From contig JAEOTD010000055.1 in the NCBI GenBank assembly GCA_016839995.1, forward strand, positions 1 to 60,350: a stretch of DNA of 60,350 nucleotides, written 5' to 3'. Below the pieces are notes generated by a model. That model had not been told where the DNA came from, searched no databases, and was given only the letters and a program-made list of their open reading frames with translations. This DNA comes from Candidatus Hermodarchaeota archaeon (lineage in GTDB: Archaea; Asgardarchaeota; Hermodarchaeia; Hermodarchaeales; Hermodarchaeaceae). This document shows positions 1 through 60,350 of the stretch, in pieces. Numbering within the stretch: position 1 is the stretch's first letter; every line of letters starts with the position of its first letter. The position numbers and the translations under genes are program-made.

Positions 1-2
1 AA

Positions 3-308
3 ACCTCATTTCGCCCCGATAAATACCACTACTTCGTTGAGGAAGCCGCAAGACGGCGATTAAGTGGATTAACACCCGATCGGATTCTGCATGAAGTGCC
101 CGAAGATATTTTCCTCCATGATCTGGGCAGAATGTATGAATTGGTGTATAGTCTCTCACAGGACCTTATTCGGGAGTATGCCATTCTCGTCGATGTCACC
201 GGTGGCGGGAAAGTCTGTGCATTGGCTTTGTATCAGCTTGCCATCGAATTTGATTTACCCTGTATTTTTGTCACCGAATTAGGTACCGTGACGTGGATGC
301 GCCGCTAA
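3..308 (+). CDS. hypothetical protein, C-terminal part (ORF open to the window edge)
   Basis: Frame 3 is open from nt 3 to TAA at 306-308. No family recognised. A DVTGGGK strand-loop motif is only a weak hint of a CARF/Rossmann-like ligand-binding fold. Confidence 0.35.
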   Translation, partial: TSFRPDKYHYFVEEAARRRLSGLTPDRILHEVPEDIFLHDLGRMYELVYSLSQDLIREYAILVDVTGGGKVCALALYQLAIEFDLPCIFVTELGTVTWMRR

Positions 309-1018
309 TCCGATGAGGGATAGGGGATAAACCCTCCTTTGTGGAGAATTGGTGTAATTTTGTAGCGGTTAGGTTGAGCACAAAAATGGATGTCCTCTTC
401 ATAGCCGGCTTGGACTAAAAGGCTGCCATGTCGGGTCACCAAGAGCTCACGGGCTAGGTCTCCAACATCAGCATACCCGGGAGGACCGTCGGGATCCCGA
501 AGGCGTATCATGATTTGATAAGAGGTAAAGTCATCTTCCGCCGCAATTCCTTGCATACTTCCTGCTGAAATCACCGAGATAGGCTGTCCCTGCTTTGATG
601 AAAGGTGGAGGGCGGTATTGGCAACGTGATCAATGTTCAAAAAGGCTCCAACGAGGATGGTGGCCGATTCTGGCGGTTTGCCCAGGGTTCGTGTGAAATT
701 ACTGGTTGTGAGGATAATTGGGCGTCCTTGGATACGATCGGTGAGGAAGCTTCGTGGTGAATTTCCATAATCAAAGCCTGCTGGAGGGTGTGCGGCTCTT
801 TCGCCGGCAAGAAATCCGTCGGGGTAATGATAGATGCGTTCTCGTGCTTCTTCTACGGTGGGAACAGGTATGATTTGTGATGCGCCGTTGCCCAGGGCGG
901 TAATGATGGTGCTACTTGCCCGCAAGACATCAACAAGGATTATCACATGGTGTTGCTTGACGGCGTCAGCAAGAGCTTGTGGTCCGGAACCATGGGCCAC
1001 CAAATCAGAATCTGACAT
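305..1018 (-). CDS. comB: 2-phosphosulfolactate phosphatase (ComB family)
   Basis: 237 aa. N-terminal VIILVDVLRASSTIITALGNGA matches the ComB family signature. Confidence 0.7.
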   Translation of the reverse strand: MSDSDLVAHGSGPQALADAVKQHHVIILVDVLRASSTIITALGNGASQIIPVPTVEEARERIYHYPDGFLAGERAAHPPAGFDYGNSPRSFLTDRIQGRPIILTTSNFTRTLGKPPESATILVGAFLNIDHVANTALHLSSKQGQPISVISAGSMQGIAAEDDFTSYQIMIRLRDPDGPPGYADVGDLARELLVTRHGSLLVQAGYEEDIHFCAQPNRYKITPILHKGGFIPYPSSD

Positions 1019-1048
1019 GATAGGGTACGCTTCCTTAATTTGTCTGGT

Positions 1049-1681
1049 TTAAGGTTTTGGAAAAACCATCCCTTGGAGTTCACGACGATAATAGAGGGTC
1101 CGATAAGCAACGGTTAGATGACTGAGAATCGCAACAACCAAGAGCCCCAGATAGAACCCAGGAGGATAAAGCACCGTGATACAACTTGCCACCACAAGAA
1201 TGAAGAGCCTTTCTGATCGAGCGGCCAACCCAACATCAGTATCAGTTACACCAGCGGCTTGGGCGCGACTCCGGGCATAGCTCACCAAGATTACGCCGAT
1301 CACTGCCGCAGTGACCCACCACCAACTCGGTCCCCACTGGGGAAAGGGATTTGGTAACCATAGAAACGGTAACAGGACAACCACATCAGCAACCCGATCC
1401 AACAAGGAATCCAGAAACCCGCCACTAAGGGAGGTTTGATTGGTCTGCCGGGCAACTTCGCCATCCACCCCATCTAATAGCCCAGCAATAAATACCAAGA
1501 TTCCGTAGATAAGGATCCACCAGTAGAGAGTGAGGAGAAGGGCAGCAAGACAAGCAACGAAAAACGCCAGAGCACTAATCATATTGGGCGAGAATCGGAG
1601 CCGAATGAACCCACGGGCAAGTCTTCGAACGAGGGATTTGAAAACCCGGCGAAGACGAAAACGTGAAGGCATCTTAGGCAC
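1049..1681 (-). CDS. CDP-alcohol phosphatidyltransferase family membrane protein
   Basis: 210 aa and multi-TM. Complete D-x2-DG-x2-AR-x8-G-x3-D-x3-D motif in LLDGVDGEVARQTNQTSLSGGFLDSLLDRVAD. Confidence 0.85.
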   Translation of the reverse strand: MPKMPSRFRLRRVFKSLVRRLARGFIRLRFSPNMISALAFFVACLAALLLTLYWWILIYGILVFIAGLLDGVDGEVARQTNQTSLSGGFLDSLLDRVADVVVLLPFLWLPNPFPQWGPSWWWVTAAVIGVILVSYARSRAQAAGVTDTDVGLAARSERLFILVVASCITVLYPPGFYLGLLVVAILSHLTVAYRTLYYRRELQGMVFPKP

Positions 1682-1687
1682 ATCCAG

Positions 1688-2701
1688 TCAGGTGGAATGA
1701 ACGACATTTCCGTTCGCATCTAAGATGGCTTTGCGTAAGTCAACGTTTGCGGGAACCTCAGTATACGGCAGGGTAATGCATTGAGCGAGCTCAGCGTTTG
1801 CCTGTATAATAGTGGATGCACCAAGGGTAGTTCCATCACGAATGACGCTGTTTTCACCCACCTGAACCTGTGAACCCAACAACACCGGTCCAATTATCCT
1901 TACATCATCTCCTAAAGTAAGGTCAGCGCCTTGCATGGGTCCTTCCAAAGATTGGCCGGCTGGGACATAAGTGCCGGGAGGTAGTGAATCGGAGGACCAC
2001 CCAATGGTTATCAGATGGTGATTCAGCTCAAGAAGCTGAGTTGGTGTATCGATATCACACCACGGAGTATCTGTGATGGGTATCCCTTGAATCATGTTTC
2101 CTGCATCAAGCCATTGACGAATCAGTGAATAGACTGTAGATTTCGAGCGCGGAGTTCCAGGGAGCGGAGGTGCCATCATTACGGCTTTGGTCCGAAACGC
2201 TGGAAGACTTGAATAGTAGTCAGCTAGGACTTCGTCCGATTGACTGATTGCCGAGATATTGCCTGATGCAGCTAGTTGAATTTGAGTGCCCGGTTGTTTC
2301 TTTTGACCATCATAAAGTATGGCCATCTCTGCATGAGTGGATATGAGATGGTTCAGATTAGATGGAGTAATGTAGAGATCCCCGGGAACCAAAATGAATG
2401 ATTCTCGTGCAGAAAGATGACGAATAGCAGCCTGAAAGGAGGCTAGAGGTCCCCTTTCCCAACCCGTGGACACAACAGGTTTCAGTAAACACGAACCACG
2501 AATTGTCTCTAGGAATTGGCGTAATTGCTCCCCGGCATAACCCGTTGTCACAATGATTTCAGTACAGCCTGCTTGAGCTAGCGCCGTGATGAGATGTTCG
2601 ATTATTGGACGATTAGCGAGGGGTAGCAAGGGTTTAGGTATAGAGTCAGTTAAAGGTTGGAACCGCATTCCACGACCACTAGCAAGGATAATTGCTTGCA
2701 A
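1688..2701 (-). CDS. sugar/alcohol-phosphate nucleotidyltransferase with C-terminal left-handed beta-helix
   Basis: 337 aa, TTG start. N-terminal AIILASGRGMRFQPLTDSIPKPLLPL (NTP_transferase G-x-G-x-R loop). Hexapeptide-like repeats near the C-terminus (VRIIGPVLLGSQVQVGENSVIRDGTTLG). Confidence 0.8.
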   Translation of the reverse strand: MQAIILASGRGMRFQPLTDSIPKPLLPLANRPIIEHLITALAQAGCTEIIVTTGYAGEQLRQFLETIRGSCLLKPVVSTGWERGPLASFQAAIRHLSARESFILVPGDLYITPSNLNHLISTHAEMAILYDGQKKQPGTQIQLAASGNISAISQSDEVLADYYSSLPAFRTKAVMMAPPLPGTPRSKSTVYSLIRQWLDAGNMIQGIPITDTPWCDIDTPTQLLELNHHLITIGWSSDSLPPGTYVPAGQSLEGPMQGADLTLGDDVRIIGPVLLGSQVQVGENSVIRDGTTLGASTIIQANAELAQCITLPYTEVPANVDLRKAILDANGNVVHST

Positions 2702-2764
2702 CGATAAGACCTCGAACAGATTTTAGGCTAGAATGTCTTCTACATTGGTGGTGGCAATTGAAAA

Positions 2765-3409
2765 ATGATGAGGCAACACAGGATTGACCCAGAAAACCCG
2801 GATGTTCACGTGATTCAAGAGGTTGCAACTCTAATCAGGGAAGGAAAAGTGGTGATAATCCCCACAGACACCGCTTATGGCTTAACCGGGAACCCTTCTG
2901 ATGCCCCAGCGGTTCAGCGGATCTTAACGATTAAAAATCGAGTGGCAAAACTGGGTATGCCCCTTCTTGCGGTGAATCGCACTCAAATCCAAGATCTTGT
3001 CACCTTACCTCCCCAAGCAGAAGCCCTAACCGCTGAATATTGGCCTGGAGCACTGACCATCATTGCACCAGCTTGTCGCGAATTTCCTACCGGCATACTG
3101 GGACCTCAGATGTCCCTTGCGGTTCGTATTCCAGCTCATCCTGTAACCCTTGCGGTGATTCGTGCAACTGGAACGGCAATCATCGGAACCAGTGCGAACA
3201 AACCACACCAGCCCAGTCCTCGAACCGCTGATGCAGCAGCGGCTCAACTGGGGGATCAGGTGGACTATATTCTCGACGCTGGACCCACACACCACACAGC
3301 CGATTCCACCATCATCAATTTCACTACAGATCCCCCTGAAATCATTCGCGAAGGCGCAATCTCCCGGTCAGTCCTTGAAAGATTGTTGAAAACTGCAAAT
3401 CGCGAGTAA
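2765..3409 (+). CDS. L-threonylcarbamoyladenylate synthase (Sua5/YrdC/TsaC family, short form)
   Basis: 214 aa. KVVIIPTDTAYGLTGNP and SANKPHQPSP motifs are typical of YrdC/Sua5. Confidence 0.85.
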   Translation: MMRQHRIDPENPDVHVIQEVATLIREGKVVIIPTDTAYGLTGNPSDAPAVQRILTIKNRVAKLGMPLLAVNRTQIQDLVTLPPQAEALTAEYWPGALTIIAPACREFPTGILGPQMSLAVRIPAHPVTLAVIRATGTAIIGTSANKPHQPSPRTADAAAAQLGDQVDYILDAGPTHHTADSTIINFTTDPPEIIREGAISRSVLERLLKTANRE

Positions 3410-3463
3410 CGATTTTCGACGGTTGCACGGTTCCTGAAGACTTAAAAAAGGACGCGTGCACCC

Positions 3464-4003
3464 ATGAGCCGTATGCTGTCAGTTAATGATAAATTCAACT
3501 TATTGTTATCCTGCCGCCGATTCCAAGAAGCAGAAAGTTGTCAAGAGCTTCGACGCATCATCGACGACGAACCGGACCTCGGATCCTTAGAATGGTGTAA
3601 ACTCACCGGAATTACTTGCCTTGTGGTAGCAAAGCTTGAAGGTGACAGCCACGAGTTTACAACGCGTATTGGCCAGCTTGTTAAAAAAATGCCATGGATA
3701 GTCCGTGATTTGCTCAAGATTCATCCCATTGACCTTGTGGTTGACAGCACACTGGATGCAATTCGTGAAGGAAGTCAAGAACTGGCTAAACGTATGACAA
3801 AAACAGCAAAGTTTCGAATTAATCTCAATCGCCGGGATACAGAATTGGACCGTGATAAGCTTCTCCATGAAATTGCGATTCAATTTCCTGGCAAAGTTGA
3901 TTTGGAAGAGTACGATTGGGTGGTTGCTGTAGAATTTTTAGGACCGGTGACCGGCCTTGCCCTATTGCGTGAGGATGAAATTGTCACCCTTCGTCGACCC
4001 TAA
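3464..4003 (+). CDS. THUMP domain-containing RNA-binding protein
   Basis: 179 aa. Layout and C-terminal FRINLNRRDTELDRDKLLHEIAIQFPGKVDLEEYDWVVAVEFLG resemble stand-alone archaeal THUMP proteins. Confidence 0.55.
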   Translation: MSRMLSVNDKFNLLLSCRRFQEAESCQELRRIIDDEPDLGSLEWCKLTGITCLVVAKLEGDSHEFTTRIGQLVKKMPWIVRDLLKIHPIDLVVDSTLDAIREGSQELAKRMTKTAKFRINLNRRDTELDRDKLLHEIAIQFPGKVDLEEYDWVVAVEFLGPVTGLALLREDEIVTLRRP

Positions 4004-4599
4004 CGAGCAATAGCCAGGAGCGCACAACGATCATAGACGAGTTTCTGTAAAGCATCCCATCGTTCTTTTTGTTGTGGCGATGGACAAATCGCTTCCAGTT
4101 CTTCATCTGGAATCTGAAAGACGGATTGAATCATCTGAGCCTTTTTTGCCGTACTTAAGAGTAAAACCGAAGGATCATCGGTTACCTCAGCAAGTTTCAA
4201 GAAATCCTGATGAGTAGATTCCAGCTCCGCGGCATTGGAATTTGTAAGAACCCCCCCAAACCGTCGAGAGGATTCAGACACGCCAAGGAGTTTTAACGCT
4301 TGCGAGATTTGGCGTTGTGCAGCAGCAAACCTTAGAATTTCCATTTGTCTGGTGGAAGCCCGGTTAGAATTTCGACTAAAGGCGGTAAGAGCATGAATTG
4401 TGGCGAAGAGCAAATGATCGGCTCCCGCTACATAGTCAGCATCAACAATAAGAAAAGCGAACTCTGGGCTTGCTGTTAACTGTTGAGTAATGCCAGTGAT
4501 GGCATCCGCGGTTAGGGATTTTGATCGAGTACATCCAAAGATTCCAACTTGATGAGGGGAAGTCCCGATGAACACTTCTTGCACAATGAGGGGAGCCAT
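4000..4599 (-). CDS. cgi121: KEOPS complex subunit Cgi121
   Basis: 199 aa. LIVDADYVAGADHLLFATIHALTAFSRNSNRASTRQMEILRFAAAQRQISQALKLLGV matches the conserved Cgi121 core. Confidence 0.65.
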   Translation of the reverse strand: MAPLIVQEVFIGTSPHQVGIFGCTRSKSLTADAITGITQQLTASPEFAFLIVDADYVAGADHLLFATIHALTAFSRNSNRASTRQMEILRFAAAQRQISQALKLLGVSESSRRFGGVLTNSNAAELESTHQDFLKLAEVTDDPSVLLLSTAKKAQMIQSVFQIPDEELEAICPSPQQKERWDALQKLVYDRCALLAIAR

Positions 4600-4637
4600 T
4601 TGATAATACCACCTAGCAGGGAAATGAATCTAAATAC

Positions 4638-5429
4638 TTAGAAGGGCAAACCCCAGAAAAACCAATCTGGTAAGAGATAGGGAAACTGAATCTGAACAAC
4701 GAACGCAACATAAAGCACAAAGGCGAGGGCTAGAATTGTGAGTAACATCATAGTGTAATCGCGTTTTCGGAGTTTAAGATCATGAAGACTCGTACGAGTA
4801 GCCGTGGATCCGAAGGCGCGAGATTCTAAACTTTCGGCGACTTGAAGGGCACGGCGAATGGAACTAACAATAATTGGGATGAGAATAGGGACATAGTTGC
4901 GAACCTTCTGAAAGACATTACCCCGTTCTAGTTCCAGACCACGGGACATCTGAGCATCACGGATGGTTTCTGTTTCAGTGGCTATTGTGGGTACATAGCG
5001 CACAGCCATGGAAAATGCAAAGGCAAACTCATAGGGGATACGCATTTTGATTAGAGCTAGAGCAAAATCATCAGGATGCACGGTTAAGAAAAAAAGAGAG
5101 AATGCCGTCATGAGGGCAACGAGTCGGAGAACTGTTGAGATAGCAAAGGAGAAGGAGATGAAAAATGAATTGATGATTAGGATAAACCCAGCCAGGTAGG
5201 CTAGTCCCTGAAGGCTTTTGAGCCATTGACGGGTTGACCGGGCTAGGAGAATGAAAGGGAGCATGGAAAGTAAAACAAGGAGAAGCGGGATGATTTGGAG
5301 AAAGAGCATTCCGATGATGGAAAAGCTCACCGCCATAAAGAACGTGGTTCGAGGATCGAGGCGATGCATGAAGGTGTCTTTTTGTTTGAACCGGAATGCT
5401 TCAAAGATTGCTGCCATACCTTTTTTCAC
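4638..5429 (-). CDS. ecfT: ECF transporter transmembrane (T) component
   Basis: 263 aa, polytopic. Conserved AR/G coupling-helix region (RDAQMSRGLE). Overlaps the upstream ATPase gene by 4 nt. Confidence 0.8.
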   Translation of the reverse strand: MKKGMAAIFEAFRFKQKDTFMHRLDPRTTFFMAVSFSIIGMLFLQIIPLLLVLLSMLPFILLARSTRQWLKSLQGLAYLAGFILIINSFFISFSFAISTVLRLVALMTAFSLFFLTVHPDDFALALIKMRIPYEFAFAFSMAVRYVPTIATETETIRDAQMSRGLELERGNVFQKVRNYVPILIPIIVSSIRRALQVAESLESRAFGSTATRTSLHDLKLRKRDYTMMLLTILALAFVLYVAFVVQIQFPYLLPDWFFWGLPF

Positions 5430-6253
5430 CTCTGCCTCCGGAGTAACTGGTTGACCGCTTCAGCGGCCGCGGCAATTGTTGTCACGTCAGTTGGAAAGTT
5501 GGGGAATTCTTTAGCAAGTTGATGAGCTAATTGCGTTAGCTGGGGTGGTAGCAGTCGGGCGCGATCTAAAATTCGGGGATTACTGAGAATGTGGGTTGGC
5601 AATCCATCGGCAATGAGTTGCCCTTGGGAGAGCACGAGGAGTCGGTCAACTGCTTTTACTGCAAATTCCACATCGTGGGTCACTAACAATAGAATATGTT
5701 CAGGGTCGCGAAATGTGTCCATGAATGTGAGAAGTTTTTCTTTTTGTAATGCATCTTGAGCCTGGGTGGGTTCATCTAAAATCAAGATTTGGGGTTCGAC
5801 GCAAAGCACAGAGGCTAGCGCTAGTCGTTTTCTTTCTCCTCCACTTAGTAAGAACGGGGATTGGTCCTGATACCGAGTGAGTTCGAATAATTCTAAATAC
5901 CGGGCAACACGATCATCGATTTCATCTTTAGAGAAATCAAGGTTACGCAAAGCGAAGGCAACTTCCGCTTGTAAGGTGTCCGCGAATAGCTGATGGTCTG
6001 CATTTTGAAAGACAAATCCAATTTTTCTCGCAAGTTGAGCAGTGGATGTTTCTCGTGTATCGATTCCATCGACATACACGGTGCCAGTGGTGGGTTTTAA
6101 CAGGCCGTTGATTTGTTTAACCAGAGTGGTTTTACCTGCACCATTTTCGCCCATGAGCCCCACAACTTGCCCCGGTTCTAGTTCTAAACTGAGATTACGG
6201 AGAACCGGGTGACCGGGTTCAAATTCGAAGCCGACGTTTTCGAATATAATCAA
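5426..6253 (-). CDS. ecfA2: ECF transporter ATPase component (second ATPase)
   Basis: 275 aa. Walker A GENGAGKTT, ABC signature LSGGERKR, Walker B ILILDEP. Confidence 0.85.
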   Translation of the reverse strand: MIIFENVGFEFEPGHPVLRNLSLELEPGQVVGLMGENGAGKTTLVKQINGLLKPTTGTVYVDGIDTRETSTAQLARKIGFVFQNADHQLFADTLQAEVAFALRNLDFSKDEIDDRVARYLELFELTRYQDQSPFLLSGGERKRLALASVLCVEPQILILDEPTQAQDALQKEKLLTFMDTFRDPEHILLLVTHDVEFAVKAVDRLLVLSQGQLIADGLPTHILSNPRILDRARLLPPQLTQLAHQLAKEFPNFPTDVTTIAAAAEAVNQLLRRQR

Positions 6254-7089
6254 CGTCGAACCTCCTTGAGTACCGTTCTCAGGGCATCTTCAACGGATAA
6301 GGGAATCGTGGAGCGGATTTGGGGATTCTCTATCTGTTGTAATAGCTGGATCATCCGGGGGACAGCTACTCCAATTTGCGAAACCCGAGGATTATTGAAC
6401 ACTTCTCCAGGTGGTCCTTTTGCAATTAGTGTTCCTTGTTCGAGGACAAGAAGTTCCTGGATATGTGGTAGCACTAGCTCTAACCGGTGCTCAATGAGTA
6501 AGACGGTTAGTTGCATTGTTTGGTTGAGCTGAGCAATGAGTTGTAAGATTTCAAAGGCCGATAAGGGGTCAAGGTTTGCTGTGGGCTCATCCAAAACAAG
6601 GATATCAGGCTGAAGGGCTAACACCGCAGCAATAGCCACACGTTGTTGTTCACCACCTGAGAGCTCATAGGGGGCTTTGTACCGGAGATCTTCAAGATGA
6701 TGTTGCTGAAGGAGCGTTTCAACTCGGTGGCGAATTTCTTCTCGAGGTACCCCAAGGTTCTCAGGTCCGAATGCTAGCTCACGCTCCACAGTAGGTGCCA
6801 CTAGCTGATTCTCTGGATTTTGAAATACAAGGCCCACTTTTTGTGCCAGTTCATGCGCTTGATGGTCTTGGGAGTTTAACCCCTGAACGATGACCGATCC
6901 GTCCAATACACCTGGATGAAAATGAGGAATCAGGCCATTCAAACAACGAGCAAGGGTGGTTTTCCCACAGCCGCTAGGTCCCACAAGCCCAAAGAAAGCA
7001 CCCTGGGGAATTGAGAGTGTGATATCGTTGAGCACTTTGGTGTCAGAACCAGAATAAGTGAAAGAAAGCTGGTCGATTTCAATGCTCAC
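6250..7089 (-). CDS. ecfA1: ECF transporter ATPase component (first ATPase)
   Basis: 279 aa. Walker A GPSGCGKTT, signature LSGGEQQR, Walker B ILVLDEP. Confidence 0.85.
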   Translation of the reverse strand: MSIEIDQLSFTYSGSDTKVLNDITLSIPQGAFFGLVGPSGCGKTTLARCLNGLIPHFHPGVLDGSVIVQGLNSQDHQAHELAQKVGLVFQNPENQLVAPTVERELAFGPENLGVPREEIRHRVETLLQQHHLEDLRYKAPYELSGGEQQRVAIAAVLALQPDILVLDEPTANLDPLSAFEILQLIAQLNQTMQLTVLLIEHRLELVLPHIQELLVLEQGTLIAKGPPGEVFNNPRVSQIGVAVPRMIQLLQQIENPQIRSTIPLSVEDALRTVLKEVRR

Positions 7090-7095
7090 ACTATG

Positions 7096-8148
7096 TCACC
7101 CATCAGCACCTTGATCAGAGGTCAGCTGGGATTGGGCACGATGAGCCTTTAGAGTTTTCCGGAGTAATTGGAGTGCAATCCCCAATGCATGATCACTGGA
7201 TGCAACACCATTAGCCCCTGCTGCGGAAGGATGGCCACCCCCTGCACCTCCAATCAGTTCACCCAAGGGTTCCATGACATCTCGTGCAAGATCAAGACCC
7301 CGTTCTCGATGTACGGCCAGTGTAGCTCGGGAACTAATTCGAACTTCGTCCTTTTTCACGGCGCAAGCAATCGCAATATCAGCGCCTAGCCCGATTAGGG
7401 CCCGGCAAGCACTCGCTTCGTAAGAGCGAATATTTGTTGCGGCAATAAGCAAATCAAATTCATCATACACAACTACACGTTGGGCAGCCTTTAGCCGAGC
7501 AACACGTTCCGATTTATCTAAAGGTGTTGATAAAAGCTTCAATACCTGATTATAGTCAGCACCATTTTGAAGCAGCGTGAGGAAATTTGCAAAGGTGCTT
7601 TGCACCGCAATATGAAAGTGTCGAGAATCATACACGAGCCCACAGGCTAGCTGGGATGCTGCATCGGCAGGCATGGCATGAGAACTTTCCTTCCAGAGAC
7701 GCAGGATTAGTTCAGCAGTTGACCGGATTTGGTCATCAAAGAGAGTATAATCAGCTAATTTGGGGAGGTCTTTATGAGGGGTATGATGGTCGACGCAGAA
7801 CACCGAAGTGTCCTTTTTCGGTAGATGCTGGACTAAGTCTCCCATCTGTTCCATGTTATTCAAATCAAGTAAAATCAAGGTGGAGTGAGAGGCAAGATGC
7901 TCAGCAGCTGTAATTTCAATATTGAAAAACGTTGCCACATTATTTGCAGACCGGTTCAGACTTTCAGCAAATATCTGGGAAGTAATGTTTGCCTCCAAAT
8001 GTAACAGTTGAGCTAATGCTGCAGCACTGCCAATGGCATCAGGATCTGCACTTTGATGAAGGATTAACGCAACAGAATCTTTTACCCTCTCTTTTAATGT
8101 GCTAAGGAACTGGGAAGGATTAAGTTGTTTCAAGGATAGTCCCGCCAT
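7096..8148 (-). CDS. DHH/DHHA1 family phosphoesterase (NrnA-like)
   Basis: 350 aa. HQSADPDAIGSAAAL, VDHHTPH (DHH motif) and GGGHPSAAG (DHHA1 motif). Confidence 0.75.
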   Translation of the reverse strand: MAGLSLKQLNPSQFLSTLKERVKDSVALILHQSADPDAIGSAAALAQLLHLEANITSQIFAESLNRSANNVATFFNIEITAAEHLASHSTLILLDLNNMEQMGDLVQHLPKKDTSVFCVDHHTPHKDLPKLADYTLFDDQIRSTAELILRLWKESSHAMPADAASQLACGLVYDSRHFHIAVQSTFANFLTLLQNGADYNQVLKLLSTPLDKSERVARLKAAQRVVVYDEFDLLIAATNIRSYEASACRALIGLGADIAIACAVKKDEVRISSRATLAVHRERGLDLARDVMEPLGELIGGAGGGHPSAAGANGVASSDHALGIALQLLRKTLKAHRAQSQLTSDQGADG

Positions 8149-8189
8149 TATCAGGGTTGAATTCTAGGGCGGAATTGCCAAAGGTGTAA

Positions 8190-8555
8190 CTAGCCAGCAG
8201 GAGGGGCTCCTGGTTGTCCAAGCATTCCTCGAAGGGTTTCTTGAAGTGTATCATACTGTTTTCGTAATTGGGTTTCCTGTTTTTCTAGGGATTTTGCTCG
8301 TAACTCTAGGGCTTCAATCTGATCTTTTAGATTCTTGTTTGCCTTGGTCTTAGTGGTTTTAAATAATAGAGGTCCGGAGGCTTGATAGATGACGCTCTTG
8401 GCTGTTAATCCCTTTATTTGCTCTTGGGCATTTTTGGTTTCAGCTAGTTGTTGCTTAACCTGTCGTAAAAGGGCAGTAACATACTGCAAGCTATCCCGAG
8501 TTTGTTGAACCCGTGCAAGCTGCTGACGAACACGTGGTGGAAGCTCTTCACCCAT
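8190..8555 (-). CDS. pfdB: prefoldin beta subunit
   Basis: 121 aa coiled-coil protein at the conserved position at the end of the exosome superoperon. Confidence 0.75.
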   Translation of the reverse strand: MGEELPPRVRQQLARVQQTRDSLQYVTALLRQVKQQLAETKNAQEQIKGLTAKSVIYQASGPLLFKTTKTKANKNLKDQIEALELRAKSLEKQETQLRKQYDTLQETLRGMLGQPGAPPAG

Positions 8556-8817
8556 TTTTCTTCACCGTAATTTGGTGTACACCATCAGCCACCACATAGA
8601 GTCGCATCAGCGTCGTAGCTGCAGCGCGAAGGGCTGTAACATCGAGGGCGGTGAGGTGAAACACAAGTGATTTTTTCTTGGACGTACTGTGAAACTTGAC
8701 TCTTTTTGAATCTATCGACGTAAACTCTGGTTTAAGGGCTGACCAGATTGCCTCTTGTTTTGGGGTAGTTTCTGGATGGATGGTAATTGTGAGGTTGTAA
8801 GAATATGCGTCTACCAT
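8548..8817 (-). CDS. pcc1: KEOPS complex subunit Pcc1
   Basis: 89 aa. LTALDVTALRAAATTLMRLYVVADGV matches the Pcc1 C-terminal helix. Conserved position between Brix and pfdB. Confidence 0.65.
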   Translation of the reverse strand: MVDAYSYNLTITIHPETTPKQEAIWSALKPEFTSIDSKRVKFHSTSKKKSLVFHLTALDVTALRAAATTLMRLYVVADGVHQITVKKNG

Positions 8818-9371
8818 CGTTTTTGCTCTCCCATGGGCCGGGTTAGGAAGTGTTTTACTTTCATTGAAGGACCGAGGAGCTGAGTTTCGTCTGGTGAGAC
8901 AAAATCCATTGCCTTATACCGTGATATGCCGACGCGGAAGACCGCTGTATTGTTTTTCAGGGTTTCAAGTGAATCACGGTCAATGTAAGGAACATTGAGG
9001 GCGTCAGCAAGGAGGGTTGCTTTCTTGGCATCATAGGGTCTATCGGGAAGCACAACCAGCTTCTTGATATTACGGGTTTGTGCATCCTGTACTTCTCGGA
9101 GAAGTTGAATCGATTTGATAATAACTGTGGGAGGGTAAAATTCCCAAGTATCTCCGGAATAGTTTAGGAAGCCAATGCGTCCTGGACTTCCGTGAAATGC
9201 CCCCACCAGAAGTAATCGAGTGGCCCCTGCGGCATGAGCGGCTTCACAGAATTCAGCAAAGCCTTGTTTTCCACGCGTAAGTCGTATTGAGCCGGGAATA
9301 ACGCGTGTTAGTTCCTTAATGAAACTGCGAACACGTTGTGTGGGCTTTCGAGTAGTACCAATAGCGATCAC
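8811..9371 (-). CDS. Brix domain ribosome biogenesis protein (Imp4-like)
   Basis: 186 aa. N-terminal [20 protein letters not shown] is typical of archaeal Brix proteins. Conserved synteny after rpl37ae. Confidence 0.75.
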
Positions 9372-9655
9372 GTTGTTCGCCGACTGACCGACCGTTCACG
9401 AAAAGACCGGAGAATCTTTTGTGCATCCGTCGCAGGGATATAGGCACCACCTGTGAAGGTGTGGCCACATTTTCGACAACTCCAAATCCCTGTCGATATT
9501 CGGCGGACCGCCTTGGTTTGACAACTCGGACACTTGTGCTTGGCTTTCATGTTTTGCTCAATTTTTGCTACACGTTGACGAAGGGTGACGCCATATCTGG
9601 CACCAAACCTTCCTGCTGTTCCGGCTTTTTTCGTACGTCCCATTGGAGGACTCAC
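9368..9655 (-). CDS. rpl37ae: 50S ribosomal protein L37Ae (eL43)
   Basis: [17 protein letters not shown] plus zinc ribbon CPSC...CRKCG. Confidence 0.95.
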
Positions 9656-10446
9656 CCTTTGGGAAGCTGTTTCCTCAGCTTTTTAACAATTTTGCTCGCG
9701 CGTTCTATACAGTCTGTGACTTCCTGACGACTGAAAGGTGTGGCTCCCCACTTTTGTATCGCAGCGATTGTATCGTCGCCATCAATAGCAATAGAGATTC
9801 GCGCCTCCAACACCCGTTCCTCTGCAAGATTTGGATCGACAAATATGCTATCCCCAATCTTCCCGAAAGTAACCGTCAGCGGCGGAGGCCCCATTTTAAG
9901 TGACGTTGTAGTTTCTAGAACTTCGGCTTCGCCTTCGTCGGTGATTTTCACCTGCGGAAGCTTTGTCTTCATGAGCGCGCTAACAGCGGCGATGGAAGCA
10001 ACATCGATAAGATTTCCGTGATCTGCAAGAATATACAGATCTACTAACACCAGGTATACGAATGCGCCAGCCTTAATGCACAAGTCACTCCGACTGATGG
10101 CATTCGAGTGACGAATACCTCGATCAACGACTCGCGCTAGTTCAATAGCCTGTTCGCCAGGAGGGCCTAATTCAAAGGTTGGTGATGCAATTGGGAACAG
10201 TTCGGAAGAAGTAATGACAACCCCTTCATCTGGTGTGTCAGGAAATGGTTTCCCAACCTGAATCTTCACACCCGCCAAGACACGAGTCTTACCTAACCGG
10301 GCTTCTGCAGAACCTTCAGCCTTCGTTATACGGTCCTGTGTAACTGAAACGGGGCGAACATCATCAAAGCCCCGACCATCAAGGCGTTTTCCTTCACGTA
10401 ACAGAGAAATTATCTGTTCGCGTTCAATTTCTGTAATGACATCCAT
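9652..10446 (-). CDS. rrp42: exosome complex component Rrp42
   Basis: 264 aa RNase PH-like. [17 protein letters not shown]. Synteny with rrp41 and rrp4. Confidence 0.9.
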
Positions 10447-10452
10447 GTTTAA

Positions 10453-11379
10453 TCACTCCTTGGTCTCTGAACCCTCATCCTTTGTTTTCGAGCTCTTGCT
10501 CTTCTTAGTAGTCTTGGGCTTCGCGTCTTTCTTCTCAGTCTTTGCCCGTTTGATGCGCTTTTTCGTAACCTTGGGTTCTTCTTCCGGTTTCTCTTCCATC
10601 TCTTTGGGAGCGTCTTTGTCTTCACCAATCTTTTCCCGAATTTGGGCATATTTTTCGAGAAGCACAGCTCGCTGCATTTCTTGGATTTGATGAATTCCTT
10701 CTTCTCCCATTCGAAGAGCTTCACTAAACTCTGCTGGAGTTAGTTTTCCATCCATTTGGAGAAGAGTGATTTCACCACGATCCGGAGCCATTGCCAGTGG
10801 TACATCAGCATCTCCGATTTTGTCTTCGATATCACTCAAATCCAAAACGACTTTGCCATCAATCTTTCCTGCCGCAACTCCCGCAACGAGTCCTCGCATG
10901 GGGATTCCGGCGTCGGCAAGGGCTAATGACGCTGCTGTGACGCTCGCACATCTTGATCCTCCATCGGCTTCAAGAACCATGATAAAAACATCAATTACTG
11001 CACGAGGGTACATCTTCAGAAATAGCATAGGTTCAAGTGCTTGACGTAGAACCATTGAAATTTCATGTTCTCGACGACTTGGAGCAGGACGTTTTCGGTC
11101 AGACACAGAAAACGTCGCCATCCGATATATTACGCGGAGCAGGACACGATCTGATTGGGCTAGATGACGCGGATGGAGTTCGCGCGGGCCGTACACCGCG
11201 GCTACAATCTTGTTTCTGCCATGTTCAATGTAAGCAGATCCATCTGCGCGACTAAGATTGCCCACTTGCAATTTTATTGGTCGTAGTTCATCGAGTTTTC
11301 GACCATCTGCACGTCGCCCTTTTGCATCTATCAATGGCTGTTCTGCTTCAGCTTTTTTCTCACTCATTTTATTCACCAT
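10453..11379 (-). CDS. rrp41: exosome complex exonuclease Rrp41 with Lys/Glu-rich C-terminal tail
   Basis: 308 aa. RADGRKLDELRPI plus an RNase PH core. The last ~60 aa (PKEMEEKPEEEPKVTKKRIKRAKTEKKDAKPKTTKKSKSSKTK) are low-complexity extension. Confidence 0.9.
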   Translation of the reverse strand: MVNKMSEKKAEAEQPLIDAKGRRADGRKLDELRPIKLQVGNLSRADGSAYIEHGRNKIVAAVYGPRELHPRHLAQSDRVLLRVIYRMATFSVSDRKRPAPSRREHEISMVLRQALEPMLFLKMYPRAVIDVFIMVLEADGGSRCASVTAASLALADAGIPMRGLVAGVAAGKIDGKVVLDLSDIEDKIGDADVPLAMAPDRGEITLLQMDGKLTPAEFSEALRMGEEGIHQIQEMQRAVLLEKYAQIREKIGEDKDAPKEMEEKPEEEPKVTKKRIKRAKTEKKDAKPKTTKKSKSSKTKDEGSETKE

Positions 11380-12070
11380 TTAATTCCGCAAGCTTTTGAT
11401 TTATGAAATCCCGAACACGATCAGTTAATCCACTAGTATGTGCTTCGCGTTCGATTTGTCGAATTGCTTCAGTTGCAATTTTCATGCGCTTAGGATTCCC
11501 CTTTACCCACACTATTCCGTTTTGCCCGACGACAATATCAATCTGAAGATCTGATTTGAGCATATTAATCATAGACCCTTTTCGACCAATTAGCCGTGGG
11601 ACACGAGTAGGAATAATGGTTAGAAGCATCCCACCACGAACCTTTCCAAGACCTCGACCTAGAGTGGTAACCAAGGGATCTCTTGTTCGGTCTGCTGCAA
11701 TGATTTCAGCGACCACCGTTTCACCTATGTCATAGTATCTTCTGAGGTTTTCTTTAGCGTGGACTGCATCTCGACGGGATAATGCATGCATGACGGGAAG
11801 CATTGCTGGGTATGGGCTGTGAAAATCAAGTAGCCATCCATTCAGCGTAACTTCCACAACGTTGCCAATTATGATATCACGAACCTTTGGAATATATTGT
11901 CCCTTCAGGGGAACAACATAGACCGTTTTGCCTTTCATTTTCGCCACACCGATAACTGAGGCGAATACTTTCTCTTGTTCTTTGTAGGCTCCATCACCAT
12001 TTCGAAAATCGCCTTCGGCGAGGAGCTGTCCAGGAACGACAATATCTTGTTGTTCAAAATGAATTGACAC
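11369..12070 (-). CDS. rrp4: exosome complex RNA-binding protein Rrp4
   Basis: 233 aa. S1 plus KH architecture (IGRKGSMINMLK is the KH GxxG region). Conserved synteny. Confidence 0.9.
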   Translation of the reverse strand: MSIHFEQQDIVVPGQLLAEGDFRNGDGAYKEQEKVFASVIGVAKMKGKTVYVVPLKGQYIPKVRDIIIGNVVEVTLNGWLLDFHSPYPAMLPVMHALSRRDAVHAKENLRRYYDIGETVVAEIIAADRTRDPLVTTLGRGLGKVRGGMLLTIIPTRVPRLIGRKGSMINMLKSDLQIDIVVGQNGIVWVKGNPKRMKIATEAIRQIEREAHTSGLTDRVRDFINQKLAELNGE

Positions 12071-12085
12071 GGTTGGTTTAGCCTC

Positions 12086-12835
12086 CTATAGTGTTTCCTT
12101 TTTCAAAATTTTGATTTCAGCTCGACCACGAGTAAGATTATTGAGGGCATCAATGAGTTCCCCGCGAAGTCCAGCCGGAACCTCAACGATGGCAATCCAT
12201 GACCCATCCTTTTGCCATTCTTCCTTCACGATATGTCCTTGACGTTCTACAATTCCGTAGCCTTTGGGAGCAAAGTCGGGAGGGATTTTCACCGCGATTT
12301 GTTGGATTTCCATACGGATCGGGATGATGGGTGCCAATGCCTTGACTACTTCACGGGCTTGTTCTTCTGCACTCTGAGTAGAGTCAATTACGACATGAGC
12401 TTCTTCCATCGCGGATTCAATACGTGTTGGTGGATGCGGTAGACCAGTTTTGGGATTGATTGAGTTACGGACGATGATGTCAATTACTTGCCGTCGCCGT
12501 TTCTCCACCATCTCACGACGTTGTTCGGTCGTAAGTTGAAGAGAGCCTTTTTCAAGAATTACGCGAGCGATTTCAAGTTCATCCGTGGTTCCAAAGGCTT
12601 CTTCCAGCGCTTCAATTGGAGATTTTTTACTTCGAAGTGCATCTTCAAAGATTGTTTCTCCACGAAGTATTTCTCGAAATTCGATGTCTTCTCCCTGCTT
12701 GAAGTTCCAAGCTAATTTGGGATCAACAATAATTTCGAATCGATGCCCATGGGTTTCTAATTGGGCTAAAGCTGCATCACCTAGATCGACACGTTTGTCG
12801 CCGCGCATTCCACCCATTCCAGACATGACATTCAC
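12086..12835 (-). CDS. ribosome maturation protein SBDS/Sdo1
   Basis: 249 aa. AQLETHGHRFEIIVDPKLAWNFKQG is the typical SBDS N-terminal domain. Superoperon position. Confidence 0.85.
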   Translation of the reverse strand: MNVMSGMGGMRGDKRVDLGDAALAQLETHGHRFEIIVDPKLAWNFKQGEDIEFREILRGETIFEDALRSKKSPIEALEEAFGTTDELEIARVILEKGSLQLTTEQRREMVEKRRRQVIDIIVRNSINPKTGLPHPPTRIESAMEEAHVVIDSTQSAEEQAREVVKALAPIIPIRMEIQQIAVKIPPDFAPKGYGIVERQGHIVKEEWQKDGSWIAIVEVPAGLRGELIDALNNLTRGRAEIKILKKETL

Positions 12836-12846
12836 CTTTCCTTAGA

Positions 12847-13569
12847 TTACGCCGAATTCAAGATTTGTTGAATGGCCTTTTCTTTTAGTTGCACGAATTT
12901 CTTATCCGCGGTTGTTACTTTGGCAGCTACAAGTCCCTCAGGTTGGAGGGGAGTGGCATTGGTTTCCTTATGTATTCGAATGGCGAGATGTAGAGCTTCC
13001 TCAACGGTGAGAGAAGGGGAATATTCTTTTTCCAGCATTGAATTCATTTGGTCAGCACCCATACCAACTGCATGGGCCTTATAGCTCCAAAAGGCTCCAA
13101 TTGGCGTTGTGAGATAGAGTTGAGGTGCTGAGTCAACACCGATGAGGAGCATGGACACCCCATAGGGTCGGGTTCCTCCTTGCTGAGTGTAAGATTGAAT
13201 ATGGTCACTGACTTTCTTACTTAGCGTTTTTACTGGAATCGGTTCATCGAAAGTTAAGTGGTTGATTTGCGCCAGCTCACGGGTGTATCGTACAAGATGG
13301 CGTGCATCACCTGACAGCCCCGCAATTGCGGTACCAATCGATGTGTCAATAGTGAAGATTTTGTCATTGTGGTTGGGTTCCTGAAGAGCATGTTTTCTTA
13401 GTGCTGCGGTTAATACCACACCATCTGAACCGCGAATTCCCATGATTGGAGTACCCTTTCGAACCGCCTCAAAGGCGTATTCAACCTGAAATAGGCGTCC
13501 CTCTGGACTAAATGTAGTTAAGGCAATATCATAGCTTTGGGTGTTACCTAACAACGAGGGGTCCTCCAT
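12847..13569 (-). CDS. psmA: proteasome subunit alpha
   Basis: 240 aa. YDIALTTFSPEGRLFQVEYAFEAV signature. Confidence 0.95.
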   Translation of the reverse strand: MEDPSLLGNTQSYDIALTTFSPEGRLFQVEYAFEAVRKGTPIMGIRGSDGVVLTAALRKHALQEPNHNDKIFTIDTSIGTAIAGLSGDARHLVRYTRELAQINHLTFDEPIPVKTLSKKVSDHIQSYTQQGGTRPYGVSMLLIGVDSAPQLYLTTPIGAFWSYKAHAVGMGADQMNSMLEKEYSPSLTVEEALHLAIRIHKETNATPLQPEGLVAAKVTTADKKFVQLKEKAIQQILNSA

Positions 13570-13700
13570 AAACGCCTAATAAGAAGGGAGTTGTGTGAAA
13601 GCCCTCTTACTTTTCGTTGGTCTTGTAGGTTTGCCGTTTAGGAGTTGCACCTTTAAAATCTTGTTATTGACGAAGCCGATTTTTTTTGTCCAACCAGAGG

Positions 13701-14093
13701 CTAATCTTGGGCTTGGTGGAGATAGTAGATTACTCCAATACAAAGGAGTCCCGTTAAGAGGGCATGAAGCCATCCAAAGCCAACAAAGGCAATCACGACG
13801 ATAATTGCTAGAAAGATGATGAGTTCAAACCACCCGGCAGTTTCACCATAATATTCACGAAGATTGCCAAAAAGAATTACAAGTCCAATGAAGATTAGAA
13901 CAAGGAGTAGAATGGCTAAAACCCCAGCAACCACTGGACCAATGAAATCGAGAAACTGTCCAACTTGACCCCAACGAGTGATCATCAAAACAATCAATAT
14001 ACTGAAAATCACGATGACTGCTGTACTGATGATCATACTGCGGCGCATAAATCTTCGATCGCGAGACTTATTTTTTGACATCGCTCGGGGCAA
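13701..14093 (-). CDS. small integral membrane protein, function unknown
   Basis: 130 aa. Basic N-terminus followed by about four hydrophobic helices. No family recognised. Confidence 0.5.
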   Translation of the reverse strand: MPRAMSKNKSRDRRFMRRSMIISTAVIVIFSILIVLMITRWGQVGQFLDFIGPVVAGVLAILLLVLIFIGLVILFGNLREYYGETAGWFELIIFLAIIVVIAFVGFGWLHALLTGLLCIGVIYYLHQAQD

Positions 14094-14168
14094 CCTCGTA
14101 TCGTTTGGCTTGAGATGCGAAGACTCAAAAGGTGAGAAGCTTTTAAGTCTTTGGCTGGGGGTTCACCT

Positions 14169-14606
14169 ATGGCTCAGCCCCGCGTCGCTCGAATTCAGTT
14201 GACATCACTCCAAAGGCGGCAATTATATGGAGTGCGTAGACGTGCGTGGCCTAACGAGGGGTGTGCACTACTTCTTGGAACCTTTAGTGAAGGGGGTCTA
14301 ATTGCTCGTGTTTTTCGTGTCGCTGAAACGAAAAATATCGCGAATTCAATGTCAGCATTTGAAATTGATCCCGAACATCAATACTGTATTCTCGCAGCAG
14401 CCTCAAAAGAAGGATTGGAGCAGGTGGGCATTTATCATTCGCACCCCGCACCCCCCGAGCCTTCGGAAAGTGACTTAGAATTCATGAAATACAATCCTTG
14501 CGTTTGGGTCATAGATGGCAGAAAACGCCTGCGGTTTCGAATGAAAGCGTATCAATTGTGGCAAGGATTCCTTTTATCCGTTGATATTGATATTGTGCCC
14601 GAATAA
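14169..14606 (+). CDS. JAMM/MPN+ family metalloprotease
   Basis: Catalytic Glu (NEGCALLLG) and HSHPAPPEPSESD metal-binding motif. ATG at 14169 preferred over the TTG at 14151 used by the ORF track. Confidence 0.8.
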   Translation: MAQPRVARIQLTSLQRRQLYGVRRRAWPNEGCALLLGTFSEGGLIARVFRVAETKNIANSMSAFEIDPEHQYCILAAASKEGLEQVGIYHSHPAPPEPSESDLEFMKYNPCVWVIDGRKRLRFRMKAYQLWQGFLLSVDIDIVPE

Positions 14607-14773
14607 GAGGTGGGGGCTCTCGGCTCGTCGCGAGATCGTCATAGCACAAGGCTCAGTTTGGAGCGGCGGGGCTTCACTGAACCCCGGAGACTTTGACGAC
14701 AAGGCGAGTTTTATCTGTTTTGGCGCAGATTTCAAAATCAAGGAAAGTAACTGAATTCGCTGTTGATTGAACC

Positions 14774-15130
14774 CTATCGGTGTTTCCGAGGTCTGACAAC
14801 ATCTTGAGCGTTAAGTTTAGGGAGATGAGCCACGGCTTTGCGAATTGTACCGCTAATACCAACGATATGAAAAATAAGGGGTATCGAATTGATTTCCGTT
14901 ATCGTGGCTAGAGCAGCTCGGAGGGGTCGAACCTGAGTATGTTGGCAGCGAATAATGGCACTCTGTTCTTTGGGGTGATAGGACGTTAACCAAAAACCAA
15001 TGCGACTTACACCTAATTCTCCGTATAGTGCTTGTAATTGTTGCCAGATGGCATTTCGGAAATTTGATTCGGGAGGGAGTTTGTGCGAAGTGTGAATTTG
15101 TACTGCTAGATAGCGTTGCCTCGGTCGCAT
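14774..15130 (-). CDS. rnp2: RNase P protein component 2 (Pop5)
   Basis: 118 aa. RPRQRYLAVQI...GELGVSRIG...IIRCQHTQV...ISGTIRKA is the Pop5 pattern. Adjacent to Rpp30. Confidence 0.8.
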   Translation of the reverse strand: MRPRQRYLAVQIHTSHKLPPESNFRNAIWQQLQALYGELGVSRIGFWLTSYHPKEQSAIIRCQHTQVRPLRAALATITEINSIPLIFHIVGISGTIRKAVAHLPKLNAQDVVRPRKHR

Positions 15131-15132
15131 TG

Positions 15133-15816
15133 CTAAGATTCCCTCCTTGACGACGTTTTTTTCTGCCCTCTTGAAGGCTGGAGGGAAGATACAAGGTCCC
15201 TTGGTCCTTGATTCATAGCCATTTTTGCAGTTTCCTCGGGGACTGATGCCAGGTAACTTAACGCTTCTAAATCTTTGGAAGCTCGAAGCTCACAGGAATG
15301 TGTAGCTCCAGAAGTAAGAATGAGTTTACAATCAGCTCGAACAATATGATCCAATGCAGTGTGCATCACACGTATTAACCGAGATCGAAGTGAGCCTGTA
15401 TGAGTAAGAAGCCTGTGAAGGCAAATTTCGATTGGTTTGCCATGCTTTGCTATTGTCCGTGCAACTTGTGAATCAATTACTTGAAAATCTTCTATTTCTT
15501 TGAGCAGAATCATGTGAACGTCTGGTATTTGAGCTGCGGCAAGCCATATTGGCTTAGTTCGACCATGAATAATAAGAAGATCAACCTGTTTTAGATGCTT
15601 ATTCACATGGAATCGAAGACGCGACGCGCTTCGTGGAGAAAAGGTGAATCGATGAAGCAGCTCAAGGCTTTCAGGGCAATTTTTGATTGAAAAGGGTTTG
15701 AGTGAATCGATTGCTAATCCATCAAAGCCCAGTGTAGATACTTGTTTCAGAAGGCGGTCAACCTCCATTTCGGTGTTCTTTGAGGGCAACCGAACATGGA
15801 GATCATAGGTCCGCAT
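15133..15816 (-). CDS. rnp3: RNase P protein component 3 (Rpp30)
   Basis: 227 aa, TIM-barrel-like Rpp30 family (YDLHVR... N-terminus). Conserved superoperon position. Confidence 0.75.
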   Translation of the reverse strand: MRTYDLHVRLPSKNTEMEVDRLLKQVSTLGFDGLAIDSLKPFSIKNCPESLELLHRFTFSPRSASRLRFHVNKHLKQVDLLIIHGRTKPIWLAAAQIPDVHMILLKEIEDFQVIDSQVARTIAKHGKPIEICLHRLLTHTGSLRSRLIRVMHTALDHIVRADCKLILTSGATHSCELRASKDLEALSYLASVPEETAKMAMNQGPRDLVSSLQPSRGQKKTSSRRES

Positions 15817-15828
15817 TTTCTTCCAATC

Positions 15829-16287
15829 CTAGATAAGGTTGAACTCACGACAACTAGTTTCAATCTCATTGAGTGTTGGTTTTCGCCCGGAAAACCGAAT
15901 CACCAAGCGGATTGAATCACCGCGATTAATTATCCGTATTCGTCCTTGATAAGCCTCCTGTTTATCAAGGCGGAGAAAGAGGTGTCCCTTTGTGTTGACA
16001 CGCGAGGGAAAAGTTTGAGCGAGCTGGTTCCGATCCTCGGATGGTAGCTGTTGCCCAATGGCGGAGATGGTCTGTCTAACGAGGGCTTGCTGCGTTAGCT
16101 GGGTTTCAATGCGAAATATTGGATTATGATAGTGTCCTCGCAGTTTCGTAGTTTTGAAGTGGAGATTTTTTTGGATACTCTGGGGAAAAATTTGCTCAAT
16201 TGCTGTTCTAACCTTGTCGGCATCTTCGGTGGCTTGAACAGCAGCTTGAACATCTAGACGAACCGGTCCGCTTTCATTTGCGGCCAC
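15829..16287 (-). CDS. conserved archaeal RNA-binding protein (DUF54/COG1931-like, exosome-superoperon associated)
   Basis: 152 aa at the conserved slot between rpl15e and rnp3. Assignment is mostly by synteny. Confidence 0.45.
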   Translation of the reverse strand: MAANESGPVRLDVQAAVQATEDADKVRTAIEQIFPQSIQKNLHFKTTKLRGHYHNPIFRIETQLTQQALVRQTISAIGQQLPSEDRNQLAQTFPSRVNTKGHLFLRLDKQEAYQGRIRIINRGDSIRLVIRFSGRKPTLNEIETSCREFNLI

Positions 16288-16319
16288 GGATTAAGCACTC
16301 TCCAAAAGGGGATCATCTA

Positions 16320-16895
16320 TTATTTCCCACGACGCCCATATTTACCAATACTGGGACGGAGTTTTTCTGTGCCTGTACCTCGGTGGCGTAGACCACGAGA
16401 GGTTTTACCAGCAGGTGATAAACCTCGAAACACCCGACCTTTATGAGTGGGGTCACAAATCCAGTTGATGCGAGAGTCAGCCTGGATAACCGGATGAGTG
16501 GGGTCCACAAGAACGATTTCGTACCAGAGGCTCTTTCCATCCTCAGCAATGTAATACGAGCCCAAGATGCGCATGTTGGGGTACTTCCGAGCGGTGCGTT
16601 CTTCGGCAATCCATTGACGACTACGCCCAGGAGTTATCTTGACGGTTCCCATCTTCTTAGGCTTCCGACCCATTGTAGGTCGCGGTTTGCGTCGCGAGCC
16701 GCGGGGAATTCGTTGGCGTACTACAATAAAACCCTGTTTTGCTCGATATCCGAGTTGTCGGGCCCGATCGAGTCGTGTTGGCTTATCAATACGAGTAGTC
16801 GTGGGTTCTTTTCGCCACTCAATAAGCCGTGAACGAATAAGGGCTTTCAACTCTTTGTCATGGCTTGCATAAAGCTTGCCAATGTGCTTGTACAT
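16320..16895 (-). CDS. rpl15e: 50S ribosomal protein L15e (eL15)
   Basis: 191 aa. MYKHIGKLY...RLIEWRKEPT...RLDRARQLGYRAKQGF. Confidence 0.95.
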   Translation of the reverse strand: MYKHIGKLYASHDKELKALIRSRLIEWRKEPTTTRIDKPTRLDRARQLGYRAKQGFIVVRQRIPRGSRRKPRPTMGRKPKKMGTVKITPGRSRQWIAEERTARKYPNMRILGSYYIAEDGKSLWYEIVLVDPTHPVIQADSRINWICDPTHKGRVFRGLSPAGKTSRGLRHRGTGTEKLRPSIGKYGRRGK

Positions 16896-16960
16896 TTATG
16901 TAGACGCCTCCGCGTAATAGGAGATAGCGAAACGCCATTCACTATAAAATTGTTATGCTG

Positions 16961-17902
16961 CTACTTCAGGATAGCCATCACTTTCTCTGCAATTATCATA
17001 GAATTAGCCCGTGACGCTTCATTGGTTTGTGCCCCGATATGGGGAGTTGATACTACGTTGGGAAGCGCAACAAGTTTTTCAAGCAAGGCATTACCAAACG
17101 GAGGTTCATCGGAAAACACGTCAATCCCTGCCCCACCTAGATGACCATCAACCAAACTCTGATAGAGCGCCTGCTCATTCACAATGCCTCCACGTGCCGT
17201 GTTAATCAAAATGGCTCCTTGTGGCATAGCAGTCAACTCTTTTTCTCCCACCAGTCCACGCGTCTGTGGAATTAAAGGTACATGTACTGTGAGAATATCA
17301 GATACAGAAACCAGCTCTTCAGCAGAAACAGAATTGACACCTAAGTCTTTCATAACTTCGATTCTCTGTGGAGCTAGATCGTATCCATAAACTGTCATCC
17401 CGAATGCTAATGCGCGTTTTGCAACTTCCTCACCAATGAGTCCAAACCCCCAAACTCCCATCCGTCGTCCACGCATCTCGCCTCCTTTACTGACTTTCTT
17501 TAACCATTCACCACGTCGAATACCTGAGTCTCCGAATGAAATTTTCCGTAATACGTTAAGAGCCAGTGCAAAAACCAACTCAGCAACAGATACTGAAGGT
17601 CCTTCAGGAGAATTGACCACTTGAATTCCCTTCTCCTTTGCCACTACTCGATCCACGTTATCTAGCCCCACGCCTGCCCGGGCAATCACTTTCAAAGACG
17701 TGCCAGCTTCAATTACCTCTTTTGTAACCTTGGTTCGACTCCGGACGACAATCGCATCAAAACCTTCGATTGTTCTTGTCAGCTGCTCCGGAGTAATATC
17801 CGTGTTAAGCTCGAGGTCGAACCCCGCATTGTTGAGTTGTTCAATAGCATCCTTGTGAATAGGATCTGCTACCAAGATACGGCCTTTGCCCATGTTTTTC
17901 AC
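16961..17902 (-). CDS. D-isomer-specific 2-hydroxyacid dehydrogenase (phosphoglycerate dehydrogenase-like, short form)
   Basis: 313 aa. NAD-binding [29 protein letters not shown] and TPHIGAQT catalytic region. Confidence 0.8.
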
Positions 17903-18021
17903 CTAATTTTTTAGCTCTGCAAATGTACTTCCGTTGGTGTTGAAGTATTGGTAGTTGCGAATGCAGCAATCGCTGTCATTTATTTGTTATCGTTATTATT
18001 AGTTCATGGAGGTTACAGGCC

Positions 18022-19230
18022 TTGTTAATTGGAATTGTCGGCAAACCGTCATCAGGAAAAAGTACCTTTCTGAACGCAGCCTGTCGCACTGCCGCAAAGG
18101 TTGGAGCTTACCCCTTTACAACCATAGAACCTAATCCCGGTACCGCGTATGTTCGTGTCGAATGCCTTTGCCAAGAATTCGAAGTTACCTGTAATGCGAA
18201 AAATTCTGTGTGCCGTGACGGAGTACGCCTAATTCCCATCGAAATGCTCGATGTGGCAGGACTCGTTCCTGATGCTCACTTGGGAAGAGGGCGAGGTAAT
18301 AAATTCCTAGATGATCTTAGCCGTGCAGACGCGTTTATTCATGTGGTGGATACGTCTGGTTCCCTCGATGCAGAAGGCCGGGACGTCGAGTCAGGAACTT
18401 GGGACCCCCGCCAAGATGTCGAGTTCTTAGAACGAGAAATTAACATGTGGCTTGTCCAAATCCTCCATCGAGACTGGCGACGTCTTTCACGCAGAGCTGA
18501 AACTGAGAAATTGAAAATCACGTCCCTGTTAGGTGAAAAACTCTCCGGACTCCAGATTAGTGAGCTGGCAATTAAAACTGCAATTCGAGATGTGGAACTC
18601 CAAACAGACAAACCAGCATCATGGTCAGAGGAGGAACTGGAAAAGTTTGTTCAAAGACTTCGCCGCCGAGCAAAGCCAATGGTCATTGCTGCCAATAAGG
18701 TTGATCGTCCACAAGCGGCTAAGAATCTTGAAGGATTACAACAGCTGACCGATGAAACGGTTATTCCCTGTACTGCAGCGGGGGAATTTGCATTACGTAA
18801 TCTTAGTGAAAAGGGAGTAATCTCTTACCAACCAGGTGCATCCAATTTTGAAATCCTGACTCCCAAGGAGTTGGGTGAGACTGAACAATCCCAATTACAG
18901 CGATTACAGACAGAAATTTTAGACAAGTACGGTTCCACGGGAATCCAACAGGTTTTGAACACGGTCATCTTTGATGTGCTTCAACTGATTCCAGTCTATC
19001 CCGTAGAAGATGCAGGAAAGCTCTCAGACCATGATGGTAATATCCTTCCCGATGTTTATCTGGTTTCTAAAGGGACAACCGCGCGTCAACTTGCTTACAA
19101 GATTCATACGGATTTGGGAGATACCTTCATTCACGCTTTGGATGCCCGTACAAAAAAACGTCTTGCAGAAAACTATGAGCTGCAAGCCAATGATGTGATC
19201 CGTATTGTCGCAGCGGGCGCCACCCATTGA
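18022..19230 (+). CDS. Obg-like ATPase/GTPase of the YchF/Ygr210 subfamily with C-terminal TGS domain
   Basis: 402 aa. TTG start 8 nt after GGAGGT. P-loop GIVGKPSSGKST, and NKVD G4 motif. Confidence 0.8.
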   Translation: MLIGIVGKPSSGKSTFLNAACRTAAKVGAYPFTTIEPNPGTAYVRVECLCQEFEVTCNAKNSVCRDGVRLIPIEMLDVAGLVPDAHLGRGRGNKFLDDLSRADAFIHVVDTSGSLDAEGRDVESGTWDPRQDVEFLEREINMWLVQILHRDWRRLSRRAETEKLKITSLLGEKLSGLQISELAIKTAIRDVELQTDKPASWSEEELEKFVQRLRRRAKPMVIAANKVDRPQAAKNLEGLQQLTDETVIPCTAAGEFALRNLSEKGVISYQPGASNFEILTPKELGETEQSQLQRLQTEILDKYGSTGIQQVLNTVIFDVLQLIPVYPVEDAGKLSDHDGNILPDVYLVSKGTTARQLAYKIHTDLGDTFIHALDARTKKRLAENYELQANDVIRIVAAGATH

Positions 19231-19665
19231 CTATCGAGTCTCTCGCTCATAGTAACCCCAGATTTTCTTGGTGCCAAAACTTCGAAGTCCTTGAGCCTTT
19301 AATTGGTTCCGTAATTCCTTAGCGTGGTTCGGATTTATCTCCCCGCGTTTTTCCAAAAAATCAATTATTTCCAGTGCTTCATCTTCTGTGTTGCATCGCC
19401 GGAGAAAATCGATAATATCAGGTGAATAGCCAGAAAATCGATCTTCGTCGGTCCTCACCGGTTGGCGAGTTCGGTCGGTATCTTCCCAACGTACGCCGTC
19501 AATACGAACATCCGCTTTGGAAGATTGCATTTCATTCGCCAAATGGGGTAAATGCCCTAAGACCTTGTCTGTTAAATCCTCGCTTTCGGCATCTGTTACA
19601 TCTTTCTCTATATTGGAGGCAATGTCCGTAGTTTTCTTCGACTTTGATTTTCGTTTTGCACCCAT
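19231..19665 (-). CDS. conserved archaeal hypothetical protein (DUF2095-like)
   Basis: 144 aa. C-terminal GYSPDIIDFLRRCNTEDEALEIIDFLEKRGEINPNHAKELRNQL...SFG resembles DUF2095 as recalled from memory. Confidence 0.4.
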   Translation of the reverse strand: MGAKRKSKSKKTTDIASNIEKDVTDAESEDLTDKVLGHLPHLANEMQSSKADVRIDGVRWEDTDRTRQPVRTDEDRFSGYSPDIIDFLRRCNTEDEALEIIDFLEKRGEINPNHAKELRNQLKAQGLRSFGTKKIWGYYERETR

Positions 19666-19695
19666 ATTGTTACCTCAAACTAAGACAATGTTCGA

Positions 19696-21264
19696 TTACT
19701 GTTCAATTTTGGCAAACCGTCGCAATAAAGTATTACGATTGATGCCGACATCAATCCTATCCCATGCAAATGTTATATCTGCCGGATAATCCGCGGTTGC
19801 TAGGGTTTCCAAGTTTAGACCTTGGTGTTTTGCACATTGGAACCATGTACCTGCAGTAATTCCAGCCTGTTGCGCAACATCCAAAATTAGGGGAGCTAAG
19901 TCACTTGAACCCCGAGAGAGAGCCGCTTGTATGATGCCCCACCGCAGGATTGGTAAATCAAGCTGAATCCGTCCATAGCGACGAAGCTTCTCTAAGTGTT
20001 GAAATCGTTTCTTAAGGGTCTTAAGCGGCGTAAGTCCCAGCCATTGGTAGGGTGTATGTGGTTTAGGAATAAATGGTGTTACACTGACATGAATCCGGTG
20101 ACGCTTATCCGTGAGTGCAAGGAAATTGATGCAAAAATCTTGAATTGCCTGAATATCCTCATCCGATTCAGTTGGTAACCCAACCATGAAGTAGAGTTTG
20201 AATTGTGAAAACCCGGCTTCTATGGCAGATTCGAAAGTCTGTAGGAAAGTATCATCAGATATGGATTTTCCAATAAGTGAACGAAGCCGCTCAGAGCCCG
20301 CCTCAGGTGCAAAGGTAAGTGTACGTTGCCCTCCTTGAAAGATTACTGGGAAAATGTGATCGCCAGGAAGATCTGCACGCAGAGAAGGCACCGATAATTG
20401 ATGTCCAGCATTTACAATGGCGTAAAGGAGGGGGCTTAACTCAGAATGATCCACAAACCCAGAGGCCAACAATGCAATCTTTTCCACCACAGAGCAACGT
20501 GTTCCTTCATCAATAAGGTGCATTAATGTCTTCAGTGAACGTTCTCGTCGAGGGCTGCATTGGTAACTCGTCATGCAGAAATTACACCGCTGATCACAAC
20601 CCCGTGAGATTTCAACCAAGAGACTCTGACCAAAAGTTGGCTCAAGCTCTGAAGGGTAAGGTGGCTCAGGTATAATTTGGCAGACGGGATGAAAAGCAGA
20701 ATCTAAATCTGTGATATAAGCACGCTTTGCATGATCTCTCTTGGATAACAGGAAATGATTATCCAATTGAGCATCCAACTCGCCAGGCGTTCGTGCATCT
20801 ACTAAGGCAGCGAGGAGTTGAGACAATACAGGTTCAATATCCCCAATCTGCACAACATCAATGAAAGGCAACATGGGGAAAGGGTTCGACATTGCGCATG
20901 GTCCCCCCGCAATCACCCAAGGGCGTTGTCGATCTTTGGTGTAGGGGTGAATGCCTGACCGTACTAGCATCTCAACCGCATGCACAAAATCCGTTTCAAA
21001 TTGAAGGGAAAAGGCAATCACATCGAATTTTCCGAGGGGTTGTCCGGATTCAAGTGAACGAGGAACTTCACCGGGTACATAGAACACCCGTTCACAGGCC
21101 ACTGCTGGGTTGGCATTAAATTGCGCATATAGTAGATGAATTGCCAAACTCGTCATGCCTACACGATAGGCATTCGGGTAGCAGAGCGCTATACGAAGAC
21201 GAACCTTCCGCCAATCCTTTTGGACCGTATTTCGCTCACGAAGCTGTGTCGGCATGTCCATCAC
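19696..21264 (-). CDS. B12-binding-domain radical SAM protein
   Basis: 522 aa. CxxxCxxC cluster motif in ISRGCDQRCNFC. The N-terminal ~150 aa resemble the cobalamin-binding-like domain of COG1032-type enzymes. Confidence 0.75.
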   Translation of the reverse strand: MMDMPTQLRERNTVQKDWRKVRLRIALCYPNAYRVGMTSLAIHLLYAQFNANPAVACERVFYVPGEVPRSLESGQPLGKFDVIAFSLQFETDFVHAVEMLVRSGIHPYTKDRQRPWVIAGGPCAMSNPFPMLPFIDVVQIGDIEPVLSQLLAALVDARTPGELDAQLDNHFLLSKRDHAKRAYITDLDSAFHPVCQIIPEPPYPSELEPTFGQSLLVEISRGCDQRCNFCMTSYQCSPRRERSLKTLMHLIDEGTRCSVVEKIALLASGFVDHSELSPLLYAIVNAGHQLSVPSLRADLPGDHIFPVIFQGGQRTLTFAPEAGSERLRSLIGKSISDDTFLQTFESAIEAGFSQFKLYFMVGLPTESDEDIQAIQDFCINFLALTDKRHRIHVSVTPFIPKPHTPYQWLGLTPLKTLKKRFQHLEKLRRYGRIQLDLPILRWGIIQAALSRGSSDLAPLILDVAQQAGITAGTWFQCAKHQGLNLETLATADYPADITFAWDRIDVGINRNTLLRRFAKIEQ

Positions 21265-21416
21265 ATTGTTCGAACCGTGTTCTCCAGACTACTACTTGGA
21301 TATATTCTCCTTCATAGCCCAGAATCCACGTTACTAAAACCTTCTGACTTGAAACGTTTTACGAGTGAAATGTCCCGTATTAGGGGAAGGAAAAAATGAA
21401 GAAATGAAATGGGTAT

Positions 21417-21701
21417 CTAATCACTGGAAAGTTGAACGAGGGAATGAAGAGAAGGAGATTCCACCGCAATCCGACCTTTCATTGCTTCTAGTTCTGCGAG
21501 GAAGGTCCTAAGAGCTTTAGCTCGTTTAAACACACGGACAATCCCTAATTCAGTGATGCGAAGAACTGCCACGCGATTCATGACTTCCACATAGATACCG
21601 CCTAGATACAGATCATGTTTCAGGAAGATTCGTCGCCCTGATTCATTCTCTACATTTCGAGCTTTCCAAAAACCCTGCCGCTGGAGTGTTCGAGCAAACA
21701 T
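21417..21701 (-). CDS. hypothetical protein
   Basis: 94-aa ORF only. No recognisable motif. Coding status uncertain. Confidence 0.3.
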   Translation of the reverse strand: MFARTLQRQGFWKARNVENESGRRIFLKHDLYLGGIYVEVMNRVAVLRITELGIVRVFKRAKALRTFLAELEAMKGRIAVESPSLHSLVQLSSD

Positions 21702-21977
21702 ACTAGCCAGACCCGTGCTAGTAGGCGTTTCAATCGCTAATAAGCCTTACCGGTTCGCTTTTGCAGAAAACCGTTTTAAGTCGGTTTAATTTCAGAAGTA
21801 AACACCTAGCTTCGGCACCGACTTTCAAACCCTATACTTAAGCATAATTACTGAATCCGAGGTTGCATAAAAACCTCCTAATACCTCGATAACATGCGCG
21901 CGCATAAAGGCGGTATTATCACACTACCCTCTAGCCTACTTTTAGAAAACGTATAAAACTCTGAGCAGATAGCACTC

Positions 21978-22571
21978 TTAGCTAGCTGCGGCTGCTGGCT
22001 GAGCAAGGAGTTTGCTCTTCCGGATTTCGCTTTTCCGCAACGGAAAGATGGTTTTCGCTTTGTTGTAGATGTCACTACCGATCTTGCCAAGAACACATTC
22101 TTGGATAAATGCATCAAAGTTGAGTTGTTTGGCTCGTTTGGCTACGATTTTTTGCATCACTTCTCGGATAGCCGATTGCTGAGTCGTCTTAGCTCTTCGA
22201 ACAGGGAATGCAATCGCATACACCCGAATTTCAAAACCGTCTTTGGTTGTCACATCAAAGATACCATCAATTCGACTGCTTCCGCGACGAACTAGACTAC
22301 GAAGGTAATCACGGGTAAAATCATGACCGGCAAAATGTGTATAGGCTTTGTCGCCTTTTACTTCGTTAATCTGAAAATACAGTTTGATATGGATTTGATT
22401 GAAATCTCCTGAGATGGCGTAAAGGGTGGTCTCAACTTTTCGACCCACCAAGATTTTTGCATTGGCGGCTGGGGTCTCCCCGATTTCTACATTTCCGAAT
22501 GAGGATGGGGCTACCATCATAAACCAGCGTTTTTCACGCCATTTGTCACGAACTCGAGATTGACGGCTCAT
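21978..22571 (-). CDS. rps3ae: 30S ribosomal protein S3Ae (eS1)
   Basis: 197 aa. DKWREKRWFMMVAPSSFG signature. Confidence 0.95.
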   Translation of the reverse strand: MSRQSRVRDKWREKRWFMMVAPSSFGNVEIGETPAANAKILVGRKVETTLYAISGDFNQIHIKLYFQINEVKGDKAYTHFAGHDFTRDYLRSLVRRGSSRIDGIFDVTTKDGFEIRVYAIAFPVRRAKTTQQSAIREVMQKIVAKRAKQLNFDAFIQECVLGKIGSDIYNKAKTIFPLRKSEIRKSKLLAQPAAAAS

Positions 22572-22635
22572 AGTAAGTTACCTTTCATATTCTAGTCCTT
22601 TTTGGGTAACGCGTGAAGGGCAAAACCTGACGCGT

Positions 22636-24132
22636 CTATTTAATTGTTTCCTCATTCGCACTCTCCTCTGGTTGTGAGGTGACCTCTTTCATTCGCCCCA
22701 GTTGTTTTCGGAGAATACGCTGAATGATTTTCAAGAATTGGTCTTCTTGACCGCGAGGGATGGTTGCCCCAGCGGCGATGTTGTGACCTCCACCTTCGGA
22801 GCCGCTTCCTATTTCTGCGGAGGCTTCTTTCATAGCCTTGCCTAGGTCTGCTCCAGCTTCAACAATGCGCCGTATGGTTCGACCAGAGACTTTGACGCGT
22901 CCGTCGCGGGAATAAACAAAAGCAATAACGGGTTTGGACCAATCTAGGATCCGTGCATTCAAAGCCATTCCCGCAATTGAGCCCACAATCGTATCCGGAA
23001 TACGGTCTTTAGCATGGAAGGTTTGAATGAGTTGTAACTTCTGTATGGCCTCGGGATCATCTGTTAGCCATTGGAGACCCAAGGCTAGTTGTTCTCGGTA
23101 TTCCTTGAGAATCGTTTCGGCTTTACGTAACATGTTTTTCCGGTCACCCATACAAATGGCGACACCAATACCGCCTTGGTTGGATCTCCCCGTTGAATTA
23201 AGCAATGTTGAAAACATTCGCGCATCGCGCAGATAGCTCCCCTTTTCCTCTTGAACCATCGTGAAGACTACACCAACAAGGGATTGGGCTTCACGGGGTG
23301 GGATATTGTGTTTCAGCATATAGGTTACAAGTTCAGAGTTTAGTTTCCGTTTTTCTTCTTTTGCTAATGAAGCAATAGTTCGCCATTGTTCATCTTCTCG
23401 GAGTTCGATACCAAGGTCCGCGAGAAAATTGAGTGCGCCTTCGGGATCATTGCTAATTCCGGGAATATACGGATCACTACTATATTGCAAGGCTATGTGG
23501 ATGGGTCGGGTTTCTCGTCCGAAAATCCGCATGTCGATGGAGCGATCGACAACACCACTAGCGATGGCGTCTTCGATGATGATTTCCTTATTGAGACCCA
23601 CAAAGTCATGTTGCTTCCCACGGTCCTGAATATCCCCCAACGCACCTACAACTGCCAGTCCAGCCAAATCCCCATTAGAGCCGCCAAGATGTCGAGCAAC
23701 CAGATAAGAAACTCCTGCACCAGATATTTCATAGGTTGCGTCAAAACCATACTCGTGAGGGTTGACTTGGCGGATGTGTGATGGAACATCCTCCTTCCCT
23801 GGAGGATGATGATCTAAAATCACAATTTCTGAGCTTCCTAATGCGTCCTCTATAAGGGGTAATTGTCCGCTTCCTAAATCGCAGAATATGAATCGTTGAG
23901 AATCATCTTTAGCGATTTCATTCAGGTAGACTTGGTCAAGTTGCCGAACGATTCTGAGATGAAATGGGGTGTTTCGTCTTGTGAGAGCCGAGGCCATGAT
24001 GCCTGCGGCAGTAAGTCCATCTGCATCTAAGTGTGAGGTCAGAAAAATCGGGTCATTCGCTTCAATCCAGTCGCTGATGCGACCAGCAGCCGAATCTGCG
24101 ATTTCTAAAAGTCGATCCAGATCTTTTTTCAA
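22636..24132 (-). CDS. RecJ-like DHH family exonuclease (archaeal GAN/Cdc45-RecJ homologue)
   Basis: 498 aa. HLDADGLTAAG, ILDHHPP (DHH) and GGGHNIAAGATI (DHHA1). Conserved location between rps15 and rps3ae. Confidence 0.75.
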   Translation of the reverse strand: MKKDLDRLLEIADSAAGRISDWIEANDPIFLTSHLDADGLTAAGIMASALTRRNTPFHLRIVRQLDQVYLNEIAKDDSQRFIFCDLGSGQLPLIEDALGSSEIVILDHHPPGKEDVPSHIRQVNPHEYGFDATYEISGAGVSYLVARHLGGSNGDLAGLAVVGALGDIQDRGKQHDFVGLNKEIIIEDAIASGVVDRSIDMRIFGRETRPIHIALQYSSDPYIPGISNDPEGALNFLADLGIELREDEQWRTIASLAKEEKRKLNSELVTYMLKHNIPPREAQSLVGVVFTMVQEEKGSYLRDARMFSTLLNSTGRSNQGGIGVAICMGDRKNMLRKAETILKEYREQLALGLQWLTDDPEAIQKLQLIQTFHAKDRIPDTIVGSIAGMALNARILDWSKPVIAFVYSRDGRVKVSGRTIRRIVEAGADLGKAMKEASAEIGSGSEGGGHNIAAGATIPRGQEDQFLKIIQRILRKQLGRMKEVTSQPEESANEETIK

Positions 24133-24158
24133 GGAAATCAGCCAACAGCCCTCTACGC

Positions 24159-24614
24159 CTAGCGAATGAGGAGCGCGGCTTGCTCTGGTGTGTATCTCCA
24201 GTCTTGTGGGAGAACACCCTGTCGACGATAATATTTCACTAGGCGACGTATTTTACTCTCGATTAGACGGAGTCCATATCGGGAGTGAAGGTCCTTTTTC
24301 GAATCTTCAAGGTGCCTTCGAAGGGTAATGGCTCGACTGATAAGGTGAAAGAGATCTTCAGGTACACGTAACGCCTGCTCATTTTCGTTGAGAATCTGTG
24401 TGATAGTCTTTCCCGTAATTGCTTTGGCAAGTGGAATCCCATGTTGATCCCGGAGCTTCAATCCAATCATGGAAGGTTGGTGACCTTCTTTTGCTAGTTT
24501 CACGACAAGCTCTTCGACTTCTTCTGGTGTTCGTTGACACCAGTCAGGGGTTTCAAGCCGAATTGGGCGTTTGGAATGAGATTTGCCTTTTCGAGATGAA
24601 TGCATTCGAGCCAT
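24159..24614 (-). CDS. rps15: 30S ribosomal protein S15 (uS15)
   Basis: [18 protein letters not shown]-terminus. Start placed at ATG 24614 (GGTG 6 nt upstream). The longer ORF-track start would overlap the upstream gene. Confidence 0.92.
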
Positions 24615-24694
24615 TCTATACACCATATTGATGAGCAAGTTGGTGCCAAGCACCGGACAGCAGAAATGGACAACGCTATTTAATTCTATCTCTG

Positions 24695-25282
24695 TTATGT
24701 GGTCTCTGGTCCATACTTCAGGAACCACTGAACAAATTTGACTAAGGATTTCGCTCTGTGGGAGATTCGATTCTTAATTTCCTTTGATAATTCGGCATAT
24801 GTAGAACCATCACCTTCATCGGGGATGAAAATGGGGTCAAACCCCCATTCGGTTCCGCGAATTCGACGCGAAATTCGACCCATGGTTTCGCCTTCAAAGA
24901 GTTGTATTTCTCGATTTGGCTCACCATACGCGATGACACTCCGAAAAACCGCGACACGATTTTTCTCTCCTTCCATGACTTTGAGAATGCCAGGATTGTC
25001 AAGGGTTTTCAGAACATATGAGGAGTAGGGTCCGGGAAAGCCATTGAGATGATAGATGAACATGCCGGCATCTTCAACGAAAAGGGGTTGTTGAACCTGC
25101 TCTAGTGCCTGTTGACAGCTATGACGAGCGATTTCGTGTAAGGACTTCGATTGGATTTCTACGGGTCGTTCATGATACTGTTCTATCGTTATGCCAGCGC
25201 GTTTCATGATTTGTTGAGCTTCAGCGAATTTGTCTTTGTTTCCTGTGACAAACAGTAATGGAGAATGTGACATCGGATTCAC
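24695..25282 (-). CDS. non-canonical purine NTP pyrophosphatase (HAM1/RdgB family)
   Basis: 195 aa. [14 protein letters not shown], and GFPGPYS...FGYDPIF-like WGFDPIFIP. Confidence 0.88.
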
Positions 25283-25923
25283 CGGATTCTCTCGGTGATA
25301 TAGCGTCCACGGCTTTCAATTGCGTCAACCTTCCGGAAAACGTCTGTGGTTCTCTTTCCGAAGGTTGTGCGGTATCCTTCTTTGAATGCACTATAACAAT
25401 CTTCCCAGTGGGGATAATGCGTGCTGAGCAGGGCTCGTCGAAGTAGATGTAAATCAGTGCCAAAGTCTTCAATATTCTGAGTGATTCCTGCAAGTCCGAA
25501 ATCGATGAAATAAATTACCTTTGGTGAACTCTGAATCATGTTTGAGGTTGTTAGATCACCATGGGTCACTTCATGTTGATGTAATAGAGCAACCGCTTTG
25601 CCGATTTCTTTAAACAGGCTCTGGCGCTTAGTCTTGGTTAGTTCGGGAATCAGTTCTTTGACTCGTTGACCCTCGATATACTCCATTATGATGGTTGCAT
25701 TCTCGACATCAATCTGATAGACAATGGGAGTGGCAACTCCGGCGTGGCGTGCGGAAGCGAGTAAGCGTGCTTCACGAATGGTGCGGTCGGTGCGGAGTTT
25801 TGCATCGATTTGGGGGAGTCGGTAAGGTTTGGGACGGCGGTGTTTTCGAATTACTGGGTGACCGTAGTAGTCTTCAAGGTAAAGTGATGCTTCGGCGCCT
25901 TTTGCAACTAGCTTGGACATCAC
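25279..25923 (-). CDS. bud32: KEOPS subunit Bud32 (Kae1-associated kinase/ATPase)
   Basis: 214 aa. AKGAEASLY, HGDLTTSNMI catalytic loop, and DFGLA. Immediately downstream of kae1. Confidence 0.88.
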   Translation of the reverse strand: MMSKLVAKGAEASLYLEDYYGHPVIRKHRRPKPYRLPQIDAKLRTDRTIREARLLASARHAGVATPIVYQIDVENATIIMEYIEGQRVKELIPELTKTKRQSLFKEIGKAVALLHQHEVTHGDLTTSNMIQSSPKVIYFIDFGLAGITQNIEDFGTDLHLLRRALLSTHYPHWEDCYSAFKEGYRTTFGKRTTDVFRKVDAIESRGRYITERIR

Positions 25924-25926
25924 AAT

Positions 25927-26913
25927 TCACGACTCCCAGTGGATGTCGACTTGATCCAGACGCCACTTGGATTGGATACCGCTTTCATTGAGCGAGGTCT
26001 TATTGCCTGAGTTGAGAAGTAGCAGTCCATTATAGGCGATCATCGCGCCGTTGTCACCTGCATATTTTACGGGCACCGATGCAAAGTGAGCGGATTGTTC
26101 GTTGGCGACGATTTGAAGCATCTCTTTTAATCGGGAATTTGCAGCAACACCTCCCGTTAAGATGATTTCCTCGCGTTGTGTGTGAGCAAGTGCTCGCTCA
26201 GTGACCTCAGCAATCATGGAAAACGCTGTTTCTTGGAGACTATAACAGACATCTTCAAGGGCGGTGCCTTTTTTCAAAAGTTGTTTTGCAGCAGTCAGTA
26301 GTCCTGAAAACGCCAAGTCCATGCCCTTAACCGTATAGGGCAGAGGATGATAACCATTCTCGGCTTGTTTTGCTAGCTGTTCGACTTTAGGTCCTCCTGG
26401 ATGTGCGAGATTAGCGGCGCGTGCGAACATATCAAGCATATTTCCGAGTGCAATATCAAGGGTCTCACCGAAAATACGATAGCGGTGAGCGGCAAGTGTG
26501 GTGATTTGGGTGTTTCCACCTGATAGGTAAATCACAAGAGGTATTTTGGCTTGGCAAAAGAATCGGGCTTGTTCAATATGTGCCACACAATGATTAATGC
26601 CGAGAAGCGGGATATTCAGGCTCTTAGCGAGGCTCCGTGCTATCACGGCGCCAACCCGGAGGGCAGGAGGGAGCCCGGGTCCTTGTGAGAAAGCGACCCC
26701 CCGAAGTTGGTCGAGGGTGATGTTGGCTTCATTGATTGCCGCCTGTAAAACTGTGATGGCTGCTTTTTGATGGTTTTCAGCTGCTTCTCGAGGATGAATA
26801 CCACCTTCTTTGGGTGTATACACCGCCTTTGAATCAGCAAGAACCTTGCCCTCACTATTCACTATGCCGATTCCTAATGTGTGAGCTGTGCATTCTATCC
26901 CAAGAATTACCAT
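25927..26913 (-). CDS. kae1: tRNA N6-adenosine threonylcarbamoyltransferase Kae1
   Basis: MVILGIECTAHTLGIGIV..., GINHCVAHIE, GGVAANSRL. ATG 26913 preferred over the upstream TTG 26928. Confidence 0.92.
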   Translation of the reverse strand: MVILGIECTAHTLGIGIVNSEGKVLADSKAVYTPKEGGIHPREAAENHQKAAITVLQAAINEANITLDQLRGVAFSQGPGLPPALRVGAVIARSLAKSLNIPLLGINHCVAHIEQARFFCQAKIPLVIYLSGGNTQITTLAAHRYRIFGETLDIALGNMLDMFARAANLAHPGGPKVEQLAKQAENGYHPLPYTVKGMDLAFSGLLTAAKQLLKKGTALEDVCYSLQETAFSMIAEVTERALAHTQREEIILTGGVAANSRLKEMLQIVANEQSAHFASVPVKYAGDNGAMIAYNGLLLLNSGNKTSLNESGIQSKWRLDQVDIHWES

Positions 26914-26998
26914 GGTAATCTTACCCAACCTTGAATCTAGTTACTATATAGAGAACGCGAAGATTTCAAACCACCAAGGAAATAGGGGCTCTTTGCGT

Positions 26999-27202
26999 CT
27001 AAGTTTCTTTCTCCTTAGGAGCTTTTTCGGGTTCTTTGCTTTTCTTGGAGGGTTTGAATTCAGTAAAACCACAGCTGCCACAGTGAAATCGATTAGCATG
27101 TTCGGCCATGAATGTGCCTTCTCCGCAGCGTGGACAGGACCTGCGCTTTCGATCAAGTTTGCCATCCTTGCCAACTGAATAATATTCGTGAGTTTTTGAC
27201 GT
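26999..27202 (-). CDS. rps27ae: 30S ribosomal protein S27ae (eS31), apparently without a canonical start codon
   Basis: Frame encodes ...[43 protein letters not shown] plus a K-rich tail, with stop TAG at 27001-26999. It is bounded upstream by in-frame TGA (27211-27209). There is no ATG/GTG/TTG before the zinc ribbon. ACG at 27202 lies 6 nt after AGGTGA. This gene is absent from the ORF track. Confidence 0.8.
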
Positions 27203-27208
27203 TGAAGT

Positions 27209-27214
27209 TCACCT
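27209..27214 (-). promoter_or_regulatory. Shine-Dalgarno (AGGTGA) upstream of rps27ae
   Basis: The minus-strand sequence AAGGTGA-ACTTCA-ACG matches the SD spacing seen at other genes in the window. Confidence 0.55.
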
Positions 27215-27244
27215 TTTATTGAGTTTTGGATTAAATTATGAGGT

Positions 27245-27778
27245 TCATTTCTTCTTAGGAGCTTTTTTGGGCTTCCCCTTTGGAGGAGCAGCCTTGGGTT
27301 CTTCCTTCTTTACCTCGGTTTCGGGCTTTTCTTCTTTTGGTGGCGCTTCCTTCTTCGTAGGAGGCTTTTCCTCTTTCGGTTTAGGTTTCTCTTCCTTCTT
27401 CGTAGGAGGCTTTTCCTCTTTCGGTGGTTCTGTTGGCTCTTCACCCTTTCCTTCTGGAGCGGGGGGAGTGGGTTCCACAGCAGGTGGTGGGGTTGCTTCC
27501 TCGATAGTGTGACGCTTTATGATGTAAGCTTGTTCGTGTGTAAGCGCAGCTTCTTTGGTAGGATAGAGATGTGCATAGCCTTGAGAGGTTGATTGTCCAT
27601 ATAACCCAGAGAGCTTTATGATGTAGAGTTGATCTTCTTTTGAATTTAGCATGGCGGCGAGTTTTGCGCGGACATCGTTACGAGGAGGAGTTGCAGTTCC
27701 TGAATGATCAACTAGGAATGTGATGTCCTGACGGTTAAGGAGCGAATTCTCATGTTTTTCTTCAATCTTGATTTTCAT
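27245..27778 (-). CDS. rps24e: 30S ribosomal protein S24e (eS24) with ~85-aa Pro/Lys/Glu-rich C-terminal extension
   Basis: MKIKIEEKHENSLLNRQDITFLVDH is the typical S24e start (ATG 27778). The tail is PPPAVEPTPPAPEGKGEEPTEPPKEEKPPTKKEEKPKPKEEKPPTKKE...KKAPKKK. Confidence 0.9.
   Translation of the reverse strand: MKIKIEEKHENSLLNRQDITFLVDHSGTATPPRNDVRAKLAAMLNSKEDQLYIIKLSGLYGQSTSQGYAHLYPTKEAALTHEQAYIIKRHTIEEATPPPAVEPTPPAPEGKGEEPTEPPKEEKPPTKKEEKPKPKEEKPPTKKEAPPKEEKPETEVKKEEPKAAPPKGKPKKAPKKK
27346..27425. repeat. 35-nt perfect direct repeat at 45-nt period inside the S24e tail
   Basis: cttccttcttcgtaggaggcttttcctctttcggt occurs at 27346-27380 and again at 27391-27425. Confidence 0.9.
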
Positions 27779-28325
27779 CTTTTTGCACCATTTTCTGTAA
27801 TATTGTGTCAACCGCCTGTTTATGCTCTGGCGTTACTTTGATGACAACAATGCCCTGATCAGGAAGCCCATACACGACAGCTGATCCAGTGGGTGCAAGT
27901 GCCACTGCGGGCAGTGCCGTTAGGTCTTCTTCACCCTCTATTAAGAGTTTCGCAGTTTTCCCAGATTTCCCAGCCATGAGGGCAAGTTCAATAGCAATCC
28001 ACACCTCAGGGCGAATCTCCGCGGCCGCGTTAACTGCATTAAAAGTGACATCGGCTTGAATGTCAAACTCAACTGGATCGTCTCGTTTCGTTTTTCCATC
28101 CAGTATTGAAAGGGTTGCTTGACAGTCTACTTTCGCGAAATTAATCGATACAAGGTCGCCTACAGTGATGACTGGGCTGAGTTTTTGTTTCTTAATGTAT
28201 GCACAAGCATCTTCAGCGGCACCAAGTGCTTCACGAGAAAAGAGTTCACCTTTTGGTCCTTTCAGGGACTGACGAAGCTGCTTGGGGAGAAGAAGTGTAT
28301 ATTGTCGCAGCTGCTTGGCAGCCAA
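27762..28325 (-). CDS. GTP-dependent dephospho-CoA kinase (DUF359/COG1909 family)
   Basis: 187 aa. TTG start 5 nt after AGGTGA. ITVGDLVS and IEGEEDLTALPAVALAPTGSAVVYGLPDQGIVVIKV motifs. Conserved spt4-DUF359-rps24e synteny. Confidence 0.75.
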   Translation of the reverse strand: MAAKQLRQYTLLLPKQLRQSLKGPKGELFSREALGAAEDACAYIKKQKLSPVITVGDLVSINFAKVDCQATLSILDGKTKRDDPVEFDIQADVTFNAVNAAAEIRPEVWIAIELALMAGKSGKTAKLLIEGEEDLTALPAVALAPTGSAVVYGLPDQGIVVIKVTPEHKQAVDTILQKMVQKDENQD

Positions 28326-28334
28326 CTAATTCAC

Positions 28335-28523
28335 CTAACGAACTTGGAGAGCGTACTCTCCATCTTTGGTGATATTGAGCTTTTTAGCAATCATTGAATG
28401 CTCAGGATCAAAAATTAGAACCAGCCCTGAGAAGCTCTCGGAGAGGTTTGTGCTTTTACAGACTGGACAATGCGATTTGGTTGTCATTACATGACAGACT
28501 TTGCAGGCTTTGCGTTTTGCCAT
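28335..28523 (-). CDS. spt4: transcription elongation factor Spt4 (RpoE'')
   Basis: MAKRKACKVCHVMTTKSHCPVCKS zinc ribbon. ATG 28523 lies 4 nt after GGTGAT. Confidence 0.88.
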   Translation of the reverse strand: MAKRKACKVCHVMTTKSHCPVCKSTNLSESFSGLVLIFDPEHSMIAKKLNITKDGEYALQVR

Positions 28524-28571
28524 CTCAATCACCATGAGTTTCTTTACGAGTTAGGAACGAAAAGGCGGGAA

Positions 28572-29180
28572 CTATTTCTCCTTTGCCTTGTCTTTTCCTT
28601 CTTTCTTTTTCTCTGCTTTTCGCTTGGATTCAATTAATCTAGCGATCTCTTCCTTAATCCACTCGAATTTGCCCAGAAAAGGCTGTCGCATTGTCAAGCC
28701 AAGTTTGCCACTTCGTGCTCCGCCATCAATGCTTACCGCGACGATTCGTGTGCGAACTAAATCCCCTTCCGTGATGACTCGACCAGTTTCCTTGCCGACA
28801 AGAGCCGCACTACGGGGATCGTATGAGAAAAAGTCATCAGTAATCTGACTTACGTGACATAGACCATCCAATGGACCGAGTCGAATGAAAGCGCCGAAAT
28901 CAACAACTTCGACGACCTCACCTTGGGTGAGAAAGTTGACTTTGGGCTCAAAGGTGAGAACGTTCAGGGTGACGTCATGATAAGTGGCGCCATCACCAGG
29001 AATTATCTTACCTACACCAATATCGATTACTTCAGTTACAGCGATGATAAAGCCGAGATCCACGTCGATTATGCCTTCATATTGTTCACGGAGAATTTCT
29101 TCGGCAACTTCGTAGAGGTCTTCACTGAACCGATTCGGCGGAATGCGCACATGACCTTTAATGGAAACCGCTTGGTAGAT
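28572..29180 (-). CDS. rpo7: DNA-directed RNA polymerase subunit Rpo7 (RpoE'), probable ATC initiation
   Basis: S1-domain Rpo7 with VRIPPNRFSEDL and a K-rich C-terminus. The homology-expected N-terminus (x-YQAVSIKGH-VRIPP) begins at ATC 29180, 7 nt after GGAGG. The first canonical codon is GTG 29150, which would remove ~10 conserved-position residues. Confidence 0.8.
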   Translation of the reverse strand: MYQAVSIKGHVRIPPNRFSEDLYEVAEEILREQYEGIIDVDLGFIIAVTEVIDIGVGKIIPGDGATYHDVTLNVLTFEPKVNFLTQGEVVEVVDFGAFIRLGPLDGLCHVSQITDDFFSYDPRSAALVGKETGRVITEGDLVRTRIVAVSIDGGARSGKLGLTMRQPFLGKFEWIKEEIARLIESKRKAEKKKEGKDKAKEK

Positions 29181-29187
29181 AGTCTTG

Positions 29188-29192
29188 CCTCC
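29188..29192 (-). promoter_or_regulatory. Shine-Dalgarno (GGAGG) upstream of rpo7
   Basis: Minus strand reads GGAGG-CAAGACT-ATC. Confidence 0.55.
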
Positions 29193-29267
29193 GATTTCGG
29201 ACGGATTACAAGTCGGGCTGATAAGCTTTTCTATTGAATTGGTGTACCAACGCTGTTACAGCCAGTT

Positions 29268-29711
29268 CTACTCCGTGAGGGCAAGAACAGCTAGTTTTCG
29301 CAAAAATATGGCGCGAGAGCCCTGATTAACGAGTTTTCGCCGCAATTCACCATCATTTGTTGCTACCATGGCACCCGTTTCAAGCGCAAAAGAGAGAAGA
29401 GCTGAATCCGCGTTCAGGTCTCGAATTGTAGGAGAAAGGTCTTCGACCTTTTGGCAATATTCTTCCACTAACATGAAAGAACTTTTGGCTGCGCTTCTTT
29501 CTTTGGAAGAGCCTTTGGCCATCAACCAATCTAATTCCTTCAGAACTTGTGGGAGAACGAGAAAACGAACATGACCACCCACCAAACGTGGTATTTCTTC
29601 GAAAATATCGATACGGCGTTGAAATGGGAGTAGTAAAAAATTCGTGTCCAATAGCACCGTAGTCCCTTGGAAGGTTTCAGAATTATTTGGCAACGACGGT
29701 GCCCCATCCAA
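29268..29711 (-). CDS. PIN-domain protein (Fcf1/Utp24-like, COG1412)
   Basis: 147 aa. VLLDTNFLLLPFQRRIDIFEEI and VATNDGELRRKL. Conserved position after eif2g. Confidence 0.8.
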   Translation of the reverse strand: MDGAPSLPNNSETFQGTTVLLDTNFLLLPFQRRIDIFEEIPRLVGGHVRFLVLPQVLKELDWLMAKGSSKERSAAKSSFMLVEEYCQKVEDLSPTIRDLNADSALLSFALETGAMVATNDGELRRKLVNQGSRAIFLRKLAVLALTE

Positions 29712-30942
29712 TAAGTCGCCACCTCATTTCGATTTGGCGACTAATAGCTACTCGTTGATTAGGTATTACTGCCACGGGTTTTCGAAGCTCGAAGAGAATT
29801 CGGTTTTTGGAGCCTATCTTTTTCACTTGACCGACTGTAGCTGAAGAACCCACTATGAGCATCAAAGTTTCATTCGGTTTGATAGTTTGGACAGCAGTCT
29901 GTTCTACAGAGCCAACGACTCGTTTGAGTAAATGAGATTCAAGGGTTACTTCATCAACAATTGGAGGCAATTTCCCATGAGGTCCTGCAAGATTTCCAAT
30001 TAGAGAATCAGCACGGGTAATGGCGGGATCAAGATTGGTTCCCATACCAATCAGTCCGCTTGGATGCGCAGTTTTCAATGGATTCCCAGTGCCCGTTTGA
30101 ATGCTTTTCACTGTAGTATATATTGGTTGATATGAGAGCGCGCCTTTGTCTTTTCTTACCGGGATTCCCGGTTGGATTTCGAGTTCATCCCCAACTGAAA
30201 CCTTTCCCTGAATTATGGTTCCACCAATCACGCCACCCTGTAAGTCCTTTGGTCGAGTTCCAGGTTTGTTGATGTCAAAGGATCGAGCAACATAGAATAG
30301 CCCAGGCTTCTGTAAATCGCGTTTTGGTGTAGGAATGACTTCTTCAATGGTCTGAATCAGGAAATCGACGTTAGTTCCAAACATCGCAGAAATCGGGATA
30401 ACCGGGGCGTTTTCAGCAATTGACCCCGAGACAAAGCGTTTGATTTCCTTGTAATTGTCTAATGCTTCCTTTTCGGAGACCAGTTCCACCTTGTTTTGAG
30501 CAATGATGATTTTGTCAACCCCAATAATTTCCAAAGCTGCAAGATGTTCCCTAGTTTGGGGTTGTGGACATTTTTCGTCTGCTGCAATGAGTAATAGTGC
30601 CCCATCCATTAAAGCAGCCCCAGAAATCATCGTGGCCATTAAGACTTCGTGACCCGGTGCGTCAACTAGCGAAATTCGTCTGAGGGGTTCAGCTTTTCCT
30701 CCACATTTGGCACATTTGGATGTGGTCGAATATGCAGCAGCACCTCGACATTTTGTGCACTTGAAGAACGTAACGTCGGCATAACCTAATTTGATTGAAA
30801 TCCCCCGGCGAATTTCTTCAGAATGGCGATCAGTCCACTCTCCGGATAATGCCTTGGCTAGAGTTGTCTTCCCGTGATCGACATGACCCACTAATCCGAT
30901 GTTGACTTCAGCTTGTTTGGGCATGGTTTTCCGGGGTGGCAT
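29683..30942 (-). CDS. eif2g: translation initiation factor aIF2 gamma
   Basis: 419 aa. NIGLVGHVDHGKTTL. Zinc knuckle CTKC...CAKCG. DAPGHE, NKVE. Confidence 0.95.
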   Translation of the reverse strand: MPPRKTMPKQAEVNIGLVGHVDHGKTTLAKALSGEWTDRHSEEIRRGISIKLGYADVTFFKCTKCRGAAAYSTTSKCAKCGGKAEPLRRISLVDAPGHEVLMATMISGAALMDGALLLIAADEKCPQPQTREHLAALEIIGVDKIIIAQNKVELVSEKEALDNYKEIKRFVSGSIAENAPVIPISAMFGTNVDFLIQTIEEVIPTPKRDLQKPGLFYVARSFDINKPGTRPKDLQGGVIGGTIIQGKVSVGDELEIQPGIPVRKDKGALSYQPIYTTVKSIQTGTGNPLKTAHPSGLIGMGTNLDPAITRADSLIGNLAGPHGKLPPIVDEVTLESHLLKRVVGSVEQTAVQTIKPNETLMLIVGSSATVGQVKKIGSKNRILFELRKPVAVIPNQRVAISRQIEMRWRLIGWGTVVAK

Positions 30943-30982
30943 TATTTATCGTCATCTCTTAGGGGGCTTCTGTGTTTAATTC

Positions 30983-31378
30983 TTATGAGGAAGCCGTACT
31001 TTTCTCAATTAATTCGAGGAGGGGTTTGGACCCTTGTGTGATAATTTGCGCATTTACTTGTACGATTTCATCGGTAATCTCGCTGCCACGAACCCGGCGA
31101 CGGCGACGTTCTCCAGGATTTTTAGGTTTGTATCCGATGCCTCCTGATAGAAGTGGTCGTTTTCGGACAGCGCCATGCACATCGGGGCGCATGGGTGTAC
31201 CTGTACCATCACTGCCACCAGTAATTTTGAATTGGTATCCACCGAACCCCAGTGGTTCGCCTTCAACAATTTCACCAATGACCTTGCCATGGAGGATACG
31301 GCTGCGTTGCTCACTGAGTTCTAGCTGGATTGTTTTTCCAGTCTGTGGATCACCGATGACTAATCGAATTCGTGTCAT
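30983..31378 (-). CDS. rps6e: 30S ribosomal protein S6e (eS6)
   Basis: MTRIRLVIGDPQTGKTIQLEL start, with ATG 31378 preceded by GAGG. GGSDGTGTPMRPDV motif. Confidence 0.92.
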   Translation of the reverse strand: MTRIRLVIGDPQTGKTIQLELSEQRSRILHGKVIGEIVEGEPLGFGGYQFKITGGSDGTGTPMRPDVHGAVRKRPLLSGGIGYKPKNPGERRRRRVRGSEITDEIVQVNAQIITQGSKPLLELIEKSTASS

Positions 31379-31525
31379 TTCAGAATCCTCAATTTGTACA
31401 TCGTTATGGTTAGTACTTTCACTTTGTATTGAAAGCAACGATAAATTCGTAGCATGGGATAAGGGCTTATGAATCTTACCATCAAATGACTGAATGGTAG
31501 AATCCTTGATTGACGAAAGTGAAGA

Positions 31526-33316
31526 TTAAACTCCCCAGAAGGGTTGCACGTGTTTGCGTTTGAGTTCTAAGAACTCTTGCAGGAGTTCCTGTTCATCCGA
31601 GGTGAGTTTATCTCGGAACTCTTGGTTCAGCCTAATTACCATACCCTCATGCAGGTCAATGTAGAGTATATCCCCTTCATCGATTTGTCGACCGACGGTG
31701 GCTCCGCGAATTGACACGGCAACTTCTGCACCGATTCGAGCGGTTGGAATCGTTTCACCCTTGTCTTGGATTTGTTGAATCAATCCAATGCGCCGATTAT
31801 CTGGTGTTATGAGGTGACTCTTAGCACTAATTCGACCTGCTATTACTTTAACTCCGACTACCGCGGGATTACTTTGGCGGAAAACATAGCCGGGGAGTAT
31901 TTCGAATTTTCCTGGAAAAATAAGCTCCTCAAGCATTGCCTCCTCAAGTTTCTGGCGCTTATCGGTTACCCAATTCTCATATTGGTCTACAAGGTCATAG
32001 ATAATCTGGCTTTGGAATATTGGGACACCTAAAGCATCAGCCTCATTAGCAGCATCAGGTAATGGTCGGACATTAAATGCAAGGATGACACCGACAAAGG
32101 GATCATTCTCGTATACAGTTGATACTGCCTTTACTTCTTTCTTTGAGATATCTCCGATGTCCGCTCTTCGGATGGGAATTTCCCGCTCTTTGAGATATTC
32201 GATAAGGGCTTCCAAGGATCCAAGGGTATCAGCTTTTAGTAGGACGCCGATCTTATCTGTCTCAATCCGAACAGCTTCCATATCCTGGATGATGCTTTCC
32301 TTAATGGAAGCAATCTCATCATCTGAGTTGGCTACAAAAAGACCACCACCAGCAATAGCAGTATCTAATTCAGGGGCAGCGATTTTGACACCTGCGGCTG
32401 CTACAACTTCTTTTACTGGTGAGAATCGTTCACGGGGATCACGAATTTCATCAAGTGGTTTGGGCATCAGGAGAGCACGTACGTGGGTGGTGATGGGTTC
32501 TGGAAGGCCACTTACGACAATGGTATCGCCGTGATTAAGGATGCCATCGTAGATGATGGTATCAACGGTGACTCCAAGGCCAGGTTCTTCCTTTACTTCC
32601 AAGACCACGCCTTTTGCAGGTCCCTCGGTTGTTTGTAGTTGCTCTTCTAAATATTGCTGAGCGAGACCAATTAAGACCAAGAGTAATTCAGAGATCCCTT
32701 CACCGGTCTTTGCACTGGTAGGGACAACTGCAACTGTTTTCGCAAAGTCAGTAATACGATCATACCGATCTGATTGAATATTCTCACGTGAAAGCTCCCC
32801 CATGACCTCATAGATTTTGTTATCTAATTCACTCTTCACAAAGTCAGCTTGTGTGTTTATAGATTCGGTCACAACCCACGTCTTTTGGGGTTTCCATCCT
32901 GGTAATCGATCAACCTTGTTAAGCGCAACAAGAAATGGAGTTTTTCGAGCGCGAAGAATCCGTAGGGATTCATAGGTTTGCGGTTGAAGCCCATCGACGA
33001 TATCGACAACTAAAATGGCAATGTCGGCGACCGCACCACCGCGTTTTCGAAGATTAAAGAACGCTGCATGTCCTGGGGTGTCAATGATGAGTAGACCAGG
33101 GAGTGTGAGGTCACGCTTGAAAGTATCCATGAGTGGCCCAACCAATTCTTTGACAGTTGCTAAAGGAAAGAAACTAGCCCCAATTTGCTGGGTAATTCCA
33201 CCAGCTTCTCGTGCTTGTACTCCGGTTCCCCGAATCTTGTCCAGAAGGCTGGTTTTTCCAGTGTCGATATGACCTAACATTGTGACAATAGGTTGGCGGA
33301 TTGGCATCATCGACAC
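31526..33316 (-). CDS. infB: translation initiation factor aIF5B (IF-2 homologue)
   Basis: 596 aa. VTMLGHIDTGKTSLLD, DTPGH, NKVD. Confidence 0.95.
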   Translation of the reverse strand: MSMMPIRQPIVTMLGHIDTGKTSLLDKIRGTGVQAREAGGITQQIGASFFPLATVKELVGPLMDTFKRDLTLPGLLIIDTPGHAAFFNLRKRGGAVADIAILVVDIVDGLQPQTYESLRILRARKTPFLVALNKVDRLPGWKPQKTWVVTESINTQADFVKSELDNKIYEVMGELSRENIQSDRYDRITDFAKTVAVVPTSAKTGEGISELLLVLIGLAQQYLEEQLQTTEGPAKGVVLEVKEEPGLGVTVDTIIYDGILNHGDTIVVSGLPEPITTHVRALLMPKPLDEIRDPRERFSPVKEVVAAAGVKIAAPELDTAIAGGGLFVANSDDEIASIKESIIQDMEAVRIETDKIGVLLKADTLGSLEALIEYLKEREIPIRRADIGDISKKEVKAVSTVYENDPFVGVILAFNVRPLPDAANEADALGVPIFQSQIIYDLVDQYENWVTDKRQKLEEAMLEELIFPGKFEILPGYVFRQSNPAVVGVKVIAGRISAKSHLITPDNRRIGLIQQIQDKGETIPTARIGAEVAVSIRGATVGRQIDEGDILYIDLHEGMVIRLNQEFRDKLTSDEQELLQEFLELKRKHVQPFWGV

Positions 33317-33477
33317 CTTCTGAAAACGTTATCCTCGTGGTGGGAGAGCTCTAAATTGGTTCGACAGGTCTGCGATATTTAAGGATTATGTCCTTGGAAG
33401 TGCAATTAGAGCGGAATCTTATTCGAGGGAAGGTTTTTTGTGATGGAACTTAGTTGTGGCTTCACGAGGTGTATCCC

Positions 33478-34146
33478 ATGGAACAAACTCTGCTAATCTT
33501 GAAACCCGATGCCACCATGCGAAGAGGAGTAGGAGCAGCAGTATTCGAACAAATCCTTAGTTCACTTCCAGACGTGAAGCTGAAAGGCTTTCTAGAGATT
33601 GCTGTACCAAAGCAAGTCGCTGAAAAACATTACGCCATTCATGAAGGTAAATTCTTCTATTCTTGGCTGTTAGAGTTTATTCAAGTGGGAAATGTACTCG
33701 CCACGGTCTTAGAAGGACAAGATATCGTATCCCGTCTCCGAGAAGTGCTTGGTGCTACCTTTGTGGAAAAAGCTAGCCCTGACAGTCTTCGCGGGAAATA
33801 TGGAATTGTAGGCGGAGTGAATGTGGCTCACGCATCTGATGAGCCAGCCAACGCAAAAAAGGAAGTTTCCCTTTGGCAGGAAGAAGCCAACTTGGATCTT
33901 TTTCAGGATGGCCTCGAACCGATAAATGCGTATATTACCAAATGGGCGGAGACCCCAGTAGTTGCCACCGAACAGATTCGCCAAATCTGTCAGGAATATG
34001 CCGGTGAATATACGAATAGAGAAACCTACCAGAATGAGATTTTTGAACTTTTAATCGATGAGTGCCCCGATTGGTGTGAACAAGATCTGAATAGACTTGC
34101 CAATGCAATTTTGGGGAATATGGACTTAGATCGAGACAAGGACTGA
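33478..34146 (+). CDS. ndk: nucleoside diphosphate kinase-like protein with ~80-aa acidic C-terminal extension
   Basis: EQTLLILKPDATMRRG and NVAHASD (active-site His region). ATG 33478 lies 6 nt after GAGGTG. The NDK fold accounts for only ~140 of 222 aa. Confidence 0.75.
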   Translation: MEQTLLILKPDATMRRGVGAAVFEQILSSLPDVKLKGFLEIAVPKQVAEKHYAIHEGKFFYSWLLEFIQVGNVLATVLEGQDIVSRLREVLGATFVEKASPDSLRGKYGIVGGVNVAHASDEPANAKKEVSLWQEEANLDLFQDGLEPINAYITKWAETPVVATEQIRQICQEYAGEYTNRETYQNEIFELLIDECPDWCEQDLNRLANAILGNMDLDRDKD

Positions 34147-34198
34147 TATCAAATAGCCCGAATTGAAAGCGTTAGAGCGTCAAAAAGGCAGCAAGAGT

Positions 34199-34558
34199 TT
34201 ATTCTTTCTTTGCTTTGGACTTGGTAGCTGACTTCTTTGCGGGTTTTTTCGCTTTAGGTTTGGCTGCTTTTTTAGTTGGCGGTGACTTTGTTTCTTTCTT
34301 AGCTGGCGTTTTAGCTTTTGGTTTCGCTTTTGCCTTGGCTTTTTTCCTCTTCCGTGCAGCCTGAGCTCGACGCCGTGTTCGTTCTTCATATACTTCTGTC
34401 CACTTCAAGCGTCGTGCTGTACGTTTTAGTATGGTTTGATTTCGTCGACATTTACTCGAACACAGGTAGAAGAGACTCCCATCGTTTTTCACATAGATTG
34501 AACCAGTCCCAGGTTCAACGTCTGTGCCACAGAAAGTGCAGGTATATTTTTTGACCAT
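34199..34558 (-). CDS. rpl24e: 50S ribosomal protein L24e (eL24) with Lys/Ala/Pro-rich tail
   Basis: CTFCGTDVEPGTGSIYVKNDGSLFYLCSSKCRRN, followed by a ~50-aa KAKAKPKAK...KAKKE tail. Confidence 0.93.
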   Translation of the reverse strand: MVKKYTCTFCGTDVEPGTGSIYVKNDGSLFYLCSSKCRRNQTILKRTARRLKWTEVYEERTRRRAQAARKRKKAKAKAKPKAKTPAKKETKSPPTKKAAKPKAKKPAKKSATKSKAKKE

Positions 34559-34581
34559 ACATAGTCCCAGCTTTCTTTGTT

Positions 34582-34797
34582 TTAGGGCGTCCGAATCTTC
34601 CGTGCTTCTCGTTCGGTTTCACGAAGAACCAGAATATCTCCTTCTCGAATTGGTCCTTTCACGTTTCGGGTGAGAATGCGGCCTTGATCACGACCTTCTA
34701 ATACACGGACTCGAACCTGAATGATTTCTCCGGTGAGACCGGTTCGTCCAACAACCTGGACGACTTCTGCAGGAATGCCCGTGTCTTCTGAGCTCAT
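34582..34797 (-). CDS. rps28e: 30S ribosomal protein S28e (eS28)
   Basis: [55 protein letters not shown]. Confidence 0.95.
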
Positions 34798-34822
34798 CTA
34801 TGTGTCACCCTTTTGATGGAGC

Positions 34823-35191
34823 CTATTTTTGAAGGTCCTTCAGTTTCTTTGCCAGGTCATCAATTAACTTCTGTGCATCACCTGCTTCAATAATAGCAGC
34901 GGAGGCAGAAGGAACATCGATGCCGAGTGCAGTTCCAACCTTGTTTTTACTGGCAACATAGATGTAAGGAATGTTCTTTTCTTCACACATAACGGGAAGG
35001 TGAAAAATGATTTCCGGGGGATCTACATCTTCAGCAATAACAACGAATTTTGCGATTGCACGTTCAACAGCTTTGGTTGATTCGTTGGTCCCTTTTCGGA
35101 CCTTACCAGTATCCCGTGCAATTTCAATTATCTCATATGCAATGTCTTGCAATTCTTTTGGTGCAGTAAATTTGACATGTGGTTTTGCCAA
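34823..35191 (-). CDS. rpl7ae: 50S ribosomal protein L7Ae (K-turn binding; also sRNP and RNase P subunit)
   Basis: [13 protein letters not shown]...[13 protein letters not shown]...[14 protein letters not shown] 35191 lies 6 nt after GAGGTG. The ORF-track GTG 35200 lies inside that SD. Confidence 0.93.
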
Positions 35192-35300
35192 CAAGAACAC
35201 CTCATGGTGTATTCATCGGGTCTTGTCGAAGACCAACAGCCAGTAACTAATCGACCCGTGGCTGTGGCGACAGAGTAGCAATCAACACGGCATTTAAAGC
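35192..35300 (-). promoter_or_regulatory. structured 5' leader and candidate TATA box of the rpl7ae-rps28e-rpl24e operon
   Basis: The sense strand has GCTTTAAATG (35291-35300) and a perfect hairpin GGUCUU-CGAC-AAGACC (35219-35234). This is followed by CGAUGA-AUACACC-AUGAGG overlapping the SD. Confidence 0.3.
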
Positions 35301-35331
35301 TTTTTCTTCTCACAGCCTCAATGAACCAGTT

Positions 35332-36480
35332 TCATTTTCGAATGCGTCGATCGGCTTTGAATTCAATGAAATCCTCATATACGCGGTATTCAAGCCACTC
35401 CCGAGTTGGTCCCGTGACGACCAAGGGAGCTTGTGATAATTCCTTGAGATTAGAGGCTCCAACAAGAAACATCGCTGCTTTCAACCCATGAATCAGGGAT
35501 TCGAGAAAGAGTTGAACCGCCTTGGCATCAAGGACCGCAGGAGAGAGTACTGGAAGGGCAACACCAGCGAAATCTGCCCCGATTGCTATTGCTTTGGCAA
35601 TATCAATACCGGTGCGAATACCTCCGGAAGCTATGACAGGGATTCGTTTCTTCACTGAATAAGCGACTTCGAAGGTTGCGACGGCCGTGGGGATTCCCCA
35701 GTTAGTGAACCATCGACCTAAAGTTGCTTTCGTGGCATCCTCAGGCTTTGCCCGCTCCACTTCCACTGCGGGCCAGCTTGTGCCACCTAACCCTGCGACA
35801 TCAAGTGCTTTCACACCTGCATTCGCTAAGATTGTGGCAGTGGATTGGCTGAGTCCCGCACCAGTTTCCTTGGCAATGAATGGAGTTGATACATTAGTGG
35901 TAAGGGTCTTGAGAGCTTGAAGAACTCCAGCAAAGGTCGCCTCTCCTTCAGGTTGAACCGCCTCTTGTGCAGCATTGAAATGAATCGCCATCGCATCTGC
36001 CTTAATCATCTCAATCGCTGTCTTGATTTCCTCAACACCCCAACCTAAGGAAAGTTGAGGGGCACCAATATTACCAATTAAAAACGCTTTGGGTGCATTT
36101 TCTCGCGTGACTGTAAAAGAATCCGCCAGGGAAGCGTCTTCCACGGCTGCACGTTGACTGCCGACACCCATGGCGAGTCCCAATGCTTCCACAGCCTGGG
36201 CGATGTGTTTGTTTATAGGTAGGGCTTCTTGATGACCTCCAGTCATCGCGGTGACTATAAGCGGTGCCTTAAGTTGATGACCAAGAAACTGTGTCTCAAC
36301 GTTTACATCATCGAGATTAATTTCGGGAACGGCGTTATGAACGAGCGTGATATCATCAAATCCTGTCGAGATAGTGGATTCTATTTCCCGTTCTAAACAA
36401 ATTCGAATATGTTCCAGTTTTCGACTTTCGGTGAGTTTTTTCTTTTCCTTTGATTTCGCTTTCGAACGCGTTTTCACCAA
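35332..36480 (-). CDS. fni: isopentenyl-diphosphate delta-isomerase, type 2 (FMN-dependent)
   Basis: 382 aa. RKLEHIRICLE, MTGG, GVGSQR, and ASGGIRTGIDIAKAIAIGA. Short K-rich N-terminal extension. Confidence 0.9.
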   Translation of the reverse strand: MVKTRSKAKSKEKKKLTESRKLEHIRICLEREIESTISTGFDDITLVHNAVPEINLDDVNVETQFLGHQLKAPLIVTAMTGGHQEALPINKHIAQAVEALGLAMGVGSQRAAVEDASLADSFTVTRENAPKAFLIGNIGAPQLSLGWGVEEIKTAIEMIKADAMAIHFNAAQEAVQPEGEATFAGVLQALKTLTTNVSTPFIAKETGAGLSQSTATILANAGVKALDVAGLGGTSWPAVEVERAKPEDATKATLGRWFTNWGIPTAVATFEVAYSVKKRIPVIASGGIRTGIDIAKAIAIGADFAGVALPVLSPAVLDAKAVQLFLESLIHGLKAAMFLVGASNLKELSQAPLVVTGPTREWLEYRVYEDFIEFKADRRIRK

Positions 36481-36535
36481 CTAAAGCCCCTCCGGGATCG
36501 TTGATTGTTTCTTTTTTTGTAGTTACCAGTATGTA

Positions 36536-36931
36536 TCAGATGATTTCAACCAGTCCTTTGGCGGCATCAATTCGTAGTTGTTGACCGGTTGTAATCTCAT
36601 TAATTGGTATTCTATCAACTGCAGGAATTTCAGCAATAATACATCCAACGGCAACAATAGTTTCGGTTTGCTGGTTAATAATGGCTACTGGTCCTTTTCC
36701 AGTCTTTGCTAACTGATAGAGGACATAGGAACCAACAGTTGAACCCTTTCCGCTAGGAAAGATGAGGACCTTCCCAGTTATAGATTGCCCTTCCAATTCA
36801 TGATCTTTTTCAACGACTACTCCAGTTTCTGGATCAACTCCACCATAGAAGGATAGACTTTGGGAGGTAACCAAGGCTTCTCCACTCGCGGTACCAGGAG
36901 AGATTTTTCGACCCTCAAATTGTTTGGTCAT
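36536..36931 (-). CDS. aconitase X swivel-domain subunit (DUF126); probable phosphomevalonate dehydratase small subunit
   Basis: 131 aa. GEALVTSQSLSFYGGVDPETG...LIFPSGKGSTVGSYVLYQL...GPVAIIN. Overlaps the large subunit by 4 nt. Confidence 0.8.
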   Translation of the reverse strand: MTKQFEGRKISPGTASGEALVTSQSLSFYGGVDPETGVVVEKDHELEGQSITGKVLIFPSGKGSTVGSYVLYQLAKTGKGPVAIINQQTETIVAVGCIIAEIPAVDRIPINEITTGQQLRIDAAKGLVEII

Positions 36932-38118
36932 TTAGTCAACGCCTCCTCAATACAGTCTTCCAGTGAGCAATGTTTGGTCTGGAATTTGTTGCGACCCCGA
37001 CCATAGTAGCAGCCCTTTGCAGAATCGGTGCATAATCCAGTGAACCGTCCCCTTATGGGAGCCACCACACAACAGGTATCACAAGCAAATTTGATGCCCG
37101 CGGCTTCGATGATTTGAGTATACCCCATTCGGTCCGCAACCTGCTTTGTGGGTCGTGCGGTTGTTATCCAAGTTTCTTTCTTCACTTGTTTACCGTCAAC
37201 GAGTTTTGCTATGTACTGAATTTCCCTTAGCGAAGCATGTGGACAGCCAATACTGACGAAATCAATGGAGGCTCCTTCTTCGTTCAAATCATCTTCAGCT
37301 TCTTTTAACTTTGATTCGGTTACCGTGATTATTTCCTTCGGGATTGTGGTCTTATTCGGCGTTAAACCTTCCATATGGAAGAGCGCAGTTCCCCCGAAGG
37401 TGGCTATTGATGCGCAGAAGGATTTGAGCTCATCAGTATTTGCAGTGGGGATGCCAGTGATATAGGGTATAGTCCATTCGGTTTTTGAGTCGAGGATATC
37501 ACCGATGACTTTGCCTAATACCCCAAATTGAGCGGTACCAGTTACTGGAGATTGAACGTCGAATCCAACATGAGCTTGACGATTCCGATCGAGATGATAA
37601 CCATGTCGTGGTGTATATCCAGTTAATGCGGCAGCTAGCGCGCTTGGTCCACCTTCACGATTGGTTCTTGCCCCAATCACAGAATTGGCAAAACAGACAG
37701 CGCTGCTTTCAGCCCAAGCGATGTGTTCGCCAAAGTGGGGAAGATTACCCACAAGATAGGGAGTACAGGTACAAGTTGTAATGATTCCCATCTTGGCAAA
37801 TGCATCAACAACTCGTTCCTGGTTCTTAGCGAATTCGGGATCAATTCCCAACTCACGCCAATTTTCCAAGTCCATTCCGGCAGGATTTAGAGTTGTAATA
37901 ACTCGAACGCGTCCATCTTGAGCCATCTGGGCAAGCCATTCTAGTCCGGGTTCTCCCAGATTTGCATAACTAACGCCTGCGATTTGCACTGAGGTGACTG
38001 GAATCATCTCTTCTGCATCGAAGATTTCACCTAGAGCATTGAGGATTTCCATGCTTTTTTGAGTAGCATAACCATGTTTGCCGTCTAGCATTTCTTGTTG
38101 AAATGAGGTTAATTTCAT
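36928..38118 (-). CDS. aconitase X catalytic subunit (DUF521); probable phosphomevalonate dehydratase large subunit
   Basis: MKLTSFQQEMLDGKHGYATQKSMEIL start, with conserved Cys residues (TCTCTP, CDTCCVV). ATG 38118 lies 8 nt after GGGAGTGA. The ORF-track GTG 38130 lies inside the SD. Confidence 0.8.
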   Translation of the reverse strand: MKLTSFQQEMLDGKHGYATQKSMEILNALGEIFDAEEMIPVTSVQIAGVSYANLGEPGLEWLAQMAQDGRVRVITTLNPAGMDLENWRELGIDPEFAKNQERVVDAFAKMGIITTCTCTPYLVGNLPHFGEHIAWAESSAVCFANSVIGARTNREGGPSALAAALTGYTPRHGYHLDRNRQAHVGFDVQSPVTGTAQFGVLGKVIGDILDSKTEWTIPYITGIPTANTDELKSFCASIATFGGTALFHMEGLTPNKTTIPKEIITVTESKLKEAEDDLNEEGASIDFVSIGCPHASLREIQYIAKLVDGKQVKKETWITTARPTKQVADRMGYTQIIEAAGIKFACDTCCVVAPIRGRFTGLCTDSAKGCYYGRGRNKFQTKHCSLEDCIEEALTK

Positions 38119-38126
38119 TTCAAATT

Positions 38127-39434
38127 TCACTCCCGAATGAAATGTGAAAGGTCGACTTTGGGAAAGTTGGCCTTTGCGTAAGTTTTACCCTCTGCTTTCA
38201 GGGGGTGGGTGAGGTCAAATCCGATTTTTGTGGTCAAATATGTTCCCGGTTCCGAACTTGGATCGAGGCTGCTTCCCCGTTCTTTGTCTTTCACAATCAT
38301 GTCCACATCTCCTTGAAATCGGGTAGCCATAGCCCATTCCACGTCGAGAGGGTCATAGATGTCGATGTCTTTGTCGACAACATAGACGTGTTTACAGCTG
38401 CGATGACCTTCGAATGCTCCTTCAATGGCAAGTTTGCCGTCTTCTTCGCGCTGTTTGTCAATCTTCACGATGGCGTGTAGCCAACTGCATCCTCCTGGAT
38501 TTACATTCACATCAAGGCAGCGTACTCCCTTCTCGTTGACCTTGCGGAAAATGGTTGGTTCACGGGGCATGCCCATGAGGATTTTGTGTTCAAAGGCTCC
38601 AGGGAGAAGGGCTTGCCAGATGGCATCTTTCCGGTGCGTGATGCAGGTGACTTCGAAAAGGGGTTCGTTTCGAATTACATCATAGGTTTGGGTAAGATCA
38701 ATAAAAGGTCCTTCATCATGGCGTTTATCTCGGTAAACTTTGCCTTCGATAACCCATTCGCAGTCAGCAGGGATAAGGAGATTCGAGGTTTTTGCTTTTA
38801 CGACGCGGATAGGTTCAAGTGCGTTGGCAATTTCGAGTTCGTTTATCCCAATGTCAACACTGGTCGCAGCAGCAACAAGAATGTTGGGTGTGTTGCCAAT
38901 ACAGAATGCCACATTCACTTCACCGAGGTCTTCTAGAAAGGCGTGAAAGTTTCGTTTTGCAACTACACGCGTACTCATCAAATCTTTTTTGATTTGCATC
39001 GCTCGATGAAAGTCAAGGTTTTGACCGTACTTAGGATGCCCGACAACAACAACAGCCGAGGAGATATAGGGTCCACCGTCCCGCTCGTTATGGAAGAGAA
39101 TGGGAACCTTGTCAAGGTCAACATCAGTTTCGACGACTTCTTGGCAGGGGGCGTCTTGGATTACTTCGGGGGTGGATCGATCTTCGATGGCTTTGTTTAA
39201 TGTGGGAATGATGTCACCGGTTGTAATTCCAAGATAATCGGCGACACTTTCTTTACTACAAAAGAGGTTCCCCATAATTCGATAATCTGAATCCTTTACA
39301 TTTTCAAAGAGAACTGGTTTGGGTTCAATTGCTTTGAGAACACCGCCTGCTTCAAGGCGTTTGGATACTGGTTTGGTTATTTTAAGGAGTGAACCCGTTT
39401 TGTCCAATTTGTTGAGATGTTCACGTAAACCCAT
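38127..39434 (-). CDS. UbiD-family decarboxylase; probable anhydromevalonate phosphate decarboxylase
   Basis: 435 aa UbiD-like. The functional call comes from its position between mvk and the AcnX subunits. Confidence 0.7.
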   Translation of the reverse strand: MGLREHLNKLDKTGSLLKITKPVSKRLEAGGVLKAIEPKPVLFENVKDSDYRIMGNLFCSKESVADYLGITTGDIIPTLNKAIEDRSTPEVIQDAPCQEVVETDVDLDKVPILFHNERDGGPYISSAVVVVGHPKYGQNLDFHRAMQIKKDLMSTRVVAKRNFHAFLEDLGEVNVAFCIGNTPNILVAAATSVDIGINELEIANALEPIRVVKAKTSNLLIPADCEWVIEGKVYRDKRHDEGPFIDLTQTYDVIRNEPLFEVTCITHRKDAIWQALLPGAFEHKILMGMPREPTIFRKVNEKGVRCLDVNVNPGGCSWLHAIVKIDKQREEDGKLAIEGAFEGHRSCKHVYVVDKDIDIYDPLDVEWAMATRFQGDVDMIVKDKERGSSLDPSSEPGTYLTTKIGFDLTHPLKAEGKTYAKANFPKVDLSHFIRE

Positions 39435-39454
39435 CTAATTCACCTCGTGTTATC

Positions 39455-40393
39455 TTATACTCCGATTTGGTAACGCCATGCTGAATAACCACGTTGTTTG
39501 ACTGCGCCAAACACGTTATTTTGTAGTTCCCTCCCAGGCGTTAGTGCCACCATATTCCCACCTCGTCCGGTTCCTGTTAGTTTCGCACCCCAGGCTCCTG
39601 CCTGTCGGGAGACTCCTACTAGCTCTTCTATTTCTACGCAAGAGACATCAATTTCGATCAGTAGATTATGGTTTTGGTTCATAAGGAGACCAATGAGTTG
39701 GAGATCGTGGTCATCGAATCCTTGACGTGCAGCATTTACAATATCTAGGTAGTCTTCGGTAATTTGATCAAACCACTTTGTTTTTTCTTCCTTCATTCGA
39801 CGGACGTCACCGACGACTTCTTTTGTGCTGGCAGTTATTCCAGTGCTAGCAATCAAAATGTCGGTGGGTTCTTTCATTTTGATGGTTTCTATTGTTGGTG
39901 GTCCTCCGGCTGGATCACGTTTGTACCAGACAATCCCGCCGAAAGTTGCTGCAGTATTGTCGATTCCGCTAGGTGTTCCATGATAGCCCTTTTCCCCTTC
40001 GAAGGCACACGCGTTAACTTTGTTATCGTCCCAGCCTAAGCGAAACTCTTCGCTTAAAGCACGGGCAATCGCTGTACAGCTGGCAGCACTGGCTCCAATA
40101 CCACTGGCACAGACAAGTTTTCCACCTAAGGTGATTGTAAGTCCTTGTTCACTCAAATCAATATCAGCGAATCGAAGAATGTTTTCAATGGATTGGGTTT
40201 GTTCATCGAGTTTCTTCTTTTTGTAGCCTGGGACTGCGGGACGATTGTCTGTCAACGTCCACCCGGGTTCGGATTTTCGACGGATAATCGCGGTGGTAGT
40301 GGACCCCACAGCGGCTGCAATGGCTGGGAAACCATAGACAACAAAGTGTTCGCCAAAGAGAATGGTCTTTCCGTAACCTGAACCTCTTGCCAT
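39455..40393 (-). CDS. mvk: mevalonate kinase
   Basis: GKTILFGEHFVVYG and the GHMP motif ASGIGASAASCTAIARAL. ATG 40393 lies 6 nt after GGGAGGT. Confidence 0.88.
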   Translation of the reverse strand: MARGSGYGKTILFGEHFVVYGFPAIAAAVGSTTTAIIRRKSEPGWTLTDNRPAVPGYKKKKLDEQTQSIENILRFADIDLSEQGLTITLGGKLVCASGIGASAASCTAIARALSEEFRLGWDDNKVNACAFEGEKGYHGTPSGIDNTAATFGGIVWYKRDPAGGPPTIETIKMKEPTDILIASTGITASTKEVVGDVRRMKEEKTKWFDQITEDYLDIVNAARQGFDDHDLQLIGLLMNQNHNLLIEIDVSCVEIEELVGVSRQAGAWGAKLTGTGRGGNMVALTPGRELQNNVFGAVKQRGYSAWRYQIGV

Positions 40394-40530
40394 TTTGTTT
40401 GACCTCCCGGAGTAATTAGTCATGGCGGGAAATAAGGCATTCAGCCTCATTACTTTCGGGAAATACGAGTCGATTCTGAGCTAAGCGCTTAAGAGCCTTT
40501 CCATGACTCGAGGAAAAGAGGAGGGTAGAG

Positions 40531-41145
40531 TTAGGCTTCTGTTCGTCGCAGGGTTGCCTCAAAGTCTTCTACTTTGAATGGGAATTCAGCTTCTGGTGTG
40601 AGTTGGCCTCGTTCTCGGAGAACCTGTCGTGAAAGGAGCCAATAGGTGAGTGAAAGGGATTTTCGACCCTTATTATTGCAGGGAATGGCGAGATCAATAT
40701 ATTGTAGGGAGTTATCTGTGTCAACCAGGGCTACAACGGGGACGCGTATTTTTGCGCCTTCTCGGACAGCTTGCGCGTCAGCCCTTGGATCAGTAATGAA
40801 GATGAGAGAGGGTTCTGTGTATTGGGGTAGGCGGGGATTGGTAAAAGTGCCTGGAATGAAGCGACCTGAAAGTGGAGTAGCTCCGATGACTGTGCAAAAG
40901 GTGTTGATGGGTTTTTGAGCGTACTGGCGTGCACCTACCACAGCTACAGCAGAAGGTTCGACACGGGCGAGCATTCGTGATGCAACACGAATTCGTTCAT
41001 CGAATTTTCGAATATCGAGAACATACAGTCCATCTTGGCGTACTCGGTAAATGTACGGTTCCATAGTGACTGTTTTCACTTGCGTACCAATGTGAATACC
41101 AGCAGCGAGGTATTGGTCCAGGGCAATGAGAAGGTCTTCAGTCAT
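40531..41145 (-). CDS. rps2: 30S ribosomal protein S2 (uS2)
   Basis: 204 aa. YLAAGIHIGTQ, and ITDPRADAQAVREA-like region. Confidence 0.95.
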   Translation of the reverse strand: MTEDLLIALDQYLAAGIHIGTQVKTVTMEPYIYRVRQDGLYVLDIRKFDERIRVASRMLARVEPSAVAVVGARQYAQKPINTFCTVIGATPLSGRFIPGTFTNPRLPQYTEPSLIFITDPRADAQAVREGAKIRVPVVALVDTDNSLQYIDLAIPCNNKGRKSLSLTYWLLSRQVLRERGQLTPEAEFPFKVEDFEATLRRTEA

Positions 41146-41147
41146 AG

Positions 41148-41348
41148 TTATGTTCGCTCCGCAAATTGAAGGACAGAATCGATGATATCAACATGGCTTA
41201 GAAGCATTCGTCGACAGCAATAGCGCTTTAGCCCCATTGAATCTAAAACAGCTGTAGAATCTTCTCCTTGCCTCACACGACGGCTATACTCTTCCCATTT
41301 GTCAGCAACAAGCCGACCACACGTGAAACACCGTATTGGAATAATCAT
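41148..41348 (-). CDS. rpoN: DNA-directed RNA polymerase subunit Rpo10 (RpoN)
   Basis: [21 protein letters not shown]...RYCCRRM. Confidence 0.95.
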
Positions 41349-41362
41349 GGATTTTTTCTCCT

Positions 41363-41764
41363 CTATCGATAACTTTTCTGCTTTTTCGCTCGTGCGCCAG
41401 GACCACCGAATTTCTTCTTTTCTTTTCGCCGTGAATCGCCTGCCATTAGTGTTCGATCATATTCAACATACGCCTTACGAAGATCTGCACTTTTCGTGAA
41501 GTCTACAAGGCCACGAGCTATGGCAATGCGGGAGGCTTGAGCTTGGCCCATTACGCCTCCACCTCGAACGTTTACCCGAATGTCCACCTTTGTGGCAATA
41601 TCAGGTCCTGCAATCATTATTGGTTCTTCAATTATTTGGCGTGCCATGAGTGGAGTGAAATTATCGAGGGGGGTCTTGTTAATTTGAATTCGCCCCGTTC
41701 CTTCCCTTACGGTGGCTCGGGCAATGGCGGTTTTCCGTTTTCCTGAACTTACTGTTATTTTCAT
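41363..41764 (-). CDS. rps9: 30S ribosomal protein S9 (uS9)
   Basis: [17 protein letters not shown]...[17 protein letters not shown] overlaps the rpl13 stop (ATGA). Confidence 0.95.
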
Positions 41765-42231
41765 GCAGATCCCTTCCATCCCAGTTCTCGGGCAATTTCG
41801 CCTAGGTAGATGGTTCGACGTCCCGTACGTTCATACTCTGAGACGTCAAGATGTCGTTTAGTTTTAAGCCCGTCAGGAGTTCCTGTATAAACTCGGAGAC
41901 GTTTCATGGCCTTCCGTCCGCGGTCTTTTTTCCATGGAACCATTCCGCGGATTATGCGTCGTAGCATACGATCGGGTTGACGTGGATGTAATGGACCTTT
42001 CCATGGGGCGGTTCGGGTTCGGAGCCCTAAACGCTCTTTGTATTGTAAGATGAGGCTTGAGCGATCACCGGATAAGACTGCTTTTTCAGCATTGATTACC
42101 ACGACGTGTTCGCCTTGAAGGAGCTGTTTTGCCACTATGGTGGCTAACCGGCCAGCAACCGTGTTGTTAGCATCAACTAGGAGTGGTTCGCGAGGTGTGG
42201 GCGCTTCTGTTTTTGTTGATTGTTTAGCCAT
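41761..42231 (-). CDS. rpl13: 50S ribosomal protein L13 (uL13)
   Basis: 156 aa. VDANNTVAGRLATIVAKQLLQGEHVVVINAE. Confidence 0.95.
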   Translation of the reverse strand: MAKQSTKTEAPTPREPLLVDANNTVAGRLATIVAKQLLQGEHVVVINAEKAVLSGDRSSLILQYKERLGLRTRTAPWKGPLHPRQPDRMLRRIIRGMVPWKKDRGRKAMKRLRVYTGTPDGLKTKRHLDVSEYERTGRRTIYLGEIARELGWKGSA

Positions 42232-42244
42232 TTCTGTGTCCTCC

Positions 42245-42604
42245 TTAGCTGATGATTAGGGCATTCTTGCCTGTTGGGTTCTTTTCCATGAACTCTTCAA
42301 TTGTTAAGCATTGACCACCTTTACCCTCAATCTTAGCCCGTGCTTGGGCTGAAAAGGCAACGGCGGCAACACTGAGTTTGTCTTCGATGATGCCATCACC
42401 GAGGACCTTACCAGGAACAACCATTACACGACCACGAGTATAATGGCGCTGTAAATCACCAACATTGACAGTAACTCGGATTCTACGGGCTGATTGCAAA
42501 TCGTCGTGTAGATTTCGCCAGATACGACCTCCAGGATTTCGGGACTGGCGTTTCAGTTTAATGATAAGCTGTTGCCGAGTTTCATCAGTGGTTTTTGATT
42601 TCAC
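42245..42604 (-). CDS. rpl18e: 50S ribosomal protein L18e (eL18)
   Basis: 119 aa. Conserved position between rpoD and rpl13. VNVGDLQR...VVPGKVLGDG. Confidence 0.9.
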   Translation of the reverse strand: MKSKTTDETRQQLIIKLKRQSRNPGGRIWRNLHDDLQSARRIRVTVNVGDLQRHYTRGRVMVVPGKVLGDGIIEDKLSVAAVAFSAQARAKIEGKGGQCLTIEEFMEKNPTGKNALIIS

Positions 42605-42616
42605 GGTGGATCACGT

Positions 42617-43582
42617 TCACTTCGATTTCTTCTTCTTGGATTTGGAGGCAGCTTTTTTCTTGGTCGAGGTAGTTTTAGATTTCTTTGGAGCCTTCTTTTT
42701 GGTGGTCGTTTTCTTTTTCTTGGTAGTTTTGGGCTTAGTAGGGGCAGCCTTTTTGGCTTTCGGCTTTGCAGTGACTTTGGGTGCTCGCCCAGGAAGAAGC
42801 TTGATAAGTTCTTCGTATTTCTTCCGGAAGACATCCAGTCCTTTCTCAACGATTTGCTCAGGGGGAGCAGCGCCTGTGGATTCGATTGTTACAATGAAGC
42901 TATTTTCATCATAGGTAACTTTGATTGCTTGAACATCACATGTTTCTACACACAGATTACACATCGTACAATTCATTTCATCGACTACTACAGCCTTGTT
43001 GTCCTGCATTTTGAAAACTTGTCGAAAACAAGCATTCACACATTCTTTGCATCCATCACATTTCTTGGCATCAACTTCCACGTGGGGAATCATTTTGTAA
43101 GCCATGGTGGATACGGGTTGCCACTTGGCATGGTCTAGCCCAATTCCCAACCGGGCATACGCTTCAACGACAATTCGTTGACCCTTTGCCATTTTTGCAA
43201 TTGGAATCTTATCACTAACAGGAACAGTGTCTGGATCTTGAGGTTTTAGGTCTCCCGTCGTAGCAAGAAACCCATCTTCGGGGGCTTCTACTTCCATGGT
43301 GAATCCTGCTTGACATAGGTGACAACCTGCCCCCTCACATGTACATTCTGAGGAGAGGACGTAGGTGTCAAAATTAGTTGTCAATGGAACAAGACCAAGA
43401 CGATGAGCGATAATTTCGTCAAAGAGAGGTGATTGGTTTTCAAGGATTACAACTTCTTCAATAGCCATCGAGGGGGTTTCCGCTATGATGATACGGCGTA
43501 TGGCATTCATTAGACCAGGACGTACTTCTTCTACACGTAAAGTAAGGGTGTCTTCTGTTTTTTCAAGTACGGTTATTTTCAT
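42617..43582 (-). CDS. rpoD: DNA-directed RNA polymerase subunit Rpo3 (RpoD) with ferredoxin-like 2x[4Fe-4S] motifs and Lys-rich C-terminal tail
   Basis: MKITVLEKTEDTLTLRVEEV start at ATG 43582. CDGCKECVNAC and CTMCNLCVETC motifs. The last ~55 aa are APKVTAKPKAKKAAPTKPKTTKKKK...SKKKKSK. The longer ORF-track start overlaps rps11. Confidence 0.9.
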   Translation of the reverse strand: MKITVLEKTEDTLTLRVEEVRPGLMNAIRRIIIAETPSMAIEEVVILENQSPLFDEIIAHRLGLVPLTTNFDTYVLSSECTCEGAGCHLCQAGFTMEVEAPEDGFLATTGDLKPQDPDTVPVSDKIPIAKMAKGQRIVVEAYARLGIGLDHAKWQPVSTMAYKMIPHVEVDAKKCDGCKECVNACFRQVFKMQDNKAVVVDEMNCTMCNLCVETCDVQAIKVTYDENSFIVTIESTGAAPPEQIVEKGLDVFRKKYEELIKLLPGRAPKVTAKPKAKKAAPTKPKTTKKKKTTTKKKAPKKSKTTSTKKKAASKSKKKKSK

Positions 43583-43622
43583 ATCCTGTCTACCTCTTTT
43601 TGAAGCCCTTCGTTCCACCTCA

Positions 43623-44291
43623 TTATACTCTTCGACCACGACGGCCTCCAGGACGGCGTGTACCGTCATGAGGCATTGGTGTAACTTCCTCAATTCGACC
43701 AATTCGTAGACCTGCACGTGCAAGGGCACGGATGGCTGCTTGAGCGCCTGGACCAGGAGTTTTTGGTCCATGACCACCGGGAGCCCGAACTTTGATGTTT
43801 ACTCGAGTGATGTCTTTATCCATTGCTGCACGGGCTGCGCGAAATGCCGCTTGCATCGCAGCATAAGGTGAGCTTTCATCGCGATCTGCCCGTACAATCA
43901 TTCCGCCGGATGCACGAGCGATAGTTTCGGCTCCTGTAATGTCGGTGATGTGCACGATGGTGTCATTATAGGAACTGTAAATGTGTGCAACTCCCCATTT
44001 TTCTTTGCTGTCAACGGGAGTGGGTGTACGAGCACGTCCCCCTGAACGAGGTGGGCGAGTCCGAGTTCGTCGGGCTGGTTTCTCCTCTTTCTTCTCCACG
44101 GATTTGGGAGTCGCTTTTTTCTTTGCAGGTTTGGCTTCTTTCTTTTCGGCTTTTTCAGGTTCTTTAGTTTCTGTGGGAGTTTCTTGCTTAGTGTCTTCAA
44201 CCACAGGTTCTGGTTTCGGCTTCGGCGCTTTTTTGGGTTTCTTTTCAGGCGCTTCTTCCGGTTCCTTTGGGGTTTCCTTTTCTTCTGCCAT
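43623..44291 (-). CDS. rps11: 30S ribosomal protein S11 (uS11) with ~90-aa Lys/Glu/Pro-rich N-terminal extension
   Basis: The core is [22 protein letters not shown]...VRAPGGHG.... The N-terminus is [28 protein letters not shown].... Confidence 0.92.
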
Positions 44292-44318
44292 AAGCCATCA
44301 CCAAATAAACATAATCAA

Positions 44319-45050
44319 TTACTTTGCTCCCTTTTTCGTTGAGACCGCTTTCTTTTCCTTCGCAGGAGGTTCTGAGGGTACTTCCTCGCTCTCAACTTCT
44401 TCAAGGTCTTCTTCTTTGTCTACTTCTTCCTCGAGTTCAACTTCTTTGATTTCACGAACCTTCGGAATCTTGACTTCAATTTTCTCTTTCAGAGCAGGTT
44501 CTGGGATCTCAGGGGTCGGGGCCGGAGCAGTGACTTCACCCTTTGGAAGTTCGGGGTGCAAAGAGTGACCATAGGGGCTTTTTGGAGCATATTTGAGCTG
44601 TTTTTCCTGATCCCGATAAAGTAGCATACCTGGAGAAGTTACACGATGCTTATCCAATACAATATGTCCATGAACAATCAATTGGCGAGCATGATGCATC
44701 GTCTTAGCTAGACCCTGACGCAACACCTGTGTTTGGAGTCGCCGTTCGAGCACATCCCGGATAGTCAAATTCAAAATGTCATCAAGTCGTGAATCTTTAC
44801 CAATGAGCGCTAGGCGGGTGAGTCGACCGATTAGTTGACCTTCTCGTACTACTCGTTCTTCAATAGAGAGTGCAACAAGATCTCGTGCAGTACCACGAAA
44901 CTGAGTGAGTTGGGTTCGATGTTTCCAGAGCTCCCGTTTATTCCGTAGCCCATATTCCCCGACGTAGATGAGTTCCTCAGCAAGTCGTGTCTTTTGCCAA
45001 GGATGGCCGGGTGCAACGTATTTCTTCTTTGGTTTGCGTATTCCGCCCAT
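44319..45050 (-). CDS. rps4: 30S ribosomal protein S4 (uS4) with ~75-aa Pro/Glu/Lys-rich C-terminal extension
   Basis: GGIRKPKKKYVAPGHPW, plus an S4 domain. The tail is APAPTPEIPEPALKEKIEV...ELEEEVDKEEDLEEVESEEVPSEPPAKEKKAVSTKKGAK. Confidence 0.92.
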   Translation of the reverse strand: MGGIRKPKKKYVAPGHPWQKTRLAEELIYVGEYGLRNKRELWKHRTQLTQFRGTARDLVALSIEERVVREGQLIGRLTRLALIGKDSRLDDILNLTIRDVLERRLQTQVLRQGLAKTMHHARQLIVHGHIVLDKHRVTSPGMLLYRDQEKQLKYAPKSPYGHSLHPELPKGEVTAPAPTPEIPEPALKEKIEVKIPKVREIKEVELEEEVDKEEDLEEVESEEVPSEPPAKEKKAVSTKKGAK

Positions 45051-45061
45051 ATTCTATTCAC

Positions 45062-45517
45062 CTAGGCTCCTCGTCGTTTACGGGTAACACCAACTGTTCG
45101 TCCTCGTCGACCAGTGCAGCGTGTGCGTTGCCCTCGAACCTTCAATCCGAGTCCATGACGGATTCCTTTCCAACTCTTGGTCTTCATCATGTAGTCCACG
45201 TCCATTTTGAGTTGGAAGTCTAGGTCTGCACCGATGAGGTGCTTATTTTCACCAGTTTTCATATCCTTCTGCCGGTTTAGCATCCAATGCGGAATACCAA
45301 AATTCGAAGGCGCTTCGAGGATTTTTTCAATTTTTGTAACATCCTCGTCGGTGATGAAACCAGCGCGTTGATCTGGGTTAAGCCCTGCAGCTTCAACGAT
45401 AGCCCGGGCTAACCGGCGTCCAACACCCTTAACAGCGCTTATAGCCCTGTCAAGTTTTTGGCTGCCATCGATGTCGGTTCGCGCAACGCGGATTATATGT
45501 CGATATGAAGATGACAA
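45062..45517 (-). CDS. rps13: 30S ribosomal protein S13 (uS13)
   Basis: 151 aa. IIRVARTDIDGSQKL...VKGVGRRLA. Confidence 0.95.
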   Translation of the reverse strand: MSSSYRHIIRVARTDIDGSQKLDRAISAVKGVGRRLARAIVEAAGLNPDQRAGFITDEDVTKIEKILEAPSNFGIPHWMLNRQKDMKTGENKHLIGADLDFQLKMDVDYMMKTKSWKGIRHGLGLKVRGQRTRCTGRRGRTVGVTRKRRGA

Positions 45518-45644
45518 GTTAGCACCTCAAGTAGCACTAGCTCTGAGCTATCGCAATCGAAATACAGAACCGCTTTTAAATGTGTTGCCAAAGTCCGAAT
45601 CTTCCTGAGCCTTTTTTCCCCATAGAGAAAGGCAGATACAACTA

Positions 45645-45656
45645 AATCCTTAAAGG
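45645..45656 (+). promoter_or_regulatory. candidate TATA-like element for tRNA-Ser
   Basis: AAATCCTTAAAG is centred ~29 nt upstream of the mature tRNA 5' end. Weak match. Confidence 0.25.
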
Positions 45657-45680
45657 GCATGTGTTGGAAGGAAACGGCGA

Positions 45681-45796
45681 GCCGCGGTAGCCAAGTGGTT
45701 TACGGCGCAGGCCTGGAATTTAAACCCAAACCGGGTATTGACCTAACAGCCTGTGACCTTCGGGTCGCACGAGTTCGAATCTCGTCCGCGGCGCCA
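45681..45796 (+). tRNA. tRNA-Ser (anticodon GGA) with 29-nt intron at 37/38 and genomically encoded CCA
   Basis: Acceptor GCCGCGG/CCGCGGC. Anticodon stem CAGGC/GCCUG with loop CU-GGA-A[intron]A. Long variable arm GACC-UUCG-GGUC. T arm ACGAG-UUCGAAU-CUCGU. Discriminator G plus CCA. Confidence 0.9.
45719..45747 (+). other. tRNA-Ser intron
   Basis: 29 nt between A37 and A38. Internal helix UUAA/UUGA plus ACCC/GGGU. The central BHB helix has only two G-C pairs. Confidence 0.75.
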
Positions 45797-45797
45797 C

Positions 45798-45816
45798 TGC
45801 TTTTTCTGAAATTTTC
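45798..45816 (+). terminator. oligo-T tract downstream of tRNA-Ser
   Basis: TGCTTTTTCTGAAATTTTC has T5 and T4 runs, typical of archaeal termination signals. Confidence 0.45.
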
Positions 45817-45818
45817 CT

Positions 45819-46876
45819 CTATTTGGTTTTAGTGGAAGCTTTCCGTCGCCAAGCAGCTGGATAAGTTCCCGCGGGTAGAACAACGCGTCGCGTATCGGCA
45901 ACAATGCCCGATTGGGCTTCAAGAATTTGCTTACTGTTCTTCTGGGCAACTGCGAGGGCAACAAGTTCGCCCTTGAGCGTTTTGAGACCAATGAAATCAC
46001 CAGGCTCAATGTCATCATGCAGTTGTAAGACACCTGTTACTGCAAGGTTAGCACCATGACAGATTGCGCCAACTGCTGTGTCCCGAATTATAATTTGTGG
46101 GAGATGTTGAATCCCATCCTCAAGAGGATGGAGGTACTGACGAAGCAGACGTTCTTCCTTTTCTTCGTGCCAAAATTGATAGGCGTCTTTGACATCATAA
46201 AGTGAGGCGAGGGTCGAATCTTCTTTGAAGGGTCCAGTACGGGTGCGACGTAATTCGGCCATGTGGGCTCCACCCCCAAGAACCTCACCCAGATCATACA
46301 CGAGTTTCCGAATATAGGTGCCAGCTTGACATCCTACTCGAAATAGCACATTCTTTTCATCAATTTCGAGTATTTCGAGGTAGTAGATTTTTCGAGTGCG
46401 TACACGGCGTTTAACAGATGAACGCACAGGAGGACGTTGGTAAATCGTTCCAACAAATTCAGCAGCCGCTTCGCGGATTTTTTTAGATTTCTCTTTCTGG
46501 TGAAGGCGCATTATACAGATGTACTCTTTCCCAGAGGTGAGTAGTGCATTGGCGATTTTAGTGGCATTCCCCAGCATAACTGGGAGTACACCTGTCACCT
46601 GGGGATCCAGCGTTCCTGAATGACCTGCCCGATTCACACTTAGAATACGTTTTACCCAAGACACTACTTCATGGCTGGTCGGCCCAGGAGGCTTTTCCGG
46701 GCTTGGAAAGGGCAGCAAACCCCTTAGACCAAACTATCCAGATTAATGATACCATCCTGAAACAATTCCGGGATGGTTCGTTCCTGAGGGACACGACCAA
46801 ATGCAGGATTCGTGGTGTCTTCAGCACGCGTAATCCATTTCCGTTTCTTATCCGCAGGTAGCTGCGACTTCGTCAG
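45819..46876 (-). CDS. cbf5: H/ACA RNP pseudouridine synthase Cbf5 (TruB family), two exons: 46876..46736 and 46694..45819
   Basis: Exon 1 encodes (CTG)TKSQLPADKKRKWITRAEDTTNPAFGRVPQERTIPELFQDGIINLD. Exon 2 encodes KPPGPTSHEVVSWVKRIL...GHSGTLDPQVTGVLPV...PUA domain. The joined product is ~338 aa, a normal Cbf5 length. The ORF track shows only a truncated 299-aa piece. Confidence 0.85.
46695..46735 (-). other. 41-nt bulge-helix-bulge intron within the cbf5 coding sequence
   Basis: Central helix CUGG (46741-46738)/CCGG (46700-46697). Bulges AUA (46737-46735) and AAA (46696-46694). Inner helix GUUUGG/CCAAGC. Contains the in-frame TAA at 46726-46724. Confidence 0.75.
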
Positions 46877-46885
46877 ATTAACGGT

Positions 46886-46890
46886 CCTCC
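46886..46890 (-). promoter_or_regulatory. Shine-Dalgarno (GGAGG) upstream of cbf5 exon 1
   Basis: Minus strand reads GAGGAGG-ACCGTTAAT-CTG. Confidence 0.45.
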
Positions 46891-46915
46891 TCAGCTCCCT
46901 TAAGGGGAGTATATG

Positions 46916-47191
46916 TTACTCTAATGAGCCCTCTTTCATAAAGGGGGTGAGCTTTCCACTCTTGATTGCTTTCACAATGTCAGAATCTTCGGCTCCTGCC
47001 TTAATATCGACCTTCTTCGTTGTAGGATTCAAATGATCAACATTGGAACGGCGACGCCGGATGCCAGTGACTTCTTGGGGTCCGGTTACGAGGACGAAGT
47101 TCTTATCCACGCGTTCAACAACAACACATTTTTTTCCAGCCTCTCGGCCGTGCGTTTTCACGCAAATTCTTCCTATTTCAACTAAGCTCAT
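46916..47191 (-). CDS. rpl14e: 50S ribosomal protein L14e (eL14)
   Basis: 91 aa. KOW-like IGRICVKTHGREAGKKCVVV. Confidence 0.9.
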   Translation of the reverse strand: MSLVEIGRICVKTHGREAGKKCVVVERVDKNFVLVTGPQEVTGIRRRRSNVDHLNPTTKKVDIKAGAEDSDIVKAIKSGKLTPFMKEGSLE

Positions 47192-47244
47192 GGAGATACA
47201 ACCTCCACCGGTTGACAGTCAGCTGGTGTGTTGCCACTACAGCT

Positions 47245-47799
47245 TCATTCTGGTGTCGCCCCGGAGGACGCAAGGTACGCCTTCACCACTGCTGTACATA
47301 TACTTATCGTAGCAACTGCGTTGAAGTTGTCAGTGTTCAAAACCAGGTCAAAAAGTCGCGTGTCAGTCACATCAATCCCATAGAATTCACGGAATCGAGA
47401 GGACTCACTTTCTTCGCGGATTTGGGTTTCTTCTAAAATTTCCTCATAATTGCGTGATTCCCGATTGGCGATTCGAAGCGCCCGAACTTCCAGAGGGGCA
47501 TGCAAATACAACGCAAGATCCGCTTGTCGTCGAGCTACCCATCCGGCGATGTAGGCATCAATGACCACATTTCCAAGTTCGGCTTCACGCTGTGTTCGAT
47601 TATCGATTTCTTGATCGATTTTGGGATTCTCCTCAGCGATTTTGCTAAACTCCGCTAGCGTAACCCCTCGTTCCTCAGCGAGTTGACGAAAAATCATCCC
47701 CGCAGAGAGATAGCGGAGGTCGAACGCCTCAGCGAGCGCGGTAGCAACTGTTGTAGTACCGGCTCCGTGTAATCCACTGACCGCAATTGTCAAGTCCAT
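47245..47799 (-). CDS. cmk: cytidylate kinase (archaeal type)
   Basis: MDLTIAVSGLHGAGTTTVATALAE...YLSAGMIFR. The exact start (ATG 47799 or GTG 47811) is uncertain. Confidence 0.85.
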   Translation of the reverse strand: MDLTIAVSGLHGAGTTTVATALAEAFDLRYLSAGMIFRQLAEERGVTLAEFSKIAEENPKIDQEIDNRTQREAELGNVVIDAYIAGWVARRQADLALYLHAPLEVRALRIANRESRNYEEILEETQIREESESSRFREFYGIDVTDTRLFDLVLNTDNFNAVATISICTAVVKAYLASSGATPE

Positions 47800-47818
47800 G
47801 GCATCACACACAGTTGTG

Positions 47819-48469
47819 TTAGTAGCCGGTGGTCATTGAGGTGCCTAAGAATTTCTGGATAACCATGTTCATCGTGAAGCTACAAATGATGTACCAGTAG
47901 ATGTACAGTAACCCCATGCCCCCGAATGGAACTCCTGGAGAGTAGAGTCCGGTATCAACCCATTGCCCAGTCTGCCAGCCAAATCCGTTACCAAAAGGAC
48001 CTAATACCGATGCAAAGTTTAGGGGTGACCAGATCACCGGTGATGGAACAGCAAACCCCGGAAATGCAACCCCTGGATCAACAAAGACGCCGTTCATAGT
48101 GGTATAAATCAAGATGAAAGGAACAATTGTGATTAGCATCGGGACAAACGACTGTTTACTCACATCACCTTGGAGTTTCATGATGTACCGTTCACGTCGT
48201 TTGATCTTCAGTTCAAGTTTCCGTCGTGCCTTGGGATCTGTTTCTTGCTTGACTTTCTTCTTCATTTCGTTATACTTGTTGATTTCTTCTCGAGAGCGTT
48301 TCAATCGGTCATAGTCAATGAAACGCCGGTTCACCAAGTTTGATGTCAACGAGATTACTACACTGATTAATAACACGACGAGTGCAGACAGAGGGGGAAA
48401 GGCCCATAGACCTAAAGCGCCTCGAATGGCGACGGCGATATCAATTAGAATATTTTGCAAGGTTATCAC
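47819..48469 (-). CDS. DUF106/EMC3-TMCO1-like membrane protein (archaeal YidC/Oxa1-like insertase candidate)
   Basis: 216 aa. TM1, then a basic coiled coil (KKKVKQETDPKARRKLELKIKRRERYIMKLQ), then further TMs. Conserved secY-adk-DUF106-cmk synteny. Confidence 0.65.
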   Translation of the reverse strand: MITLQNILIDIAVAIRGALGLWAFPPLSALVVLLISVVISLTSNLVNRRFIDYDRLKRSREEINKYNEMKKKVKQETDPKARRKLELKIKRRERYIMKLQGDVSKQSFVPMLITIVPFILIYTTMNGVFVDPGVAFPGFAVPSPVIWSPLNFASVLGPFGNGFGWQTGQWVDTGLYSPGVPFGGMGLLYIYWYIICSFTMNMVIQKFLGTSMTTGY

Positions 48470-49053
48470 ACTTTCAAGAGTAACTCGGCAAAGGCAGTTG
48501 CTGCTTCCTCTGCTTTACCCTCTATGTTCTTAAGAATCATTACGGTTGCACCTGTTAACGTCCCCACAGCTACTGCAGCAGAGCGACATAACAGCTGATG
48601 CGCGGCAATATTCTCAACCATCTGTTCATCACGAGTTCGCGTGGAATCCTTTGCCCGGCGAGATGCAATATTCTCAGGATCTGCCTCAACTAGCACAATT
48701 GAAGCAGGACGAATCGCCTCAGCCACCCATTTGGGAAGCCCAATAAGGAATCCGCCATCTGCCGTTTGAATCAATGTATGAGTATCCACAATAACAATTT
48801 GTGTCTTACTCATCGCAGCGATGCGCTCACCTGCTAGCTTCTGGACTTCTCGTTGTTTCTTAACTGGGAGTTGCCTCAGTTCATCACGATTTTCCACGAG
48901 TCGTTTCTTTTGAGCAATCTCAAACATCACTGAACCATAGGTAATCAGTGACACATTGCGACGATCTTCCACCATACGAATGGCATCGGTCACCACAGTG
49001 GTCTTTCCGACACCGGGGACACCACTGACCACAACAACCTTACGCACTTGCAT
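48466..49053 (-). CDS. adkA: adenylate kinase (archaeal AdkA type)
   Basis: 195 aa. P-loop VVSGVPGVGKTTV. Position after secY. Confidence 0.85.
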   Translation of the reverse strand: MQVRKVVVVSGVPGVGKTTVVTDAIRMVEDRRNVSLITYGSVMFEIAQKKRLVENRDELRQLPVKKQREVQKLAGERIAAMSKTQIVIVDTHTLIQTADGGFLIGLPKWVAEAIRPASIVLVEADPENIASRRAKDSTRTRDEQMVENIAAHQLLCRSAAVAVGTLTGATVMILKNIEGKAEEAATAFAELLLKV

Positions 49054-49162
49054 TCAACTGGCCTCCGCCTGAACGAGGCAAACTCAATGTCACAACCTTA
49101 AGAGCTTTTCGAGCCCACAATAGCCGGATTACTATCTATAGACGAGACCTAATCTCCACAGG

Positions 49163-50692
49163 CTAGCCAACACCCAAGAGGCCACGCATCATTGGATGCA
49201 TCTCACCTAGCTGTTCTTTCGCTAAGATCTCGAAGTATTGCCGCATTATGCCTACGGCTAGGAGGATACCAATACCGGTTGTGAGGGCGCCGAGGAAGTC
49301 AGCGAATGCAGCGAGAGCACCGACGATGATTCCGCCAAGGACAGCTACAGTGGGAATGTAGCGGTTGAGGATTTTCTCGATGACTTGGGGTGATCGGCGG
49401 AAGCCGGGGACTTGCATGCCAGCGCCAATGAGTTGTCGAGAGACGTCTCGTGGGGAGATACCGGAGACATCAATCCAGAGTCGGGCAAAGCCGGCACAGA
49501 AAATCATGAGCAGCCCTGCATAGCCGATGGCTTTGAGCCATCCGAAGGGTTCGAAGAGAGAGAGGATGCCGATGGGAGGTGTGAGGAACCAGACGAAGCA
49601 GAGCGGTTCCGGGACCAAATAATTGCCACCCCCTGGTGGAGCGGAATAGTTAGCTATTAGTTGGAACCAGAAGGAGCCTTGAAGAGCGGGGAGTTGGACC
49701 CAGAGAATTTGGGTAATGAAGAGAATGTTAGCATAAAGGGCTTGAGTAAAGATGACTGGAATGTTAGAGACATAGAGCAGTTTGATTGGGTATTGCCCTC
49801 GGAAACCTCGGTAGCGGGCGTATTGGAGAGGAATGTTGACGCGGTAAGATTCCATGAAAATGACAAGAACCAAGGTGGTGAACGTGGTAAACATACCGAG
49901 CATGCTAGCTCTGGGGTTCTGAGGTCTAAACCATATGGTTACTGGGTCGGCTATGAACCCCGTTCCTCCGATTGGATCATAAATGACAGCAGGGCTCCAG
50001 TTGTTGGCCGACCACCCGCCCATGTTCTGTAGCCAGTAGGGGACAATGCCTTGATATGAGAAGAGACCTGGGATATCAGCATTTTGGGCTTGAGAGATGG
50101 AGAACATGCCCCAGAGAATCTGGGTGCAGACATTGGCCATGATGAAGAGACTGACTCCACTGCCCAGTCCCCAGCCTTTTTGGATTGTCTCGTCCATCAT
50201 AATCACGATAACGCCTGCGAACATTAACTGGAGAAAGACTAAGATTGCGCCTGCGTAGGGGAGTTGAGAAGGGACCTGTCCGTAGGCACCTGCGAAGATA
50301 TAGGCAAAGGCTTGGAATGCTGTCATCAGGATGGCGAGGACTTTCTGAGCTCCCGTGTAGAGTGATCGTTGATAGGGATCTGACATGTCAACACGAATAA
50401 GCTGAGAGCCCACAAGGAGCTGCATGATGAGCCCAGCGGTTACAATTGGGCCAATTCCGAGTTCCATGAGGGTGCCCCGTGAGGAGGCGAGAATGGTGCG
50501 AAGCCAGAAAAAGTAGTCAAAGCCAAGTTGTTGGTCGATTCCGTAAATGGGCAGACTGGCCATGATGAGGTACACGACAAGAATTACAGCGGTCCAGATG
50601 ACTTTTTCTCGGAATGAGACCTTCCGGTCAGGTGCCTTGACCTCTGGCATGATGCGAATTAGTGGACGCAGTGCGCTGAGAAACCGACTCAT
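49163..50692 (-). CDS. secY: preprotein translocase subunit SecY
   Basis: 509 aa with 10 TM. GIGPIVTAGLIMQLL plug/TM2 region. Somewhat longer than typical archaeal SecY. Confidence 0.95.
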   Translation of the reverse strand: MSRFLSALRPLIRIMPEVKAPDRKVSFREKVIWTAVILVVYLIMASLPIYGIDQQLGFDYFFWLRTILASSRGTLMELGIGPIVTAGLIMQLLVGSQLIRVDMSDPYQRSLYTGAQKVLAILMTAFQAFAYIFAGAYGQVPSQLPYAGAILVFLQLMFAGVIVIMMDETIQKGWGLGSGVSLFIMANVCTQILWGMFSISQAQNADIPGLFSYQGIVPYWLQNMGGWSANNWSPAVIYDPIGGTGFIADPVTIWFRPQNPRASMLGMFTTFTTLVLVIFMESYRVNIPLQYARYRGFRGQYPIKLLYVSNIPVIFTQALYANILFITQILWVQLPALQGSFWFQLIANYSAPPGGGNYLVPEPLCFVWFLTPPIGILSLFEPFGWLKAIGYAGLLMIFCAGFARLWIDVSGISPRDVSRQLIGAGMQVPGFRRSPQVIEKILNRYIPTVAVLGGIIVGALAAFADFLGALTTGIGILLAVGIMRQYFEILAKEQLGEMHPMMRGLLGVG

Positions 50693-50763
50693 GCCGTTAG
50701 CCCCATAAAATTTTCCGAGTTAATCCGTTCTGGAATTGAACTGCCGAGGTTCTTGCAGTTTAA

Positions 50764-51435
50764 TTATGTTTTGGTTCTGGTCTTTGCCTTGCCTTTTGTA
50801 GCTGTCGCTCGTTTCGGTTTTGCCTTCGTGGTACTCGTCTTTTTCGGCTTTGCAGCGGTCTTGGGTTTAGTTTTCCTTGTTGTTTTGGGTTTAGCCTTAG
50901 GTTTAGCCTTAGGTTTAGCCTTAGGTTTAGCCTTAGGTTTAGCCTTAGGTTTTGGTGGTTCTGTCAAGGAGGGAGCGGGGTGTGCAGTTGGCTCTTGAAC
51001 GTTTCCTTTTATTTTCCCTCCGGCGGCCTTGATTTTCTCGGCAGCACGATGAGTAAAAAGAGGCGCAGTAATGGTTAGAGGAATTGAGATGCGTCCTGCA
51101 CCCAGCACCTTATCGTACCCTTGAGTAGTCAAATTAATCGTAATTGGAGCGTCTTTTGCGGGTTTTTTACCTTCCATGAACAGGGAGAGGTTTCGGGCAA
51201 TTTCACCCACGTTGATTGTTGTGTGATCCTGTCGGAGCTTGGGGTGACGGTGGAAACCATGTTTACCAAACCGATCGGGATCATGGGCGGTGACATAGGT
51301 CCAGTCGTGTTTCTTGCCACCGGTTTTCCCTTTTCCACCTCGTTGGCCACCTTTGCGGTGTTGCCCGATGCGTCCATAGCCATGTTGGCGATAGCCGCGA
51401 CGTTTCCGGACTTTTTTGGGTTTTCGTATGCTCAT
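50764..51435 (-). CDS. rpl15: 50S ribosomal protein L15 (uL15) with ~70-aa (KPKA)n C-terminal tail
   Basis: MSIRKPKKVRKRRGYRQHGYG...GGQRGGKG. The tail is EPPKPKAKPKAKPKAKPKAKPKAKPKTTRKTKPK.... Confidence 0.93.
   Translation of the reverse strand: MSIRKPKKVRKRRGYRQHGYGRIGQHRKGGQRGGKGKTGGKKHDWTYVTAHDPDRFGKHGFHRHPKLRQDHTTINVGEIARNLSLFMEGKKPAKDAPITINLTTQGYDKVLGAGRISIPLTITAPLFTHRAAEKIKAAGGKIKGNVQEPTAHPAPSLTEPPKPKAKPKAKPKAKPKAKPKAKPKTTRKTKPKTAAKPKKTSTTKAKPKRATATKGKAKTRTKT
50888..50952. repeat. perfect 12-nt tandem repeat (5.4 copies) encoding (KPKA)n
   Basis: ggtttagcctta is repeated head-to-tail five times with no substitutions, then followed by ggttt. Confidence 0.95.
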
Positions 51436-51449
51436 GTTGATTTTCTCCA

Positions 51450-51989
51450 TTAACGTTTCTGAAGTTGGATTTCTAAGATGCCATTGTTGTAACTGGTTTT
51501 GACTGAGTCGATGTCAACAGGGGCAGGCAGGTCGATATCTTTGGCATATTTTCTGTTTGTGGATTCGACCTGAATTGTAACACTATAATCTGTGACTTTG
51601 ACGTTGATTTCGTCCTTTTTTACACCTGGTAGTTCTGCAATGATTATAACCGCATCATCTTGTTCCATGACATCGATGAGGGGTTCTCGCTCATCTCGGA
51701 CCACAGGTGGTGATCCGTCAGGGCTGAGATTGCCAAAGGGGTTCAGTCGCATCTTACCATCTGGTCCGATGCCTGCAGAGAAGCCCCAGACCATGGGATT
51801 CTTTTGTAATTGCTTAAAAATTTCTTCTAGCTGATGTTGGGCATCGGGTCCAAACATATCTTCGGGTGTGACATCGGAAAACATTTTCATGATTTCTTCA
51901 AACATGCGTTGGAGCGCTTCGAATTGCGCATCGGTGGATTCATCGTCCCACCAGCGTTTACGTTTCCGGCGATCGTCTTCGTCTGCCAT
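51450..51989 (-). CDS. hsp20: small heat shock protein (Hsp20/alpha-crystallin family)
   Basis: Alpha-crystallin domain IDVMEQDDAVIIIAELPGVKKDEINVKVTDYSVTIQVES...DLPAPVDIDSVKTSYNNGILEIQLQK. ATG 51989 lies 6 nt after AGGAAGGA. Confidence 0.85.
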   Translation of the reverse strand: MADEDDRRKRKRWWDDESTDAQFEALQRMFEEIMKMFSDVTPEDMFGPDAQHQLEEIFKQLQKNPMVWGFSAGIGPDGKMRLNPFGNLSPDGSPPVVRDEREPLIDVMEQDDAVIIIAELPGVKKDEINVKVTDYSVTIQVESTNRKYAKDIDLPAPVDIDSVKTSYNNGILEIQLQKR

Positions 51990-52021
51990 GGTTATTCCTT
52001 CCTGTTTTCGTATCATTCCTC

Positions 52022-52516
52022 TTATGACATTCGTTTGAGGAGGGCATTAATGTCCTCGCCCCGATATCCTAGTTCACCTTTCTGTTGGATGGTGCGCTTA
52101 AGACTTCCACGAAATCCTTTCGAAGGAGGATGAAGGCGAAAGACTTTCTTAAGCTTTGGAAGGGAAATGCCGGGTTCCTTTAAGGCAACAAGCGCTTTGG
52201 CATACTCTTCGATAGTTTTGTATTTTGAGTGCTTGGACACATACTCATCTGTGAGTGGTTTATTTCCAATTAGGCGCCCGCGTTTTCGTAGAAGTCGTGA
52301 TAATGTGGGGGCATCAATTTCACCCCAGGTAATGGCATCTTTGGCCTTCTGGAACATTCCTAGAAACGTTGGGCGTTTATCTAACACCACTGCATGGTTT
52401 ACCCGAGATAGACTCAGCAGGGATAAGGTTTCTTCTGCTTCTTGACGTAAACCAATACCGCTGCGTACGCGGATAACAACAACCAATGGATGGGTGTCAG
52501 GGGTTTCTTTTGACAT
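52022..52516 (-). CDS. rpl30: 50S ribosomal protein L30 (uL30)
   Basis: 164 aa. LVVVIRVRSGIGLRQEAEETLSLLSL. Confidence 0.93.
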   Translation of the reverse strand: MSKETPDTHPLVVVIRVRSGIGLRQEAEETLSLLSLSRVNHAVVLDKRPTFLGMFQKAKDAITWGEIDAPTLSRLLRKRGRLIGNKPLTDEYVSKHSKYKTIEEYAKALVALKEPGISLPKLKKVFRLHPPSKGFRGSLKRTIQQKGELGYRGEDINALLKRMS

Positions 52517-52517
52517 C

Positions 52518-53180
52518 TTATTTGTCTCTCCGTGTCCAATCTTGGGGGGTCATTATCTGATTGGTTCTTTTCAAAGCGTGAAAGACGGACTGGGCAAAGT
52601 TGAGGGTGGTTCGTGTGTGACCGCGGGTTCGGGACCAGACATCGTGAATGCCGGCTAGCCGTAAGACAACTTTGATGGTGTCAGCTGTCACTAATCCAAC
52701 GCCCTTGGGGGCAGGTAGCAACTTAACACGAACACTGCCTGTCTTTCCATCGACCTGAAAGGGAACTGAGTGGGGGTCATGGCATCCGCATTCCCAACTT
52801 CCACATCCACGACGCACTGAAATTAGGTTTAGTTTCGCTCGAAGGATGGCTTTACGGATTGCAGGACCGATTTCAGGTGCTTTGCTTTCACCGATGCCAA
52901 CAAAGCCATTTTCGTTTCCTACAATGACAGTAGCTTTGAACCGTGATTTTTCACCGGCGTCAGTTTGTTTTTGCACCAAGTTGATGTCAATGACTTCTTC
53001 TTGAAGATCAGGGAGTAGTACATCAATGATTTCAGGCTCTTTGATGGGCAAGGCAAGGTGGAACAAATCCTCTAAAGAGGTAATCTCTCCAGCCTTTACC
53101 TGGCGTCCGACCTTGGTGACTGGTTCCCATTCGTCGATATTGAATTGACGTGGGCGTTGTTGACGAGGTCTGCGACTCAT
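52518..53180 (-). CDS. rps5: 30S ribosomal protein S5 (uS5)
   Basis: 220 aa. FKATVIVGNENGFVGIGESKA...GVGLVTADTIKVVLRLAGI. Confidence 0.95.
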   Translation of the reverse strand: MSRRPRQQRPRQFNIDEWEPVTKVGRQVKAGEITSLEDLFHLALPIKEPEIIDVLLPDLQEEVIDINLVQKQTDAGEKSRFKATVIVGNENGFVGIGESKAPEIGPAIRKAILRAKLNLISVRRGCGSWECGCHDPHSVPFQVDGKTGSVRVKLLPAPKGVGLVTADTIKVVLRLAGIHDVWSRTRGHTRTTLNFAQSVFHALKRTNQIMTPQDWTRRDK

Positions 53181-53785
53181 TGTGTTTTCCTCCCGCTAGT
53201 GAATTTTGTTGAGATTTTTTTCTTCGTGGAATCATACATGCTGGGAACCTGCGTGAGATCAACCCGATCCTTCGACACTTTGCCAAATTGGCGTTGGAAG
53301 GCAGAGGGTTGGTTATCGCTCAAGTCTTTGGCATATCCAGCTATGTGTTCGCCTTTGAGGCGCTTTTCTTTTGGAAACATTTTGTCAGAACAGGGGACAG
53401 AAAGTCCGGCATCGATGGCACCTTTAACTGCTGAAAAAACCCTTGATCCGGGAATGGGTTGGATTAATCCGATGTCAACGATAGCTGCATTCGTACCAGA
53501 TTTCAGAGCGCGATGTCCGGCTAGAAAACCGGTTAGATATGCGGCGGGAAGGTTTTTCACTCCTGCACGCCAGCCAAATTGGCTAAGTTGTCGTGAATCT
53601 GCGACAGCGATGCAGCGATCACCTTCCGGTAGCGCTTCCATAATCTGGACAATGATTCGTGTGCTTGTCTTCCGAACAACTAACCGTGGTCGCCCTGATC
53701 CTACCATGCGGCGTCTGGCATGGTAGTCAGTCTTGCTTTCACGGCGTCGACGGAAGGGAACTTTGTAACGTGGTCCATGTGCCAT
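53177..53785 (-). CDS. rpl18: 50S ribosomal protein L18 (uL18)
   Basis: 202 aa. GPRYKVPFRRRRESKTDY...PRLVVRKT. Confidence 0.95.
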   Translation of the reverse strand: MAHGPRYKVPFRRRRESKTDYHARRRMVGSGRPRLVVRKTSTRIIVQIMEALPEGDRCIAVADSRQLSQFGWRAGVKNLPAAYLTGFLAGHRALKSGTNAAIVDIGLIQPIPGSRVFSAVKGAIDAGLSVPCSDKMFPKEKRLKGEHIAGYAKDLSDNQPSAFQRQFGKVSKDRVDLTQVPSMYDSTKKKISTKFTSGRKTQ

Positions 53786-53786
53786 T

Positions 53787-54251
53787 TTACTTTCGCCTCT
53801 TCATTTTGTGTTCTTGGATGTACATGTCGACTCGTCGAATAGAGGAGAACATTCCGCCCTTTGAGAGTCGATATAATCGTCGATAATCACGGGGTTTGAT
53901 GATGCGCCGGGCACGGAGCTTCTTAAGGTGCCGGCGGATTGCGCGAATTTTTATCATCCACCGTTGTTTTCCAGAAAGTCGAGAGGTGCGTTTTCCCTTT
54001 CGACTCCCAGGTCCTGAGCGAAGCCCGCGTTTCTTTTTCTCATGTACCGCTTTGGCTCGACCGCGGCTGATACCTTTAATGGGAGCCTTCTGGATGGCAC
54101 CTTCATGGATTAACCGGCGGATGTCATCTCGGCGAATAGCTAACGCTACATCATCTAACCGGTCTGGGTCAATCCAGATTCGGTTTACGCCGACATTAAG
54201 GAGTCGAGCCGCCAATTTTCGTTGAGTACTTACATCCATAGTTTTGCTCAC
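53787..54251 (-). CDS. rpl19e: 50S ribosomal protein L19e (eL19)
   Basis: 154 aa. QRKLAARLLNVGVNRIWIDP. Confidence 0.95.
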   Translation of the reverse strand: MSKTMDVSTQRKLAARLLNVGVNRIWIDPDRLDDVALAIRRDDIRRLIHEGAIQKAPIKGISRGRAKAVHEKKKRGLRSGPGSRKGKRTSRLSGKQRWMIKIRAIRRHLKKLRARRIIKPRDYRRLYRLSKGGMFSSIRRVDMYIQEHKMKRRK

Positions 54252-54701
54252 CTACTCGAGGAGATCCTCCGTGTCGAGGTCGAGGAGTTCGCGGACCTCG
54301 GATTTCAGTTGGGGATTCAGTACGCGGAGACCAAGATCATCAGCCCGTTCAAGAATTGCCAGCCGCTTGCGGTCTCCCACTCTGTGGGCAATCCGGACAG
54401 CATGAGTTTTCGGATGGAGTCCTTCCATTTCTTGGAGATTGTGAACTAATACTTCCTTCATCCCGGAGGGATGATAGTCACGAAGTTTGACAGGGCTCCT
54501 GTAGCCGATGCGGGGCATTTTGGGTTGACTCTTTTCGCGTTTGCGGATCATAGAGTCAATACCCTTGGGACGTCGCCATCCTGTATCTAACCGTTTATAT
54601 CTCCAACTCTCTGGACGTCGAAACTTGGGTTTTCGCTGATTTTGTAACCGCTTCTTGTAAAGTTCACGTTGGAGTTTTTTGATGTGCTTACTCTTTTTCA
54701 T
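54252..54701 (-). CDS. rpl32e: 50S ribosomal protein L32e (eL32)
   Basis: 149 aa. KFRRPESWRYKRLDTGWRRPKGIDS. Confidence 0.93.
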   Translation of the reverse strand: MKKSKHIKKLQRELYKKRLQNQRKPKFRRPESWRYKRLDTGWRRPKGIDSMIRKREKSQPKMPRIGYRSPVKLRDYHPSGMKEVLVHNLQEMEGLHPKTHAVRIAHRVGDRKRLAILERADDLGLRVLNPQLKSEVRELLDLDTEDLLE

Positions 54702-54722
54702 TCTCTATCACATCCATCTTGG

Positions 54723-55286
54723 CTAAAGCTTCCAGTGGCGCTCTCCCAGTTGTTTTTCGAAAACGTAAATACCGTCATGAAACTTCCGAGGGTCCTTTCG
54801 ACGTAGTTTTGTCGAATGCTGAATATTGGCTGCGGTTTGCCCGACGAGTTCAATGTCAATGCCTTCTAGAATCACATCGTCACCTTGTACGGTCACAGTG
54901 ACTCCGGGAAGGATCTTTGCGCGTCGTGGGGCTTTTTCACCATAGAAGTTTTCGACGAGGAGTCGATCTCCTTCAACTTTCACGGTAGGCGGAAAGTGGG
55001 CAAAGACCACCTTCATTTTGTATGTTACACCGTGTGTTACTCCCAGCATCATGTTCTTGATATGGGAAACAATGGTGCCCACTAAAGCGATTTGACGACT
55101 TCGTGGGTAGTCTACAGAAACAACAATGTTGTTTCGAGTCTTCTTGATTTCGACATCAACATGACTGAAGTCGCGTACAATTTCACCCTTTGATCCCTGC
55201 ACGGTCACAAGCTTCTTGTCAATTGTGACTGTGGTGCCTTCCAGGATAGGAGTCGTTCTTTCAAAGTGAGTTGTTTTTGGTGGCAT
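54723..55286 (-). CDS. rpl6: 50S ribosomal protein L6 (uL6)
   Basis: 187 aa, two-domain L6 pattern. Conserved spc-operon position. Confidence 0.93.
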   Translation of the reverse strand: MPPKTTHFERTTPILEGTTVTIDKKLVTVQGSKGEIVRDFSHVDVEIKKTRNNIVVSVDYPRSRQIALVGTIVSHIKNMMLGVTHGVTYKMKVVFAHFPPTVKVEGDRLLVENFYGEKAPRRAKILPGVTVTVQGDDVILEGIDIELVGQTAANIQHSTKLRRKDPRKFHDGIYVFEKQLGERHWKL

Positions 55287-55307
55287 TTTCGTTTTTCACT
55301 CCTTGGG

Positions 55308-55700
55308 TTAGTAAATGTAAGCGATGAGTCGTCCTCCATGACCTTGCTCAGCGGCTTCCTTGTGCGTCATGAAGCCTTTGGGGGTTGAAACGATGAGAAA
55401 GCCGAAAGCACGGGAGGGTAAGAACCGCTTTTCCCATTCTTCGAAATCGTGGCGCTTTACAGGATGATGCGGTCTAATGATACCACATTGGTTGATACGA
55501 CCCAGCAGTTCCACACGGAGCATTCCTGCTTTGCCATCGTCTATGAATTCGAATTCGCCGACATAGCCCATTCGTTGCATGATACGGAGGGCTGCTCCAA
55601 TTTTCTTTGAGGCGGGGGCAATGACGACCTCTGATTTGCGAAGGAGTTCATGATTCATAATGGTTGAGAAGGCATCTGCCAATGGATTCTTCACGGTCAT
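55308..55700 (-). CDS. rps8: 30S ribosomal protein S8 (uS8)
   Basis: [18 protein letters not shown].... ATG 55700 lies 8 nt after GAGGTGG. The ORF-track GTG 55712 lies within the SD. Confidence 0.93.
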
Positions 55701-55714
55701 TTTCTTTTCCACCT

Positions 55715-55864
55715 CTAGCTAAATTTGCGAAATCCCAGCTCTTCGGCGACTTCTCGGAAGCATCGCCGGCATAAGCCGATATTGTAACTACGAATGATGG
55801 CGCGGTGTGTCCCGCAGCGCTTACAGTTTCGGTGACCTTTACCCTGCTTTTTCTCCTTTGACAT
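55715..55864 (-). CDS. rps14: 30S ribosomal protein S14 (uS14, zinc-binding type Z)
   Basis: 49 aa, below the ORF-track cutoff. [49 protein letters not shown]. The ATG overlaps the rpl5 stop by one nt. Confidence 0.92.
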
Positions 55865-56526
55865 CAGTATTCATCCTCCAGCTCAGGTCGAGTAAATTGA
55901 ATTCCCAACTCAGTTGAGAGAATCGACATCGCCTCATCTGGGGTGATGCGGTGACGGCGTGGAACCTTATGCCTCGCTCGGCGGCGCCGATTAATCCGGA
56001 AACCGGGTCGTTCGGTGCAAATACACACATCCATTCCAAAGATCCCCAGATTTGGATCGTACCTTACACCAGGAATTTGGATGTGTTCGGAGATACCAAA
56101 GCTGACATTCCCAGCATGATCAACAGCACTAACAGGGATTTGGAAATCGGAGACGTCCAAGGCGCGTTTGGCAAAGTCTTTAGCTTTTTCACCACGCAGA
56201 GTTACTTTACAGCCCATGGGTTCTCCTTGCCGGAGACCAAAATCACGATTGGTTCGTTTTGCAAGTACGTCAACAGGTTTTTGTCCCGTTAATTCTTCAA
56301 GAACTGATTTGGCTTTCGCTAGTGGTTCACCACCGGTTCCCAACGACATATTGACAACCACCTTTGAAATGAAGATTTGTCGCATTACATTCCCCTTCTT
56401 AGCCTTGGGCTTGGGTGCTGGTTGGGGCTTTGCTGGTTTTGCTGCAGGCTTAGCTGGTTTAGCCTTCGCTCGGGTGGTTCGTTTCGCTGTGGTTTTAGGT
56501 TGAGCTGCTTTCTTTGCGGTTGACAT
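55864..56526 (-). CDS. rpl5: 50S ribosomal protein L5 (uL5) with ~45-aa Lys/Ala/Pro-rich N-terminal extension
   Basis: The core starts at MRQIFISKVVVNMSLG. The N-terminus is STAKKAAQPKTTAKRTTRAKAKPAKPAAKPAKPQPAPKPKAKK. Confidence 0.93.
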   Translation of the reverse strand: MSTAKKAAQPKTTAKRTTRAKAKPAKPAAKPAKPQPAPKPKAKKGNVMRQIFISKVVVNMSLGTGGEPLAKAKSVLEELTGQKPVDVLAKRTNRDFGLRQGEPMGCKVTLRGEKAKDFAKRALDVSDFQIPVSAVDHAGNVSFGISEHIQIPGVRYDPNLGIFGMDVCICTERPGFRINRRRRARHKVPRRHRITPDEAMSILSTELGIQFTRPELEDEY

Positions 56527-56528
56527 GG

Positions 56529-57269
56529 TTAGCTAGCCTCCGGAATAGAAATCAAGGGTGCGTCTTCACCGAGAGGGAAGACATAGCGAATTGCGGTCAG
56601 AATTGTCTGATCTCCGCTGGTCTGGATTGTTCCGAGTCGATTCTCGGGATCAATTTTGACAAGTTTACCCACGTTGCCCTTGTGGTCGCCGCCAGTGATT
56701 ACGGCGGTGATTCCCTCTTTGAGAGGGATGTGCTCCTGAATAGATTGATCTGGTAATTTGATCAGAAGTGTGTCGCCGGGGCTGTACTTTTCTTTGGGCT
56801 TTGCTTTGGGGTCTTTGACTTTAATCAGAATTGTTCGTCCATCATGTAGATGGAGTTGGATGTTACCCTTTGTAACCGTGTTCTTACCTGTAATTTTACA
56901 GGGCTTGAGGTTGAGTTCTTTCTTCGGAATCTTAAAGAGTTGGAGTAGATGCCGAGAATCGGGCACCACACGAACCTGGGTCTTGGTTGCTGCAATCTCA
57001 ATAACATCCATTAATCCGACAGAATATTTGTAGTCTTTTCGAACGCGTCCATCGACCTTCACTTGACCTTCAGCGATAACCCGTCGGGTTTCACCAAGTG
57101 TGCTAGTGAGCTGGAGCATGTCCCGAACTACAACGCCTAATGGAATACACTCATGAATTGCGTGGGGTCCTGGATTGGCGCGGATAGTGAAAGGACGAAC
57201 TTTGCGCTTAATCTGTAAGTGGCCAGGAGCAGCTAATCGTTTCATGTGTTTTCGAGGACCTTTTGCCAT
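56529..57269 (-). CDS. rps4e: 30S ribosomal protein S4e (eS4)
   Basis: MAKGPRKHMKRLAAP start. ATG 57269 lies 8 nt after GGAGGA. Confidence 0.93.
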   Translation of the reverse strand: MAKGPRKHMKRLAAPGHLQIKRKVRPFTIRANPGPHAIHECIPLGVVVRDMLQLTSTLGETRRVIAEGQVKVDGRVRKDYKYSVGLMDVIEIAATKTQVRVVPDSRHLLQLFKIPKKELNLKPCKITGKNTVTKGNIQLHLHDGRTILIKVKDPKAKPKEKYSPGDTLLIKLPDQSIQEHIPLKEGITAVITGGDHKGNVGKLVKIDPENRLGTIQTSGDQTILTAIRYVFPLGEDAPLISIPEAS

Positions 57270-57273
57270 CTGT

Positions 57274-57660
57274 CTAATCCTCCTTTTCAGCAAGCCCAGC
57301 ACGGGCAGCTGCTTTTCGATCGATGACGGCTTGACGTGTTTTGTCAATTTCTAATTTAGTGATCATGACGTTCTCTGGACGAATGGGGAACGGAACAGCT
57401 GAGCCATCCACCTTTTCGATGGTGATGTTTTCGATGCTCAGTTTGAGGTTCTTCATATCGACTTCCAGTACATCGCCTTCGGAGTCGCGGAAAGCTCCAC
57501 GAGTGATATACACGGTGTCACCTTTTCGGATGGGAATCCGCTTGATACCATGCTTATCCGCAATTTCTGGGGCCAGTTTGGCGGTGAGGTATTTGTGGCG
57601 TCGGTGCCACGGTGCAGTGTATCGCGCTTTGCGCTGTTTCTTGGGTTTTCGAGAGGTCAT
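57274..57660 (-). CDS. rpl24: 50S ribosomal protein L24 (uL24)
   Basis: MTSRKPKKQRKARYTAPWHRRHKYL plus KOW IRKGDTVYITRGAFRDSEG. The upstream part of the 212-aa ORF overlaps rpl14 out of frame. Confidence 0.93.
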   Translation of the reverse strand: MTSRKPKKQRKARYTAPWHRRHKYLTAKLAPEIADKHGIKRIPIRKGDTVYITRGAFRDSEGDVLEVDMKNLKLSIENITIEKVDGSAVPFPIRPENVMITKLEIDKTRQAVIDRKAAARAGLAEKED

Positions 57661-57673
57661 TTTATCTTTGCTC

Positions 57674-58096
57674 CTAAACGATGATGCTGGCAACGCTGGC
57701 AATTCGGGGCCACCGTTCAGCTGCTTCTCGGGCGATTGGGCCGCGGATTTCAGATCCCAGTGGATCACCGGTTTCTCCGGTGATGACAATGGCATTGTCT
57801 TCAAAGCGTATCCACTGACCGCCTTTTCGTCTGTAGGGTTTCCGTTGTCGGACAATGATGCCTCGAAGAACTTGTCGACGCATCTTGGGAGTGCCGGCTT
57901 TACAGGTGACAACGACCATATCTGCGACGCTGGCTGCCGGCTGACGACGAAGCCGCCCGTGATAACCGATAACTGAAATTACTTCGACAATTCGTGCACC
58001 ACTGTTATCGGCCACTGTTAGACGGGCACCAGTGGGAAGGCCACGACTAATCCGAGTCTTTGCCACACCTGCGGTTTTTCGCCCTCGTTTTACCAT
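57674..58096 (-). CDS. rpl14: 50S ribosomal protein L14 (uL14)
   Basis: 140 aa. LTVADNSGARIVEVISV. Confidence 0.95.
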   Translation of the reverse strand: MVKRGRKTAGVAKTRISRGLPTGARLTVADNSGARIVEVISVIGYHGRLRRQPAASVADMVVVTCKAGTPKMRRQVLRGIIVRQRKPYRRKGGQWIRFEDNAIVITGETGDPLGSEIRGPIAREAAERWPRIASVASIIV

Positions 58097-58440
58097 TATT
58101 CAGTTGCCTCCTGGGTTTTCACTCGCTCCACAACGACATGGGATACTGTCTTACTCAATTGTCGACATTCAGCAATCCGTACAGTGTCACCCACTTCGAG
58201 TGGAATGCATGGAGGATGATGAGCTGCTGTCATGGAGTGGCTCCGTGCGTACCGACGATATTTCTTGATGAACCGTAGGTAATCACGACGCACTGTAATC
58301 GTGCCCCTCATCTTTGTACTAGCCACCACGCCTTCGAAAACACGTCCTCTAACTGGGAGAGTCCCATGAAATGGGCAGTGAGGATCTTCGCATTCCTCTT
58401 CGGGTGCCTTAACTTTTAGACCAATATCACGAGCTACCAT
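58096..58440 (-). CDS. rps17: 30S ribosomal protein S17 (uS17)
   Basis: 114 aa. CEDPHCPFHGTLPVRGRVFEGVVASTKM. Confidence 0.95.
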   Translation of the reverse strand: MVARDIGLKVKAPEEECEDPHCPFHGTLPVRGRVFEGVVASTKMRGTITVRRDYLRFIKKYRRYARSHSMTAAHHPPCIPLEVGDTVRIAECRQLSKTVSHVVVERVKTQEATE

Positions 58441-58721
58441 CGTAGTTTTTTCGCCCTCCTTAAGCGTTCTGCGGGATGCCCCAACAGGGCTTGCCCATCA
58501 ATGTCCACTGTCTCGCCACTGGGCAACGACAGTTCAAAGAGACTTGAGGTCTTCGGAACACTTCGGTTTCGAAGGCCATCAGAGAGTGTAAGCATATTAT
58601 GAGTGTCATCAACAATGACACCTGAAATCCTGTGGAAAGCAGGATTCGTGGCACGCTTCACTACAGCGTTCAAACCAATGAGCGGATAGAGTGTGAGACG
58701 AGGTGGATACTGCATGCTCAT
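58434..58721 (-). CDS. rnp1: RNase P protein component 1 (Rpp29/Pop4)
   Basis: 95 aa. Conserved slot between rpl29 and rps17. LIGLNAVVKRATNPAFHRISGVIVDDTHNMLTL. Confidence 0.8.
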   Translation of the reverse strand: MSMQYPPRLTLYPLIGLNAVVKRATNPAFHRISGVIVDDTHNMLTLSDGLRNRSVPKTSSLFELSLPSGETVDIDGQALLGHPAERLRRAKKLRW

Positions 58722-58951
58722 TTGCCTCCTCCCAACTCTTCTGCGACCACTTGACGTGCCTCTTCATTATTCACCGTAAGAATTCGTGCAATGTTTTTCC
58801 GAATACCTCGAATAACGCCAGGATTTTCCATACCCGCCCCAGACATCATCGCAGCCCGTTGCTTGGCAAGTTCAGCCCTAAGTTCTTCGAGTTTTCGATC
58901 CCGTTCTTCAAGATTCATGTTCCGAATCTCTTGCATCGTAAGTAATGCCAT
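58718..58951 (-). CDS. rpl29: 50S ribosomal protein L29 (uL29)
   Basis: 77 aa. MQEIRNMNLEERDRKLEELRAELAK. Confidence 0.92.
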   Translation of the reverse strand: MALLTMQEIRNMNLEERDRKLEELRAELAKQRAAMMSGAGMENPGVIRGIRKNIARILTVNNEEARQVVAEELGGGK

Positions 58952-58971
58952 AACCCATTCGCCTCCGCATC

Positions 58972-60189
58972 TTACTTCTTCGAAGACTCCTTCTTGGTTT
59001 TCGTAGTCTTAGCCTTAGACTCCTTGGACTTTGACTTCGTTGCCTTCTTAGTCGATTTCTCGGTCTTGGTCTTCGTGGAAGCTTTGGCCTTAGTCTTGGG
59101 TTTTGCCTCAGCCTTCGCCTTTTTGGGTTCAGCTTTCTTCTTCGGCTTTACCTCAGTTTTCGCCTTCTCTTTCTTCGCTTTTTCTTTCGGCTTAGCTTTG
59201 GCTTTAGGTTTCGGTTCTGCTTTTGCCTTGGCCTTGGGCTTAGCTTCAGCTTTTTCTTTCTTCGTTTTAGGCTTAGCCTTCGGTTTCTCCTCAGTGACTT
59301 CTTTCTTTTTCTTCACTTTGGGCTTCTCGGCTTCCTTCTTAGGTTTAGCCTTGGGTTTCGTCTTCGGCTTTTCAGGTTCTTTGGGTGCCGGTTTCTCTTC
59401 CGGTGGAGGAACCTCCTCCGGCACCGGCGCGGGTGACACAGGAACTTCTGGCTCCACCGAATCAGGCACCGGTTCAGCACCCTCATCGACGAACTCTTCG
59501 ATTGGTGGCGCTTCTTCAATCGGCAGTTCCTCTTCAATCACTTCGATGTCAGCAGCTTCAGGAGCAGGGGCAGGCATGGGTTGCACTTCCACTTCCCGAT
59601 GCATAATGACAGGGCGATCCGGAGCAATGGCATCCGGTAACATAATTCGTACTTGGATCCCCAACACGCCAGGTTTCATAATTGCAAAAGCCCAGCCATG
59701 ACTCACAGCAGTTCGAATCGGTTCCCCAGTTTTTGCCACAAAGCCACTACGGAATTTCTGATACCGCGCTCGTCGACTGGTCAGCTTCCCCGCGATGGCG
59801 ATTTCTACACCCTTTGCTCCAGCACCAATGATGCGACGAAGGACACCATAGGCGGCACGCCGGAAGTGGTCACCCCGTTCAAGTCGTTGTGCCAATCTTT
59901 CAGCCATAATGGAGCCGTTGAGTTCAGGAACTTCGACTTCACTAACTTCAATTTGTGGTGTTTCTAATCCGAAATCGTGTTCGAGGGTTTCAGTTAACTC
60001 GCGCACCGTTGTGCCGCGGCGACCAATGACCATACCCGGGCGTGCTGCATAGACAACTACGCGCATACCTAGCGGGGTCTTTTGGAGGTCTACACCAGCA
60101 TAGCCGGCACGCCGAAGCTCCTGGCGTAAATAGTCATTCACTTTCACCTTCAGCAATCCACGATTGATAAAATGATCTTCCGCTGGCAT
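58972..60189 (-). CDS. rps3: 30S ribosomal protein S3 (uS3) with ~205-aa bipartite C-terminal extension
   Basis: KH-domain core (VIGRRGTTVRELTE). Residues ~201-270 are acidic and Pro-rich. Residues ~270-405 are Lys-rich (KPKAKPKKEAEKPKVKKKKE...KTKKESSKK). Confidence 0.93.
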   Translation of the reverse strand: MPAEDHFINRGLLKVKVNDYLRQELRRAGYAGVDLQKTPLGMRVVVYAARPGMVIGRRGTTVRELTETLEHDFGLETPQIEVSEVEVPELNGSIMAERLAQRLERGDHFRRAAYGVLRRIIGAGAKGVEIAIAGKLTSRRARYQKFRSGFVAKTGEPIRTAVSHGWAFAIMKPGVLGIQVRIMLPDAIAPDRPVIMHREVEVQPMPAPAPEAADIEVIEEELPIEEAPPIEEFVDEGAEPVPDSVEPEVPVSPAPVPEEVPPPEEKPAPKEPEKPKTKPKAKPKKEAEKPKVKKKKEVTEEKPKAKPKTKKEKAEAKPKAKAKAEPKPKAKAKPKEKAKKEKAKTEVKPKKKAEPKKAKAEAKPKTKAKASTKTKTEKSTKKATKSKSKESKAKTTKTKKESSKK

Positions 60190-60191
60190 TT

Positions 60192-60350
60192 TTACTCCTC
60201 CGTTAATACAACCTCAACATGCACCAATTGCTCATCGTACTTGGTTGACCGTCCACGAGCACGTTCTATGTAGCGTTTATTGATACGACCCGGATACGCA
60301 GAAATGTGGGTCACACGAAGCCGGTCAAGGTCCAATCCCTTGTAATCTGC
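60192..60350 (-). CDS. rpl22: 50S ribosomal protein L22 (uL22), C-terminal part (runs off the window)
   Basis: Open frame from the window edge: ADYKGLDLDRLRVTHISAYPGRINKRYIERARGRSTKYDEQLVHVEVVLTEE, then TAA at 60194-60192. Confidence 0.85.
   Translation of the reverse strand, partial: ADYKGLDLDRLRVTHISAYPGRINKRYIERARGRSTKYDEQLVHVEVVLTEE

Follow-up and report, generated by a model that had tools for sequence, protein, structure and literature searches.

Lysine-rich terminal tails on the translation, transcription and RNA-processing machinery of a Hermodarchaeota family

Introduction

Several otherwise canonical proteins of a Hermodarchaeota archaeon begin or end in long lysine-rich stretches, raising the question of whether these stretches are genuine parts of the proteins, whether selection keeps them and what they might do. 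We analyzed a 60,350-nucleotide stretch of one contig (hereafter, the window). The results indicated that lysine-rich tails on the core machinery are real, maintained by selection and common to the family of this archaeon.

Results

Protein identities were established by translation and Pfam. Eleven proteins of the window (uS3, uS11, eS24, uS4, uL15, uL5, eL24, eS31, Rpo3, Rpo7 and Rrp41) carried terminal extensions of 17–205 residues rich in K, P, A, E and T (Table 1). Neither the Pfam cores nor the solved archaeal structures nor most Asgard orthologues had matching segments, although one outlier among the archaeal uS3 PDB chains (318 aa) aligned to query residues 2–266. The first-pass annotation had described the tails as additions to canonical cores and as lineage-specific decoration of the ribosome; orthologue alignments, Pfam and PDB chains all agreed with this description, and its length estimates lay within about 10 residues of the measured boundaries. 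N-terminal K-rich extensions were also present on aIF2-beta and MetAP of this genome. Overall, about one quarter of the ribosomal proteins have long disordered lysine-rich tails, as do RNA polymerase, exosome and initiation-factor subunits.

Table 1. Coordinates and properties of the tailed proteins in the window (PDB column: chain length; aligned query residues)
Feature	Coordinates	Strand	Gene	Properties	Pfam	Archaeal PDB chains	Tandem repeats
uS3 gene	58972..60189	-	58972-60189	405 aa; core = residues 1-200	KH_2 and Ribosomal_S3_C finish at 182	186-229 aa; 2-203	
uS3 acidic E/P-rich block	59395..59589	-		residues 201-265; assigned by composition			
uS3 basic K/P/A/E-rich block	58975..59394	-		residues 266-405; conserved end ...SKKESSKK			12, 15, 24 and 30 bp, in frame; 59159-59260
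uS11 N-terminal tail	44007..44291	-	43623-44291	95 aa; net +8	Ribosomal_S11 begins at 100		
eS24 C-terminal tail	27248..27490	-	27245-27778	81 aa; P/E/K-rich; net +5	S24e stops at 95	96-107 aa; 1-93	21 bp, 3.5 copies; 27347-27423
uS4 C-terminal tail	44322..44540	-	44319-45050	73 aa; net -9; mostly acidic, last 15 residues K-rich			
uL15 C-terminal tail	50767..51000	-	50764-51450	78 aa; (KPKA)n; net +26	stops at 147	140-165 aa; 8-147	12 bp, 5.4 copies, perfect (TRF, 100% matches); 50888-50952
eL24 C-terminal tail	34202..34369	-	34199-34558	56 aa; net +24	L24e stops at 63	53-67 aa; 4-66	12 bp; 34310-34343
uL5 N-terminal tail	56392..56526	-	55864-56526	45 aa; net +15	Ribosomal_L5 begins at 46		
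eS31 (S27a) C-terminal K/E/P tip	27005..27055	-		17 aa; scan score 18	Ribosomal_S27		
Rpo3 (RNA polymerase subunit D) C-terminal tail	42620..42784	-	42617-43582 (most likely)	55 aa; 47% K; net +26; no acidic residues			18 bp; 42693-42730
Rpo7 C-terminal K/E tip	28575..28643	-	28572-29150	23 aa; scan score 16	SHS2_Rpb7-N and S1 stop at 137		
Rrp41 (exosome RNase PH subunit) C-terminal tail	10456..10659	-	10453-11379	68 aa; net +6; scan score 32	RNase_PH_C stops at 227		
IDI2 (FMN-dependent isomerase family), possible N-terminal tail	36421..36480	-		~18 aa, K-rich	FMN_dh		

A caller-free six-frame scan of the incomplete 1.66-Mb genome detected 26 (strict) to 35 (relaxed) K-rich segments, 9–10 of which fell inside the window; at the gene level, the total was approximately 33 segments among approximately 1640 genes. 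The lysine content was 24–47% in the tails and 5.3% in the proteome. Because of this enrichment, and because segments are few genome-wide with 9–10 of them in the window, the tails lie far beyond chance. The N-terminus of IDI2 fell short of the scan threshold, and its tail is marginal because it hinges on an uncertain TTG start; an earlier count of at least 12 tailed proteins therefore stands for the 11 canonical ones.

All nine tails tested showed positive codon log-odds in frame and no stops, the basic block of uS3 included, and the reading frames ran on unbroken from the cores. In five tails, the DNA contained tandem repeats with periods between 12 and 30 bp, each a multiple of 3, and growth of the tails by slippage is suggested by these in-frame repeats. 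Mis-assembly, a wrong frame or unrecognized stops could in principle have placed the tails outside the proteins. However, the same architecture was found in dozens of independent assemblies (NCBI, JGI, ENA and Logan), and the codon usage, the repeat periods and the purifying selection on the uS3 tail described below also contradict an artifact, which we regard as highly improbable. An opposite-strand open frame was observed at 58994–59701; runs of K codons can produce spurious open frames of this kind.

The uS3 tail (residues 201–405; 205 aa, 30% K, net charge +23) consists of an acidic block followed by a basic block. AlphaFold2 pLDDT was 74–93 in the uS3 core, whereas residues 201–405 scored about 40 and were without secondary structure. 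Taken together, the tails are translated, mostly polycationic terminal extensions that are predicted to be intrinsically disordered; they are composed of K, P, A and T, often with E-rich interruptions, and occur on a defined subset of abundant ribonucleoproteins and nucleic-acid enzymes in a single Hermodarchaeota family. The tails of uS3, uS11, eS24, Rrp41 and Rpo7 alternate K blocks with E-rich stretches, and uS3 is strongly charge-segregated. Nucleolar proteins that organize nucleoli, RNA polymerase I subunits and NOP56/58 among them, share this K-block/E-rich grammar, and there too the carrier protein changes from species to species (PMC10936679). By analogy, charge-segregated tails might cause ribosomes, polymerase and exosome to cluster or phase-separate. 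This argument is purely compositional, however, and the uL15, uL5, Rpo3 and eL24 tails are plain polycations without E-rich regions, so that we consider a condensate scaffold improbable.

The contig falls in one Hermodarchaeota genus. The same tails were present in every congener examined, and the sister genus has some of them. Although the sequence turned over fast, the tails kept their position, composition, sign of charge and approximate length across the genus. In congeners, the uS11 tail was 80–99 aa long (K fraction, 0.21–0.24), the Rpo3 tail was 42–63 aa long and uS4 extended 40–45 aa past the alignment (net −6 to −8); in the sister genus, uS11 had 67 N-terminal aa that were not K-rich and the Rpo3 tail was 12 aa. 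Other Asgard families had Rpo3 tails of 2–11 aa and uL5 N-terminal extensions of 12–40 aa with a net charge near zero or negative, whereas the uL5 tail of the family was 45–54 aa long with a net charge of +10 to +17 (4/4 members examined). The uL15 tail was found in both genera of the family, and uL5 and uL15 tail lengths were nearly constant across it. The aIF2-beta tail was retained in every family orthologue with the terminus recovered and was limited to the family; a 53%-identical relative is 136 aa long. The first-pass annotation had suggested extra rRNA/DNA charge neutralization and condensate formation as possible meanings of the tails. The 23S fragments of congeners, examined for extra rRNA, were long through introns, and expansion segments were not demonstrable in them.

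Such tails might still be a near-neutral by-product: slippage in AAG/CCN/GCN-rich DNA would add functionless extensions that are tolerated at exposed termini and weakly purged in small, slow-growing sediment populations. The DNA-level repeats, one of them perfect, fit this explanation, as do the range of uS3 tail lengths within the genus (155 to 236 aa), the tips on unrelated metabolic proteins described below and the fact that the ribosomal proteins decorated in other Asgard families are different ones, with tails of either charge sign, often acidic. In the uS3 tail, however, dN/dS was far below 1: in a few related pairs and alignments of low-complexity sequence, it was 0.10–0.42 for the acidic block and 0.05–0.18 for the basic block (unsaturated pairs), that is, 0.05–0.42 for the tail against 0.03 for the core, indicating purifying selection. 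Motifs inside this tail were also conserved, namely IEVIEEELPIEEAPPIEEFVDE in the acidic block (59482–59547; 10/10 relatives) and the C-terminal SKKESSKK in relatives, and the K fraction stayed at 0.22–0.33 over 37 orthologues (at least 87% core identity, two truncated entries left out). Moreover, all congeners had tails of the same charge sign and similar length on the same termini of the same proteins, and the tails on uL5, uL15, aIF2-beta and HdrA were kept across two genera. Tails on the most abundant proteins of so lysine-poor a proteome would also be costly, which counts against a by-product. We therefore consider this explanation unlikely.

Of the 31 ribosomal proteins of the window, 7 carried a tail, against 24 of the remaining 1605 called genes (odds ratio 19, p = 8e-7), and all K-rich segments of at least 40 residues genome-wide were on translation, transcription, RNA or unannotated proteins. 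Within the window, no tail was present on SecY, AcnX, the kinases, Hsp20 or the proteasome subunit. The claim that the trait tracks nucleic-acid-associated proteins thus stands as a strong enrichment on information-processing proteins, but not as a rule. Three-quarters of the ribosomal proteins of the window (23 others without a tail) and most of its RNA-processing proteins were tail-less, including Rrp4, Rrp42, SBDS, three RNase P subunits, Cbf5, aIF2-gamma and aIF5B. Short K-rich tips were present on an HdrA-MvhD fusion, an HdrA-like protein, a polyferredoxin, a NuoC-like subunit and GrpE, and the HdrA tip was conserved in 15/15 full-length family orthologues examined. Nucleic-acid proteins are the preferred carriers of the trait but not the only ones; tails are ordinary for this clade, yet less frequent on other proteins.

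The distribution among Asgard families also bears on polyamines, as tethered polycations could stand in for free long-chain polyamines in lineages unable to make spermidine. Spermidine synthase (PF01564) was found in 8/27 Asgard families, high-scoring AdoMet decarboxylase occurred mostly in these families too, and 19 genomes of the family (the window's own and 18 relatives) gave no credible PF01564 match. On the conserved ribosomal-protein cluster, K-rich segments were absent from nine SpeE-positive genomes (3 families) and present in 8 of 12 SpeE-negative families. The genome-level difference (Mann-Whitney p = 0.002) was found post hoc among related genomes that are not independent, and at the family level p was 0.08 (3 vs 12 families). 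In addition, four SpeE-negative families were tail-less, and one SpeE-bearing family has small segments of 18–24 aa. A substitution for polyamines thus appears doubtful.

Discussion

We consider, with a probability of about 0.6, that the tails act as non-specific electrostatic RNA- and DNA-binding arms. The tailed termini are expected to be solvent-exposed on the ribosome. From there, the tails would reach out and bind to phosphate backbones, whether of rRNA, mRNA, nascent RNA or DNA, and would thereby give the ribosome, RNA polymerase, exosome and aIF2 a higher local affinity for nucleic acid and a wider capture radius, which is how histone H1 C-terminal domains, actinobacterial PAKKA tails and eukaryotic eIF2-beta K-boxes work. 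In uS3, the acidic block may fold back on the basic block or on a partner and so tune binding. Binding of nucleic acid by lysine-rich low-complexity regions has precedents in PMC6821194, PMC3553676 and PMC548281. To judge from the tips on redox and chaperone proteins, the same mutational supply may act genome-wide, in which case long tails may be kept only where polyanion binding pays. Simple polyanion binding fits less well for eS24, Rrp41 and uS4, because their tails are near-neutral polyampholytes. Two further observations run against electrostatic arms: most ribosomal and RNA-processing proteins of the window are tail-less, and the HdrA, polyferredoxin, NuoC-like and GrpE tips have no obvious nucleic-acid partner.

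The general phenomenon has already been published (Ntountoumi 2019, PMC6821194; mosquito RpS6). The low-complexity regions in that survey of prokaryotic ribosomal proteins, which took in no Asgard genome, are likewise terminal and compositionally biased on canonical proteins; archaeal S3 and S24e are among the listed carriers, in 15% of the archaeal regions lysine accounts for 30% or more of the residues, and nucleic-acid binding was proposed for these. They average about 36 residues, however, and those of archaea are mostly Ala/Glu-rich, scattered and typically on one protein per genome, whereas the Hermodarchaeota tails are lysine-rich, reach 205 residues and occur in one lineage on at least eight ribosomal proteins as well as RNA polymerase, exosome, aIF2-beta and MetAP.

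The tail of mosquito RPS6 (PMC548281), which sits on a conserved ribosomal core, is also K/A/P-rich, disordered and repetitive, like the C-terminal domain of histone H1; the uL15, uL5, eL24 and Rpo3 tails are very similar to histone-H1-like tails in composition. Here, however, other proteins in many complexes are tailed, with neither an H1 globular domain nor sequence homology, and the likeness is convergent. Actinobacterial PAKKA tails are likewise lineage-wide lysine/alanine/proline repeats on nucleic-acid enzymes: the M. smegmatis Ku tail is reported to modulate DNA binding (PMC3553676), and a lysine-repeat tail on Streptomyces topoisomerase I is cited in PMC6821194. Those tails are on bacterial DNA enzymes and their function is demonstrated, whereas here the archaeal translation apparatus is decorated and function is inferred.

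Eukaryotes lengthen the same termini in uS3, eS24 and eL24, and mammalian eL24 aligns across the eL24 tail region. Eukaryotic eIF2-beta has N-terminal K-boxes and MetAP2 a poly-lysine N-terminus, and aIF2-beta and MetAP are K-rich at the same end here. Eukaryotic ribosomal extensions are mostly ordered on rRNA, whereas the Hermodarchaeota tails are predicted to be disordered. Because the aIF2-beta tail is confined to the family and most Asgard orthologues are tail-less, parallel evolution rather than ancestry is indicated.

The tail carriers detected in this incomplete genome included no histone. Asgard histone N-terminal tails from Loki and Hod lineages are disordered, more than 30% lysine, expressed and modified (bioRxiv 10.64898/2026.07.02.735847), and are thus also K-rich disordered tails on abundant nucleic-acid-binding proteins, but are 16–32 aa long. 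The Hermodarchaeota tails are an extreme, lineage-wide instance of a habit already known elsewhere.

Identification and composition of the tails

The window is an entire 60-kb contig of a 1.66-Mb metagenome-assembled genome that is approximately 75% complete. It encodes the main ribosomal-protein operons, the exosome and subunits of RNA polymerase, and all of these genes are on the minus strand. The first-pass annotation had proposed that at least 12 proteins encoded here carry long lysine-rich terminal extensions (tails) that are absent from the family cores. Every candidate was translated, and each was identified by Pfam. Eleven main tails were confirmed, with lengths within about 10 residues of those originally estimated, and the twelfth, on IDI2, was marginal: it fell below the scan threshold and depended on the start codon chosen. 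The tails are located at the N- or C-terminus of canonical cores, as delimited by Pfam boundaries and by alignment with PDB orthologues, and the solved archaeal chains end where the cores end. PDB chain 9p8h_SD (454 aa), considered as a solved long uS3, proved on alignment to be mammalian uS3 deposited twice in tandem and was set aside.

Tails and other features of the window, its genome and related genomes. Window positions carry the strand in parentheses; G000:C denotes contigs of the window's own genome, L denotes fetched sequences, and f4, f6 and f27 are other Asgard families.
Feature	Location	Terminus	Extent
uS3 tail		C	205 aa
uS11 tail		N	95 aa
eS24 tail		C	81 aa
uL15 tail		C	78 aa
uS4 tail		C	73 aa
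Rrp41 tail		C	68 aa
eL24 tail		C	56 aa
Rpo3 tail		C	55 aa
uL5 tail		N	45 aa
Rpo7 tail		C	23 aa
eS31 tail		C	17 aa
uS3 motif IEVIEEELPIEEAPPIEEFVDE	window 59482-59547 (-)		
Open frame opposite uS3 (rejected as a gene)	window 58994-59701 (+)		
Hsp20/alpha-crystallin gene	window 51450-52016 (-)		
EMC3/TMCO1-like gene	window 47819-48469 (-)		
Rpo3 gene	window 42617-43582 (-)		
aIF2-beta, K-rich extension (Pfam)	L025, G000:C37:2586-3329	N	67 aa
Methionine aminopeptidase, K-rich extension (Pfam)	L034, G000:C124:6578-7630	N	
HdrA-MvhD fusion, K/P/A tip	L026, G000:C40:6339-8900	C	~24 residues
eL13e-helix-hairpin-helix fusion	L024, G000:C36:14766-15524		
eL33-like frame at contig edge	L031, G000:C89:3-320		80 residues
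Large tails of other Asgard families	L045, L046, L130 (f6); L125 (f27); L132 (f4)		
Congener 23S genes with introns or insertion	L056:5608-5857; L057:401-663; L058 ~454-1155		

A composition count showed that 73-100% of each tail consists of K, P, A, E, T and S. Lysine alone contributes 16-47% of the residues (24-47% when the acidic uS4 tail is left aside), compared with 5.3% proteome-wide. The uS4 tail has a net acidic charge, and the uS3 tail consists of two parts, an acidic stretch of 65 residues and, after it, a basic stretch of 140. Within the acidic part lies the motif IEVIEEELPIEEAPPIEEFVDE, which hardly varies across 10 of 10 relatives and has hydrophobic residues at regular spacing; it may serve for docking as a peptide and not simply fill space.

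Several further features of these operons were observed. Besides its tail, Rpo3 has a pair of complete ferredoxin-type 4Fe-4S motifs (Pfam Fer4 families). The Hsp20/alpha-crystallin gene (Pfam) interrupts the otherwise very conserved ribosomal-protein string between uL30 and uL15, and a gene for an EMC3/TMCO1-like membrane protein of the Oxa1 superfamily lies downstream of SecY, flanked by adenylate-kinase-like and cytidylate-kinase-like genes.

Reading frame, disorder and selection

Each tail is encoded by an open frame that runs on unbroken from its core. With a codon log-odds model trained on contigs other than the window, the in-frame score was positive in all nine tails tested, and in most cases stops were present in the other frames. 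The long plus-strand open frame opposite uS3 mirrors the lysine codons and is no gene. In ten related uS3 genes, each taken from an independent assembly, the frame stays open over 355-436 codons, and these genes have an end of the SKKESSKK type in common. Analysis of pairs with unsaturated synonymous sites gave dN/dS values of 0.02-0.04 for the uS3 core (residues 1-200), 0.18-0.42 for the acidic block (201-265) and 0.05-0.18 for the basic block (266-405), indicating that the tail is constrained, though five to ten times more weakly than the core. In an AlphaFold2 prediction of this one protein, based on a 36-sequence alignment, the core was confident, and residues 201-405 had a pLDDT of about 40 with no secondary structure. 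The tails are real, predicted to be disordered, under selection as judged by uS3 dN/dS, and lineage-specific.

The tails also contain tandem repeats with periods of 12, 15, 18, 21, 24 and 30 bp, each divisible by three, which is consistent with growth by slippage. The main rival of the binding role considered below is that the tails accreted in a near-neutral manner. The mutational signature in the tails and the tips of metabolic enzymes speak for this. The dN/dS values argue against it, as does the fact that carrier, terminus, charge and length stay constant and that lysine is costly where the proteome contains little of it; we regard near-neutral accretion as unlikely.

Carriers across the genome

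Because a rough codon-usage gene caller over-extended starts and missed uS11, eS31 and uL24, tail counts were taken from six-frame scans independent of gene calls. A strict K-rich window detected 26 open frames in the genome and a relaxed score detected 35 segments, of which 9-10 lay in the window. Outside the window, Pfam identified as information-processing carriers aIF2-beta, methionine aminopeptidase, an eL13e-helix-hairpin-helix fusion, an LSm protein, a Toprim protein, two PhoU/AbrB regulators and a winged-helix protein. Metabolic or chaperone carriers, also identified by Pfam, were the HdrA-MvhD fusion, an HdrA-like protein, a polyferredoxin, a NuoC-like subunit, GrpE and an SPFH-like protein. 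Pfam gave no match for eight further tail-bearing frames (on contigs C9, C19, C51, C59, C91 and C118 and at C36:8874 and C90:15337). Genome-wide, K-rich segments of at least 40 residues occurred only on information-processing or unannotated proteins; the tips on metabolic proteins measured 15-32 residues.

The K-rich threshold was passed by 7 of the 31 ribosomal proteins in the window versus 24 of approximately 1605 other called genes (odds ratio 19, p = 8e-7). The initial proposal that the tails track nucleic-acid-associated proteins therefore holds as an enrichment and not as a law, since many RNA-machinery proteins of the window have no tail: 23 ribosomal proteins, Rrp4, Rrp42, SBDS, three RNase P proteins, Cbf5, aIF2-gamma and aIF5B.

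Two further frames lie outside the window. The eL13e fusion is unusual: Pfam detected a partial eL13e domain and two helix-hairpin-helix motifs, with a K-rich linker between them. At a contig edge, a K/T-rich stretch precedes what appears by eye to be an eL33-like start; Pfam gave no match for this truncated frame.

Tails among relatives and other Asgard families

Among 151 sampled Asgard genomes, the genus of this organism holds 14 other sampled species, and its family adds one further genus. The nearest uS3 genes are those of Candidatus Hermodarchaeum yapensis and of other Hermodarchaeota or 'Promethearchaeota' assemblies. The length and charge of the uS3 tail go with relatedness. At a core identity of at least 87% to the window uS3, the protein has 355-436 aa and the tail charge is mostly positive (-6 to +35). 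At 76-82% identity, the protein has 267-373 aa, with a charge near zero (+9 to -7) at 78-82% and of -12 to -27 at 76-77%. Odin, Loki, Hel, Hod and Asgardarchaeia have acidic tails of 22-100 aa (net -5 to -29), and an Atabeyarchaeia-like group has a separate tail of about 100 residues with EKK repeats at its end.

We then compared 20-kb ribosomal clusters from 20 and subsequently 60 Asgard genomes. As to whether related lineages share the trait, a check raised by the first-pass annotation, the genus proved to have the uS3, uL5, uL15, uS11 and Rpo3 tails and the acidic uS4 tail in common. Tails were present in all congeners examined, and some also occurred in the sister genus, which shares the uL5 and uL15 tails, has a short Rpo3 tail and a net acidic uS3 tail, and showed no K-rich uS11 tail in these clusters. 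In the clusters of other Asgard families these tails were absent and different proteins were decorated. One family has a K-rich N-terminal region of 138-164 residues on eL32 (net +30) and a C-terminal tail of about 70 aa on uL18 (net +27). Tails on uS11 were found in two other families, and long acidic uL24, eL32 and uS3 tails elsewhere; in one f4 genome the uS3, uS4 and uS11 tails are K-rich, whereas those of its relatives are acidic.

The aIF2-beta tail forms an open-frame flank of 65-124 aa in the genus (approximately 65-85 aa from the likely start) and of 38-58 aa in the sister genus, and is absent in a 53%-identical relative. The HdrA-MvhD tip measures about 24 aa in every congener for which a complete orthologue was available (11 of 11); in the sister genus its length is about 11 aa (L060-L075). 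The simplest reading, which we infer from this comparison and not from a rooted tree, is that the tails accreted stepwise, some being as old as the family and others as young as the genus.

Possible roles of the tails

As the most likely role, the tails would act as polycationic arms that extend from solvent-facing termini and make non-specific contact with the RNA or DNA backbone. For prokaryotic ribosomal proteins, nucleic-acid binding by low-complexity regions rich in lysine has been proposed (PMC6821194), and a title cited in that paper concerns Streptomyces topoisomerase I made processive by lysine repeats. PAKKA tails are reported to modulate DNA binding by mycobacterial Ku (PMC3553676), and a histone-H1-like tail is reported on mosquito RPS6 (PMC548281).

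[quoted passage not shown] By eye and by composition, K blocks are interspersed with E-rich stretches in the uS3, uS11, eS24, Rrp41 and Rpo7 tails. A grammar of K blocks plus E-rich regions marks nucleolar proteins and shifts its carrier between species (PMC10936679); the likeness of the tails to it is an analogy only. If such a system existed, it would set a precedent among prokaryotes for the way in which eukaryotic nucleoli hold together.

With regard to polyamines, no credible match to spermidine synthase was found in 19 of 19 genomes of the family. Spermidine synthase and AdoMet decarboxylase were present in 8 of the 27 sampled Asgard families, the decarboxylase following broadly the same pattern. 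K-rich ribosomal-cluster tails occurred in 8 of 12 families without spermidine synthase versus 0 of 3 with it, the latter figure being based on genomes with at least 8 cluster proteins recovered. Two genomes of family f19, which have spermidine synthase and yielded 6 cluster proteins each, contain K-rich segments of 18-24 aa. The absence of spermidine synthase coincides loosely with K-rich tails (p = 0.08 by family and 0.002 by genome, in a weak, post hoc test in which genomes are not independent).

Extra rRNA to be neutralized by the tails was also considered. The window's own genome contains no 23S rRNA. The 23S fragments of two congeners are oversized. Group I introns (Rfam RF00028) were found in them, as was an insertion of 701 nt at a conserved site in domain IV (model position ~2027), and no expansion segment was demonstrable.

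Significance and relation to known systems

Charged disordered extensions are a mark of eukaryotic ribosomes, polymerases and initiation factors. In this lineage, tails appear to arise fast on many core machines at once, through slippage of repeats, and are then kept by selection; sister lineages choose other proteins, and the charge can even be reversed. Because of this fast gain, selection and variation of carriers among lineages, Asgard ribosomes constitute a natural experiment on what leads RNA machines to gain tails. If the tails reorganize the cytoplasm or replace polyamines, the picture of Asgard cell biology would be altered. In practice, these tails should not be trimmed during annotation, and large invisible masses are to be expected in structures of Asgard ribosomes.

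In eukaryotes, uS3 also has a C-terminal extension (243 aa vs 210 aa) and eL24 is likewise extended, whereas uL15 has none. Inheritance, in the sense of tails shared with the Asgard relatives nearest to the origin of eukaryotes, was not supported: a single family has the tails, and other Asgard families are without them or have acidic ones. Eukaryotic eIF2-beta has K-boxes and MetAP2 has a poly-lysine N-terminus, which the K-rich N-terminal extensions of aIF2-beta and methionine aminopeptidase parallel. We considered the aIF2-beta tail as an ancestor of the K-boxes and rejected this; because the tail is confined to its own family, it is probably convergent.

The uL15, uL5, eL24 and Rpo3 tails resemble the K/A/P-rich basic domain of histone H1. 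No homology to histone H1 was found, since Pfam gave only ribosomal, polymerase or exosome domains, and the likeness is compositional. No description of such tails in Asgard ribosomal proteins was found in the literature, nor of tails on this scale and with this co-ordination, nor of an Asgard-wide decoration that is lineage-specific and variable in charge. The kind itself is already known, as low-complexity tails of ribosomal proteins, archaeal S3 and S24e included, and the present tails match the ribosomal extensions of the type described by Ntountoumi in terminal position, compositional bias, conservation in relatives and, for uS3, predicted disorder.
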